In this document: positions 1 to 34,658 of the stretch, in pieces
Numbering within the stretch: position 1 is the first letter of the stretch
How the letters are laid out: each line of letters opens with the position of its first letter
Assembly (NCBI GenBank): GCA_026983525.1
Contig: JALWHQ010000439.1
Span: forward strand, 1-34,658
DNA length: 34,658 nucleotides
Reading direction: 5' to 3'
From: Anaerolineae bacterium
GTDB taxonomy: Bacteria > Chloroflexota > Anaerolineae > JAADDB01
Made by a program: the position numbers and the translations under genes
Notes under the pieces: generated by a model
What the model saw: the letters and a program-made list of their open reading frames with translations, nothing else
Database searches by the model: none
What the model was told of the DNA's origin: nothing

Positions 1-587
1 TCAAGTTGGCGAAACCCAAAGGAATAAAGACGCTGTACGTCTCGAACGGGAACGCCACGCGCGAGGTGCTGGAGTACCTGCGTCCCTGGCTCGATGCCTA
101 CAAGATCGACCTGAAGACCATGAACCCCAAGCACTACCGAGAGTTGGGTGGGGTGTTGGATCGGGTGCTCGATGCAATTCGAATGGCCTGGGAGATGGGG
201 TTCTGGGTGGAAGTGGTTACCCTGGTCATCCCGGACTGGAACGATAGCGAAGCGGAATTGCGGGAGGCCGCGCGCCACATCGCGTCCGTATCTCCGGACA
301 TTCCCTGGCACGTCACGGCCTTCCATCCCGATTACAAGATGACCGACCGCGGGCGAACACCGGCGCGAACGATTCTGCGCGCGGTGGAAATCGGCAAGGA
401 GGAGGGGCTCCGCTACGTGTACGCGGGCAACCTGCCGGGCATGGTGGGCGGATATGAAAACACGTACTGCCCCAACTGTGGCGAACTGTTGGTGGAACGC
501 TACGGCTTTTACGTGATGAAGGACGTGCTCTCCGGCCGCGGACGCTGCCCCAAGTGCAACACACCCATCCCGGGCATCTGGAAATAA
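1..587 (+). CDS. amrS: AmmeMemoRadiSam system radical SAM enzyme (PFL-activating-enzyme-like), 5'-truncated by window edge
   Basis: Frame is open from the window start. Motifs YVSNG, KIDLK, WVEVVTLVIPDWND, PWHVTAFHPDYKM, YVYAGN, and C-terminal TYCPNCG...CPKC match this family. The CxxxCxxC motif lies outside the window. Confidence 0.85.
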   Translation, partial: KLAKPKGIKTLYVSNGNATREVLEYLRPWLDAYKIDLKTMNPKHYRELGGVLDRVLDAIRMAWEMGFWVEVVTLVIPDWNDSEAELREAARHIASVSPDIPWHVTAFHPDYKMTDRGRTPARTILRAVEIGKEEGLRYVYAGNLPGMVGGYENTYCPNCGELLVERYGFYVMKDVLSGRGRCPKCNTPIPGIWK

Positions 588-606
588 GATGATTCAAAGG
601 TGAAAC

Positions 607-2070
607 ATGGCCTACAAAAGTCTGCAAGAGTTCGTACGACGTCTGGAGAAGGCGGGCGAACTGGTTCGCATCAAGGTGCCTGTAAGTGCGGAGTTGGAAA
701 TCACGGAGATCGCCGATCGGGTAATGAAATCTCCCCCAGAACGAAACAAAGCCCTCCTTTTTGAAAATGTGCGCGGGCATGATATGCCTGTGCTCATCAA
801 CATGTTCGGCTCCCCGCGGCGTATGGCCTGGGCCCTTGGCGTGGAGGACTTAGAGGATTTGCGCCATCGCCTGGCGAAACTGATCAAGCCCGAGGTGCCC
901 CAGGGCTGGTCGGACAAATTCCGCAAAGCCGCGGAACTCCTGCCGGTCCTCCGCTCTGTCGGCCCCAAAGTGGTGAGCAAGGCCGCGTGCCAGGAAATCG
1001 TCATCACAGACAATCCCTCCCTGGACGCTCTGCCTATCCTCAAGTGCTGGCCCAAGGACGGAGGACGCTACATCACCCTGCCCCAGGTGATCAGCCGCGA
1101 CCCGCGCACGGGCCGCCGCAACGTGGGCATGTACCGCCTGCAAGTGTTCGACGAGCGCACCCTGGGCATGCACTGGCAGATTCACAAGGGGGGCGCGGAG
1201 CACGAGCGGGTGGCCAAGGACATCGGCAAGACCATCATCCCCGTGGCCGTGGCCTTGGGCGGCGATCCGGCGGAAATCTGGGCCGCGTCCGCGCCCCTGC
1301 CGCCGGACATCGACGAGTACATGTTGGCCGGATGGCTGCGGGGCAAGCCCGTGGAACTGGTGAAGTGCGTCACCCAGCCATTGGAAGTTCCCGCGGACGC
1401 GGATATCGTCATCGAGGGCTATGTGGACGTGAGCGAGCAGCGCCTCGAAGGCCCCTTCGGCGACCACACCGGCTACTACACCCCGCCTGACCTCTATCCC
1501 GTCATGCACGTGACGGCCATCACCATGCGCCGCAATCCCATCTACCCCACCACCATCGTGGGCCGCCCGCCCATGGAGGACTACTGGATGGGCAAGGCCA
1601 CGGAGCGGCTCTTCCTGCCCCTGCTTCAACTCTTTCTGCCCGAAGTGCAGGACATGAACATGCCCGCGGAGGGGGTCTTCCACAACCTGCTCATCGTCAA
1701 GATGCGCAAGCGCTACCCCGGCCACGTACGCAAGGTCATCCACGGCATTTGGGGCCTGGGCTTGATGATGCTCACCAAGTGCATCGTAGTCGTGGACGAC
1801 TGGGTGGACGTGCACAATCTGAGCGAGGTGGCCTGGCAGGTGCTGGGGAACGTGGACTGGGCGCGCGACGTCGTCATCACCGAAGGGCCAGTCGACGCGC
1901 TGGACCACTCGTCCTACCGCCCGAACTTCGGCGGCAAGATCGGCATCGACGCCACGGCCAAGGACGAGCGCGACGGCTACACCCGCGGCTGGCCAGAACT
2001 CATCGAGATGTTGCCGGAAATCAAGGCCCTGGTGGACAGACGCTGGAAGGAATACGGGCTCGAGAGTTAA
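607..2070 (+). CDS. ubiD: UbiD-family (prFMN) decarboxylase, menaquinone/futalosine-pathway type
   Basis: Motifs RNVGMYRLQ, EGPFGDHTGYY, PTTIVGRPPMED, DALDHS, GGKIGIDAT. AAGGTG RBS upstream. Confidence 0.92.
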   Translation: MAYKSLQEFVRRLEKAGELVRIKVPVSAELEITEIADRVMKSPPERNKALLFENVRGHDMPVLINMFGSPRRMAWALGVEDLEDLRHRLAKLIKPEVPQGWSDKFRKAAELLPVLRSVGPKVVSKAACQEIVITDNPSLDALPILKCWPKDGGRYITLPQVISRDPRTGRRNVGMYRLQVFDERTLGMHWQIHKGGAEHERVAKDIGKTIIPVAVALGGDPAEIWAASAPLPPDIDEYMLAGWLRGKPVELVKCVTQPLEVPADADIVIEGYVDVSEQRLEGPFGDHTGYYTPPDLYPVMHVTAITMRRNPIYPTTIVGRPPMEDYWMGKATERLFLPLLQLFLPEVQDMNMPAEGVFHNLLIVKMRKRYPGHVRKVIHGIWGLGLMMLTKCIVVVDDWVDVHNLSEVAWQVLGNVDWARDVVITEGPVDALDHSSYRPNFGGKIGIDATAKDERDGYTRGWPELIEMLPEIKALVDRRWKEYGLES

Positions 2071-2219
2071 AGGTTGAAGGGTGAAGGGTGAAGGTTGCAT
2101 CCGTTGATTTTGTGGTTGGGTTGTCGATAGGTATCAGGTATTGGGTACTGGGTATCGGGTATCGGGTATCGGGTATCGGGTATCTTCAACTTTTAACCTT
2201 TAACTTGTAACCTGTAACC
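2069..2219. repeat. Heptamer tandem-repeat cluster: (GAAGGKT)n, (GGGTATC)n and (TAACCTK)n, the last roughly complementary to the first
   Basis: Read directly, e.g. gggtatc repeated in 2149-2184; aaggttgaagggtgaagggtgaaggttg; tcaacttttaacctttaacttgtaacctgtaacc. Confidence 0.9.
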
Positions 2220-2221
2220 CT

Positions 2222-2845
2222 ATGACCATGAGAAACCGCATCGTCCTCACAACCCTCTTCGGTGGCGCGCTGGTGCTGGCCGGGCTCTGGCTGAGCCAAT
2301 ATTCGCGCATCTATCGGGATGTCGAGGAGGTCCCCGAAGCGCCGGTGGCCATCGTGTTTGGTGCCGCGGTGTACCCTGGGGGACGGCCCAGCCCTGTGTT
2401 GGCGGACAGGGTGGCCGCGGCAGCGGAGTTGTACCGCGCGGGCAAAGTACGCAAACTCCTGCTCAGCGGGGACAACCGAACGCTGAACTACAACGAGCCG
2501 GGGGCTATGCTGGCGTATGCTCGCACCCTTGGGGTGCCCGACGATGCCCTCCAGCCCGATTATGGGGGACGACGCACTTATGACACGTGCTACCGCGCCC
2601 GCCACATCTTCCAGGTGAAGCGAGCCATCCTGGTCACCCAGGCCTTCCACCTGCCCCGCGCGCTCCTCACCTGTCGCGCCCTGGGCATCGACGCGGTAGG
2701 CTACGCGGCAGACCGCCGGGTGTATCCGCCCAACGAGATAGTGTGGTGGTACATTCGCGAGGGCCTGGCCCTAACACGCGCCCTGGTCGACATCACACTG
2801 CGGCGGGAACCGCCCGTCATGGGAGAGCCGATTCCGCTTTTCTGA
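2222..2845 (+). CDS. SanA/YdcF (DUF218, ElyC-like) membrane-anchored protein
   Basis: N-terminal TM segment. Motifs [53 protein letters not shown]. Confidence 0.9.
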
Positions 2846-2923
2846 TACGTGATGCGTGATACGTGATGCGTGATGTGGTAGCAGCAAGTTTACGCATTAC
2901 GCATTACGCATCACATATCACGT
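2843..2923. repeat. Inverted heptamer repeats (TGATRCG)n / (CGCATTA)n between convergent genes; probable hairpin
   Basis: tgatacgtgatgcgtgatacgtgatgcgtgatg ... ttacgcattacgcattacgcatcacatatcacg. Confidence 0.85.
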
Positions 2924-2925
2924 CC

Positions 2926-4365
2926 CTACGCTTCCGCCATCGCGGGGGCCCAGAGTTCCTCCACCCGATGCAACTCGAACGCGTCGTGGATGCGGCGCAC
3001 GGCCTCGTCGGCCTGGGTTGTGGCGACGACCAGGGAGATGTTCACCTCGCTCGACCCCTGGGCAATGGCGATCACGTTGATGCTCGCTTCCCCTAAAGCG
3101 CCGAACACGCGCGCGGCAATGCCCGGGGTTCCTCGCATGGCTTGCCCCACTACGGCGATGATCACGATGTCGTCCAGACTCCAGATGTGGTCGATGAACC
3201 CACGGCGCAGTTCCCGCTCCAATTCCTCATTCAGGGATTCCACGACGCGCGGCACGTCCTTGGCCGGGATGACGAAGCAGATGCTCTGCTCGGACGAGGC
3301 CTGGGAGATCATGAGCACGCTGACGCCTGTACGCGCTACCGCGCTGAAGGTGCGCGCGGCGATACCGGGCACCCCCATCATGCCCCGCCCTTCCACCGTG
3401 ATCAAGGCCAGGTTGCGGATGGCGGTAATGGCCTTCACAGGGGTGCGCACCGGCGCCGGCTCTTTGACGATGCGCGTGTTCGGGCCGTCCGGGTCGAATG
3501 TGTTGAGCACGCGGATGGGGATGTTCCGTTCAATGGCGGGGAGAATGGTCTTCGGGTGCAGGACCTTGGCCCCGAAGTAGGCGAGTTCCGCGGCTTCCAC
3601 GTAGGAGAGTTCGGGCAGGGTGCGCGCGTTGGGCACGATGCGCGGGTCCGCGGTGAGGATGCCGTTCACGTCCGTCCAGATCTGTACCTCGTCCGCGCCC
3701 AGGCACGCGCCCAGGATGGCCGCGGAGTAGTCCGAGCCGCCGCGGCCCAGGGTCGTGGTAATGCCATCTCGCGTGGCGGCGATGAAGCCCGTCACCACCG
3801 GGACCTTGCCCGCTTCCAGTAAAGAACGCAGGTGCTGTTCCACGCGCGGGCAGGTTTCCTCCAGAATCGGATTGGCAGCGCCGAAGGTATCGTCGGTGAC
3901 GATGATCTCCCGCGCGTCAACGGCCTCAGCGTCCACGCCGTGATGACGCAACACCGCGGCAAGAAGGGGCGCGGCCATTTGTTCCCCCAGGCTGGAAACG
4001 ACGTCCAAGCCGCGCGGGGTCAACTCGCCCAGCACGTAGATGCTCTGGCACAAGCGCTCGAACTCGCGCAGTTTCTCGTCCAGGAGACGCCCCAAGGCCG
4101 CGCGCTCCACGCCGTCCTCGATGAGTTGACCGGCCACGATCTGGTGCTTGACCAGCAACTCGTTGCGCGCGTCGCGGTACGGGGTCTCATCCCCTGCGGC
4201 CGCGGCTTTGGCCGCGTTGATTAGCGTGTCGGTGACCCCGGACATGGCGCTGGTCACCACGACGACATTACCGTCCTCCTCCTTTGCCCGGGCCACGATG
4301 CCGGCCACCCGAGCAAAGGCCTCAGCAGAACCAACCGATGTGCCTCCAAATTTCAGTATGCGCAT
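2926..4365 (-). CDS. Aspartate kinase, monofunctional, with two ACT domains
   Basis: Motifs MRILKFGGTSV, VVVTSAMSGVTD, TLGRGGSDYSA, WTDVNGILTADP, ELAYFGAKVLHP, SQASSE, QGSSE. Start moved to the ATG at 4365 because the longer ORF extension runs into a repeat. Confidence 0.95.
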   Translation of the reverse strand: MRILKFGGTSVGSAEAFARVAGIVARAKEEDGNVVVVTSAMSGVTDTLINAAKAAAAGDETPYRDARNELLVKHQIVAGQLIEDGVERAALGRLLDEKLREFERLCQSIYVLGELTPRGLDVVSSLGEQMAAPLLAAVLRHHGVDAEAVDAREIIVTDDTFGAANPILEETCPRVEQHLRSLLEAGKVPVVTGFIAATRDGITTTLGRGGSDYSAAILGACLGADEVQIWTDVNGILTADPRIVPNARTLPELSYVEAAELAYFGAKVLHPKTILPAIERNIPIRVLNTFDPDGPNTRIVKEPAPVRTPVKAITAIRNLALITVEGRGMMGVPGIAARTFSAVARTGVSVLMISQASSEQSICFVIPAKDVPRVVESLNEELERELRRGFIDHIWSLDDIVIIAVVGQAMRGTPGIAARVFGALGEASINVIAIAQGSSEVNISLVVATTQADEAVRRIHDAFELHRVEELWAPAMAEA

Positions 4366-4393
4366 ATGAATGTTCTCCCAAGAGTGGCTATAG

Positions 4394-4450
4394 TCTCTAA
4401 TCTCCAATCTCCAATCTCTAATCTCGAAACTGGAGATTGGAGATTAGAGA
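4394..4450. repeat. Inverted heptamer repeats (TCTCYAA)n / (TTRGAGA)n forming a hairpin
   Basis: tctctaatctccaatctccaatctctaatctc-gaaact-ggagattggagattagaga. Confidence 0.9.
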
Positions 4451-4457
4451 TCAATTT

Positions 4458-5699
4458 TCATATTCGCTCCAACGCCTGCTCCAAGTCCGCGATCAAATCC
4501 TCCGTGTCCTCGATCCCCACCGAGAGGCGGACGAGTTGGTCGGTGATGCCCAGGGCCAGGCGGTCTTCGGGATCCATCTCGTAGTAACTCATGATGGCGG
4601 GCTGTTCCACCAGACTTTCCACACCGCCCAGGCTGGGCGCAATGCGCGGAATGCGCAGCGCGTCCACGAATCGGCGGGTCTCCTCGTCCGTACCCTTGAT
4701 CTCGAAGGATACCACACCCCCGAACCCACGCATATATCGGCGCGCGATATCGTGATGGGGATGCGAGGAGAGGCCGGGGTACCACACGCGCCGCACTTTG
4801 GGATGCTCCTCGAGGAAACGGGCAATGGCCAGGGCGCTGGCGTTCTGTCGCTCCACGCGCAGGGCCAGGGTCTTCAGGCCCCTGAGAATGAGATACGCCG
4901 CGCTTGGATCGACCACGGCGCCAAACATGGCCTGGGCCTCGCGCAAGGGCACAGTAAGATCCCCGCGGCCGACCACCACACCGGCAAGCAAGTCGTTATG
5001 CCCGGCCAGGTACTTGGTCACGCTATGAATGACCAGATCCACCCCGTAAGCGAGGGGCTTAAGGTTGTAGGGAGTGGCAAAGGTGCTGTCGATGATGGTA
5101 CGCACGTTGTGGCGCCGCGCAATGTCCACAAGACGTTCCAGGTCGAGCACGTAAAGGAAGGGGTTGGTGGGCGTCTCGGAGAAGATGTAGCGGGTGGTGG
5201 GGCCAATCGCGGCCTCGATGGCCGCGTAATCTCCCGGCGGGACGACACTCACGTCCACGCCCCAGCGCTTGAGGAAGGTGTTACAGAACGTCCGCGTGCG
5301 GCGGTACGCGTCCGCAGTGATGACCAGATGGTCGCCGGGGCGCAGGAGGATGAGGAGGGTCAGAGTCACCGCGGCCATGCCGGAGGAGAGCAGAACGGCA
5401 TCGTTTCCTTCGTCCAGAGCGGCGAGTTTTTCCTCGGCCGCGCGTACCGTGGGGTTGCCATATCGCCCGTACTCCTGGTGCAGGGGCTTATCCCAAAACA
5501 TGCGTTCGGCCATGAAGGATTCAAGCGCATCGGTATTGGGAAAGGCATAGGTGGACGTTTGCACAATGGGGGTCGTGACACTTCCATAGGGGTTCTGGCG
5601 CGGCTCACCCGCGTGCACCGCCTGGGTGCTCGGCCCGGGCCGCCTACACTCCCCTACCTGAAATTCTCGCTTGGCCTGGACATCTGTCCCTTGAAACAT
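4458..5699 (-). CDS. Cys/Met-metabolism PLP-dependent enzyme, probably cystathionine gamma-synthase (MetB-like)
   Basis: Motifs [37 protein letters not shown] (PLP lysine), [25 protein letters not shown]. Lies downstream of a SAM riboswitch. Confidence 0.9.
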
Positions 5700-5744
5700 T
5701 AAAGCCCTCCTCTCGGCTTTGGCGAGGGGAAGGGCTCCGGCAAT

Positions 5745-5769
5745 AAAAAAGCCTCTTTCTGGAAGAGGC
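5745..5769 (-). terminator. Intrinsic terminator of the SAM riboswitch expression platform
   Basis: Minus strand GCCTCTT-CCAGA-AAGAGGC-TTTTTT. Its TCTTCCAG segment is complementary to CTGGAAGA at the aptamer 3' end, giving the alternative antiterminator pairing. Confidence 0.9.
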
Positions 5770-5792
5770 CTGTCAACACGTGTGCTGACCTG

Positions 5793-5961
<169 letters not shown>

Positions 5962-5989
5962 CGGCAGTGCCTATTCGATTTTGGGGGGT

Positions 5990-6017
5990 ATCATACTTGG
6001 TTTCGAGGATTTGTCAA
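5990..6017 (-). promoter_or_regulatory. Sigma70-type promoter for the riboswitch/met operon
   Basis: TTGACA (6017-6012), 16-nt spacer, TATGAT (5995-5990), about 30 nt upstream of the aptamer. Confidence 0.8.
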
Positions 6018-6244
6018 ATGCGCTTCATAAAAATTTTCGTCCAAGTCCTATGTGTATGGACATTGGCTCCTGGGATTCTTACTAGCTTTCAGCATGACGT
6101 GGATAGTTCCTGTATGGTCATCATTCTGTCTATCCCGATGATACAGGTAGAGGCGTTCCTTATCGACCTTGGGGAGTTCCTATCCACTTGGCAGCATCGG
6201 TGGTATCATTATGGTGAAACTTTTTCATCAAAGAGGAGTAGAAA

Positions 6245-6427
6245 ATGCCAACGAAACAACCGAACTACAAGCAAAAAATCAGCGCCATCCTCAACATCAT
6301 TGCCGGTATCCTGTTCCTCGCCGCCGCCTTTCATCTGTTGACAGGACAAAGCGGCATCGACTGGTTGTCACTCATCGCGGGGGTGATCTTCGTAGCCGGT
6401 GGCTTGTGGGGCCTGTGGAAATTATGA
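6245..6427 (+). CDS. Small two-TM membrane protein (60 aa)
   Basis: AAGAGGAG RBS. Basic N-terminus followed by two hydrophobic helices. Confidence 0.7.
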   Translation: MPTKQPNYKQKISAILNIIAGILFLAAAFHLLTGQSGIDWLSLIAGVIFVAGGLWGLWKL

Positions 6428-6476
6428 TGGAAGCCCATCTCTCCCTACAAACGCGAACCGGAGGAGGATGATGCCC

Positions 6477-6635
6477 ATGTTGGGGACTTATGAAGTGGCG
6501 ATACTCGCGCTGCTCCTTTGTGGATTGGGCCTTGTGCCACTGGTCGCGCTGTTCTGGCTGGTACGCGAAGTACGCCGCCTTCGTCAGCGCTTACAGGATC
6601 TCGAAGTCGCCCTTCGGCACCATGAAGAGAAGTAA
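6477..6635 (+). CDS. Small single-TM protein with coiled-coil tail (about 52 aa; start may be 6471)
   Basis: GGAGGAGG at 6460-6467. Hydrophobic segment then EVRRLRQRLQDLEVAL. Confidence 0.65.
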   Translation: MLGTYEVAILALLLCGLGLVPLVALFWLVREVRRLRQRLQDLEVALRHHEEK

Positions 6636-6653
6636 TGCGGCCCAAAATTCGCG

Positions 6654-6809
6654 TCAAGGCGAGGAGGACAGCACCGCAAGCAGCGCCTCCGGGAGGAGCA
6701 AGGCGAATTCACCCAGGAGGGCTGCACATATGGTCCGCCCGTTGGGTCTCTCCTATTCAGGGGCCAGGAGGCGACTGACGAAGAGGTTGGCGTGCAGCAA
6801 CACACGCAT
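6654..6809 (-). pseudogene. Decayed PIN-domain toxin gene, N-terminal remnant
   Basis: Translates as MRVLLHANLFVSRLLAPE*ERPNGRTICAALLGEFALLLPEALLAVLSSSP*. Resembles the PIN N-terminus MRVLLDANxxxS with Asp replaced by His, an internal TAG at 6753-6755 and early truncation. Confidence 0.6.
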
Positions 6810-6815
6810 GGGGGC

Positions 6816-6905
6816 TCAGCCTTCATAGAAGGTCATTTTGTCCTCGTGGGCCATCTCTTCGATGACTTCGCGCACGAAGCGGTTGGCCAGCGTTCCCGCC
6901 TTTGT
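6816..6905 (-). pseudogene. Probable C-terminal remnant of the cognate antitoxin
   Basis: Frame reads ...AGTLANRFVREVIEEMAHEDKMTFYEG*, stopping 6 nt before the PIN remnant ATG. No start codon or RBS is recognisable. Confidence 0.35.
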
Positions 6906-6979
6906 AGGGGATGCGTGGGCACAAGGCTCGGTGCCATGAGGCGGTGAGCCTTTTCATTTGGAATAAGGAGGACGGCGCC

Positions 6980-7357
6980 ATGAAAGGGTACGTGTGGATG
7001 TGGTTCGAAGGAGACGAGGACGACCTGCGCGCGTTGGAGACTATTTTCGGCCCCCAACCCTTTGTGCGTCGCGTCATCAGACCCGACGGCACCGTCGTCA
7101 TTCGCGGAAGGGCACGCCTGTGGTCGGTAGACTGGCTGGAGCGGGTCGAACGTGGGGAAATCCAAACAGACCTTGCGCGTACAGAGGCCATCATCGCGTG
7201 GTTCTACGACGAGGGAGAAGTGGCGCTCATACGTCGCTGTCGTGAATTAGGGTTGGATGTACAACGGGCCCTGGAAATATATCGGACCCTCAAAGGAATG
7301 ACGGTGGAAGAGGCGCGTGCATGGTTGAATTCGGATAGGGAAAAGCCCAATACCTAA
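6980..7357 (+). CDS. Hypothetical protein (125 aa)
   Basis: AAGGAGG RBS 8 nt before ATG 6980. Protein-like composition. The tail (LEIYRTLKGMTVEEARAWL) is loosely similar to ribosomal L7/L12 C-terminal-like helices. Confidence 0.7.
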   Translation: MKGYVWMWFEGDEDDLRALETIFGPQPFVRRVIRPDGTVVIRGRARLWSVDWLERVERGEIQTDLARTEAIIAWFYDEGEVALIRRCRELGLDVQRALEIYRTLKGMTVEEARAWLNSDREKPNT

Positions 7358-7363
7358 GAAAGG

Positions 7364-8095
7364 TTAATCCCCAGATGGGAAGAGGCCTCTTCGCGCTCGT
7401 AGCATCCGGTAGCCCTGTGCTGTGATAGCCCAACGAGGCCCTTCGTCCGTAGCAACCTCCATCACCGCTCCCCCTGCCTTCAGACGTTCCAGAATTTCGC
7501 GCACCCGCTCCAGGGGAAGGTCCGTGTCCACGGCAAGCCCGCTTAGGGAACGCAAGCGGTAGGGGCTGCCCACCAATGCCTCCAACACCCGACGAACATC
7601 TTCATCCAAAAGCTTCGCTTTTTCGGGTTGCACCGCCGCTACGCCTATTGCCCCCTCCACTCTTGGTTCTGGAGGTCCAATTTCAGGCTCTTTCAACATC
7701 TGAATGTAGCGCTCATGGAGCGTTATGTTCTTTTGTAGCGTTTTGATCTCCTGGTCGTGTTTCTGAAGATCTTGCAACAATCGCTGGGAAACAGAGGAGA
7801 TGAAGCGTTCCGCCCCGAGGCTGGCTGCAAGGGCTATGGCGAAGAGAAGGAAAAGGTTCTCCGACAATGACGTGCTTTTGTTGGGAGATAGTATATTATT
7901 CAACACCTCGCTCCGGGTGAAGGAGAGGAAGAGCGGCACCAGAAACGCGGCCGCCAGAGAGGTCAGGAAGAACCGTAGGAATGTTCTACAGGACAAGGGC
8001 TCCTCTGATCGGGAAGCAGTGCGCACCCATCTTACTAATCCACCAAGTAAGGCGGCACTCCCAAGAACCAAAATAACGTAGGCGGCTTGCCACAT
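7364..8095 (-). CDS. YLATT-like (YEATS-associated three-TM) membrane protein with coiled coil and C-terminal winged HTH
   Basis: GGAGGTG RBS before ATG 8095. TM1 ALLGGLV, TM2 AAAFLVPLFL, TM3 ...AASLGAERFISSVSQRLL match my recollection of the YLATT pattern. C-terminal RSLSGLAVDTDLPLERVREILERL...WAITAQG is wHTH-like. Confidence 0.7.
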   Translation of the reverse strand: MWQAAYVILVLGSAALLGGLVRWVRTASRSEEPLSCRTFLRFFLTSLAAAFLVPLFLSFTRSEVLNNILSPNKSTSLSENLFLLFAIALAASLGAERFISSVSQRLLQDLQKHDQEIKTLQKNITLHERYIQMLKEPEIGPPEPRVEGAIGVAAVQPEKAKLLDEDVRRVLEALVGSPYRLRSLSGLAVDTDLPLERVREILERLKAGGAVMEVATDEGPRWAITAQGYRMLRARRGLFPSGD

Positions 8096-8131
8096 GAGGC
8101 ACCTCCCCAATGTAACGTCTATCCGTGACAA

Positions 8132-8166
8132 GGTATAGCAAATCGACGATAACAAAGTTGAAACAA
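8132..8166 (-). promoter_or_regulatory. Shared promoter/operator box, copy A (degenerate)
   Basis: Plus strand ATAGCA-N10-AACAAAGT-tga-AACAA. On the minus strand this is a direct repeat followed by TGcTATACC, upstream of ATG 8095. Confidence 0.6.
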
Positions 8167-8235
8167 CAGGGGGGTGGCGTACTGACAAGTCCACATATGT
8201 TTACGGATAGTTGTGGAGAAAGGCCGGAGGGGAGG

Positions 8236-8274
8236 CTTTTCTGTGTGCCGGGCTTCACCCGGCGCACAGAAAAG
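8236..8274. terminator. 17-bp stem-loop downstream of the 8393-9925 gene
   Basis: cttttctgtgtgccggg-cttca-cccggcgcacagaaaag. Confidence 0.6.
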
Positions 8275-8392
8275 ATCTTCTCCCCCCGCCCCGTATGGCC
8301 ACCTCCCAAGGATAAAGTTTTATTAGTCAATCAGCAAGAGGGGGAATAGGAGCAAATGTCCAATCCCCCGCTCCAAATAGAAAGGGCAAGGA

Positions 8393-9925
8393 TTATCGAG
8401 ACATAAGCGGTAGAAAAGAGGAAAAGAATGTACACGCCTTTCGCCCACTTAGTTCGTATGTAAAGGAGCGAAGTGGCCAAGAGCCCTCAATCGGCCTTGG
8501 TAACTGTATGTAGGTTGGAGAAGCGGTGGCTTGGAAGGAGATAGTCTCCACTTGGGTAGAAGGGATTTCTCCCGCACAATCGCTGTTGCCATTGGCGTCG
8601 ATTTTGACCACATACATATCTTCCTGTTGAGCGCCAAAACTCTTCGTCCACCCCCCGATGAGAAATCCTCCATCTGATGTCTGCACCACGGCTTTCGCGG
8701 TATCATCTTCAGGACCACCATAGGTTCTGCTCCATACCATGTTACCCGTGGCATCAATCTTCACCAGGTACAGATCCCTCCCTCCTCGGCCAAAACTCTC
8801 TGTGTAACCCGCCAAGACGAAACCACCGTCGGATGTAGGGGCTACAGCGTAGGCCTTCTCATCCTTAGGACCGCCATACGTACGGCTCCACACGAGATTG
8901 CCCGAGGCATCAATTTTGAGCGCGTACATGTCCATTCCCCCCACACCATAACTCTCCGTAGATCCAACAAGGAGAACCCCACCATCAAGGGTGAGCGTTG
9001 CCCCCCAAACTTCCTCGTTCTCCACACCACCATACGTGCGCTTCCACCACATGCCCCCTTTAGGGTAAATCTTTATCACGTAGATATCGCTTTTTCCCGC
9101 ACCAAAACTTTCCGTTTCCCCTATCAGCAAAATTCCCCCATCCCCCATTTGCACAGCCCCCCTCCCCACATCGTTAGATCTGCCACCATAGGTGCGACTC
9201 CACAGGGGATTGAAGGAAGCATCCAAATTGACGACATAAACATCGTATGCGCCAACACTCGTAGAGGAGGTCGTCCCTACCAAAAGGTAGCCTCCAACCC
9301 ATAAAGGGATGACCGTTAGAGCTGCATCGATATACGACCCCCTAAGAACATAGTGACGTTGGACCTCACCGTTAGCCCGGATTTTGAGCACAAACACGTC
9401 ATCCAAAGCATAAAGACCAAAAAGCCCACCTGGCATCTTTGTGGCCCCTGTAATGAGAAACCCCCCATCAGCGGTCTGAATCCCCCGCCAGGGAACATCG
9501 TCTCTATCCCCGCTGTAAGCGCGTGTCCATTGAGGATTACCAAAAGCATCGATTTTTATGGCCACAACGTCCAATCCTCGACCATTTCCGGTCGTGGCTG
9601 CCCCTAAGAGTAAAAAGCCCCCATCTGTCGCGGGGATGATTGAACTTATGCCATCCCGACCGCTTCCCCCAAAGACACGCTGAAAACGCGAGGAAGCAGC
9701 AACGAAGGATGGTTGTTGCCTGGTCGCAAATGGAGACAGCGCATCAACAGCAGAGCCCACACAGTCTACTTCATAGGAAGGGGAAAAAGGGGATACCGGG
9801 TAGAATATCCCAACCAAAACAATGGCAAACATTAACAACACCCGCCTGTAGTTTGATCTTCGCCATCGGCCATGCACCAGGCATCCACTACGGGCCAACA
9901 TGTTCCTCCTCCTATCTTTGTCCAA
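8393..9925 (-). CDS. Secreted 7-repeat beta-propeller protein (WxxTYGG...TxDGGF repeats) with C-terminal FLPLMSR tail; start uncertain (9925, 9901 or 9832)
   Basis: Basic region then a hydrophobic signal/TM segment. Seven ~49-aa repeats, a Cys-X47-Cys segment, then the terminal tail. Confidence 0.85.
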   Translation of the reverse strand: MDKDRRRNMLARSGCLVHGRWRRSNYRRVLLMFAIVLVGIFYPVSPFSPSYEVDCVGSAVDALSPFATRQQPSFVAASSRFQRVFGGSGRDGISSIIPATDGGFLLLGAATTGNGRGLDVVAIKIDAFGNPQWTRAYSGDRDDVPWRGIQTADGGFLITGATKMPGGLFGLYALDDVFVLKIRANGEVQRHYVLRGSYIDAALTVIPLWVGGYLLVGTTSSTSVGAYDVYVVNLDASFNPLWSRTYGGRSNDVGRGAVQMGDGGILLIGETESFGAGKSDIYVIKIYPKGGMWWKRTYGGVENEEVWGATLTLDGGVLLVGSTESYGVGGMDMYALKIDASGNLVWSRTYGGPKDEKAYAVAPTSDGGFVLAGYTESFGRGGRDLYLVKIDATGNMVWSRTYGGPEDDTAKAVVQTSDGGFLIGGWTKSFGAQQEDMYVVKIDANGNSDCAGEIPSTQVETISFQATASPTYIQLPRPIEGSWPLRSFTYELSGRKACTFFSSFLPLMSR

Positions 9926-9976
9926 ATTAAAGATGGGGGGAAGGAACAGTGTCCTCCCCCCTATCCTCCTCCTTAC

Positions 9977-12310
9977 TTAGCGTATGACCGCAGGCAGGTA
10001 ATGCTGTCGCGGCAGCGGATACAGCGCAAAACCAACGTCCACCACCGTGTTGGCCGCCACTTCCACCTCCACCGTCAGAGCGCTCACCACATACACCCCA
10101 CCCGGATACGCCACACTCACGGTGTAACGCCCTGGCATCACATCCACAAACCGGAAATAACCCTGAGCATCAGTCACCGTCTCACGAACCTCCGCCAGTC
10201 GACCCCACCCCAATGCCGACTCCAACCGCACTCTCAAACCAACCACCCCCTCTTCACCCGCATCCCGCTCACCATCTCGATCCACATCCGCCCATACATA
10301 CCCCTCCACGACACCCGTCGCAGGTGTCGCCGTCGCCGTCGCCGTCGGCGTAGGCGTCAACGTGGGCGTCGGGGTCGGCGTCGGCGTCGATGTCGCCGTA
10401 GGTGTCGCCGTCGGCGTCGGCGTAGGTCGCCCCAAGACAAACAGGTTGTCCACATAATACCCAGACGCCGGACTAATGTACTCTATCGTCCCTGCATCTA
10501 TCACCCGCCCAGGCAATGGCGCCTCCGCTCGTACCGATACCCACCCCCCAGGCGGCCGCACCTGCAAGCGATAGCGATAATACCCCTTGTCCTCCCACCA
10601 GAAGAGGAAAAACTGCCCATTCCCATGTGTCCTCGCTTGCTTCAACAAATCCCACCCCGCCGTGCGGGTGTTATACCCCAAAAGGTCGACCCTCACGTCC
10701 CCCATCGGCTTGCCTGACATATCCTCCACACGCCCCCAAAACCGGTAGTTGCGCACCGGTGTCGGGGATGGAGTAACCGTTGGCGTCGGGGTAGCCGTGG
10801 GAGGAGACGTTGGGGTCGGCGTCGGCGTAGGAGTGCCAGGAGCAAACGTTGGCGTCGGCGTCGGAGAGGATGTCGGCGTTGAGGTAGGGGACGGTGTAGG
10901 AGTCGGCGGCCCCACGAAGCATTGTTGAACCGGAAAAGCAAAGGTGGTAGAGACAGAGGGACTGATGCTTGACACTGTGGCATTCGTGGTTATACCGTAA
11001 GCCCCCCCTGGTGTCTGAGTAACGGAGATACTTTGCACGATGGCGTTGGAGGTGCCGGCAAACCCACATCCTGGAATATTCCCATTGGCGTCCAACTTCA
11101 ACACCCACAGATCTCCAGACATAGAGCCCGCCACGATATAACCACCATCGGCTGTCTGTTGGATAGCATTCCCTTCATCCCACCCATTATCTCCGTATGT
11201 TTTCTCCCACTGCACATTACCATTGGCGTCTAATTTCATCACCCAAACATCATACCAACCAGCGCCAAAGGAGTTAGTCCACCCGGATACAATGTAGCCC
11301 CCATCCGATGTCTGTTGGATAGCATAAAGCCTGTCCGTACCGTTACCCCCATAGGTTTTTTGCCATTGCACATTGCCATTAGCATCCAACTTTAACACCC
11401 ACGCGTCGCTAAAACCAGCACCAAAGGACAAAGTCTCTCCAGTCACAATGTAACCGCCATCTATCGTCTGTTGGATAGCGTAGCCGCGATCGTCATCACT
11501 TCCCCCATAGGCCTTTTGCCATTGCACATTGCCATTAGTGTCCAACTTCACTACCAACAGGTCATCACGCCCGGCCCCAAAAGACCGAGTGTATCCTGTC
11601 ACGATGTAACCACCGTCTGTCGTCTGTTGGATAGCATAACCATAATCAGGGCTCGTGCCACCAAAAGTTTTCTCCCATTGGACGTTGCCGTTAGCATCCA
11701 CTTTCAACACCCACACATCGTTAACCCCAAAGGAGTAAGTTCTTCCGACTACAACGTAGCCCCCGTCCGAGGTCTGCTGAACAGCAAGGCCATTTTCTCC
11801 CCCTCCGCCTCCATAAGTCTTCTGCCATTGCACATTGCCGTTGGCGTCCAACTTCAACACCCAGACATCATCATTGCCCGCGCCAAAGGAGTAGGTAGCT
11901 CCAACCACAATATAGCCACCATCCGATGTTTGCTGGATGTCTTGAGCCCAGTCGTGACTGCCTCCGCCATAAGCCCTTTGCCATTGCACATTGCCGTTAG
12001 CGTCCAACTTCAACACCCAAAAATCCCGATTACCAGCCCCAAAGGATTTGGTATACCCAGCAACGATATAACCGCCATCCGATGTTTGTCGAATTGCATA
12101 AGCCGTTTCAGTGGAGCCTCCTCCATACGATTTCGCCCATGCGGCACCGGCCATGCCTAAACCCTGTCGACTTATCGCGCCCAAACTGAGGTGCTCCGTT
12201 CCTGCCCGCGCAGCAGGCATCGTCCCCGTCACCAACATCAGCAATAGAAGCAACGCTCCCGGCACGAACTGCCACCGTAAAACACGTCGCTTCCGTACTT
12301 CCCCATTCAT
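9977..12310 (-). CDS. Secreted 7-repeat beta-propeller protein with PT linkers, a carboxypeptidase-regulatory-like domain, an SdrD-B/Cna-B-like domain and a YLPAVIR tail
   Basis: GGAGGTG RBS. Signal peptide ending PAARA. Seven WxKxYGG...QQTxDGGYIVxG...DxWVLKLDxNGN repeats. GVVEGYVWADVDRDGERDAGEEG...TDAQGYFRFVDVMPGRYTV. Confidence 0.9.
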   Translation of the reverse strand: MNGEVRKRRVLRWQFVPGALLLLLMLVTGTMPAARAGTEHLSLGAISRQGLGMAGAAWAKSYGGGSTETAYAIRQTSDGGYIVAGYTKSFGAGNRDFWVLKLDANGNVQWQRAYGGGSHDWAQDIQQTSDGGYIVVGATYSFGAGNDDVWVLKLDANGNVQWQKTYGGGGGENGLAVQQTSDGGYVVVGRTYSFGVNDVWVLKVDANGNVQWEKTFGGTSPDYGYAIQQTTDGGYIVTGYTRSFGAGRDDLLVVKLDTNGNVQWQKAYGGSDDDRGYAIQQTIDGGYIVTGETLSFGAGFSDAWVLKLDANGNVQWQKTYGGNGTDRLYAIQQTSDGGYIVSGWTNSFGAGWYDVWVMKLDANGNVQWEKTYGDNGWDEGNAIQQTADGGYIVAGSMSGDLWVLKLDANGNIPGCGFAGTSNAIVQSISVTQTPGGAYGITTNATVSSISPSVSTTFAFPVQQCFVGPPTPTPSPTSTPTSSPTPTPTFAPGTPTPTPTPTSPPTATPTPTVTPSPTPVRNYRFWGRVEDMSGKPMGDVRVDLLGYNTRTAGWDLLKQARTHGNGQFFLFWWEDKGYYRYRLQVRPPGGWVSVRAEAPLPGRVIDAGTIEYISPASGYYVDNLFVLGRPTPTPTATPTATSTPTPTPTPTLTPTPTATATATPATGVVEGYVWADVDRDGERDAGEEGVVGLRVRLESALGWGRLAEVRETVTDAQGYFRFVDVMPGRYTVSVAYPGGVYVVSALTVEVEVAANTVVDVGFALYPLPRQHYLPAVIR

Positions 12311-12427
12311 GGCTCACCTCCTAACGTGTGTGAAGTGCTGAACAGTATTCACAAAATCACACCGACTTGGCAGCAGACCTTTAATGGCCACAGAGCGCAT
12401 GAAGGGTTCATCTTCCATTGATAAAAA

Positions 12428-12463
12428 GACATAGCAGATCGGTAGGAACAAAGTGTGAACAAA
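12428..12463 (-). promoter_or_regulatory. Shared promoter/operator box, copy B
   Basis: Plus strand ATAGCA-gatcggta-GGAACAAAGTGTGAACAAA. The 19-mer is identical to copy C. Confidence 0.8.
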
Positions 12464-12609
12464 AGGCGGATATTAGGTATTGATTGGGGATTGGAGCCTA
12501 TGGGGAGGATACTTCGGAAGTTCTCGTGGATATGGGATATGGACTCGGATCCACCCCTTGATGATCGTTTGCCGGACTCACCGTTGGGTGACCACAGGGC
12601 GTTCTTTAT

Positions 12610-12645
12610 GTAGGGGGTGGGAGCGCTGCGCTGGCGCTCCCACCC
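12610..12645. repeat. GTAG-headed GC-rich palindrome (REP-like hairpin) after the 12656 stop
   Basis: gtag-g-gggtgggagcgc-tgcgctg-gcgctcccaccc, a perfect 12-bp stem. Confidence 0.55.
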
Positions 12646-12655
12646 GTGGGCTCTG

Positions 12656-14446
12656 CTACTGCATTACCGTGGGTAGGAACTGCCTCCGCGATAGCGGGTA
12701 CAGCGCAAAATCAACGTCCACCACCGTGTTGGCTGCCACATTTGCCTCCACCGTCAAGTCGCTCACCGCGTACACGCCCCCCGGATAGATCAGGCTCACG
12801 GTATAACGGCCGGGAGGCACGTTCGTGAAGCGATAGAAACCCTGGGCATTCGTGACCGCCTCCCTGACCTGAGCCTGGGATGCTTGGGCCGGCACCAACC
12901 GCACCGTCAAGCCGGCCAATCCTCCCTCACCGGCATCCCGTTCACCGTTCCGGTTCACGTCGGCCCACACGTGTCCTTGTACAGTGCCCGTGGTGGGCGT
13001 GGGGGTCGGTGTGGGCGTGGCTGCAATACATCGGACCCTGACAACAGCCGCAGGTGTGGCGACCGTCGCATTCGTGCTCCACACGCGGATGGAGGCCCAA
13101 CCTACTCCCATAGAAAGACGATCTCTTCGAACGTTGCTATTCCGCACTTCCGGAGTACTCCTGGCAAAGAGGTTGCATCCCGGAATGTCCCCCTGAGCAT
13201 TCATCCTGAACACCAGCATGTCTCCCCCGTCCACACCGGCCACAACGTAGTCGCCATTTTCGGTTTGCAGTACACTTTCTCCCCACTCGCCGCCTGGAGT
13301 CCCATATGTTTTCTGCCACTGAACACGGCCCTCCGGGGTCAACTTCAGCATCCAGACATCAATATTACCGGCACCGAAGGACCAGGTTTCTCCTACCAGA
13401 AGGTATCCCCCATCCCGTGTTTGCAGGACGTCGTAGAAAACATCGTATTCCCCTCCCCCAAACGTCTTCTCCCACTCTATGTCGCCGTTGGGTCTCAGTT
13501 TGACCACCCACGCATCGAAATAGGCACCGGCCGTCTTTGTTTCTCCGGCCAGGATAAACCCACCGTCGGTGGTCTGTTGTACGGCGTAGGCTTTGGCATC
13601 CCTACCTCGACTATACACCTGACTCCACTGGACGCGACCGTTGGCGTCCAATTTCATCGCCCAGAAATCGAACGTAGATTTCAGGGACGAACCAGCCAGA
13701 ATGTAACCACCGTCATCCGTTCCCTGAAAGTCGTTAACCGATATCGCTCTCCCTGCTTCTCCATAAGTTCTCTGCCATCGGAGAATCCCATTCCTGTCCA
13801 ATTTGAACAGCCAGGCATTGCCGTAATACTTACCAGCGATCAAGTAGCTACCATCACTCATCTCTTGGACAGCAGCGGCTTTATCGCCGCCCGCGTGCCC
13901 AAGGGTCGTTTGCCACTCGATGTTGCCGTTGGGTCCCAGTTTGACCACCCACGCATCTGACGCGCCGACACTGAATGACCAGGTAGAACCAGCCAGGATA
14001 TAGCCACCGTCCGTCGTCTGCTGAATAGAATGGACCTCTTCATCCGACGGGCCTCCATACGTCTTTTGCCACTCAATCTCTCCTTCGGGGTCCAGTTTGA
14101 TGACCCAGATGTCTTGATTTCTGGTTTCGCGGTACCACATGTGGCCGGCCAAAATGTACCCCCCGTCCGCGGTCTGTTGGATGGTATGAGCTTGTCCATA
14201 TTGCCCCTTCGTGCTGCTCTCATAACTCTTTGCCCATAGGGAACTTCCTGTGGCGCGGTTCATCACACAGGGCGTGTTGAAACTATCGCTCCCGGCAATG
14301 TATGAGATACTCGCCGTAACCTTACTTCCGCCCTCTGCTTGGGCCTGGGGGATAAACCCTGCTAACAAAATCCACACCAACAGAACCGTTCCCAAAACTA
14401 ACCGCCAACGCATCAAACCCAGGTTGTGGTCTCTCACTTCCATCAT
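12656..14446 (-). CDS. Secreted 7-repeat beta-propeller protein with PT linker, SdrD-B-like domain and FLPTVMQ tail
   Basis: AAGGAGGTG RBS. Signal peptide ending PQAQA. Seven repeats, GDIPGC...RC, then GTVQGHVWADVNRNGERDAGEGG. Confidence 0.9.
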   Translation of the reverse strand: MMEVRDHNLGLMRWRLVLGTVLLVWILLAGFIPQAQAEGGSKVTASISYIAGSDSFNTPCVMNRATGSSLWAKSYESSTKGQYGQAHTIQQTADGGYILAGHMWYRETRNQDIWVIKLDPEGEIEWQKTYGGPSDEEVHSIQQTTDGGYILAGSTWSFSVGASDAWVVKLGPNGNIEWQTTLGHAGGDKAAAVQEMSDGSYLIAGKYYGNAWLFKLDRNGILRWQRTYGEAGRAISVNDFQGTDDGGYILAGSSLKSTFDFWAMKLDANGRVQWSQVYSRGRDAKAYAVQQTTDGGFILAGETKTAGAYFDAWVVKLRPNGDIEWEKTFGGGEYDVFYDVLQTRDGGYLLVGETWSFGAGNIDVWMLKLTPEGRVQWQKTYGTPGGEWGESVLQTENGDYVVAGVDGGDMLVFRMNAQGDIPGCNLFARSTPEVRNSNVRRDRLSMGVGWASIRVWSTNATVATPAAVVRVRCIAATPTPTPTPTTGTVQGHVWADVNRNGERDAGEGGLAGLTVRLVPAQASQAQVREAVTNAQGFYRFTNVPPGRYTVSLIYPGGVYAVSDLTVEANVAANTVVDVDFALYPLSRRQFLPTVMQ

Positions 14447-14526
14447 CCACCTCCTTCATGATCTTCTCGCTCCCCGCCTGAGCAGGCAATGGGACACATT
14501 GGGAAACGGCCGGAACAACGAGCAAA

Positions 14527-14568
14527 CCTTGGGGTGACGGGAACGTCCTCTTGCCCGCCACCCCAAGG
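14527..14568 (-). terminator. Stem-loop just after the RCC1-repeat gene
   Basis: Minus strand ccttggggtggcggg-N12-cccgtcaccccaagg followed by tttg. Confidence 0.5.
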
Positions 14569-14575
14569 AGAACGT

Positions 14576-17233
14576 TCACCACAGCATGATAGGCAGCCAG
14601 TGGTGTTTCAGCGGCCGCGGAGAAACGTTGGGAATGGAAAGACGGAAGCCATCCCCCTCGCGCGGCCGCAAGGGGGCGCGGTTGTCCACACGCAACACAG
14701 TCTGAGCGCGGTATGTGCCCGCCCGCACTTCGATCAGGTACTCGCCCGGGGAGAAGGGCACGGACAGGAAGAGCACCATTTCGCCCGAAGGCTTGAAGCG
14801 GAGGCCATTCCTTACTACTCGGCCGTTGACCAGCAACTGGGCTGCCGCGTTGGGCGGGAAGTTCCAGGCCCACAGGGTGAACCAGCTACCGGGACGACCG
14901 GTGCGATAGTTGAGCCGTACTTCGGGAATGGTCTGGTTCAACACGGGCACGGGCTTGCGCTGGAGCGCGCCCCGCGCCCGTCCCAATTGCCCATAACCAT
15001 CCCATCCCCAGCAGAGCACGGGCGCGGTAGTGGCAGTGGTCACTAACGCACACGTGTAATCCTGCCCGGCCGTTACCGCCGTCACCCCCGCAGTAAGGTC
15101 TGGAACGGGCACCGGCCGCGGGCTGTTGCCCCAATCACCGTTACCCAATTGCCCCAAACCATTGGCTCCCCAACACCGGAGTGCACCATTCCCCAACAAA
15201 GCGCAGGTGTGCCGCGCGCCCGCGGCCACAGCCGTGACACTGCCGAGTCCTACCACGTTGACAGGCGCCCGTCGGGAAATAGTTGTTCCATCGCCCAACT
15301 GGCCGTAGGCATTATCGCCCCAACAGCGCACCTTGCCGTTGGTCAGCACCGCGCAGGTGTGAACAGTTCCCGCAGTAATGGATTTTGCTCGGCCGCCCAA
15401 GTTCACGACCTGCACCGGCCTATTGCGGGACGTTTGAGTATTATCGCCCAGTTGCCCGCGCGAGTTATCTCCCCAGCAACGCACAGAACCGTCCTGGAGC
15501 AGCGCGCAAGTGTGATCGTTCCCTGCAGCAAGGGCCACGGCTTTCCCACCCAGGTTGACCACCCGCACAGGGGTGGAACTGTTCTGCGTGGTGCCGTTGC
15601 CCAGTTGTCCCGTCCAGTTAATTCCCCAGCAGCGCACCGAGCCATCGCGCAGGAGTGCGCAGGTGTGAGCATTGCCCGCGACCACCGCGGTAGCCTGTCC
15701 CCCCAGGTTCCTGACCCGCACGGGCGTGTGTCGCTCTTGGGTGGTGCCATCCCCTAATTGGCCGGCAAAATTGCTGCCCCAGCAGAACACCGCGCCATCT
15801 TCCCGCACCGCGCATGTGTGCCCCCATCCTGCGGTCACCGCGATGGCCCGGCCGCCGAGGTTCACCACGCGTGCGGCCCGAAATCGAGCCCGCGTGGTTC
15901 CATCACCCAGTTGGCCGGATGTGTTGCTCCCCCAACAGCGCAGGGATCCATCCTCCAGGAGGGCGCAAGCGTGGAACCCGCCGGCAGCCACGGCCACAGC
16001 CTGTCGCGGCAATCCGAGGACGTGGCGGGGCATACTACTGGCCGCCGGAGAACTGTTCCCGAGTTGACCAAACGTATTGCTTCCCCAACAGCGCGCGGTG
16101 CGGTCTTCCAACACGGCACAGGCGTGGTCGCCGCCGGCAGCGATCTGCCGCACGCGGTCGCGCAACCCCAGGACGCTGACCGGTCGGTTCCTATCGGTCG
16201 TGGACGCGTTGCCCAGTTGGCCGCTGCCGTTCCGCCCCCAACACCGCACGCGGCCTGCTTCCAGAAGAGCACAGGTGAAGGAACCGCCTACGGCGAGGGC
16301 TTTGGCCTTGCCGCCCAGGTGAACGACGGACACCGGGGTCAGCCGCGTGGACCACGTTCCATCCCCCAGTTGACCGGCAAAATTGCTGCCCCAGCAGCGC
16401 ACGCTGCCGTTCTTCAACAATGCGCAGGTGTGGAAACTGCCAGCGCCAATGGCCACGGCCTGTCCGCCCAAGTTGGCGACCGGTCGCGGGGTCGTTTGTT
16501 GGGCCAACGAGCCAATTCCCAGTTGCCCGAATCGGTTGTTCCCCCAGCAGCGTGCGGAACCGTTCTGTAAGAGAGCACACGTGTGGATGTAGCCTGCAGT
16601 AATCGCAACGGCTCGCCCACCCAGGTTGGCGACGCGCACAGGTCGAGAGCGATTGCGCGTGGTACCGTCCCCCAACTGGCCGTACCAGTTATTCCCCCAA
16701 CAACGAACCGAGCCATCTTGGAGCAGGGCACATGTGTGGGTGGCCCCCGCGGCCAGGGCGATGGCTTTCCCGCCCAGGTTGATCACCCGCACAGGCCGGG
16801 GGCTGTCACGCGTGGTGCCATCCCCCAACTGGCCGTCCCCGTTCGCGCCCCAACAGCGCACTGCCCCACCTTGCAGGAGGGCGCACGCGTGGGATCCTCC
16901 GGCAACCACGGCAACGGCCACACCCCCCAAGTTGATAACGGGAGTGGGAACATGGCTGTCAATAGTCGTACCGTTGCCCAACTGCCCTTTCGTATTCTTC
17001 CCCCAGCAGTACACCCTTCCTCCTTGCACCAGGGCGCAGGTGAAATCAATACCTCCCGCGATATGCTGGATGTTGGGCAAAGGGGAAGTCGCGGTCAAAG
17101 CCGTTCGTTGGGTAATAGGCCGGGGTGTACCAATCAACACGTCAGCCTTTACTGGAAGCGGCGCGAGAACGAACAAACTGTTCACGAGAAGGAAGATATG
17201 GAGCCACGTCAGTACGGATTTTGTTCTGAGCAT
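14576..17233 (-). CDS. Secreted RCC1-repeat (RCC1/BLIP-II-like) protein with 14 repeats, a C-terminal beta-sandwich-like domain and a WLPIMLW tail
   Basis: GGAGG RBS before ATG 17233. Signal peptide ending PVKA. I count 14 AGxxHTCAL..GxVRCWGxNxxGQLGxG repeats. Confidence 0.92.
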   Translation of the reverse strand: MLRTKSVLTWLHIFLLVNSLFVLAPLPVKADVLIGTPRPITQRTALTATSPLPNIQHIAGGIDFTCALVQGGRVYCWGKNTKGQLGNGTTIDSHVPTPVINLGGVAVAVVAGGSHACALLQGGAVRCWGANGDGQLGDGTTRDSPRPVRVINLGGKAIALAAGATHTCALLQDGSVRCWGNNWYGQLGDGTTRNRSRPVRVANLGGRAVAITAGYIHTCALLQNGSARCWGNNRFGQLGIGSLAQQTTPRPVANLGGQAVAIGAGSFHTCALLKNGSVRCWGSNFAGQLGDGTWSTRLTPVSVVHLGGKAKALAVGGSFTCALLEAGRVRCWGRNGSGQLGNASTTDRNRPVSVLGLRDRVRQIAAGGDHACAVLEDRTARCWGSNTFGQLGNSSPAASSMPRHVLGLPRQAVAVAAGGFHACALLEDGSLRCWGSNTSGQLGDGTTRARFRAARVVNLGGRAIAVTAGWGHTCAVREDGAVFCWGSNFAGQLGDGTTQERHTPVRVRNLGGQATAVVAGNAHTCALLRDGSVRCWGINWTGQLGNGTTQNSSTPVRVVNLGGKAVALAAGNDHTCALLQDGSVRCWGDNSRGQLGDNTQTSRNRPVQVVNLGGRAKSITAGTVHTCAVLTNGKVRCWGDNAYGQLGDGTTISRRAPVNVVGLGSVTAVAAGARHTCALLGNGALRCWGANGLGQLGNGDWGNSPRPVPVPDLTAGVTAVTAGQDYTCALVTTATTAPVLCWGWDGYGQLGRARGALQRKPVPVLNQTIPEVRLNYRTGRPGSWFTLWAWNFPPNAAAQLLVNGRVVRNGLRFKPSGEMVLFLSVPFSPGEYLIEVRAGTYRAQTVLRVDNRAPLRPREGDGFRLSIPNVSPRPLKHHWLPIMLW

Positions 17234-17289
17234 AGCGTTAGCCTCCGGGTTGGGTATTAGAGATTGGGAAATTAGGGAATCGGATACAG

Positions 17290-17331
17290 GGGCCGAAAAA
17301 CCGACGTCGGGCATCTCCGATTTTTCGGCCC
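17290..17331. repeat. Intergenic palindrome beside degenerate heptamer repeats (17250-17285)
   Basis: gggccgaaaaa ... tttttcggccc (11-bp stem) enclosing the palindrome ccgacgtcgg. Confidence 0.6.
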
Positions 17332-17340
17332 TGGGACACT

Positions 17341-18198
17341 TCAACGCACGGCTGCAGGCATGTACTGGCTATAGGGCAGCGGATATATGGGAAATGGCAC
17401 CTCCGTTCGCCGCCCAGCCACCACCTCAATCTCCTGGCTTAACACCCGCACCGGGTATACCCCGCCCGGGTAGACCAGGTTGACGGTGTAGCGGCCGGGT
17501 GAGACATCGGTGAAGCGGAAGAAGCCCTGGGCGTCGGTGACCGTCTGCCGAGTCTGGCCCAGGCGTCCTTGCGCCTGGGCTGGCACCAGTCGCACCGTGA
17601 GGCCCGCCAGCCCTTTTTCATCGAGGTCGCGCTCGGCGTCTCGGTCCGTGTCTGCCCACACGTAACCCTGCACCGTGCCTGTGGTGGGCGTGGGGGTGGG
17701 AGGCGGAGCGCCTACGAAGCACTGCTCCCTGGGGGAAACGTTGGTGGTGATAACCGTGGCGGCGCTGTCTTCCATTGTGGCACTGGTGCTCGCAACCGAG
17801 GCGTTCGTCGTTGCTCCGGTAACGGTGGTGCCTCGCACGGTGACGTCTGGCGCGCGGACAAGCCCACATCCTGGAATGTCGCCGTTGGCGTCTAACTTCA
17901 ACACCCACATATCCTCCCAGCCAGCGCCGAAGGATTCGGTCTTCCCAACCACAATGTAGCCCCCATCTGTCGTCTGTTGAACGTCATAGGCTATATCAAG
18001 GGCGGATCCCCCATACCTCTTCACCCATGCAATACTCGCCGCGCTCAACTCTATGGCCCTTCTTCCCTCACTCGGTATCACAGAAAGCCCCGCTCGCACG
18101 GGCAGGGAGGACCCTACCACCAAAACCAGCCCCAGAACGGTTACGCTCAACGCCAGGAGCGGTCTCTTCAGGTGTTGATGCCACACAACCTCTCTCAT
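17341..18198 (-). CDS. Secreted paralogue with only one propeller repeat, the Cys-X48-Cys segment, an SdrD-B-like domain and a YMPAAVR tail
   Basis: Signal peptide ending PVRA. A single WVKRYGG...WVLKLDANG unit is joined directly to DIPGC. ATGA overlap with the upstream gene. Confidence 0.85.
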   Translation of the reverse strand: MREVVWHQHLKRPLLALSVTVLGLVLVVGSSLPVRAGLSVIPSEGRRAIELSAASIAWVKRYGGSALDIAYDVQQTTDGGYIVVGKTESFGAGWEDMWVLKLDANGDIPGCGLVRAPDVTVRGTTVTGATTNASVASTSATMEDSAATVITTNVSPREQCFVGAPPPTPTPTTGTVQGYVWADTDRDAERDLDEKGLAGLTVRLVPAQAQGRLGQTRQTVTDAQGFFRFTDVSPGRYTVNLVYPGGVYPVRVLSQEIEVVAGRRTEVPFPIYPLPYSQYMPAAVR

Positions 18199-18710
18199 GG
18201 CATCCCCCTTTCACTTTCCACATCTACACGGAACGACTTGTTTTTGTTTTTGTCAAGCCTTTGGGCAGTACCCCGGCTTACCGTAGAAGGTGGGAAAAAG
18301 CGACGTTTGTCCTGCTCATATGGTTCGCCGGTGGCAATAAAGTGCTCGATGAAGGCAAAGGTGTGGTCGGGCACGTGGGCTTGCAGCCACATGCGGTACG
18401 CGGCCGTAAAAAAGAGGGCCCACAACAAAAACAAGCCCATCGTGCCGGCCAACGCTCTGTCCACCCATCGGCCAAAGCGAATGTCCACGGCCAACGTATC
18501 CTCTGTGGTGGAGAGGGTGACGTTCAGCGTGGATGAGATGCCCAAAACGGACCGCCACACTTCAGCCTGCCGCACTCGAATTACCCTCCGGTTCTCTGCA
18601 GGCTCCACCACGCGGGGGGCGTATCCTCCTGCTTGATACCAGGCGACAAGCGCATGGACGAGTCGGGGCACGTCCACCCCGGCAGATTTGTAAGTGCGAC
18701 GATGCGTCAT
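18195..18710 (-). CDS. Hypothetical membrane-associated protein (171 aa)
   Basis: ATGA overlaps at both ends (18707-18710 and 18195-18198). WRSVLGISSTLNV...GRWVDRA...LFLLWAL resembles a family I recall as often carrying a zinc ribbon, which is absent here. Confidence 0.75.
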   Translation of the reverse strand: MTHRRTYKSAGVDVPRLVHALVAWYQAGGYAPRVVEPAENRRVIRVRQAEVWRSVLGISSTLNVTLSTTEDTLAVDIRFGRWVDRALAGTMGLFLLWALFFTAAYRMWLQAHVPDHTFAFIEHFIATGEPYEQDKRRFFPPSTVSRGTAQRLDKNKNKSFRVDVESERGMP

Positions 18711-19021
18711 GCGTCCGCTCCCGTATCCTGAGTCCCGGGTGGCAGGGATTGATGGTTGGCTTGCTGGTACAAGAAGGCGCTTTGCAGCGCGTGCAGGACG
18801 GTCAGTTCGACCAGAAGTTGGGTGACCAACGCGTGTTGGTCCTCGCTCAGTTGCCTCTCGACCTGATACATGATATCGGCCACGCGCCTGGCCTGCGCCC
18901 GAATATCCTCCAGGCGAACGTCCCCCTCTTTCAGCGCGTGTTCCCACATTTCGATGCGTTCGAGGTAGGACTGAAAAACGTGCTCGTCGCCCTCGTCGCT
19001 GAACCAGCTAGCGAATGTCAT
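18707..19021 (-). CDS. Hypothetical acidic helical protein (104 aa), first gene of the operon
   Basis: GAAGGA RBS. Directly downstream of promoter box C. Stop overlaps the next start. Confidence 0.75.
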   Translation of the reverse strand: MTFASWFSDEGDEHVFQSYLERIEMWEHALKEGDVRLEDIRAQARRVADIMYQVERQLSEDQHALVTQLLVELTVLHALQSAFLYQQANHQSLPPGTQDTGADA

Positions 19022-19053
19022 GTTCCTTCTCGCCCACGATGACGTTCAGGGCG

Positions 19054-19089
19054 AATATAGCAAGGAGGTGGGAACAAAGTGTGAACAAA
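19054..19089 (-). promoter_or_regulatory. Shared promoter/operator box, copy C
   Basis: Minus strand TTTGTTC-acac-TTTGTTC-ccacctcct-TGcTATATT. The heptamers sit at about -42..-36 and -31..-25. Confidence 0.8.
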
Positions 19090-19098
19090 GGGGAATGA

Positions 19099-19243
19099 GG
19101 TATTGGGTATTGGGTATTGGGTATCGGGTATCGGGTATCGGAGATTGGAGATTGAGGGTTGGAGGATAGTCCTGGCGGAGAGGGGAATTACTCCTCGATT
19201 CGATCACGCACGACGCAAGACGTACGACGCACAACGCACGACG
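19099..19243. repeat. Heptamer tandem repeats (GGGTATY)n, (GGAGATT)n and (CGCACGA)n
   Basis: ggtattgggtattgggtattgggtatcgggtatcgggtatcgggagattggagattg; cacgcacgacgcaagacgtacgacgcacaacgcacgacg. Confidence 0.9.
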
Positions 19244-19244
19244 T

Positions 19245-22200
19245 TCAAATCATCTCCCCCCGGCGCAGGCGTTCGGCCAGCCATTCGGTGAGCGCGGAGG
19301 GGCCCACGTCCAACTCCCGTGCCAGCGCAGCGCGCGCCTCCTCGTACACGGCCAGGGCTTGCGCACGTTCCCCCAGGCGGGCAAGGGCCCGCATCTTGAC
19401 CTGATAGGCGGCCTCCACCCAGGGTGCCACAGCCAGCACGCGGTCGGCCCACAAAATGGCCTGGCGGAACTCGCCCCCTTCCAGGTATCGCCGCGCCACG
19501 AAGAGACACCCCTCCTGGTATAGGCGTTGCCAGCGTTCGTCACGCTCTACCCACCAGGTCTCATAGGGGGCAACACTAACGGGCGGGGCCCATGCTTCCA
19601 GGGCTTGCACACACGCCTCAAGGGGTGGCGGCGCGTCCGGGCGGTCTTCCTCCTCCAAGGCGTTCTGAACGGTCCGCTCGAACACTTCCACGTCCACCCA
19701 CACCCGATCTTCCGGGTCAAAGGTGAACACGTCCCAAGTGGTAGAGAGATAGCGAATCGGCCCCTTAGCGCGCATGTAGGGTTCCAGCACCTGCCGCAGC
19801 CAACTGAGCAGGCGGCGGAGGGTCTGCGCGGCTTGTTGGGGATTCTGGTCCGGCCAGAGGTCCGCGAGGATGCGATCGCGGGTCAGGGGCTGGCCGCGAT
19901 GGAGCACGAAGTACTGGAAGAGCCGCACGACAGCCGGCCGGGGCCAGGCGCTGTCCGGGATCTCCGTGTCCCCACGCCAGACGCGAAACGCGCCCATGAA
20001 CTGGACTCTGAGCGGGGGCGGGGGCAGGGCTTCCAGTCGTTTGAGGGCCTGTTCCATGGCCGCGCGCACGTGCGCGTTCTTTTCCCGCTTCAGGCCGCGT
20101 TGTAACGCGGGCATGGCCTCCTCCCGTTGGGTAGCCTGTAACGCCCACGCGGCCCGCCGTCGCACCGCGGCATCCGGCGCCAGAAGGAGATCCTCCAGGC
20201 CCGCCACGCGGCCGATGCGTCCCAGCGCCTCGATGACCATCTCTTCCTCGTAACCCAGAAGCAAGGCCACACGCCAAACCTGGAACCCCAACTCCGGGTC
20301 GCGGTCCGTCAGCACGGGGCGCAAACGGGGGAAGCGGCGTAAGACGTGAAGGAGCGCGCGCAGGTGGCGTCGTGCCTCCGGACGCCCTTCCCGATGGCAG
20401 CGCCACGCGAGCAGACCGCGCAGGCGGATGAGGCTCGGCAGCGCGCGCGCCTGGATGAGGAAGCGCGTGTCCGGGTGCAGGGGCGGTGGAAGCGGGTAGG
20501 CTTCGGTGGCCGCAATGTCGCGCTCCAGCGCGACCAGGGCGCGTGGGAAAGGCGCGTCCCAGGGTTGGTTCAGGGCCTCCTCAGCAATGCGCACGGCCTC
20601 CTCGGGGCGTCCCTGGCGCCGGGCCAGCCAGGCCCGCAATTGCGCCAGGCAAAGGTGACGGTCATTGCGTCCGGCAACGTGCGCTTCTGCCTGGGCGAGC
20701 GCCTTCTCGGCGTTGTCCCACTCGCCTATTCCGATGTGGTACAGCGCCCAGTAATAGAAGCGCCAGAAATTGCTGGTCGTATCGACCGTTTCCACTTCTT
20801 TCACAAGCCCTTCGAGTTCTGTCAGCACTTTTCTGATCCGTTCCCATGCCCCCGTTTCCGCGTACAAGGCCACCCACTGCTCCAGGTAAATCATGCGGGG
20901 CGATGGCCTCTCCTGGTAGTATGACCTATCCTGCTCCAGCAGCGCTTCAGCTTCCTCTAAGTACCCCATAGGCGCGAGGACGTTGGCGGCGAGGTTACCC
21001 CGTTGGTAGAGAGCGATGGTTTCGTGCCCCATCTTTTCGGCGATGGGGATAGCCGCGCGGTAGAAGTATCGCGCTCTGGGAAAGTTTCCGAGCAAAGCGT
21101 AAACGTTGCTGAGAAGAACGGCTGCACGAAACCGGTATTTGAGATCCGTGGCCCCATCCCATAAACGGTGGCCGTATTCCAGGGCTTTTTTGTACCGGCC
21201 TGTCAGAAAGCAGACCTGGCCAAGCGCGTGATAAGCCTGGCAGGTGGCTTCTGGGTCTCCACGGGCCTCCAGAAGCCGTGCTCCCTCGATGACCAATTGC
21301 CATCCTTCTTCCTGCGCTCCCGATGAGCAGAGTTCCGCGGCCAACCGCGTCAGTAGAATCGGATGTCTCTCCCGGTAGGGTTTTGGCAGGCCGAGGATCC
21401 AGCGGCGGTAGGTATAGACGCGATTGGCATCCCAGATGACTTCCATAGGCATGTCGAGGAGCAGCCGCGTGGCCTCGTCCCACAGTTCGTCGGTGAGAGC
21501 CTGTTCGATGGCCAGGTCGTAGTCGTTGCGCCGGTGGAACCAGGTGACGATGTGGCGGGCGATGGTTTTTCGATCGGATGTCTGCGCGCGGAGAAAGGCG
21601 CGAAACAGTTCATGGTAACGCCAATATCCCTCCCGGGTGCCTGGGTCCACAAAGAGACGCCGTCTCGCCACTTCTTGCCAGATGTGTCGCGCTTTTTCCT
21701 CCGCGTCGGGCATGCCCATAGCCTGCCACAGGTGTATAGCCATGTCCGGGGAAAACTGAAGGGCCACGCCCGTCAATTGCAAAAAAGCGCGCACATCCTG
21801 GGGCAACGTTTCCCACAGGCGTTGAAAGATGTGGGTGTGCAGGTACGCCTCCAGGGACGTTTCGATGTGCTCGGGAGCCGTGTACAGGTGGGCGATGTGA
21901 ACCAGGGCGGCGATGGCGAGGGGCCAGCCGCCTGTGCGCGCGTGCCAGGCCCGACTCTGCTCTGCCGTGTAGCCGATAGGGCGGAGCCAGCGGGCCACTT
22001 CCTCGGGCGTCAAAGCCAGATCGCGCTCGGTGAGGTAGGTGGTAGGGAGGGCGTGCAGGGCGTGGGCCAGTGGCGTGGGCAACCAGCGACCGCTGAGGAC
22101 CCACCGCTCGGGCGCGGCGCGAATGTGCTGGACGAGCCAGTCCAGGGCCTGGTCCGCGCCTTCCAGAACGTGAACGTCGTCCAGCAGAATGGGCGACGAG

Positions 22201-22451
22201 GAAGCGAGATGCGGTTGCAAGCGCGCTTCCAGGTAGCCCACATCCTGGTCGGCGAGGGTGAGGGGGACGACCACGCTGCCCGGGATCTGGGCGGCCAGCG
22301 CGTGCAGGAGGGTGGTCTTACCGTAGCCGGCCGCGGCAATGACGGCCAGCGGGCCACGCGCGAGGTGATGGAGTGCACGACGTACAAGGTGCAGACGCTC
22401 GAAGTAACCGAATTGCTGAACAACTGGCCCATCCGCGGTGTCACTTTGCAT
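19245..22451 (-). CDS. Large transcriptional activator: MalT-like STAND NTPase, TPR array, HEAT-like repeat, and SARP-type wHTH/BTAD domain (start approximate)
   Basis: Walker A AAAGYGKTT and Walker B ILLDDVH. TGGWPLAI and WRYHELFRAFL are MalT-like. LRVQFMGAFRV...LTRDRILADLWPD...LRQVLEP...WVDVEVFE and PWVEAAYQVKMR...ELDVGPS are SARP/BTAD-like. Confidence 0.9.
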   Translation of the reverse strand: MQSDTADGPVVQQFGYFERLHLVRRALHHLARGPLAVIAAAGYGKTTLLHALAAQIPGSVVVPLTLADQDVGYLEARLQPHLASSSPILLDDVHVLEGADQALDWLVQHIRAAPERWVLSGRWLPTPLAHALHALPTTYLTERDLALTPEEVARWLRPIGYTAEQSRAWHARTGGWPLAIAALVHIAHLYTAPEHIETSLEAYLHTHIFQRLWETLPQDVRAFLQLTGVALQFSPDMAIHLWQAMGMPDAEEKARHIWQEVARRRLFVDPGTREGYWRYHELFRAFLRAQTSDRKTIARHIVTWFHRRNDYDLAIEQALTDELWDEATRLLLDMPMEVIWDANRVYTYRRWILGLPKPYRERHPILLTRLAAELCSSGAQEEGWQLVIEGARLLEARGDPEATCQAYHALGQVCFLTGRYKKALEYGHRLWDGATDLKYRFRAAVLLSNVYALLGNFPRARYFYRAAIPIAEKMGHETIALYQRGNLAANVLAPMGYLEEAEALLEQDRSYYQERPSPRMIYLEQWVALYAETGAWERIRKVLTELEGLVKEVETVDTTSNFWRFYYWALYHIGIGEWDNAEKALAQAEAHVAGRNDRHLCLAQLRAWLARRQGRPEEAVRIAEEALNQPWDAPFPRALVALERDIAATEAYPLPPPLHPDTRFLIQARALPSLIRLRGLLAWRCHREGRPEARRHLRALLHVLRRFPRLRPVLTDRDPELGFQVWRVALLLGYEEEMVIEALGRIGRVAGLEDLLLAPDAAVRRRAAWALQATQREEAMPALQRGLKREKNAHVRAAMEQALKRLEALPPPPLRVQFMGAFRVWRGDTEIPDSAWPRPAVVRLFQYFVLHRGQPLTRDRILADLWPDQNPQQAAQTLRRLLSWLRQVLEPYMRAKGPIRYLSTTWDVFTFDPEDRVWVDVEVFERTVQNALEEEDRPDAPPPLEACVQALEAWAPPVSVAPYETWWVERDERWQRLYQEGCLFVARRYLEGGEFRQAILWADRVLAVAPWVEAAYQVKMRALARLGERAQALAVYEEARAALARELDVGPSALTEWLAERLRRGEMI

Positions 22452-22564
22452 TGGGGGTTCAACCCTTACTTGCAAATAGATGACAAGTACGTTGGGTTTT
22501 AACCTGAAGGTCCTAAATATTCCGAGGAAACTGACGCACCAGGCAGTGGGGATACTTCCCGCAT

Positions 22565-22596
22565 AACACAAACGGGCGGGCACTCAGGCCCGCCCG
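22565..22596 (-). terminator. Probable terminator after the tRNA
   Basis: Minus strand cgggcgggc-ctgagt-gcccgcccg-tttgtgtt. Confidence 0.6.
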
Positions 22597-22616
22597 CCCG
22601 CCGAAAGATTATCGAC

Positions 22617-22692
22617 TGGTGAGGCGCGGAGGACTCGAACCCCCAACCCGCGGATTAAGAGTCCGCTGCTCTACCAGTTGAGCTAGCGCCCC
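22617..22692 (-). tRNA. tRNA-Lys (anticodon CTT), CCA encoded
   Basis: GGGGCGCTAGCTCAACTGGTAGAGCAGCGGACTCTTAATCCGCGGGTTGGGGGTTCGAGTCCTCCGCGCCTCACCA, 76 nt, folds to a full cloverleaf. Confidence 0.97.
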
Positions 22693-22705
22693 ACATCCGT
22701 TGCCC

Positions 22706-22734
22706 ATTATACTTACGCCGACCGCCCCTGTCAA
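22706..22734 (-). promoter_or_regulatory. Consensus sigma70 promoter of tRNA-Lys
   Basis: TTGACA (22734-22729), 17-nt spacer, TATAAT (22711-22706). Confidence 0.9.
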
Positions 22735-22797
22735 GATTCGGTCGGCGCATTTTCTCCCTTCAGGTATTCTCCAGGATTTTTGATAAACGGCCGCGAC

Positions 22798-22870
22798 CGT
22801 GAGTAAGAGAATGACGTGAGTAAGAGAATGATATGTTGTGAGTCGGCTTCGCCGAGCCACAACATATCAT
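22798..22870. repeat. 17-bp tandem duplication plus a long stem-loop between coaBC and the tRNA promoter
   Basis: (cgtgagtaagagaatga)x2, then atgatatgttgtg-ag-tcggc-ttc-gccga-gc-cacaacatatcat. Confidence 0.8.
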
Positions 22871-22903
22871 CTCCCTTTTTTCCCTCCTCCCTTTTTCCGC
22901 ACC

Positions 22904-24130
22904 TCAGGGCTTTGTCAAAAGTCCAAACTCTACGACGCGCGCTATAATGCGCTCCGCCACCTCGGCCTTGCTCATCAAGGGCCAGGGCTCGACGCGCCCC
23001 TCGCGGTCGATGTACACCACACGGTTGGTGTCCGCGGCGAAGCCCGCGTCGGCCGCGGTGACATCGTTGGCGATGATGATGTCCAGGTTCTTGCGGGCCA
23101 GTTTGGCGCGCGCAGCCTCCACCGGGTTCTCCGTCTCCGCAGCAAACCCCACCAGAACCAGAGGTCTCCCCGTCTCTTGTCGTCGCTCCCCCACCGTGCC
23201 CAGAATGTCAGGGGTGCGCTCCAGTTCCAGGACGAGCCCTTCTCGCCCCTCTTTCTTCACCTTGTGTTCGGCTCGTCGCGCGGGGCGGAAGTCGGCCACG
23301 GCCGCGGCCGCGATGAACACGTCCGCGTCCTCCACCTCGGCCATGACAGCGTCGAACATGTCCTGCGCGGTGAGGATGGAAACACCTCGCACGCCATAGG
23401 GGACGGGAACCTGCAACGGTGCGTGGACGAGGACAGTGGTCGCGCCCAGGTCGCGCGCGGCCTCGGCCAGGGCCACGCCCATTTTGCCCGTAGAGGGGTT
23501 GGTGATGAAGCGCACGGGGTCGATGGGCTCGCGCGTACCTCCTGCCGTAATCACGACCTTGCGCCCGCGCAGGGGGCCGTTCAGCCCCAGGACATAGCGC
23601 ATAGCGCCAAGGATGGTGGGTACCTCGGCCAAGCGGCCTACACCCTCCGCGCCTGAGGCCAGGTGTCCCGCCTCAGGGCCGACGAAGTGGACGCCGCGTT
23701 CCTTCAGGGCGCGCACGTTCTCCTGGGTGGCGGGATGTTCCCACATGTGGGTTTCCATGGCGGGTGCGAGGAGCAGGGGCGCGCGGCTGTCCAGCACGGT
23801 GGCGGTGAGCAGGTTGTCCGCCAAGCCGTGGGCCAACTTGGCTATCGTGTTGGCCGTGGCAGGCGCGATGACAATGAGGTCGGCCTGGCGGGAGTGGGTG
23901 ACGTGGGGAAAGCGGCCGGCCTCGTCGGGCGTGTACATGTCCGTCCAGGCGCGACGCCCTGTGACAGCGGTAAACGTCAGCGGGGAGATGAACTTCAGGG
24001 CCGCGGACGTGAGGATGACGTCCACGCGCGCGCCCTCCTGCGCGGCCTTGGACGCTAAGTCCGCGCTCTTATAGCAGGCAATGCCGCCTGTGACGCCGAG
24101 CACAACGTGCTTATCTCGTAGATTTGACAT
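22904..24130 (-). CDS. coaBC: Bifunctional phosphopantothenoylcysteine decarboxylase/ligase
   Basis: Motifs [70 protein letters not shown]. Confidence 0.97.
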
Positions 24131-24144
24131 AGCATCTGGCCCCT

Positions 24145-24199
24145 GACGATGGACGATAGACCATGGCTAACCATCGTCTATGGTCCATCGTCCATCGTC
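24145..24199. repeat. Inverted heptamer repeats (GACGATG)n / (CATCGTC)n
   Basis: gacgatggacgatagaccatgg-ctaa-ccatcgtctatggtccatcgtccatcgtc. Confidence 0.9.
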
Positions 24200-25034
24200 A
24201 CATCTCATACACCCCCACTATCTTCCGCTCCACCTCGGGCGCGACGCGGGCGATGACGCGCACGTAGGGCGCGATGGTGGAGTTGCGCAACTTGCGCTTG
24301 AGGAGATTGTCCACCTGGAAGATGCCCGCGGAGTTAGCCATGACGATTTCCACCTCCACGGGGATGCCGTTCCCCTTGCGGATGTGGACGGCGTCGATGG
24401 CCTGGGCGGACACAGAATGAATGTTGACGTCGCCCGACTCGAAGGCGATGCGCGAGCGGCCGTGGGTCATGTCCAGCGCGTCCGCGACCTTGACCACGCT
24501 GGCCTCGGTGGTGTAGCAGCGCACGTCCCAGTGATGGGCGATGATGGCGTGAAGGACTTCGGACAACACAATGGTGCGCTCGCGCACGGGATAAATGGTG
24601 GAGAGCAGTTCGCGGGCCTTGGTGTGGGCCAAAAACAGGCTAAACTCCTCGTGGTTCTCGCGATGCACCGCGATGCCCAGGTCGTGCAGGGCCGCGGCGA
24701 GCACGGCCACCACCTCCGCGTCCTCGGGCTCCAGGCCGTGGTCTCCGACGATGCCCAGGGGCACGTCCGCCTCGGCAAGGAGGCGCAGGAGTTTCAGGGC
24801 CAGGTTGGCAACGATTTTGATGTGTACGGGGCCGTGGTCGCTCATCTTGTTGCGGTCCACCGCGTTGACATTAGCGCACCGCCAGAGTGTGTAAAGTTCC
24901 TCGTCCGCGTTGATGGCTTCCACCAGGGCCTGAAGGCGTTGATTGTGGCGGGCCGGGACGGTAAAGCGTATACGTTCGCCTGCAGCGACTTTTTGCTCAT
25001 CTTCGGTGATGATGCGAGAGAGTTCCTTTTCCAT
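24198..25034 (-). CDS. HD-domain metal-dependent phosphohydrolase
   Basis: Motifs SDHGPVH, AALHDLG, IIAHH, VKVADALDM. AAGGAG RBS. Confidence 0.9.
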   Translation of the reverse strand: MEKELSRIITEDEQKVAAGERIRFTVPARHNQRLQALVEAINADEELYTLWRCANVNAVDRNKMSDHGPVHIKIVANLALKLLRLLAEADVPLGIVGDHGLEPEDAEVVAVLAAALHDLGIAVHRENHEEFSLFLAHTKARELLSTIYPVRERTIVLSEVLHAIIAHHWDVRCYTTEASVVKVADALDMTHGRSRIAFESGDVNIHSVSAQAIDAVHIRKGNGIPVEVEIVMANSAGIFQVDNLLKRKLRNSTIAPYVRVIARVAPEVERKIVGVYEM

Positions 25035-25071
25035 GGTCGGCTCCTTGAATCACATACGCCACCGCGCTGAT

Positions 25072-26883
25072 TCACCTGGACGCGGCGCCCCTGTCCAGCA
25101 CTTGTTTGTTTTCCTCGCGCCATTCCCGCAGCCTGCGCCCCGCGGTGAGGATCAGGAGGACACTCGCGAGAAAAAGCACGTCCGGCCAGGTGAACCGGGG
25201 CGGGCCGGGTCGCGGGCCGTTTACTGCAAACCCATCAATGCGAACGCTCTGACCATCGGGGCCAGCGACCAAAGTGAGTTCCACGTCGTGCATCCCATAA
25301 GGAAGGGGGCCCGTCGCGTGGATGATGCGCCGGTACATGGGCACCTCGGTGGAGACGGGCACAGCCTGCAACTGAACGCCGTCCACCTTCAACGAAAGCC
25401 GCCCCCCTTCCGGGCGGGCAACAAGGTAGACGTCCAAACTTGTGCCCAGAAAACGAAGGCGCACTTTGGCTCCAGGGGTCGTGCTTTCCATGTACGACCC
25501 CATGATCGCCCGTGGATCCCGCACCTCGCGCCATTCTCCCACCCACTCTACAGCCCAGTGGGATTGATCGTGACGGCCGCGCGCCATATAAGGGGACTGA
25601 TGTGTGTAGGCCTTGATGGCCTCATAAACGGGCAATGGCTTGAAATCCGGGGTGAGGAGCCGAAAATAGGCTTCGGGCTTCTTTTCCTGCTCCCACCGAT
25701 CATCGGGCCGTTTGAGATACCACACATTAGCCACGCCGATCCAGGGCCACTCCTTACGGATGCGCTCATATGCCAGTACCAAATAACGGGCTTGGGTCTC
25801 CTCGTCCACCCGACCGTAACGTGGCTCCACTCCCTCAGGCGCGGTGTTCCAGTTCATTTCGCTGATCCAGATGGGCTTGTTCGCGTCCCCATAACGTACC
25901 ATGATATCCCGAATCAACATGGGGCGCGAAAAGTTCGTCACTCGCGGGTTCACACGGTGGTCCGTAGGTCCAGACCAAAGGCCGTATCCTTGCATGGCCA
26001 TAATATCAAAATAAGGCGCAGCCCCGGCCCTGTACATGCGTTCCAGGAAGACCAGGTCACTCATGTTACGCGGGCCGTATTCGATGTTGGCAGCCAGCGC
26101 GCCCGAGATGATAACCACGTTGGGATCTGCCTGGCGAGCGGCGGTGGCGGCGAGTTTCAGCAACTCCGTGTAAGCCTCGGGATTGACGGGCTGCTCGCCC
26201 CATTCCGGGTAAATGTTGGGCTCGTTCCATATCTGGTAGAAGCGTACCCGCCCCCTGTACCGGGACACCACCGCGTAGACGAAGTCCGCGAAATCCTGGA
26301 AATTGTCGGGAGGCGCGTAGGGGCCGATGGCGTTGCCCTGCGCGCGCGACCAGGCGGGCGGGTTGGAGAGACGCACGATAAGTTCCATATCATACTTTTC
26401 GACCAGGGAAACGATGTGATCGTACTTCTCCCAAGCCGAGCGGTAGGGCTTGTTCCGTCGGTCCTCAAAATCGCCCTTACCGTGAATCTCAATGTCTTCC
26501 CAGGGGAACTCTTGGCGCAGCCAATGGAACCCGGCCTCCTTGGCCATGCGCACGACTTGCTCGCGCTTCTCGGGCTCCACTTCCTGTTCCAAAAACACAT
26601 TCACGCCGAACGGATTCACGTCGGCGTAGGGAATAAACCGATTGTCATCCAATCGAAGTGGCGGACGCAACTGGTCGGCAACCAAATCGGTCACAGCCTT
26701 GATCTGGGGGAGGAAACGTTCCTCTCCAGTGTAGGAAAATAGGACGTTTTGAAGGGGGGCACGTCCTATCCACAGAAGCAAAAAGAGGAGCGTCAACAGA
26801 GAGAAGAAGAGGGGGGCATGTATCGTGCCCCCCTCATCACTTCCTTTTAATTCGTGTCCCAATCGAGTGTCCACTTTTGACAT
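25072..26883 (-). CDS. Membrane-anchored clan GH-A glycoside hydrolase (GH5/GH39-like); start uncertain
   Basis: LRQEFPWEDIE, YQIWNEPN (acid/base Glu), KPIWISEMNW (nucleophile Glu). TM segments at both termini. Confidence 0.85.
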   Translation of the reverse strand: MSKVDTRLGHELKGSDEGGTIHAPLFFSLLTLLFLLLWIGRAPLQNVLFSYTGEERFLPQIKAVTDLVADQLRPPLRLDDNRFIPYADVNPFGVNVFLEQEVEPEKREQVVRMAKEAGFHWLRQEFPWEDIEIHGKGDFEDRRNKPYRSAWEKYDHIVSLVEKYDMELIVRLSNPPAWSRAQGNAIGPYAPPDNFQDFADFVYAVVSRYRGRVRFYQIWNEPNIYPEWGEQPVNPEAYTELLKLAATAARQADPNVVIISGALAANIEYGPRNMSDLVFLERMYRAGAAPYFDIMAMQGYGLWSGPTDHRVNPRVTNFSRPMLIRDIMVRYGDANKPIWISEMNWNTAPEGVEPRYGRVDEETQARYLVLAYERIRKEWPWIGVANVWYLKRPDDRWEQEKKPEAYFRLLTPDFKPLPVYEAIKAYTHQSPYMARGRHDQSHWAVEWVGEWREVRDPRAIMGSYMESTTPGAKVRLRFLGTSLDVYLVARPEGGRLSLKVDGVQLQAVPVSTEVPMYRRIIHATGPLPYGMHDVELTLVAGPDGQSVRIDGFAVNGPRPGPPRFTWPDVLFLASVLLILTAGRRLREWREENKQVLDRGAASR

Positions 26884-27794
26884 TTACCCGGCTCTGCTAC
26901 GGCATCGGTACGGACTTCCTGAATAACCGAGATGCGTCGGCCGGACTCATCCACAATCCAGAAATACCATACTCCAGCGCGAGCGCCATTGGCCTGGAGG
27001 ATGTGAGAGTAGAATCCCGGCGGCCAATCAGAATAACCTTCATGTGGCCCGGTGATTGCCGGAGGGGTAATCCACTGTCCATCCGGCTGGATGCTGAATA
27101 CGACGCGCGCGCCATTCTTAGGGGTCCGGTTAAAGTACACTGTACCATGTACTTCTGTAACCCCGGCATTATACTCACATCCATACAGCAATGCCTTGTT
27201 GTACACCCACTGCGGCTTGGGCGTGGGGGTCGGCTTCGGTGTCGGTGTCGGTCGAGGCGTTGGGGTCGGCGGCGGTGTGGGTATGTTCTGCGCCACCTGG
27301 ACAGACTCTATGGCACCCTGGGCCGCGACCAGGCCACCGTACACCCATCCGATTGTCCCGTCAAGCAGGCGAACTTGCCACCAGGTGCCCTCAGGATTCT
27401 TGCCGATGACTTCCAGGATATCCCCCTGAGTGACCTGACCAATGCGCGGGTGCAGGGTGCTGGGCCCCGCACGCACGTTCAAACGATTGGACTGAACGAC
27501 GACTTCAGGTTGAGGGGTGGGCGAGGGTGTGGGTGTGTGCGTTGGCGTAGGTGTCGGTGGGACTGGCGTGTCCGTCGGCGTGGGGGTCGGCGGGATCAAG
27601 GTTGACGGCGCTACACGGGCTGTTGTCGAAGACTCCTCAACCTTTGCCACCGGAGTAGGTGTAAATGTGGGAACCAAAGTTCGGGTCGGCGTAGGTGTCG
27701 GTTGGGCCGCCGGTGCCCCACACGCAGCCACAATCAATCCGCTTGCTATCGCTACCATTACTATTACATAAATCTTTCTCATCGCTACTACCAT
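26847..27794 (-). CDS. Lipoprotein with PT-rich linkers and a bacterial SH3 domain
   Basis: Lipobox IVAAC. LNVRAGPST...WWQV...GWVYGGLV is SH3b-like. AAGGAGG RBS; start is 27794 or 27782. Confidence 0.88.
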   Translation of the reverse strand: MVVAMRKIYVIVMVAIASGLIVAACGAPAAQPTPTPTRTLVPTFTPTPVAKVEESSTTARVAPSTLIPPTPTPTDTPVPPTPTPTHTPTPSPTPQPEVVVQSNRLNVRAGPSTLHPRIGQVTQGDILEVIGKNPEGTWWQVRLLDGTIGWVYGGLVAAQGAIESVQVAQNIPTPPPTPTPRPTPTPKPTPTPKPQWVYNKALLYGCEYNAGVTEVHGTVYFNRTPKNGARVVFSIQPDGQWITPPAITGPHEGYSDWPPGFYSHILQANGARAGVWYFWIVDESGRRISVIQEVRTDAVAEPGKCQKWTLDWDTN

Positions 27795-28022
27795 TGGCCT
27801 CCTTCAAGAAGTAGAAATAGTACGGCTTTTCGGGTCCTTCCCCTACAAGAGGGGCTCCCTCTCTTGGTTGAAGGGTGCATGACCGAAGCAGCCAACATCA
27901 CTTCGGTCATCCCTAATGACGACTTCCATGACATGTTTTAGCACTTGCTTGGCGTCCTCGTACCCAACACAGGTGGAGATTTTAGCATAGACCTCCTGGG
28001 AATGGAAATTGCAAACGTCCGG

Positions 28023-30470
28023 TTATAGTGTCCACGTAAGGCGTTCGACATGAGCCCGTACAATCACTCGCTTTTCCTTCACCACGGCATCCTTCTCTGC
28101 CGCATCCACAGCCCGGACTGTTCGGGGCTCACGCAGGTAGAAGACAAAGCGTTCGTACGGTTGCGGATACGTGCCTTCCCATTTATGGGTGAGGTGTATG
28201 TCTCGCCCTTGCCGTTTCACCCTGAACCATTCCAGGCGGTAGTGCCCTTCCCTATATCTCCATCCCTCACCTCCATCAACGTAAAGTACGGTTGTTCCTT
28301 CTTCGCCTTCGGGGGGAGGAAACACGTGTATCTCCAATTGCCCATGAAAAATCTGGTCGGTGTTTCGCCCGGGCTCGACCAAGGGCAAGGCCGTTCCCGC
28401 GCGCACGAACAGGGGAATGCGCTCCAAGGGCGCATCCACAGTCACCACACGCCCGCCCTCGTACCTCTCCCCCGACCAAAAGTCATACCACAGACCCGCG
28501 GGCAAACGCACCTCCCGTTGCCGCGCGCCCTCCTCCAGCACAGGGGCCACGAGCAGGTCGTCCCCCAGGAGGAACGCATCGTCCACCTCCCACAGGTTGA
28601 TGTCCCCTGGGTCGGCCCACCAGAGGGGGCGCACCAAGGGAAGCCCGCGGGTGTGGGCTACCCAGGCCAGGGTGTAGATGTAGGGCAGGAAACGGTAGCG
28701 CAGGCGGATGGCCTCGCGGTTATAGGTCAGGTAAGGCTCGCCAAAGGACCAGGGTTCCTGGTCAGGGCTGCCGATGACCGTGTGGCTGCGGAAGAAGGGA
28801 AAGAACGCGCCCGCCTGGAGCCAACGGGTGTACAGTTCCGCGGTAGGTGTGCCCACGAAGCCGCCTATATCTGGGCCTGTGAAGAAGACCCCACTCAGGC
28901 CCAGGTTGAGGAGCATGGGGATGGACAGGCGGAACGAGGTCCAGTCGCTCATGTTGTCGCCTGTCCAGTGCCAGGCGTAGCGCTGCAAACCCGCCCAGCC
29001 CGAACGGGAGATGATGAGCGGCCGCGCGTCGGGACGCAGGCGGCGCAGGCCTTCGAACCCCGCGCGCGCCATGAGCAGCCCGTACAAATTATGCGCTTCC
29101 AGGTGGACACCCCCGCGGCCGTCCATGTCGTGGCGCGCGCAGAGGGGCAAGGTTCTATCCCCCCAGGCGGCAAACGCGCTGGGCTCGTTCATGTCGTTCC
29201 AGAAGCCCGAGATGCCCACATCCACCAGGGCGCGGTATTGCTCTCCCCACCACCCTCGGGTTCTGGGGTTGGTGAAATCGGGGAAGACGCACCAGCCAGG
29301 CCACACAGGCGCGCGCACCTTGCTCCCATCGGGGAGGGTGCACACCAACCCCCTCTCGACGCTCTCCCGATACAAGGGGTAGCGATGGTCGTCCTTAAGC
29401 CCAGGGTCGATGATCGTGATCAGGCGAATGCCTTTTTGACGCAGGTCTTGGGCCAGCCGTTTCGGGTTGGGGAAGCGCTCCCGATCCCAGGTGAAGACAC
29501 GGTAGCCGTGCATGTAGTGAATGTCCAGGTGGATGACGTCCACGGGCACATCGTGGCGCTCGAAGTCCTCGGCCAGTTTCCGCACCCGCGCCTCGGGGTA
29601 GTACGAATAGCGAGATTGGTGATACCCCAAAGCCCAAAGGGGAGGCATGGGTGGACGCCCTGTGAGTTCGGTGTAGCGCTCCAGGGCGCGCTCGGGAGGG
29701 CCAGGAATGAAATAATAGCGAAGCATACCTCCGTCAAAGGTATGATCGGCGACGTCCGCCTTTCCTTCCCCTATATCGAACTCGGCCCGATAGGAGTTCT
29801 CGTAAAAGACCAGGTAACTCCCTTCGCCGTGCATCCCGAGATACACGGGAATGCTCATGTAGATAGGATCTTCGCCCTCCTCATAGCCGCCAGGGTCGGT
29901 GTTCCACAGGGTATAACGACGGCCGCGCAGGTTGAGGGGAAAGGCCCGCTCGCCCAACCCGTAGATGTGCTCCTTCGCGCGCAGGTGGGATCGGTGGCGA
30001 AGGCGCTCTCCCGTGCACAAGGGGGGCAGGTCTTCGCGCAGCAAGCGTCCCTCCGCATCCGACCAGGCAAGCGATCCATCTCGCACTATACGCAAACGCA
30101 AAGCCGACGTACGGAGTTCCCACCCTCCCTCGTCCTCCCGCAATTCAAACGCGACCTCATCCCATTGCTCGGGGGGCTTGGCGATGGCGTAGGGCACAGG
30201 CTCCAGCCCAGGAAGCCAAGAGACGCGCACAAGGTCAGGGGCCAGGACGAGGATTTCCAGGTCACCCCGCTGCCCCGTGAAACGAACGCCGCGCTCGATG
30301 GGGCTCGCGGCCGTGAGCGCGCCCCACCCTTCCCAGTCCGATCCCGTCAAATGGGGCCCCCAACGGCGCTCGGCCCGATCGCGCTGCCAGGCGTACATGA
30401 CCGCGCGCGCGATGCCATCGAGCCCTACCCAGCGCAAGGCAGAAATGGCAAATCGGAGTTTGCTCTTCAT
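28023..30470 (-). CDS. Glycoside hydrolase family 31 (alpha-glucosidase type)
   Basis: Motifs WALGYHQSRY, HLDIHYM, GFWNDMNEP (nucleophile Asp), HWTGDN (acid/base Asp), GPDIGGF, FFRSH. Confidence 0.95.
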   Translation of the reverse strand: MKSKLRFAISALRWVGLDGIARAVMYAWQRDRAERRWGPHLTGSDWEGWGALTAASPIERGVRFTGQRGDLEILVLAPDLVRVSWLPGLEPVPYAIAKPPEQWDEVAFELREDEGGWELRTSALRLRIVRDGSLAWSDAEGRLLREDLPPLCTGERLRHRSHLRAKEHIYGLGERAFPLNLRGRRYTLWNTDPGGYEEGEDPIYMSIPVYLGMHGEGSYLVFYENSYRAEFDIGEGKADVADHTFDGGMLRYYFIPGPPERALERYTELTGRPPMPPLWALGYHQSRYSYYPEARVRKLAEDFERHDVPVDVIHLDIHYMHGYRVFTWDRERFPNPKRLAQDLRQKGIRLITIIDPGLKDDHRYPLYRESVERGLVCTLPDGSKVRAPVWPGWCVFPDFTNPRTRGWWGEQYRALVDVGISGFWNDMNEPSAFAAWGDRTLPLCARHDMDGRGGVHLEAHNLYGLLMARAGFEGLRRLRPDARPLIISRSGWAGLQRYAWHWTGDNMSDWTSFRLSIPMLLNLGLSGVFFTGPDIGGFVGTPTAELYTRWLQAGAFFPFFRSHTVIGSPDQEPWSFGEPYLTYNREAIRLRYRFLPYIYTLAWVAHTRGLPLVRPLWWADPGDINLWEVDDAFLLGDDLLVAPVLEEGARQREVRLPAGLWYDFWSGERYEGGRVVTVDAPLERIPLFVRAGTALPLVEPGRNTDQIFHGQLEIHVFPPPEGEEGTTVLYVDGGEGWRYREGHYRLEWFRVKRQGRDIHLTHKWEGTYPQPYERFVFYLREPRTVRAVDAAEKDAVVKEKRVIVRAHVERLTWTL

Positions 30471-30531
30471 AGGGTGGGATACCTCCCTGTGGTCAGTATG
30501 AGGGTATTAACTACCTCCAGGAAAGAGGAAA

Positions 30532-31362
30532 CTATCGCGCCTTCGCGAGGGCTTTTTCGAGCAAGTCTACAATGCCAAGAGTTGTTGCCCACCGCCGCAT
30601 ATACGCAACATCCAGTCGTTCCCCCTGCACCCGCAGTATCCCCTGTACATCGCGCCATTGACGCTCGGATATCTCCCCTCCTTGGCGATACCAGTCCAGT
30701 TTGGAGAGGATGACGTCCTCTGGAGTGGCCACATATATTTCACGTCGTGGTTCGGATGAAATCGTGGCCTTCACGCGACGGCTTAGTTGGGCATGATCAA
30801 ACGGACGTTTGGGCAAGAAGATGTCCACCTTAAACATCGTGCGCAGGTGAATGATGTTGAAACTGCTCTGTCGGTGGACGGCTTCCCGAACAGCCTCTGC
30901 ACTCATGTAGAAGCCGTCCTCAAACGCCTGGACCAGGCGAGGGACATGTTCTCGATGTACATCTGCCAGAATGTCCGCGTCAAGGGTGGTGCGAACGACG
31001 CCATGGATGGCGCTGGCGAATGACCCTGTAACCAGATAGGAAATGCCCAAACGCTCCAGCGTCTCGACGACCAACCAAAGGACATCTTTTGGTTCGCTCA
31101 CGTCGTTTCTCCCCATGTTTGTGGGGTAGGCCCTCACCCGTTCGGCCAGTTCTGGCTCCAAGAGCAGATCGGCAAGACGACGGCGCAACTCGGCCTCGGA
31201 AGCATGGGGGTGCCGCTGACGGAGCCCGCTCATTGCCAAGTCAACGGCCAGGCTGTTCATCTGGGTGAGGATCTCCAACTTTCGCCACGGTGGTATGCGG
31301 CGAAGATGCTCCACGTACAGGGTTTCGACTTCCGCAGGTGTGTCCTCGAACAGTGGGGACAT
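30532..31362 (-). CDS. Nucleotidyltransferase-fold protein fused in frame to an N-terminal ~85-aa helical antitoxin-like module; internal GTG start at 31101
   Basis: GAGGGAG RBS before ATG 31362. NTase motifs YLVTGSFAS..HGVVRTTLDAD, FKVDIF, TPEDVILSKL, RQWRDV. A second RBS (GGAG) precedes GTG 31101. Confidence 0.8.
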   Translation of the reverse strand: MSPLFEDTPAEVETLYVEHLRRIPPWRKLEILTQMNSLAVDLAMSGLRQRHPHASEAELRRRLADLLLEPELAERVRAYPTNMGRNDVSEPKDVLWLVVETLERLGISYLVTGSFASAIHGVVRTTLDADILADVHREHVPRLVQAFEDGFYMSAEAVREAVHRQSSFNIIHLRTMFKVDIFLPKRPFDHAQLSRRVKATISSEPRREIYVATPEDVILSKLDWYRQGGEISERQWRDVQGILRVQGERLDVAYMRRWATTLGIVDLLEKALAKAR

Positions 31363-31369
31363 AACTCCC

Positions 31370-31747
31370 TCACGTGATGTGCGGTTCCTGTCGTTCGTAG
31401 ACCCAACGCACAATGTCCTTGACCTCGCGCGCGAACCGACTGTGCTCTTGCAGTCGGTCCCACTCCTCCTCCGTGTACACCAGCACATCCGCGGGGACGG
31501 GCAAGTCCTCAGAAGGCCAGCGCGCCGCACGGCGCTCGAAGGGCACATCCGTGTGTTCGACAATGACGACGATGTCCATGTCACTGCCGACGCCCCAATC
31601 CCCGCGCGCGTAAGACCCAAAGTACCCCACCCGCACCACTTCGGGATGCTGTTCGGCCAGCGCCCTGGCCCACTCGCGAACCGCGGCGTCCACCTCATCC
31701 GCGGTGGGCCAAGTAATCACGGACGAATTCAAGGATCTCACGGGCAT
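31370..31747 (-). CDS. Minimal nucleotidyltransferase (MNT) antitoxin
   Basis: GYFGSYARGDWGVGSDMDIVV (GS-x10-DxD). Overlaps the end of the HEPN gene. Confidence 0.9.
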   Translation of the reverse strand: MPVRSLNSSVITWPTADEVDAAVREWARALAEQHPEVVRVGYFGSYARGDWGVGSDMDIVVIVEHTDVPFERRAARWPSEDLPVPADVLVYTEEEWDRLQEHSRFAREVKDIVRWVYERQEPHIT

Positions 31748-32093
31748 ATTGGATCGCTTCCTCGCTCTGCAACACCCCGTAATGCTCAAAAGGCGCGCCC
31801 TCGGGATGTCCATTCGGGTAGCGCGGGGGAATGTAATGACCGTCCAGCACGCGCGCCTTTTCCACTAAGAGAGGCGGGACGCGAACCTCAGGGGGTAATT
31901 CCCGCAACAGTCGGGCGACCACATGTCCCCACGCTTCCTGACCCAGGTAAAGGTGCAACGCCTTGACCGCCTTTTCCGCTGCTTGATGGGCCGCGAAACA
32001 GGCCCATTCATGGCGCTCTGCCGCCTGAGAATCGACCGCCTGCTCGAGATCTCGCTCTGCTTGGCGAAACCAATCCATGTAGCGTGAGGGCAT
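31695..32093 (-). CDS. HEPN-domain protein (HEPN/MNT pair)
   Basis: DWFRQAERDL, WACFAAHQAAEKAVKA, WGH, YIPPRYPNGH (R-x4-H). GAGGGG RBS before ATG 32093. Confidence 0.92.
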   Translation of the reverse strand: MPSRYMDWFRQAERDLEQAVDSQAAERHEWACFAAHQAAEKAVKALHLYLGQEAWGHVVARLLRELPPEVRVPPLLVEKARVLDGHYIPPRYPNGHPEGAPFEHYGVLQSEEAIQYAREILEFVRDYLAHRG

Positions 32094-32124
32094 GGTGTTA
32101 TCCCCTCGTTGAGTGCAAGGGCAT

Positions 32125-32177
32125 GAACGATGGACGATGACCATCCATTGTCATCTATCGTCTATGGTCCATCGTCA
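32125..32177. repeat. Inverted heptamer repeats of the (GACGATG)/(CATCGTC) family
   Basis: aacgatggacgatgaccat...ctatcgtctatggtccatcgtc. Confidence 0.8.
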
Positions 32178-32300
32178 CATCGTCTCTACGCCCCCCTGAA
32201 AGCCTATCAGGTGCTGGTACGGGTTCATTATACATGACCTCGCCCGCCCTTCCCAGCGCTCGTCAAAAAGCCGTATGTTCACCTGGATTTCGAGACGCGC

Positions 32301-34574
32301 TCAGGGAGCGCGGCAGCCCGCGATGACGACAGTGCTCTGCCAGACCACCTGCCGCCCCTCCAGGCCGAGGATGGCCTGGCGCAGGGCCTCTGTCTCCGTG
32401 GGGGAAAGGGCGCGCGCCACGCGCGCCAGGTAACTGCGCGGGTCCTCCACGTTCGTCCAGCGCAGGACGTGACCGCGCGCGATGCGCACCTCGGTCTGCT
32501 CGACACTCACCTCCCACGTCTCCACCTGGAATCCCGCGGCCCCCAAAGCCGCGCGCAGGTCGTCCACATCCCACGCGGTCTGCGGGTCGGACGCGTCGGT
32601 GAAGAGGGCCTCCTCGGCCGCGCGCAGACGTTCCCACGCGCGCTCGTCGAACACCTCGCGGGGCAGGAACGCGCTCAACCGCTGGCCCCGCCGCGGCACA
32701 CTTTGGACGAACGCGAACACGCCCCCCTTCCGCAGCACCCGCGCCACTTCGGCGATGAGGTCCACATGGACAGGCAGAGTAGTAAACGCATTGCGGGCCA
32801 AGACAGTGTCAAACAGATTGAATGTGAAGGGCAACACCCAATACCTGATACCTGATACCTGATACTGCTTCTCAGATATTAGATATTGGGTATTGGGTAT
32901 TGCCACCACTCGCGGACGACGAAGGGGATCGAGGTCAGGATAGAAGGTCGCCAGGGCCTGGGCGTCGCGCGGGTCGTCCACCAGGGCCCACACGCCACCC
33001 TCGGGCGCGCGGCGCACCGCCTCCCAGGTGAGCAGGCCCGAGGTCGCGCGCAGGTCGAGCACCAGGTGGTGGCGCTGGACGTTGGCGATTTCGAAGAGGC
33101 GGTCGCGCTGGCGGGCCAGGTGTTCACTCACGCGACCCAGGGTGCGCTGTAGCCAGCGGTCGGCCGCGCGGTCGGCAGGGGAGTAGGTGAGAACCTCGGC
33201 GGGCGCGGCTGCGCTGCCCTCCAGCATGGCCGCCAGTTGCGCCTCGCGGCGGCGCTCCACCAGGGCCTTGATGCGCGCCTCATACCCCTGCTCTGACGGC
33301 TGGTAGAAGACCTTGCCCTTCAGGTTGTCGGGCAGGTATTGCTGGGCGACCCAGTGGTCACGGTAGGCGTGGGGGTACACGTAGCCCCTGCCGTGGCCGA
33401 ACCCCTCCTTGTCGCGGCTGGCGTCCTTGAGGTGGGGGGGCACCTCCCCCTCCCGTTCCTCCTCTACCGTCTTCAGGGCGTCGAAATAGGCCATGACGCT
33501 GTTGGACTTGGGCGCGGTGGCCAGGTAGAGCGCGGCCTGGGCCAGGTGGAACTGGCCCTCGGGCAGGCCCACGCGGTCGAAGGCTTCAGTACAGGCGGTG
33601 ACCACGGCGATGGCGTTGGGATCGGCCAGGCCCACGTCCTCACTGGCGAGGATGAGCATCCGTCGGAAGATGTAGTGGGGGTCCTCGCCCGCGTAAATCA
33701 TCTTGGCCAGCCAGTAGAGGGCCGCGTCGGGGTCGGAGCCGCGCAGGGATTTGATGAAGGCGCTGATGGTGTCGAAGTGGACGTCGCCCTCCTTGTCATA
33801 GAGGACGGCGCGGCGCTGGATGCTCTCCTCGGCCACGGCCATGTCGATGTGGATGACGCCGTTCTCGTCGGGCGGGGTGGTCTCGACGGCCAGTTCCAGC
33901 GCGTTGAGCAGGGCGCGAGCGTCGCCGTTGGCGACGTTGATCAGGTGGTCGAGCGCGTCAGGGTCGATCTGGACGTTCAGGTTGCCGTACCCGCGTTCGG
34001 GGTCGGTGAGCGCGCGCTGGGCAATCGTGCGCAGGTCGTCCTCGCTCAGGGGCTTGAGTTGGAAGACGCGCGAGCGGGAGACGAGGGGCTTGATCACCTC
34101 GAAGTAGGGGTTCTGGGTGGTGGCGCCGATGAAGATGACCGTGCCGTTCTCGACCCAGGGGAGGAGCGCGTCCTGCTGGGCCTTGTTAAAGCGGTGCACC
34201 TCGTCCACGAAGAGGATGGTGCGCTGGCCGTACATGCGCCGCCGCTCCTGGGCCTCTTCGATGGCCTTGCGGATGTCCGCGACGCCCGCGAGGACGGCGT
34301 TGATGGCAATGAAATGGGCCTTGGTGGTGTTGGCGATGATGCGGGCCAGGGTGGTTTTGCCCGTGCCTGGGGGACCGTAGAAGATGAGGGAGGAGAGTTG
34401 GTCGGCCTGGATGGCGCGGCGCAGCAGGCGCCCAGGGCCGACGATGTGCTCCTGGCCCACGAACTCGTTGAGGGTGCGAGGGCGCATGCGCGCGGCCAGG
34501 GGCGCCTCCTTTTCGAGGCGATCCTGGAGGGCCTGGTCGAAGAGGGGGGCAGCGGATTTTGTCTTCTTGGGCAT
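32301..34574 (-). CDS. rarA: Replication-associated recombination protein RarA/MgsA (AAA+) with a C-terminal methyltransferase-like domain
   Basis: Motifs [70 protein letters not shown]-terminal extension has VLDLRATSG and ARVLRKGG. Confidence 0.93.
32830..32904. repeat. 75-bp heptamer-based palindrome embedded in frame in rarA
   Basis: 33-bp arms (ggcaacacccaatacctgatacctgatacctga / tcagatattagatattgggtattgggtattgcc) around a 9-nt loop. Confidence 0.85.
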
Positions 34575-34579
34575 GGTGT

Positions 34580-34642
34580 TGTAATGCGTAATGCGTAATC
34601 CGTAACGGTTCTATCGTCCATCGTCCATGGTCTATCGTCCAT
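34580..34642. repeat. Heptamer repeats (GTAATGC)n and (CATCGTC)n upstream of rarA
   Basis: gtaatgcgtaatgcgtaatccgtaa; ctatcgtccatcgtccatggtctatcgtccat. Confidence 0.85.
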
Positions 34643-34658
34643 TCTAACATACGTGGGG

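Follow-up and report, generated by a model that had tools for sequence, protein, structure and literature searches.

A predicted regulon of exported and membrane proteins beside an inverted, non-actinobacterial SARP-STAND regulator in the Chloroflexota

The question raised by this locus is whether a large STAND-type regulator governs the genes that lie beside it, most of whose coding capacity is given to large secreted scaffolds. Within the window, the whole 34,658-nucleotide stretch of DNA analysed here, the first-pass annotation had described nine co-oriented genes, and we confirm all nine on the minus strand from 22451 to 7364, with the regulator gene first. The flanks consist of housekeeping genes and contain no biosynthetic genes, no enzymatic effector domain was found among the locus proteins, and nothing in Pfam or NCBIfam matches the convergent neighbour at 6911-7357. 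The features of the locus are as follows.

Regulator, 19245..22451, minus strand: 1068 aa; MalT-like STAND NTPase, TPR, HEAT, then OmpR-type winged helix-turn-helix (wHTH) and BTAD as a C-terminal SARP module
Box 1, 19054..19089, minus strand: two 11-bp-spaced direct repeats and an extended -10, TGCTATATT; 37.8 bits
small1, 18707..19021, minus strand: 104 aa, of which about 89 aa are conserved; no family
small2, 18195..18710, minus strand: 171 aa with a core of 131 aa; alpha/beta domain followed by two hydrophobic helices
G3, 17341..18198, minus strand: 285 aa, secreted; one delta-60-type blade, SdrD_B domain, tail
RCC1-repeat protein, 14576..17344, minus strand: 14 RCC1 repeats, tail; the ATG at 17233 is the probable start
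G5, 12656..14446, minus strand: 596 aa; seven-blade delta-60 propeller, SdrD_B, tail; lacks a box of its own
Box 2, 12428..12463, minus strand: 19-mer identical to that of box 1; 36.6 bits
G6, 9977..12310, minus strand: 777 aa; seven-blade delta-60 propeller, Pro/Thr linkers, two Ig-like domains, tail
G7, 8393..9925, minus strand: 510 aa, probable ATG at 9901; delta-60/SBBP propeller, tail
Box 3, 8132..8166, minus strand: weaker copy with phase and distance to TGCTATACC unchanged; 22.8 bits
YLATT gene, 7364..8095, minus strand: 243 aa; three-helix membrane domain, long helix, C-terminal winged helix; PF20303, 2.4e-16

The start of the regulator is likely at 22451, because the longer open reading frame (to 22583) runs into a terminator-like hairpin 3' of tRNA-Lys (22617-22692). 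Pfam matches in the protein are BTAD (963-1107; 2.4e-17) and Trans_reg_C (885-950; 2.4e-7), each above the Pfam cut-off and together making up the wHTH-BTAD pair of a SARP, as well as HEAT_2 and TPR_12. NCBIfam recognises a stretch of AfsR (4.8e-13) and a stretch of MalT (2.9e-10), the latter a local match of residues 132-339 to model positions 125-336 of 903 that scores 38.8 bits against an equivalog cut-off of 537 bits. The AfsR chain 8hvr_I from the PDB aligns with residues 813-1063 (E 3.9e-7), covering the C-terminal 250 aa. Walker A and Walker B motifs, read from the translation, together with the MalT stretch, TPR_12 and HEAT_2, place the protein in the MalT clade of STAND NTPases, and it has no Pfam match to NB-ARC. 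The STAND-TPR-BTAD architecture proposed in the first-pass annotation is thus borne out, with HEAT repeats present in addition. If a SARP is defined by an N-terminal module, an actinobacterial host and secondary-metabolite targets, the regulator falls outside the definition. Nor is the protein type rare, since paralogues of like architecture are abundant in the host's class: a genome can have up to 16 regulator-type matches, the majority being long frames that include the C-terminal module, and the host genome (G000) contains 7 matches to that module.

Three transcription units of the locus were said to share a promoter box, and this proved correct. The box consists of two direct repeats spaced by 11 bp (TTGTTCACAC / TTGTTCCCAC), after which comes an extended -10 of the form TGnTATA. 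The 3.28-Mb assembly contains the pattern TTGTT-N6-TTGTT-N8-14-TGCTAT at three places, each of them in the locus, on the minus strand and upstream of a unit; from base composition we estimate about 0.0015 sites. The identical 19-mer of boxes 1 and 2 has two occurrences, against none in 100 shuffles. In a genome-wide scan, using a matrix trained on 10 sites that included the three locus boxes, these ranked first to third (37.8, 36.6 and 22.8 bits), with the next site at 19.8 bits. Box 1 lies 156 nt past the regulator stop; no box was found upstream of the regulator gene or of G5 (12656-14446), and no canonical -35/-10 promoter was found for the three units. The box is a SARP-like direct repeat that overlaps the -35 position. 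Its geometry matches that of SARP (AfsR) sites, by analogy with which we predict that the regulator binds it. The operator is so specific, with three sites per genome, that sequence alone suffices to delineate the regulon.

These data allow us to propose that the locus is a dedicated module of activator, operator and regulon, a reading that we consider probable though well short of certain. The cytoplasmic 1068-aa regulator would act as a STAND ATPase of the MalT-like kind, sensing a ligand through its TPR/HEAT part. Once ATP-bound and assembled, it would set two SARP modules side by side on the repeats (TTGTTCACAC / TTGTTCCCAC), which are one helical turn apart, stand in for the -35 and stop about 7-8 nt short of the extended -10, and would there recruit RNA polymerase as AfsR does at afsS. 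This would switch on unit 1 (small1-small2-G3-RCC1, perhaps with read-through into G5), unit 2 (G6-G7) and unit 3 (the YLATT gene). The output would be Sec-exported, tag-bearing extracellular proteins together with small membrane proteins, and the physiological role may be a signal-triggered remodelling of the surface or envelope through proteins displayed there. One point against this reading is the third box, which is weak (22.8 bits) and precedes a gene that was not found in the relatives searched.

We evaluated the predicted cargo, which had been described as five secreted propeller proteins. This holds in the strict, multi-blade sense for four of them, since G3 has only one blade: blade cores of the delta-60 type, counted by regular expression, number seven in G5, seven in G6 and six in G7, and the RCC1-repeat protein matches Pfam RCC1 at 7.4e-139. 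G7, with NCBIfam SBBP and delta-60 matches, is 38% identical to G6, and the counterpart of G3 in the same genus corresponds to an open frame that spans 764 aa between stops. Because they are built on propeller and Ig-like scaffolds, these proteins are probably binding or structural proteins of the surface. Propellers as the conserved cargo did not survive the comparison across genomes, where delta-60, RCC1 and BNR propellers vary with beta-helix proteins, and beta-helix and BNR proteins, PrsW proteases or the small pair take their place. Cargo that changes in this way from genome to genome does not point to any one function.

All five secreted proteins end in [aromatic]-[LM]-P-x-x-x-[RQW], and their tail codons differ, so the conservation is at the protein level. 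The shared tail reported earlier is therefore present throughout, but it is not specific to the locus: it also closes at least 14 further large proteins of the same genome that are credibly extracellular and unrelated in domain content, giving at least 19 in total. The tail is a genome-wide tag of extracellular proteins and not a mark of the regulon. In being a short C-terminal signature on many domain-unrelated extracellular proteins of one genome, it resembles LPXTG/sortase, PEP-CTERM/exosortase and MYXO-CTERM tags. Known tags are described as tripartite, with a motif, a transmembrane helix and a basic cluster (PMC11980579; 10.1101/2023.06.07.544157), whereas the tail has no hydrophobic helix, and its proteins end four residues past the Pro, unlike LPXTG, PEP-CTERM, GlyGly-CTERM or MYXO-CTERM sorting domains. 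NCBIfam tag models gave no match at E<=0.01 for the tail proteins. The host genome carries one sortase gene and one exosortase-family gene. Although a by-product of this analysis, the tag may matter as much as the regulon.

The two small genes are coupled to each other and to G3 by 4-nt start/stop overlaps (small1/small2 and small2/G3). small1 has no Pfam or NCBIfam match, and in G001 and four genomes of genus g18 its orthologue is likewise followed by small2. For small2, whose structure model has a pLDDT of 85.3, a profile search returned 726 representatives at E<=1e-3, and the family includes fusions to TIR_2, CHAT, Pkinase, FHA, Zn ribbon and SHOCT; in 23 scanned relatives, chosen largely for length, the domain is N-terminally fused to TIR_2 in nine, CHAT in one and Pkinase in two. 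The pair supplies the cargo genes in the two most distant groups (genus g1 of f1, and genus g18), and it is the regulator's conserved companion, with small2 as the predicted membrane member. This family of membrane domains may likewise matter as much as the regulon. The last gene does belong to the YLATT family, as the first-pass annotation had suggested (PF20303, 59.9 bits against a cut-off of 26.7), but it is accessory to the module and part of the unit set of this genome only. The family occurs in 1 of 401 genomes of the class, and the gene was not found in five orthologue-bearing relatives. Its structure model shows three long N-terminal helices at low confidence (mean pLDDT 59.7) and, in an otherwise poor model, a C-terminal helix-helix-helix-strand-strand module with block-mean pLDDT of 72-87.

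These small proteins raise an alternative that we consider unlikely, namely that the locus is an immune-like conflict module in which the STAND protein is a transcriptional NLR, an invader induces small2 and YLATT as membrane effectors, and a change of coat blocks adsorption. It would account for the TIR_2, CHAT and Pkinase fusions of the small2 family and for the retention of small1-small2 in the two most distant groups. STAND NTPases are described as common immune sensors, and the YLATT name points to a YEATS-like partner; families of this kind belong to conflict systems. The host's class relatives also include the Ardenticatenaceae, which are filamentous. NTP-dependent conflict systems are described as enriched in organisms of multicellular or filamentous habit (PMC7159879). 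Against this, the 12 proteins submitted to PADLOC-DB 2.0 gave no convincing match, the regulator itself scoring only marginally (E 0.0013 and 0.0038), and small2 itself has no TIR or CHAT domain. The absence of an enzymatic effector domain, the large share of secreted scaffolds, the housekeeping flanks and the single occurrence of YLATT in the class also speak against it.

The activator-operator-regulon reading predicts that regulator and box travel together. The box pattern was found at 25 sites in 13 of the 401 genomes, with identical or near-identical boxes in G001 (3), G002 (3), G021 (2), G192 (2), G248 (2), G351 (3) and G370 (3); by our count a reversed-pattern control gave 6 single sites, and about 3.3 are expected from composition. 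A regulator orthologue, full-length at E<=1e-60, is present in ten of the 13 box genomes, whereas the 401 genomes as a whole include 24 that have one (Fisher p 2e-11, a value that is overstated because relatives are not independent). The link between regulator, box and cargo, which the first-pass annotation had staked on gene neighbourhood, thus withstood that comparison. In seven genomes (G000, G001, G192, G107, G389, G224 and L074), which span three families, the regulator gene is directly followed on its 3' side by the box or a near-variant of it. In relatives the box stands ahead of large proteins whose N-termini are hydrophobic and signal-like, most of these proteins having a like tail.

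With 7 regulator-type matches in the genome, any paralogue or other factor could bind the box. It might accordingly be the site of a paralogous STAND-SARP, an OmpR-type regulator or an alternative sigma factor, while the adjacent regulator controls something else; we regard this as quite improbable. In its favour, the strict box is absent from 14 of the 24 orthologue genomes, and in G002 the regulator (contig C44) is unlinked to the boxes (C15 and C84). In favour of the adjacent regulator, a pattern one base shorter gave sites in six of ten re-searched orthologue genomes, with no control sites, and none in the other four (these ten being among the 14 without a strict box). The G002 boxes, though unlinked, still stand before proteins whose N-termini are signal-like, as action of the regulator in trans would have it; three of these proteins have tail-like ends, among them an RCC1 protein (866 aa as a stop-to-stop frame) with a like tail. 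The co-occurrence of box and orthologue and the position of the box directly 3' of the regulator in three families argue against another factor. Similar repeats were not seen 3' of four regulator paralogues in the host genome and, in our reading, the 11-bp spacing and the repeat-to--10 distances fit neither sigma-70 nor ECF -35/-10 promoters.

That there is no regulon, and the box is merely a promoter copied along with duplicated surface-protein genes, is very improbable: G3, G5, G6 and G7 are indeed paralogous (28-59% identity) and one identical 19-mer is common to boxes 1 and 2, but the flanks of the boxes are unrelated to one another, box 1 precedes the non-paralogous small genes and box 3 the unrelated YLATT gene, and in other genera and families, in diverged surroundings, the box stands before unrelated cargo (beta-helix, BNR, small pair).

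Together these data support a real, if predicted, regulon under an inverted, non-actinobacterial SARP-STAND regulator. A bolder extension, to which we give little credence, is a large Chloroflexota radiation of 'inverted SARP' STAND regulators with private operators, in which this one would be an NLR-like transcriptional sensor of an intracellular danger or developmental cue. It would induce the membrane pair small1/small2 and a changeable extracellular binding coat, exported by a previously undescribed, helix-less C-terminal tag, [FYW]-[LIV]-P-x-hydrophobic-x-[RK]. The predicted regulon offers a model that lends itself to direct testing, in a phylum for which genetic tools are few, and the up to 16 regulator matches per genome suggest a major, unexplored regulatory layer.

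Among known systems, the locus shares with the NTP-dependent conflict systems a STAND-type NTPase with TPR and HEAT and, through the small2 family, TIR/CHAT fusions, but its NTPase has a transcriptional output and no effector enzyme; in the text of PMC7159879 the terms BTAD and SARP occur zero times each. MalT and LAL-type regulators have, like the regulator of the locus, a STAND ATPase at the N-terminus, a sensor of helical repeats and a DNA-binding output at the C-terminus; here this output is an OmpR-type wHTH with BTAD and not a LuxR-type HTH. The parallel in operator and DNA-binding module is with AfsR and the large SARPs of Streptomyces, which likewise combine an OmpR-type winged helix and BTAD with a P-loop STAND-type NTPase and TPR. 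The predicted operator, with repeats one helical turn apart that overlap the -35 and lie about 8 nt from the -10, is also alike, and a small ORF is the first target (small1 here and afsS there, afsS lying directly 3' of afsR as small1 does of the regulator gene). AfsR is described as activating afsS, binding direct repeats that overlap the -35 and lie 8 nt upstream of the -10 with two DNA-binding domains on one DNA face (PMC11301090). SARPs are described with N-terminal SARP domains only, as exclusive to actinobacteria, and SARP-type activation as an actinobacterial device for antibiotic clusters (PMC10972967). Here, the order of domains is inverted, which puts the SARP module at the C-terminus, the NTPase matches MalT rather than NB-ARC, a HEAT region is added, the host belongs to the Chloroflexota, and the predicted targets are secreted and membrane proteins rather than biosynthetic clusters. 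The SARP DNA-binding module and its operator geometry thus appear behind a MalT-like sensor, in predicted control of exported proteins, which would carry activation of the Streptomyces type into a new phylum and to target genes of a new kind.

The nine genes of the locus are co-oriented, as the first-pass annotation had proposed, with all nine on the minus strand. The contig, C439, is the whole window and belongs to a 3.28 Mb assembly of 503 contigs (60% G+C, 92.6% complete). The locus and its borders include the following features, and no recognisable gene was found in positions 5700-7360.

4458-5699: Cys/Met PLP enzyme, the housekeeping gene on one side of the locus
6911-7357, plus strand: ORF of 148 aa, convergent with the YLATT gene, with no Pfam, NCBIfam or PADLOC match
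19245-22451, minus strand: regulator, 1068 aa
22617-22692: tRNA-Lys(CTT), with its own perfect sigma-70 promoter-like site and a terminator-like hairpin
22904-24130: CoaBC, the housekeeping gene on the other side of the locus

The stretch holding the G5-G7 genes (8001-14000) has a G+C fraction of 0.52-0.57 against 0.60 for the genome, and tRNA-Lys (22617-22692) borders the locus. Elsewhere in the window, at 30532-32144, a 388-aa ORF without a family and a HEPN-domain gene (31695-32144) share a 4-nt overlap; the two may be a toxin-antitoxin-like pair.

The regulator matches BTAD, Trans_reg_C, HEAT_2 and TPR_12 in Pfam and has local matches to MalT and AfsR in NCBIfam. The AfsR chain 8hvr_I, solved in a transcription complex, aligns with the C-terminal 250 residues at an E-value of 3.9e-7. 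The terminator-like hairpin of tRNA-Lys lies inside the longest regulator ORF, and the start is therefore most likely at 22451, as annotated. The two small genes are coupled as claimed, by 4-nt start/stop overlaps that also join the pair to the next gene. The claim of five secreted propeller proteins stands for four: G5, G6 and G7 are paralogues, each a delta-60/SBBP propeller with about seven blades, and the RCC1 protein has 14 repeats, whereas G3 has one blade only. An SdrD_B/CarboxypepD_reg Ig-like domain is C-terminal in G3, G5 and G6, and export of the secreted proteins is predicted from N-terminal basic-hydrophobic-AxA segments seen by eye in the translations. Comparison of the single-bladed G3 (17341-18198) with its counterpart in a stretch from the same genus (L017, 345-2639; 764 aa as a stop-to-stop open frame) suggests that this genome either has undergone a deletion between repeats or has a different paralogue in that place.

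The box, TTGTTCACAC-T-TTGTTCCCAC followed 7-8 nt on by TGCTATA, precedes small1, G6 and the YLATT gene. That three units share this promoter box was confirmed: the assembly contains the pattern TTGTT-N6-TTGTT-N8-14-TGCTAT exactly three times, at these sites. The same sites rank first, second and third when the genome is scanned with a 22-nt matrix built from ten sites, the three locus sites included. A consensus scan found no canonical -35/-10 promoter for the three units; the box repeats are spaced by one helical turn and lie at the place of a -35. Transcript starts are predicted some 7 nt past the TATA motifs. No like repeats were seen 3' of four paralogous regulators in this genome.

Some cyanobacteria have short tandem heptamer repeats, and the window is reminiscent of them. 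Tandem heptanucleotide repeats (2-8 copies), whose unit differs from site to site, occupy many of its intergenic regions (2070-2219, 2843-2911, 4394-4451, 19099-19154, 19206-19243, 24145-24204, 32841-32902 and 34581-34642). Those upstream of boxes 1 and 2 were considered as part of the operator and rejected, because the same kind fills many intergenic regions of the window and is not specific to box promoters.

A lack of co-occurrence between regulator homologues and the genes of the locus had been named beforehand as something that would refute the link; among 401 genomes of the class, regulator and box do co-occur. Full-length orthologues (E<=1e-60; 35-66% identity) are present in 24 of the 401, and the strict box, TTGTTCACNNNTTGTTC, has 25 sites in 13, compared with six single sites for the reversed-pattern control (hand count). 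Ten of the 13 box genomes carry an orthologue; the other three have single sites with atypical spacers. A pattern shortened by one base was applied to ten of the 14 orthologue genomes that lack the strict box (all but G101, G286, G308 and G342); six of the ten gave sites, and there were no control sites. The Fisher p for co-occurrence, 2e-11, overstates the case because the relatives are not independent. Immediately 3' of the regulator gene there is a box or near-variant in this genome, in G001, G192, G107, G389 and G224, and in L074, a stretch whose orthologue is 60% identical and was found again, as the same protein, in G133 by the class search. In L074 a variant box follows the regulator, yet small1 and small2 were not recognised downstream. 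On balance, we consider it rather likely that regulator, box and units are linked.

The genes behind the box differ among relatives. In G002 the regulator and boxes are unlinked, yet the boxes stand ahead of a 1465-aa beta-helix/C25 protein and of an operon that encodes a BNR/sortilin protein of 1339 aa and an RCC1 protein of 866 aa (all stop-to-stop frames). BNR or beta-helix proteins are the cargo in G192 and G133, and a beta-helix protein is the first box cargo in G021, a single-contig genome. In genus g18, boxes lie ahead of small1-small2 and of genes for a zinc-ribbon, a WD40 and a multi-pass membrane protein, and the variant box after the G224 regulator precedes a 292-aa protein without a family, which has a conserved hydrophobic stretch at its end, and then two PrsW-family proteases. 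What is conserved is therefore the regulator, the operator and an exported or membrane cargo; of the propeller regulon originally proposed, these parts are kept across relatives but the propellers are not.

The small pair recurs with the regulator. Small1, a conserved protein of some 89 aa, stands ahead of small2 in every case (orthologues in G001 and four g18 genomes). Complex prediction for the two gave a score of 0.47 against 0.13 for the best control, with contact agreement between runs of at least 65% and partner pLDDT of at least 77; 58 out of 80 solved complexes attain the score mark, as do 2 out of 110 mismatched pairs. These models weakly suggest that small1 and small2 form a complex. 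Small2 has close relatives in G001 and G021. At E<=1e-15 it occurs in 27 of the 401 genomes and in 13 of the 24 with an orthologue, and in g18 it lies 8-10 kb from the regulator orthologue where both are on one contig. In the model (pLDDT 85.3), small2 folds into a beta-alpha-beta-beta-alpha-beta-beta domain and continues into two hydrophobic helices. Foldseek found no PDB match at E<=0.001; since the best matches (BamC-N, KA1 and START/TBP-like folds) reach only about 5e-3, small2 was left without a fold family.

A word-based homologue search returned four proteins only for small2, and a profile built from five sequences found 726 representatives at E<=1e-3 among 1.84 billion proteins. Among 23 of these, picked largely for length beyond the domain, a domain scan gave N-terminal TIR_2 in nine, CHAT in one, protein kinase in two, FHA in one, zinc ribbon in seven and SHOCT in four. 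The small2 domain, which has no Pfam family, is a widespread module and is also found at the C-terminal end of proteins containing TIR, CHAT or kinase domains (P0013, P0020, P0030, P0034, P0064 and others are examples of the family). These fusion partners, together with the YLATT name, are what speaks for an immune-like module; against it, PADLOC gave no convincing model match, only two marginal ones to the regulator, and the locus has no effector enzyme. On the plain reading, the regulon would serve surface or envelope remodelling.

The last gene of the locus does match YLATT (Pfam), and the 3-TM/wHTH architecture claimed for it is recovered in a shallow AlphaFold model: the N-terminal part forms three long helices, modelled at low confidence, and the C-terminal part has the topology of a winged helix, at pLDDT 72-87. 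The gene is accessory, however: the family occurs in one of the 401 genomes, this one, and a search of five orthologue-bearing relatives did not find it. A word-based search returned three proteins only, and one public record holds an 88%-identical protein. The third box, at the promoter of this gene, is far beyond chance, and the gene looks like a recently recruited target of the regulon. In our literature search 'YLATT' occurred in no relevant paper, and YEATS-like with STAND or conflict terms returned nothing on the family.

The C-terminal tail had been regarded as a mark of the five secreted proteins. All five carry it, but it is not specific to the locus. The terminal pattern [aromatic/aliphatic]-[LIVM]-P-x-[hydrophobic]-x-[RKQW] ends 21 ORFs of at least 100 aa in this genome against 2.1 expected from its internal frequency, and 16 of these are outside the locus, two short ones looking like chance. 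The tail can also be written, more narrowly, as [FYW..]-[LIV]-P-x-hydrophobic-x-[RK] at the C-terminus.

Tail proteins elsewhere in the genome, by contig
Tail: C82, C171, C174, C191, C255, C268, C337, C373, C384, C393 (two), C415, C424, C473
Looser tail forms: C294, C498, C41

Sixteen tail or tail-like proteins of other contigs were domain-scanned (14 from the strict list, two from the looser one). CBM9, Peptidase_C25, DUF11, SpoIID, cadherin-like, cohesin/dockerin, beta-helix, SBBP or PPC domains were found in 14, and no domain match in two. Box-driven proteins in G001, G002, G133 and G192 also end in the tail. Its presence on extracellular proteins of unrelated domain content and on box-driven relatives argues that the tail generally tags extracellular proteins in this lineage and is no signature of the regulon. 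A nucleotide-level element was rejected because codons differ between genes. In G021 a box-driven beta-helix protein (L015, 3373-7263) has the motif not at its predicted end but about 50 residues earlier, with a low-complexity extension behind it; either internal tags are possible or the end of this gene has been misread. NCBIfam tag models did not match the tail, and literature searches with tail strings and sorting-signal terms found nothing on it. The genome has one sortase gene and one exosortase-family gene. Known tripartite tags have a helix and a basic cluster, whereas the tail has neither, and it may be an undescribed helix-less sorting or anchoring tag of this Chloroflexota lineage.

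Together these data best support a model in which a ligand-gated STAND-SARP activator would control a regulon of its own, with three promoters, that comprises exported scaffolds and small membrane proteins. This regulator type is common among relatives: matches to the query are present in 33 of 41 related genomes, as many as 16 in a single genome and seven in this one, and most matches are open frames of 1000-1300 aa aligned in the C-terminal module. Among the papers listed by a literature search (SARP, Chloroflexi, BTAD), none dealt with the inverted form or with such regulators outside actinobacteria. The main text of PMC8195603 does not contain YEATS, 3TM or BTAD, nor that of PMC7159879 BTAD or SARP. 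In the relevant part of a review (PMC10972967), SARP modules are always N-terminal and confined to actinobacteria. In the promoter arrangement described in part of PMC11301090, SARPs use direct repeats 8 nt upstream of the -10 that overlap the -35, with two DNA-binding domains on one DNA face. The box is arranged like this, and the regulator is predicted to bind it.

Follow-up and report, generated by a model that had tools for sequence, protein, structure and literature searches.

Three direct-repeat boxes in a Chloroflexota gene cluster as probable promoters dependent on a neighboring AfsR-like regulator

Introduction

In a gene cluster of an uncultured Chloroflexota bacterium, three similar sequence blocks precede three start codons, and a first-pass annotation of the 34,658-nucleotide stretch of DNA analyzed here (the window) had taken them for operators of the adjacent BTAD protein, which we call REG. 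This raises the question whether the blocks are promoters that depend on REG, and, if so, how REG would act on them. In the published geometry of SARP-regulated promoters, direct repeats with a period of 11 bp (or 22 bp) overlap the -35 element and the 3' repeat lies 8 bp from the -10 element; AfsR contacts the first 8 bp of both repeats in its afs box, which spans -40 to -19 (PMC10936776). The portions of PMC10972967 and PMC10936776 available to us describe small, medium and large SARPs, all with the SARP module at the N-terminus and any extra domains C-terminal to it, and the available portion of PMC7040171 states that SARPs occur exclusively in actinomycetes.

Results

Architecture and rarity of the boxes

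The plus-strand pattern ATAGCA-N10-AACAAAGT-N3-AACAA was found at exactly 8135-8166, 12431-12462 and 19057-19088, as the first-pass annotation had reported, and the perfect 19-mer that it had noted in copies B and C (GGAACAAAGTGTGAACAAA) was recovered as well. Read on the minus strand, on which the downstream genes are encoded, each site opens with a 22-bp box in which an 11-bp unit is directly repeated (consensus nTTGTTCACAs / nTTGTTCCCAs); 8 bp of spacer follow, with TGC as their last bases, and then a -10 hexamer that starts with TAT (Table 1). The repeat register, in which each 11-mer starts at the first T of TTTGTTC, is our own choice. The earlier description of a TTTGTTC direct repeat holds in that 11-bp direct repeats are present at all sites, but at site A, the weakest copy, only TTGTT recurs. 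At the sequence level, all three sites show the SARP repeat geometry (11 + 11 bp, 8 bp, hexamer), and the same distance is found in related sites.

The start codons that had been assigned to the boxes, at 8095, 12310 and 19021, follow them at 36-117 nt, and each has a Shine-Dalgarno-like sequence. Canonical TTGACA had been said to be missing, and indeed no TTGACA-like hexamer was present 16-18 nt upstream of the -10 element at any of the three sites; a sigma-70 consensus scan called none of them. TGC directly precedes the hexamer at all three sites, which would make them extended -10 (TGn) elements, and TGn-extended -10 promoters can function without a -35 element. The hexamers at sites A and B (TATACC, TATGTC) do not end in T, which counts against reading these sites as promoters. 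The organism also uses a canonical promoter, as TTGACA-17-TATAAT precedes tRNA-Lys.

The boxes are rare. TTTGTT-N5-TTTGTT with at most one mismatch gave three matches in the window versus 0.09 expected, and none of 100 shuffles reached three. In the source genome G000 (3,278,912 bases, 3.28 Mb, in 503 contigs), the full pattern gave three matches at 0, 1, 2 and 3 mismatches alike, all in the window, and TTGTT-N6-TTGTT-N10-TGNTA gave just three with at most one mismatch. The possibility, raised earlier, that the motif might be common genome-wide with no link to BTAD regulators is thus contradicted by a scan that yielded three sites only, all in the cluster. A repeat search of the window recovered the sites independently as a 36-nt family (D13), the sole one of 16 families with every copy outside the listed ORFs; the similarity is reported over these 36 nt, and the flanks of the three sites differ.

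Table 1. Features of the cluster (positions in the window; repeats, spacers and hexamers are given on the coding strand).
Feature	Position	Strand	Remarks
REG, predicted activator	19245..22451	-	1068 aa from ATG 22451; open frame back to 22583
Box C	19068..19089	-	TTTGTTCACAC then TTTGTTCCCAC; predicted site for two SARP modules; same box 3' of REG orthologues elsewhere
Promoter C, spacer and hexamer	19054..19067	-	ctccttgc; TATATT at 19054-19059; TG at -15/-14
Promoter C, predicted TSS	near 19047	-	
Operon C (putative, from gene spacing)	12656..19021	-	
p104 (operon C)	18707-19021	-	
One-TM protein (operon C)	18195-18713	-	~172 aa, within 250-aa ORF
SdrD_B protein (operon C)	17341-18198	-	285 aa
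RCC1-repeat protein (operon C)	14576-17344	-	922 aa
Propeller/SdrD_B protein (operon C)	12656-14446	-	596 aa
Box B	12442..12463	-	TTTGTTCACAC then TTTGTTCCTAC
Promoter B, spacer and hexamer	12428..12441	-	cgatctgc; TATGTC at 12428-12433
Promoter B, predicted TSS	near 12421	-	leader ~110 nt to ATG 12310
Operon B	8393..12310	-	
DUF5122 propeller/SdrD_B protein (operon B)	9977-12310	-	777 aa
SBBP/delta-60-repeat propeller protein (operon B)	8393-9925	-	510 aa
Box A	8146..8167	-	GTTGTTTCAAC then TTTGTTATCGT; weakest copy; keeps TTGTT-N6-TTGTT-N10-TGNTA
Promoter A, spacer and hexamer	8132..8145	-	cgatttgc; TATACC at 8132-8137
Promoter A, predicted TSS	near 8125	-	
Gene A, membrane protein	7364..8095	-	243 aa; YLATT domain; three TM segments

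The first genes after the boxes (p104, p777 and the YLATT gene) are not paralogous to one another. Four operon C proteins have signal-peptide-like N-termini. Paralogues also occur in the cluster, as propeller/SdrD_B genes in which coding DNA is repeated. Gene A as a query gave no match in five relatives (G001, G002, G007, G008 and G021), and site A therefore has no support from conservation.

The regulator REG

REG is the only protein in the window with a DNA-binding Pfam domain. Its domains are, in order, a Walker A motif (GYGKTT), TPR and HEAT repeats, an OmpR-type winged helix (Trans_reg_C, aa 841-906; 31.3 bits, cut-off 26.2) and, directly after it, BTAD (aa 919-1063; 64.2 bits, cut-off 22.1); orthologue alignments start at about residue 17 of the 1068-aa form. 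The C-terminal 260 residues align across the entire SARP module of AfsR, with a single phmmer alignment to AfsR chain 8hvr_I running through both domains (E=1e-8, 250 residues). In this alignment, six DNA-contact residues of AfsR are identical in REG (W74, P79, Q81, R87, S91 and R94), all of them backbone or van der Waals contacts, while K95 is replaced by Q, and S46 and Q48 are changed as well. The base-contacting T88 and R92 correspond to R and W in REG, which are invariant in 9 REG orthologues and vary among 6 SARP paralogues in the source genome.

REG falls outside the described SARP classes (small, medium and large), with its SARP module located C-terminally behind the P-loop/TPR/HEAT part rather than at the N-terminus. 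The actinomycete and secondary-metabolite setting of the family is not found here either: the named relatives are Chloroflexota (Ardenticatenaceae, Anaerolineae, Thermoflexus), and the neighbors of REG include secreted repeat proteins and no biosynthetic genes. We also considered other families. As an OmpR/PhoB response regulator, REG would need an N-terminal receiver domain carrying a phospho-acceptor aspartate, and no Response_reg match appeared even at E<=5. Membership of the MalT/LAL-type STAND proteins was rejected too: the Walker A motif is present, but the NCBIfam MalT equivalog matched weakly (39 bits versus a cut-off of 537, E=2.5e-10) and no LuxR-type HTH was found in REG, the output consisting of the winged helix and BTAD. 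The NTPase part is weakly MalT-like and not NB-ARC, and distant homologues are named "MalT/DNA-binding SARP family transcriptional activator" in JGI.

Co-occurrence, position and footprint

Upon surveying 301 genomes of the same class, with orthologues of REG called at E<=1e-80, we found TGTTCACANNNTGTTC in 13 of the 18 genomes with an orthologue (31 matches), compared to 12 of the 283 without one, where it always occurred as a single match and hence at chance level; these genomes are related and do not represent independent samples. A reversed-pattern control gave 13 single matches in the 301 genomes. All 10 genomes with at least two matches encode REG. Among 41 relatives, the pattern occurred in 5, all of them with REG, and the control matched twice. 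Five genomes with REG lack the exact pattern (G007, G073, G101, G211 and G286), and the region past the G211 orthologue showed no repeat.

The position of the box relative to REG is also conserved. In seven genomes (G000, G001, G021, G107, G143, G192 and G224), the exact pattern occurs on the strand of REG, 20-160 nt past its stop. With up to two mismatches allowed, the same holds for six of the seven named orthologue loci in which sequence continues past the gene, and the box directly follows the stop in at least three GTDB families. Comparing G000, G001 and two Ardenticatenaceae-labelled MAGs, we obtained an invariant intergenic block of GTTCACACTTTGTTCC plus -10 positions, with diverging flanks, and at orthologous loci conservation of intergenic bases is confined to the repeat and, at a fixed distance from it, a TAnnnT hexamer. 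The box is kept in genomes whose regulator is just 42-66% identical. In 22 aligned sites, the hexamer begins with TA at the fixed distance in 15 and has A at position 2 in 20, and positions 2-10 of each 11-mer are conserved; one site in G002 reads TGGTATAAT. The extended -10 element that had been proposed stands for the three window sites but not as a general feature, as TGn precedes the hexamer, judged by eye, at 9 of 10 sites in closer relatives versus 2 of 12 Thermoflexus-type and G008 sites. Several Thermoflexus-type sites have poor hexamers (CAAGCT, CGAGAT). G002 has no box within 10 kb downstream of REG and carries its three boxes on other contigs, and the single G008 match, upstream of queA and without a -10-like hexamer, may be due to chance.

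Variant repeats were found next to a distant orthologue and to paralogues. The G286 orthologue (36% identical) has S and R at the T88/R92 positions, and directly past its stop lies a different repeat, TGTCAACAATT then TGTGAACAACC, followed by TGCTACACT, so that the repeat word differs along with the changed recognition helix. Among 11 paralogues with the same domain order, 5 carry a repeat of 11/12 bp peculiar to each, plus TAnnnT, just past the stop, compared to 14 of 2024 in a control around stops of long ORFs in the source genome, using a repeat-plus-hexamer criterion that was set after the first matches had been viewed; no repeat was seen at the other 6.

Discussion

We consider the three boxes to be probable activator-dependent promoters of one small regulon, and their dependence on REG, in the manner of AfsR, to be likely. 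The latter reading draws on the uniqueness of the boxes, their co-occurrence with REG, the conserved position and footprint, the homology to AfsR, the co-variation, the paralogue pattern and the local context. The proposal that the boxes are operators of the adjacent BTAD protein is thereby supported, as all computational tests that were run agree with it. What we infer from these data is binding, activation rather than repression, the start sites, how the dimer is arranged and what the sensor part does.

We suggest that two C-terminal SARP modules of REG (OmpR-type winged helix plus BTAD) would bind side by side, one per 11-bp repeat, with the 22-bp box taking the place of the missing -35 element. 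A start site 7 nt downstream of the -10 hexamer would place the box at about -42 to -21. The bound modules may then recruit RNA polymerase holoenzyme or adapt it to the -10 element (here TGn-extended), as AfsR does on the afs box, and the P-loop/TPR/HEAT part at the N-terminus probably controls this output in response to a signal and to nucleotide binding. The predicted regulon would comprise secreted beta-propeller, RCC1 and SdrD_B proteins, the conserved small pair of p104 and the one-TM protein, and the YLATT membrane protein.

Could the boxes be activated by another protein that binds in tandem, such as a response regulator of the OmpR/PhoB type whose gene lies elsewhere, with REG as a mere neighbor? 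PhoB binds pho boxes with its winged helices head to tail on direct repeats of 11-bp period that replace the -35 element, the same geometry as here, the link between REG and the box is drawn from sequence, and in G002 the two lie on different contigs. However, the box tracks REG orthologues (against background in the other 283 genomes), it directly follows the REG stop in several families, its repeat word changes together with the recognition helix of REG, private repeats occupy this place in paralogues that share the domain order of REG, and the window encodes no further DNA-binding domain, which together make such an activator unlikely.

REG might instead bind the boxes as a repressor of constitutive TGn-extended -10 promoters, occluding polymerase at -42 to -21. 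Extended -10 promoters work without a -35 element, the box overlies a region that RNA polymerase has to occupy, and the geometry alone fits a repressor too. By contrast, TG is absent at most Thermoflexus-type sites and several of these have poor hexamers, such that unaided firing is not expected. According to the available portion of PMC7040171, most proteins bound over the -35 region are repressors, but the characterized SARP/BTAD proteins in the available portions of the cited literature (PMC10936776, PMC10972967, PMC7040171) are activators at exactly this position, and we judge repression by REG to be distinctly improbable.

We regard as very improbable that the block is the -35/-10 sequence of an alternative sigma factor acting without any activator. 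The plus-strand words GGAAC and TGAAC do resemble ECF -35 words, and the block is conserved along with the downstream hexamer, but these words lie on the strand opposite the genes, whereas the TTGTTC words of the coding strand are 12 and 23 nt, and not 16-18 nt, from the -10 hexamer. Moreover, the element is a direct repeat with a period of exactly one helical turn, its occurrence follows the orthologues of one regulator, and the window contains no sigma factor gene. Finally, a functionless origin by chance or as the remnant of a duplication of paralogous genes with their upstream DNA, for which the repeated coding DNA of the cluster might speak, can practically be dismissed, given a similarity of 36 nt only with differing flanks, non-paralogous first genes, expected matches far below 1 and conservation of the box despite strong divergence of the regulator.

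REG-dependent activation hence remains our preferred reading. It may belong to a broader pattern, a family of "inverted" large SARPs in Anaerolineae (MalT-like P-loop/TPR sensor first, SARP module last), each wired to a private promoter just downstream with its own 11-bp tandem repeat replacing the -35 element, in which the T88/R92 positions would co-vary with the repeat word as a readable specificity code, and of which the REG branch would be the first regulon of the SARP type beyond the actinomycetes, controlling secreted beta-propeller, beta-helix and RCC1 surface proteins instead of antibiotics; belief and doubt are evenly balanced for this wider proposal. A literature search of an incomplete library, covering titles and the starts of abstracts, turned up no article about SARP or BTAD regulators in Chloroflexi, and SARPs in the cited literature, as far as the available portions go, are actinomycete antibiotic-cluster regulators with an N-terminal module (PMC10972967, PMC7040171). 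The cluster offers a regulator and its predicted operators as a concrete pair that can be tested, from an uncultured Chloroflexota, with the domains in reversed order and a regulon other than antibiotic genes; the prediction extends to the base in three boxes, their register and three start sites. If the binding is true, AfsR-type "sigma adaptation" would extend to another phylum, natural variants of box and recognition helix would be available for deciphering SARP DNA specificity, and a start could be made on learning when these filamentous bacteria make large secreted propeller and RCC1 proteins.

Comparison with known systems

STAND-type activators such as MalT and GutR resemble REG in their N-terminal P-loop NTPase, helical-repeat sensor and C-terminal DNA-binding output. 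They differ in that the output is a LuxR-type HTH, as opposed to the OmpR-type winged helix plus BTAD of REG with its predicted tandem 11-bp operator at -35; MalT boxes are arranged differently. PhoB shares with the REG boxes the direct repeats of 11-bp period in place of the -35 element, whereas REG has BTAD and no receiver match, and would be controlled via its P-loop/TPR sensor rather than by histidine-kinase phosphorylation.

Small SARPs (ActII-ORF4, DnrI, RedD) likewise use direct repeats one helical turn apart that overlap the -35 element, with 8 bp between the 3' repeat and the -10 element in both systems (counting 11-mers from the first T of TTTGTTC), and, like REG, they are cluster-situated with few local targets. 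Some of their sites have three repeats, compared to two in the REG boxes, and, by the available portions of PMC10972967 and PMC7040171, they are proteins of ~300 aa with the SARP module alone at the N-terminus, from actinomycete antibiotic gene clusters.

There is also a likeness to AfsR of Streptomyces coelicolor, a large SARP, on its afs box (PDB 8HVR, 8K60, 8JKE). The two proteins share a homologous OmpR-type winged helix plus BTAD of ~250 residues, and both have a P-loop NTPase and TPR repeats; both DNA sites consist of two 11-bp direct repeats forming a 22-bp box over the -35 region of a promoter with a poor -35 element, at -40 to -19 for AfsR and, with the start site assumed above, about -42 to -21 for REG. 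The domain order differs (SARP-NOD-TPR in AfsR, P-loop-TPR-HEAT-SARP in REG), as do the base-contact residues (T88/R92 versus R/W) and the repeat words. Furthermore, AfsR belongs to Actinomycetota and targets an antibiotic-pathway regulator, while REG, known from sequence, belongs to Chloroflexota and has secreted repeat proteins as its predicted targets.

Three predicted promoters carry a direct-repeat box without a canonical -35 element

Reading the window sequence directly, we located the three predicted promoters A, B and C exactly where the first-pass annotation had placed them, each upstream of a start codon (19021 for C, 12310 for B and 8095 for A) preceded by a purine-rich Shine-Dalgarno-like sequence. 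All genes between 7364 and 22583 are coded on the minus strand, and read in that direction the sites share one layout. Two 11-bp direct repeats make up a 22-bp box, which is followed by an 8-bp spacer with TGC at its end and then by a hexamer whose first three bases are TAT. The absence of a canonical -35 element, also proposed earlier, was borne out, with no -35-like hexamer at 16-18 nt in A, B or C and 0/3 sites called by a sigma-70 consensus scan. The same scan returned a perfect TTGACA-17-TATAAT before tRNA-Lys(CTT), and hence the organism does use canonical promoters. A sigma-54 promoter was rejected by eye, as the TTGCT of site C is not preceded by TGGCAC at a distance of 5 nt, and site B reads CTGCT.

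The repeat pattern occurs three times in the window versus 0.09 matches expected. Far from being common genome-wide, the full pattern is confined to the window: allowing 3 mismatches still yields three matches in the 3.28-Mb draft genome, each at one of these sites, a uniqueness based on consensus-with-mismatch scans. In a repeat search, sites A, B and C formed one 36-nt family, the sole family of 16 with all copies outside open reading frames (ORFs); because their flanks differ and the similarity spans 36 nt outside ORFs, they are not remnants of a longer duplication. For site A, the support comes from its own genome. Heptamer tandem repeats adjoining boxes B and C were rejected as promoter parts, being a genome-wide intergenic feature that is absent from the promoter C copy of the related genome G001.

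Coordinates and features of the promoter sites, the genes behind them and other elements of the window
Feature	Position	Strand	Description
Site C, box	19089-19068	-	TTTGTTCACAC then TTTGTTCCCAC; spacer ctccttgc; hexamer TATATT
Site B, box	12463-12442	-	TTTGTTCACAC then TTTGTTCCTAC; spacer cgatctgc; hexamer TATGTC
Site A, box	8167-8146	-	GTTGTTTCAAC then TTTGTTATCGT; spacer cgatttgc; hexamer TATACC
Putative operon behind box C			p104, 104 aa, soluble; first of five genes
Putative operon behind box C			one-TM protein, ~172 aa; start probably Met79 of 250-aa ORF
Putative operon behind box C			285-aa SdrD_B protein
Putative operon behind box C			922-aa RCC1-repeat protein
Putative operon behind box C			596-aa propeller/SdrD_B protein
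Genes behind box B			777-aa DUF5122 propeller/SdrD_B protein, then 510-aa SBBP/delta-60-repeat protein
Gene behind box A			243-aa YLATT protein, three TM
Overlapping 104-aa and 250-aa ORFs	18195-19021	-	overlap of 241 nt in different frames
DNA-level repeats	10326-10426, 10778-10864, 11187-12104, 15144-16933		build target genes
REG	19245-22451	-	1068-aa regulator
Hairpin	22602-22571		GC-rich, T-rich tail; behind tRNA-Lys
tRNA-Lys(CTT)	22692-22617	-	between coaBC and REG
Consensus promoter	22734-22706		TTGACA-17-TATAAT
Heptanucleotide arrays	2070-2219, 2843-2911, 4394-4451, 19099-19154, 19206-19243, 24145-24204, 32841-32902, 34581-34642
SAM riboswitch	5793-5961	-	Rfam RF00162, 86 bits
Cys/Met-metabolism PLP enzyme	4458-5699		behind SAM riboswitch
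Aspartate kinase	2926-4407		behind SAM riboswitch
757-aa protein	32301-34574	-	MgsA/WRNIP-type AAA+ ATPase
HEPN-domain gene	31695-32144		adjoins 757-aa gene

A SARP-type regulator adjoins box C

The gene for the regulator REG lies immediately before box C, its stop codon some 155 nt from the box; no DNA-binding Pfam domain was found in any other window protein. REG contains a Walker A motif (GYGKTT), a weak MalT-like match, TPR and HEAT repeats, and C-terminal Trans_reg_C and BTAD domains, both above Pfam cut-offs. Over its final 260 residues, REG matches the complete SARP module of AfsR from Streptomyces coelicolor (8hvr_I, E = 1e-8). The open frame comprises 1112 aa and overlaps the hairpin behind tRNA-Lys; orthologue alignments and this terminator-like hairpin place the start at ATG 22451, giving 1068 aa. 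Autoregulation through the box was rejected, since none lies upstream of REG and the perfect consensus promoter there belongs to tRNA-Lys.

Named REG relatives come from Ardenticatenaceae-, Anaerolineae- and Thermoflexus-labelled records, which places the window in Chloroflexota, class Anaerolineae. Its domain order is already present in databases among distant homologues, automatically named 'BTAD domain-containing putative transcriptional regulator' or 'MalT/DNA-binding SARP family transcriptional activator'. The orthologous group is small, with 16 clusters of at least 39% identity among 67 proteins at E<=1e-10 (8000 candidates scored). Our literature search, covering titles and abstract starts with partial coverage, found nothing on SARP/BTAD regulators of Chloroflexi.

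Box and regulator co-occur across genomes

Among 41 relatives, REG orthologues (full-length or contig-cut) occur in G001, G002, G007, G008 and G021, and the core repeat TGTTCACANNNTGTTC is confined to G001, G002, G008, G021 and the window's own genome, G000; a reversed-pattern control gave 2 matches. In a wider sample of 301 genomes of the class Anaerolineae, an orthologue (called at E<=1e-80) was found in 18 and the core repeat in 25. Counts are given without a statistical test because the sampled genomes are related: the repeat is present in 13 of the 18 genomes with REG (31 matches in total) and in 12 of the 283 without it, the latter with one match each, which equals the reversed-control rate (13 single matches). 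All 10 genomes with at least two matches encode REG. The exact pattern is missing from five REG-encoding genomes, namely G007, where the orthologue is cut by a contig end, and the distant G073, G101, G211 and G286 (36-42% identity).

The position of the box is conserved as well. In G000, G001, G021, G107, G143, G192 and G224, the exact pattern follows the REG stop on the same strand at a distance of 20-160 nt. At up to 2 mismatches, a box follows REG in six of the seven named loci having downstream sequence, the exception being G002 (L036), whose three boxes are on other contigs. A second conserved place is upstream of the genes for p104 and the one-TM protein in four Thermoflexus-type genomes, which makes this pair the conserved core of the predicted regulon; it accompanies REG and box across families. 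Orthologous boxes are also present in a cultured Thermoflexus isolate.

Upon aligning the REG-to-p104 spacer of four genomes, we found an invariant block consisting of GTTCACACTTTGTTCC and the -10 positions. In register, 22 sites read nTTGTTCACAs followed by nTTGTTC(C/A)CAs, 8 bp and the hexamer. The first two bases of the hexamer are TA at 15 of these sites, and its second base is A at 20; one G002 site carries TGGTATAAT, one base shifted. The extended -10 proposed by the first-pass annotation held in part: TGC precedes the hexamer in A, B and C, but TGn, found in 9 of 10 closer-relative sites, occurs in 2 of the 12 Thermoflexus-type and G008 sites. Hence, the extended -10 is clade-specific, in contrast to the repeat and its spacing from the -10, which hold generally. 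Two matches without a -10-like hexamer, one before queA in G008 and one at 1164721 in G021, may be due to chance.

The genes behind the boxes encode predicted surface and secreted proteins

The large target proteins have signal-peptide-like N-termini. For the one-TM protein, the true start is probably Met79, because the alignment with Thermoflexus orthologues does not begin before residue 76 of the 250-aa ORF; its G021 orthologue ends in a zinc ribbon. Predicted targets in relatives again form a cell-surface and secreted set, comprising a 1457-aa beta-helix/peptidase C25 protein, a 1296-aa beta-helix/DUF7619 protein, a 1338-aa BNR/sortilin protein followed by an RCC1 protein, an unknown protein followed by a PrsW protease, and a CpaB/Tad-type operon. 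No orthologue of the YLATT gene was found in five relatives with this query, and a literature search on YLATT, a membrane-protein domain, gave nothing useful. A defence-system reading was rejected, with 0 PADLOC matches for REG, the YLATT protein, p104, the one-TM protein and three secreted proteins.

At the DNA level, 156-nt propeller blades are repeated in the 777-, 596-, 510- and 285-aa genes, RCC1 blades measure 153 nt, and the 777-aa gene contains a GTCGGC-type hexamer array of period 6.

Recognition residues and repeat word

In AfsR, W74, P79, Q81, R87, S91 and R94 contact DNA through the backbone or van der Waals interactions, and T88 and R92 contact bases (PMC10936776). REG is identical at the former six positions (8hvr_I alignment) and has R and W at the latter two; it also has Q at K95, and S46 and Q48 differ as well. 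The R/W pair is invariant in nine REG orthologues with the TTGTTC(A/C)CA word, and these positions differ from R/W in six other SARP proteins of G000. The G286 orthologue (36% identical) has S/R, with TGTCAACAATT adjoining TGTGAACAACC, then TGCTACACT, directly past its stop, and the G073 orthologue has T/K, with GCGTTTGC twice at an 11-bp period. No repeat was seen in the downstream region of the G211 orthologue. For the distant G101 orthologue (36% identity, locus L080), a perfect 9-bp repeat, TGCGAACAA-N2-TGCGAACAA (G101:C73:125-144), is located some 48 nt before the aligned start, upstream of the gene and not downstream, a position that may indicate autoregulation in that lineage.

The comparison was extended to 11 paralogues that share the domain order of REG and come from other genomes. 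We searched the sequence downstream of each gene for a 9-mer repeat (at least 8/9 matching, period 11 or 12) with TAnnnT 14-22 nt from where the second repeat begins. Five of the 11 have this arrangement, each with its own repeat, the hexamer criterion having been added post hoc when the repeats had already been seen; the control, stops of ORFs of at least 300 aa in G000, gave 14/2024 and, on the opposite strand, 13/2024. Most of these private words occur once per genome, so no regulons can be defined for them. The six other SARP-like proteins of G000 (contigs C24, C99, C434, C41, C171 and C417) are large, with the SARP module first and then a P-loop, and no repeated period-11 heptamers were found near their genes; given the usual N-terminal module, they are not comparable to REG. 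SARP-like matches are many per genome across the class and, with six usual-order SARPs encoded in G000, regulators of this type are numerous in this Chloroflexota lineage.

Other features of the window

Intergenic spacers are filled with short heptanucleotide tandem arrays built from few units (e.g. GGTATCG, GGTATTG, CCATCGT, ACGCACG), which we take to resemble the heptamer STRR repeats of heterocystous cyanobacteria. Genome-wide, 960 of 2521 TRF arrays have period 7, about a dozen units covering most; the array beside box C is missing in the same-genus G001. The 757-aa protein combines a complete ATPase (AAA, AAA_assoc_2, MgsA_C) with a C-terminal Methyltransf_11 match, and its gene also adjoins a 388-aa gene without Pfam match.

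Proposed mechanism and comparison with known regulators

On sequence grounds, AfsR-like activation by REG at the boxes is the best-supported reading. Each box would be occupied by two SARP modules arranged head to tail, one per repeat, which would take the place of the -35 contact and assist the holoenzyme in engaging the -10 element. REG output is probably gated by the P-loop/TPR/HEAT part, by analogy with AfsR, whose SARP module is inhibited by its NOD and TPR domains until ATP binding lifts the block.

Transcription is predicted to start near 19047 (C), 12421 (B) and 8125 (A); a search of sequencing runs over 9300-19250 listed none from RNA. Taking the predicted transcription start 7 nt past the hexamer, the box would lie at about -42 to -21; the afs box of AfsR lies at -40 to -19 and has the same 11+11 build, the first 8 bp of each repeat being contacted (PMC10936776). 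The SARP rule of 8 bp between the 3' repeat and the -10 (PMC10936776) is matched here when the 11-mer is counted from the first T of TTTGTTC, the distance depending on the chosen repeat register. REG is not a PhoB-type regulator, as it gave no receiver-domain match, nor a MalT/LAL activator, as it has no LuxR HTH. With the SARP family, REG shares the winged helix, the BTAD domain and the operator geometry, whereas it departs from the N-terminal module position described in PMC10972967, and from the actinomycete, antibiotic-cluster setting of a family that, according to PMC7040171, has 'exclusively been found in actinomycetes'.

Follow-up and report, generated by a model that had tools for sequence, protein, structure and literature searches.

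Why should exported proteins of different build, encoded in one locus, end in the same handful of residues? Within positions 8393-18198 of the 34.7-kb stretch of Anaerolineae DNA analysed here (the window), the translations of five minus-strand genes end in [YFW][LM]P-x4 directly before a stop codon, and a preliminary description of this DNA proposed that the tail is a candidate sorting signal. The five C-termini that it listed, SSFLPLMSR, QHYLPAVIR, RQFLPTVMQ, HHWLPIMLW, and SQYMPAAVR, hold letter for letter, Pro being the fifth residue from the end in all five. The two unrelated folds are likewise as described, four of the proteins containing an SBBP/delta-60-type propeller and one carrying 14 RCC1 repeats, and there are indeed three different terminal domains: three proteins carry SdrD_B, the RCC1 protein a GxPGS Ig-like module, and the 510-aa protein, after its propeller, a Cys-bracketed segment. 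Secretion of the five agrees with their N-termini, all of which resemble signal peptides by eye and by a crude hydrophobicity rule. The further statement that the tail is not basic needs to be divided: there is no basic cluster, but Arg ends three of the five tails, and Arg or Lys ends 81 of the 87 related tails discussed below.

Five tail-bearing genes in one window

Gene 1 (8393..9925, minus strand) encodes an exported SBBP/delta-60-type propeller protein of 510 aa when counted from a TTG, its real start being uncertain. It matches the NCBIfam models delta_60_rpt and Lepto_SBBP_lipo, each under cut-off, it has no Pfam match, and its last codons, F-L-P-L-M-S-R (8396..8416, minus), are followed by TAA. 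A terminator-like hairpin lies just upstream of this gene (9961-9936, minus). Gene 2 (9977..12310, minus) encodes an exported SBBP propeller with Pro/Thr linkers and SdrD_B (aa 671-741); its signal peptide, read by eye, ends in AARA at aa 36, and its tail Y-L-P-A-V-I-R (9980..10000, minus), followed by TAA, is retained identically in the orthologues P0122 (97% identical) and P0123 (80%). Gene 3 (12656..14446, minus) combines an exported SBBP propeller with SdrD_B (aa 492-561) and ends in F-L-P-T-V-M-Q (12659..12679, minus) and TAG, the tail furthest from the consensus among the five, with R at both -9 and -10.

Gene 4 (14576..17233, minus) encodes the exported protein with 14 RCC1 repeats (Pfam RCC1/WD40_RLD) and a C-terminal GxPGS Ig-like module. 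Its open frame extends to a TTG at 17344, and the most likely start is the ATG at 17233, giving 885 aa as in the database entry P0150. The C-terminal cassette (14579..14971, minus) consists of an Ig-like sandwich, a conserved linker of the form APLRPxEGxG...P, and the tail W-L-P-I-M-L-W (14579..14599, minus), after which comes TGA. Against the NCBIfam model NF058592 (GxPGS Ig-like) the cassette scores 35.2 bits where the curated cut-off is 45, a cut-off exceeded by several of its relatives (L065 with 88.3 bits, P0266, P0272, and P0278). Gene 5 (17341..18198, minus) encodes an exported protein with one propeller blade, SdrD_B (aa 178-248), and the tail Y-M-P-A-A-V-R (17344..17364, minus) before TGA. 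Across its 285 aa it shares 94% identity with the 590-aa protein P0124, of which, to judge from this alignment, it is an internal-deletion derivative. The ORF upstream (18195..18947, minus; probable start at ATG 18710), whose stop overlaps the start codon of gene 5, contains one hydrophobic helix and belongs to no Pfam or NCBIfam family, and its Atlas look-alike is an uncharacterised cluster commonest in Chloroflexota. This ORF is mentioned as context, position being what connects it with the tail genes.

A recurrence of this kind could arise with no biological feature behind it, by chance, through a recent duplication of window genes, or because a DNA element at the ends of genes happens to be translated into it. 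Duplication has a basis, since the three SdrD_B ends are paralogous (59-66% identity over the last 115 aa), so that the five tails represent about three independent contexts rather than five. Chance fares worse. The pattern [YFW][LM]P.{4}$ matches 5 of the 631 stop-terminated frames of at least 30 aa in the window, and 5 of the 46 frames of at least 200 aa, the matching frames being the five genes exclusively; with the composition of the five proteins themselves, the three fixed residues have a probability of 4.3e-4 per position, and about 0.3 matches would thus be expected over 631 frames.

Register, range, and cargo of the motif

The cassette of gene 4 has 305 relatives at E ≤ 1e-3 (phmmer) in a database clustered at no more than 50% identity, and it takes the C-terminal position in 133 of 147 of them. 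The tail motif is present in 87 of the 150 best of these 305 relatives, with the consensus (often R/K)-[VIL]-[YF]-L-P-[LVA]-[VIL]-x-[RK]-COOH. The distance to the C-terminus is nearly constant, four residues following the Pro in 98 of the 150 best relatives, five in 14, and six in 5. In the 87 tails, which were picked by the regular expression, the signature residues are Y in 70, F in 16, and W in 1, then L in 86 and M in 1, and P in all; an alignment made without any filtering on the tail (A1) likewise shows an invariant Pro, with Y and L as consensus. The last residue is R in 69 and K in 12, and the single W is that of the window's own protein, whose tail nevertheless aligns column by column with the YLPLVxR of its relatives. 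R or K also stands at -9 in 27 of 84 tails, against a background of 5% (p=3e-15). When a terminal R/K is included in the pattern, 81 of 94 proteins end exactly with the motif, the other 13 continue for 1-9 residues beyond it, and internal occurrences number 0 in 75,909 residues, where shuffling predicts 1.55; the 13 extended ends fit poorly with a strict reading of the free carboxylate. At the non-selected positions the window tails are weak versions of this consensus, one of the five (tail 2, the highest, with 8.1) exceeding the control 95th percentile of 5.9 and one falling below zero, and they represent a local, divergent variant of what is a widespread motif.

The tails use synonymous codons without restriction and are followed by any of the three stop codons, and the 30 nt downstream show no conservation (at most 0.13 bit), which indicates that selection acts on the protein rather than on the DNA. 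Together with the window count, the database relatives, and at least 84 ORF ends in other genomes, this codon variation refutes chance and a gene-end DNA element, and the probability that the tail is no biological feature at all is negligible.

Those genomes were scanned with a degenerate DNA pattern for one narrow sub-pattern of the tail, which returned at least 120 loci in species genomes; the range and the per-genome numbers therefore come from a sample and not from a census, and the taxon labels are record titles given by submitters. Among the matches listed, 91 of 120 loci have Chloroflexota titles, the tail being ORF-terminal in 84 of the 91, and 28 of the 29 loci of other taxa are not at an ORF end, so that Chloroflexota titles stand on 84 of the 85 ORF-terminal loci. 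Of the 32 residues shown for the one exception (L088), 31 agree with Roseiflexus proteins, and the L088 record looks mis-binned. The labels on tail records are of Anaerolineae type (including Thermoflexales, Caldilineales, and Ardenticatenaceae) and of Chloroflexia type. Again among the matches listed, the MAG isolate R24_80 has at least four loci (L002, L058, L081, and L086), and seven MAGs or genomes have at least two each. The remark in the preliminary description that similar ends are frequent in Chloroflexota is borne out by these loci and by the cassette relatives.

The tail is also modular. The 100 residues ahead of 84 tails fall into 61 unrelated groups (single-linkage blastp, E<1e-3), and in four proteins (L022, L093, P0126, and P0208) the tail sits directly on a bare Pro/Thr linker. 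Pfam domains were found in 42 of 59 tail ORFs, every family being typical for secreted or surface proteins, among them Peptidase_C25, S8, M4, M14, Trypsin, Amidase_2, DUF11, FG-GAP, PKD, CARDB, Beta_helix, and SBP_bac_5; the cargo thus comprises proteases, adhesins, amidases, and binding proteins, and NCBIfam "choice-of-anchor" domains exceed their cut-off in 7 of the 59. Signal peptides are commoner on tail ORFs than on their neighbours, being assigned to 16 of 21 complete tail ORFs and 27 of 91 neighbour ORFs (Fisher p=1.2e-4); the assignment used no trained predictor but a crude rule on hydrophobicity, which flags 30% of neighbour ORFs. Among relatives with an initial M and a length of 250 aa or more, the same crude rule finds them in 34 of 45. 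In a cytoplasmic control family the tail occurs in 0 of 120 members. The cargo includes ABC-type binding proteins (L043 and P0151), which would need to remain cell-associated, and L043 has no lipobox Cys in its first 60 residues.

The gene 4 cassette is predicted as a confident Ig-like sandwich (AlphaFold monomer, mean pLDDT 91.2), in which tail 4 is coil with pLDDT dropping from 70 to 52, and in the model of tail 5, where the domain ahead of the tail is again confident, the mean pLDDT is 47 over the final six residues (AlphaFold). The tail is thus predicted to be flexible and to lie outside the fold, and the terminal beta-strand previously envisaged does not appear in either model, although a strand may form solely upon binding. 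A fold search with the cassette gave generic Ig/CARDB matches only. These models bear on the idea that the tail is a structural end-cap, stabilising the preceding beta-sandwich domains or helping them to fold, with no role in localisation. Many tails do come after Ig-like or SdrD_B-type sandwiches, and the conserved linker of the GxPGS cassette packs on its domain (strand 110-112, pLDDT 86-95), but the tail itself is a low-confidence coil in both modelled contexts, bare Pro/Thr linkers are among the 61 unrelated contexts that precede it, and the linker between SdrD_B and tail differs in length where the C-terminal register is constant. The tail as part of the fold was therefore rejected, and an end-cap role is highly improbable.

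Likeness to known sorting signals

Eight attributes of small C-terminal sorting signals have been listed by Haft (section 5 of bioRxiv 10.1101/2023.06.07.544157), and the small signals described there all share a hydrophobic membrane segment and a multi-residue basic cluster. Measured against that list, the tail shows six of the eight attributes and lacks these two. It is C-terminal (81 exactly terminal, 13 with 1-9 extra residues, none internal, and five of five in the window), occurs in several copies per genome (five in the window alone, at least four loci in R24_80), has a near-invariant signature ([YF]-L-P), resides on proteins with signal peptides, and shows no similarity among its carriers outside the signal itself, as seen from the 61 blastp groups. 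For the sixth, that relatives in other lineages do without the signal, a search with the whole gene 5 protein, in which propeller repeats dominate the matches, found the tail in 1 of 120 relatives, namely gene 5 itself; among the 119 without it, propeller relatives from other phyla carry the T9SS domain PF18962 in 19 cases, and P0246 matches Por_Secre_tail with 63.7 bits against a cut-off of 23. The tail of the Chloroflexota proteins occupies the place where T9SS or other anchors stand in relatives from other phyla. As to the two missing attributes, four residues after the Pro (98 of 150 relatives, five of five in the window) leave no room for a membrane segment, and a single R/K stands where a basic cluster would have two to five residues.

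Compared with the tripartite signals as treated in that source (LPXTG/sortase, PEP-CTERM/exosortase, PGF-CTERM/archaeosortase, GlyGly-CTERM/rhombosortase, and MYXO-CTERM/myxosortase), the tail is alike in standing at the very C-terminus in several copies per genome, in its short, near-invariant, Pro-containing signature, and in being placed on signal-peptide cargo of unrelated families whose relatives elsewhere are anchored otherwise. It even keeps the tripartite order in miniature, with signature, hydrophobic residues, and basic end, yet in place of the transmembrane segment the Pro is followed by only two or three hydrophobic residues. Tripartite signals measure roughly 25-35 residues, and the tail is shorter, at 7-9 residues in all. 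Their intramembrane or membrane-anchored processing enzymes would find nothing to grip on it, and we know of no cognate enzyme. The statement that the tail is neither LPXTG nor PEP-CTERM is therefore upheld, given that no membrane segment follows the motif and the protein stops shortly after the Pro. LPXTG in particular shares the L-P, but of the 87 tails 76 have V/I/L at the fourth motif position and one has T, and the protein stops two residues beyond that position with no membrane segment or charged tail.

The T9SS C-terminal domain, processed by PorU, travels on the same cargo repertoire (C25, S8, and M4 peptidases, PKD, CARDB, FG-GAP, and beta-helix) and, in propeller relatives of the five window proteins, stands where the tail would be. 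It is folded, however, spans about 80 residues, and cooperates with a translocon in the outer membrane, whereas the tail is a heptapeptide predicted to be unfolded; the tail-bearing organisms reportedly have no genes for outer-membrane biogenesis, and no Por_Secre_tail or PF18962 match was found in the five window proteins or the 59 tail ORFs. These Chloroflexota do have PorU-like C25 peptidases with catalytic His and Cys motifs (by alignment to 6za2_A) that are themselves tail-tagged (L005, L045, and L048), scoring 150-253 bits against NF033707, under its cut-off of 420. It is conceivable, if rather a long shot, that such a wall-located, tail-tagged C25 cysteine transpeptidase cuts off the tail and attaches the cargo to the shared outer layer by a covalent bond. 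Such a hitherto unrecognised sorting pathway, if true, would parallel the T9SS attachment step while dispensing both with a folded sorting domain and with a sortase embedded in the membrane.

Eukaryotic PTS1 (-SKL), KDEL, and encapsulin cargo-loading peptides are very short C-terminal address tags recognised along with the free carboxyl end, and the tail resembles them in its few residues, its fixed distance from the C-terminus, its unrelated cargo, and its freedom from a membrane segment. They differ in acting within cells or compartments, on cytoplasmic or ER-lumen cargo and with an unrelated motif, where the tail is found on Sec-exported bacterial envelope proteins. Modules for non-covalent wall retention consist of folded domains or of repeats, with sizes from tens to almost two hundred residues. 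As far as they are treated in PMC3415414, WxL, LysM, GW, SLH, and CWBD serve single-membrane bacteria, keeping signal-peptide proteins at the surface with no outer membrane, as is proposed for the tail, and the WxL motif is likewise scored by its C-terminal location (PMC3415414). None of the five modules was found in the window proteins (Pfam, NCBIfam). Two further candidates were rejected. The outer-membrane beta-signal, with an aromatic last residue on a barrel, disagrees with R/K at 81 of 87 ends and W at one, and the domains here are soluble propellers and sandwiches. Wall attachment of the Braun-lipoprotein type uses a C-terminal Lys, and K ends 12 of 87 tails as against 69 for R, and none in the window.

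A candidate surface label and its rivals

The same tail on many unrelated exported proteins looks like an undescribed cell-surface address label. We consider it probable that Sec-exported proteins of filamentous Chloroflexota carry in this tail a modular C-terminal tag, specific to their lineage and read by an envelope component that retains the cargo. The earlier proposal of a sorting signal has thereby gained ground as a candidate, the motif being terminal only, set in 61 contexts, borne by exported cargo, absent from the cytoplasmic control, and standing where T9SS and other anchors stand elsewhere. By the mechanism that we infer, cargo would cross the cytoplasmic membrane by means of its N-terminal signal peptide, the unfolded tail would extend from the last folded domain or Pro/Thr linker, and a dedicated envelope component, presumably a protein, would recognise it as a short linear motif with a nearby free C-terminus. 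This component would then hold or fix the cargo in the outer envelope layers of the filament and perhaps cut the tail off in doing so. Because the tail has no membrane-spanning segment, none of the known kinds of intramembrane sortase can be its reader, and the function of the tail would equal that of LPXTG, PEP-CTERM, and the T9SS C-terminal domain in other phyla.

The anchoring or export partner predicted in the preliminary description did not emerge from gene neighbourhoods: the 103 ORFs flanking 59 tail genes yield no recurrent family (Pfam), the window's neighbour genes are uninformative on machinery (Pfam, NCBIfam, and Atlas), and the strict tail recurs on just one more ORF among 533 flanking ORFs. 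This absence among neighbours would suit a physical anchor that requires no partner, whose hydrophobic stretch and flanking basic residues, at the end and at -9, would adhere directly to the membrane surface or an anionic polymer of the wall. A merely sticky end would require neither the near-invariant [YF]-L-P nor the fixed distance of four residues, however, and two or three strongly hydrophobic side chains in seven are, by our estimate, few for stable membrane binding, which leaves such an anchor unlikely.

Alternatively, the tail might be a tag for maturation or turnover, on which a C-terminal protease outside the cytoplasm, whether tail-specific or of HtrA or carboxypeptidase type, would act to trim, activate, or degrade the cargo, with no address involved. 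The fixed C-terminal distance and terminal R/K would suit an end-reading enzyme, many cargos are proteases, which commonly require controlled activation, and one tail gene (L032) has an HtrA-like Trypsin_2-PDZ neighbour, while the cargo at L010 is an M14 carboxypeptidase. The HtrA neighbour, however, occurs just once in 59 loci, PDZ-type readers favour a non-polar last residue, unlike the R/K seen here, and the tail is also found on proteins that are not zymogens (adhesin-like repeat proteins, binding proteins, and amidases). Relatives in other phyla have true sorting domains at the place of the tail, which argues for addressing rather than turnover, and we regard a turnover tag as improbable.

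No description of such a C-terminal tail was found in the literature searched; the string "Chloroflex" is absent from the main text of the Haft 2023 preprint (bioRxiv 10.1101/2023.06.07.544157), whose supplements may list more signals. Filamentous Chloroflexota are reported to share an outer layer, to possess a proteinaceous layer that is lattice-like, and to have no BAM or LPS genes (bioRxiv 10.1101/2025.08.19.671072), an architecture that would create a need for a label. The tail may bear on how these filaments place proteins in their multilayered envelope. If the proposed label is real, then, on an exoproteome as large and varied as this one, it would offer a simple sequence rule by which the surface proteins of a phylum that is abundant yet mostly uncultured could be predicted, and a handle on the machinery through phylogenetic profiling or peptide pull-down. 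With its 7-9 residues it would possibly be the smallest known bacterial surface-display tag, and it would extend the concept of the C-terminal sorting signal past the tripartite, membrane-spanning design of the signals compared here.

Five window genes with a common C-terminal tail

Translation of 8393-18198 yields five consecutive minus-strand genes for large exported proteins (gene 1, 8393-9925; gene 2, 9977-12310; gene 3, 12656-14446; gene 4, 14576-17233; gene 5, 17341-18198), all with signal-peptide-like, hydrophobic N-termini as judged by eye and by a crude rule. Their C-termini read FLPLMSR, YLPAVIR, FLPTVMQ, WLPIMLW and YMPAAVR, exactly as in the preliminary description, and the pattern [YFW][LM]P.{4}$, with a composition-based chance of 4.3e-4 per position, matches solely these five among the window's 631 stop-terminated frames of at least 30 aa. 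The shared tail is real, far beyond chance.

By domain search, SBBP/delta-60-type propeller repeats are present in four of the tailed proteins and 14 RCC1 repeats in one (gene 4), and the domains next to the tail also vary. Genes 2, 3 and 5 (9977-12310, 12656-14446 and 17341-18198, all minus strand) have an SdrD_B-type sandwich at the C-terminus, the RCC1 protein has a GxPGS Ig-like module there (NF058592, 35.2 bits, under the 45-bit cut-off), and in the 510-aa protein of gene 1 the propeller is followed by a Cys-bracketed segment and then the end. The three paralogous ends share 59-66% identity and keep the aromatic-[LM]-P and its spacing. In the alignment of gene 4 with its relatives, WLPIMLW occupies the same columns as their YLPLVxR. 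Scored at positions not used for picking tails, the window tails reach 8.1, 5.7, 3.2, 1.3 and -1.9, against a control with a median of -7.0 and a 95th percentile of 5.9, and are divergent members of a wider class.

Over all of its 285 aa, gene 5 shares 94% identity with a 590-aa relative, P0124, and looks like an internal deletion in which most propeller blades were lost and the signal peptide, SdrD_B domain and tail retained. At 9936-9961 (-), directly after the gene 2 stop and before gene 1, there is a GC-rich hairpin of ten pairs that precedes a T-rich run, so these two genes may be separate transcripts. GC content is 0.52-0.57 across 8001-14000 compared with 0.61-0.66 in the flanks, and GC skew across the propeller genes is strongly negative (-0.14 to -0.21), which may reflect either repeat composition or foreign origin.

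Directly upstream of the cluster and on the same strand lies a gene for a 1112-aa regulator (19245-22583) with AAA-like, TPR and HEAT regions, an OmpR-type DNA-binding domain and a BTAD/SARP domain, which may control the tail genes. Just downstream is a gene whose product has a YLATT three-transmembrane domain (7364-8194 (-); PF20303, 59.9 bits). The tail is absent from two other exported window proteins, an SH3 protein (26847-27794) whose N-terminus resembles a lipoprotein signal and a GH5-like protein (25072-26883) with hydrophobic stretches near each end, both judged by eye. Elsewhere in the window, a SAM riboswitch (5793-5961 (-), 86.2 bits) lies upstream of a Cys/Met-metabolism PLP enzyme gene (4458-5699 (-)), and a tRNA-Lys (CTT) gene (22617-22692 (-)) separates the regulator gene from coaBC. 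The window belongs to a Chloroflexota genome with Thermoflexus affinity; for its UbiD-family decarboxylase, identity is 87% with a protein of a 'Chloroflexi bacterium' MAG and 75% with one of a Thermoflexus sp. A HEPN-domain protein is encoded at 31695-32144 (-), and its gene shares four bases with the start of the following ORF (30532-31698 (-)), for which no family was found; in arrangement the two resemble a toxin-antitoxin-like pair.

Form and taxonomic range of the tail

Searching 1.84 billion cluster representatives by HMMER with the C-terminal 131 aa of the RCC1 protein gave 305 matches at E<=1e-3. Among the best 150 of these, the window's own protein included, the strict motif closes 87 sequences and a looser form 32, and 31 show no such end. 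The residue logo of the 87 strict, regex-picked tails reads, counting back from the C-terminus, V35, I18, L14 at -8; Y70, F16, W1 at -7; L86, M1 at -6; P87 at -5; L45, V13, A10, I8 at -4; V42, I23, L11 at -3; variable at -2; and R69, K12 at -1. Again among the best 150 of the 305 relatives, four residues follow the proline in 98, five in 14 and six in 5. With its basic end, the motif stands exactly at the C-terminus in 81 cases and 1-9 residues short of it in 13; no internal copy occurs in 75,909 residues, where shuffled sequences yield 1.55. The GxPGS Ig-like module, linker and tail together form a recurrent C-terminal cassette, terminal in 133 of 147 relatives, in which internal copies of the module mostly come without a tail.

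A single narrow variant, [IVM]YLPL[IVM][LQH]R then T[AG][AG], was also sought in genomes with a degenerate DNA pattern, giving at least 120 loci, whose taxonomy was tallied from submitters' record titles. Among the loci listed, 91 of 120 carry Chloroflexota titles, comprising 58 Anaerolineae-type labels (including Caldilineales, Thermoflexales, Ardenticatenaceae and Promineifilaceae), 29 Chloroflexia-type labels (including Roseiflexus, Chloroflexus, Herpetosiphonaceae and Oscillochloris) and 4 phylum-only labels; Dehalococcoidia, Ktedonobacteria and Thermomicrobia labels are absent from the loci listed. Eighty-four of these 91 listed loci close ORFs of at least 90 aa, 6 run off the sequence end and the remaining one (L087) closes a 58-aa ORF. 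As for the listed loci from other taxa, 28 of 29 lie away from any such ORF end, 9 of them reading TGG instead of a stop and the others closing ORFs of 9-85 aa. The sole ORF-terminal non-Chloroflexota locus listed, L088 (Elioraea title), matches Roseiflexus proteins at 31 of 32 shown residues and is therefore probably a mis-binned contig. In six Planctomycetota loci (L011, L029, L044, L051, L055, L099) the peptide word is internal and read through TGG, within a conserved stretch, '..LLDRLK.ARPD..DW.RL..IYLPLIQRW', rather than at a protein end. In three loci of Alteromonas-type gammaproteobacteria (L007, L025, L105) a conserved 23-aa closed frame ends in the word, and this frame is probably out of frame over a conserved gene.

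The 100 residues ahead of the tail fall into 61 blastp groups across the 84 ORFs, and plain Pro/Thr linkers precede the tail in L022, L093, P0126 and P0208. A further basic residue is enriched at -9, where R/K occurs in 27 of the 84 scan tails versus a 5% background (p=3e-15), and R/K occupies -10 in 13 of 84. Judged by codon usage, selection on the tail is at the protein level: tyrosine is encoded by TAT 44 times and TAC 40 times, every Leu, Pro and Arg codon that the pattern allows is used, the stops are TGA (34), TAG (26) and TAA (24), and the 30 nt downstream hold at most 0.13 bit per position.

Cargo, export and structure of the tailed proteins

Pfam domains were found in 42 of 59 tail ORFs, and include peptidases (C25 in four ORFs, S8 in two, and M4, M14 and Trypsin), other enzymes (Amidase_2, GDSL lipase), an SBP_bac_5 binding protein and a range of repeat or adhesin-type domains (Beta_helix/NosD, DUF11, FG-GAP, PKD, CARDB, Calx-beta, Flg_new, TIG, Big_9, SBBP). 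By NCBIfam, choice-of-anchor J, Q or Z domains score above cut-off in 7 of the 59, and no known sorting-signal model matches any of the 59. Choice-of-anchor proteins are described in one preprint as surface proteins with LPXTG, PEP-CTERM or T9SS anchors depending on the organism (bioRxiv 10.1101/2023.03.06.531300). Under a crude rule, signal-peptide-like starts occur in 16 of 21 complete tail ORFs versus 27 of 91 neighbouring ORFs (Fisher one-sided p=1.2e-4), and in a cytoplasmic control family of the same phylum the tail was found in none of 120 members. Propeller relatives of the window proteins in other phyla are without the tail, with the T9SS domain PF18962 in 19 of 120, and P0246, a relative of the GxPGS cassette, carries Por_Secre_tail.

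Another tailed family (L041:1439-1762(-), L064:2004-2375(-), L073:1722-2024(+), L112, L118) consists of small signal-peptide proteins, about 90-125 aa long, in which 'GGY.L.GGFW'-like motifs recur. The L073 gene adjoins an ORF with a Peptidase_S74 (endosialidase chaperone) domain, and such an ORF also adjoins the unrelated FG-GAP/DUF11 tail gene of L042.

For the gene 4 cassette (27-row alignment; mean pLDDT 91.2), AlphaFold gives a confident Ig-like sandwich on which the conserved linker packs, and the last residues are coil, pLDDT falling to 70 and then 52. In the gene 5 SdrD_B end (mean pLDDT 84.1 from a five-row alignment), strands extend as far as residue 102 and the final block is at pLDDT 47. 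The terminal beta-strand proposed in the preliminary description is not seen in either monomer model. The linker between SdrD_B domain and tail varies in length between relatives while the register of the tail to the C-terminus is constant, and together with the low-confidence coil ends this suggests that the tail behaves as a free linear motif.

A candidate sorting or retention tag

The best-supported reading, to which we give moderately better than even credence, is that the tail acts as a tag for sorting or retention that a putative envelope factor reads. On comparative grounds the earlier suggestion of a candidate sorting signal is well borne out. Retention is favoured by the tailed ABC-type peptide/nickel binding proteins (L043:1767-3437(-), with a hydrophobic N-terminal signal and no Cys among the residues shown, and P0151), since a binding protein must remain near its transporter. 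A sharp preference both for exactly four residues after the proline and for R/K as the last of them suggests that recognition includes the free end. Against this, 14% of motif ends (13 of 94) carry a short extension of 1-9 residues, which would be more easily tolerated if the tail were cleaved.

Of the eight attributes of small C-terminal sorting signals listed by Haft (section 5, bioRxiv 10.1101/2023.06.07.544157), the tail shows 1, 2, 3, 6, 7 and 8; however, it has no transmembrane segment (attribute 4), and in place of the basic cluster as written (attribute 5) it has a single basic residue, a one-residue miniature. The tail thus falls outside LPXTG, PEP-CTERM and their related classes, and outside the T9SS domain class as well. 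By every comparative criterion it looks as if it does the same job. Our literature searches for such a tail turned up no description, and the main text of the Haft preprint does not mention Chloroflexota.

No machinery gene was found near the tail genes; by Pfam, the 103 ORFs flanking 59 of them are a housekeeping mix. Among the tailed proteins themselves are PorU-like C25 cysteine peptidases (L005:1-1734(+), L045:508-2529(-), L048:3-2024(+); records labelled Thermoflexus, Chloroflexaceae and Anaerolineae). They can be aligned to PorU 6za2_A, retain the GHG (His) and TC (Cys) catalytic motifs and reach 150-253 bits with the T9SS sortase model, under its cut-off of 420. These may be ordinary cargo, and they are also one possible lead to the machinery. 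For the envelope of these Chloroflexota, a recent preprint reports that BAM and LPS genes are absent and describes, by cryo-tomography, a shared outer layer together with a protein layer of lattice-like appearance (bioRxiv 10.1101/2025.08.19.671072), and these layers offer a possible destination for the tailed proteins. T9SS-type attachment enzymes would be unexpected in such organisms, where the outer membrane is reportedly missing.
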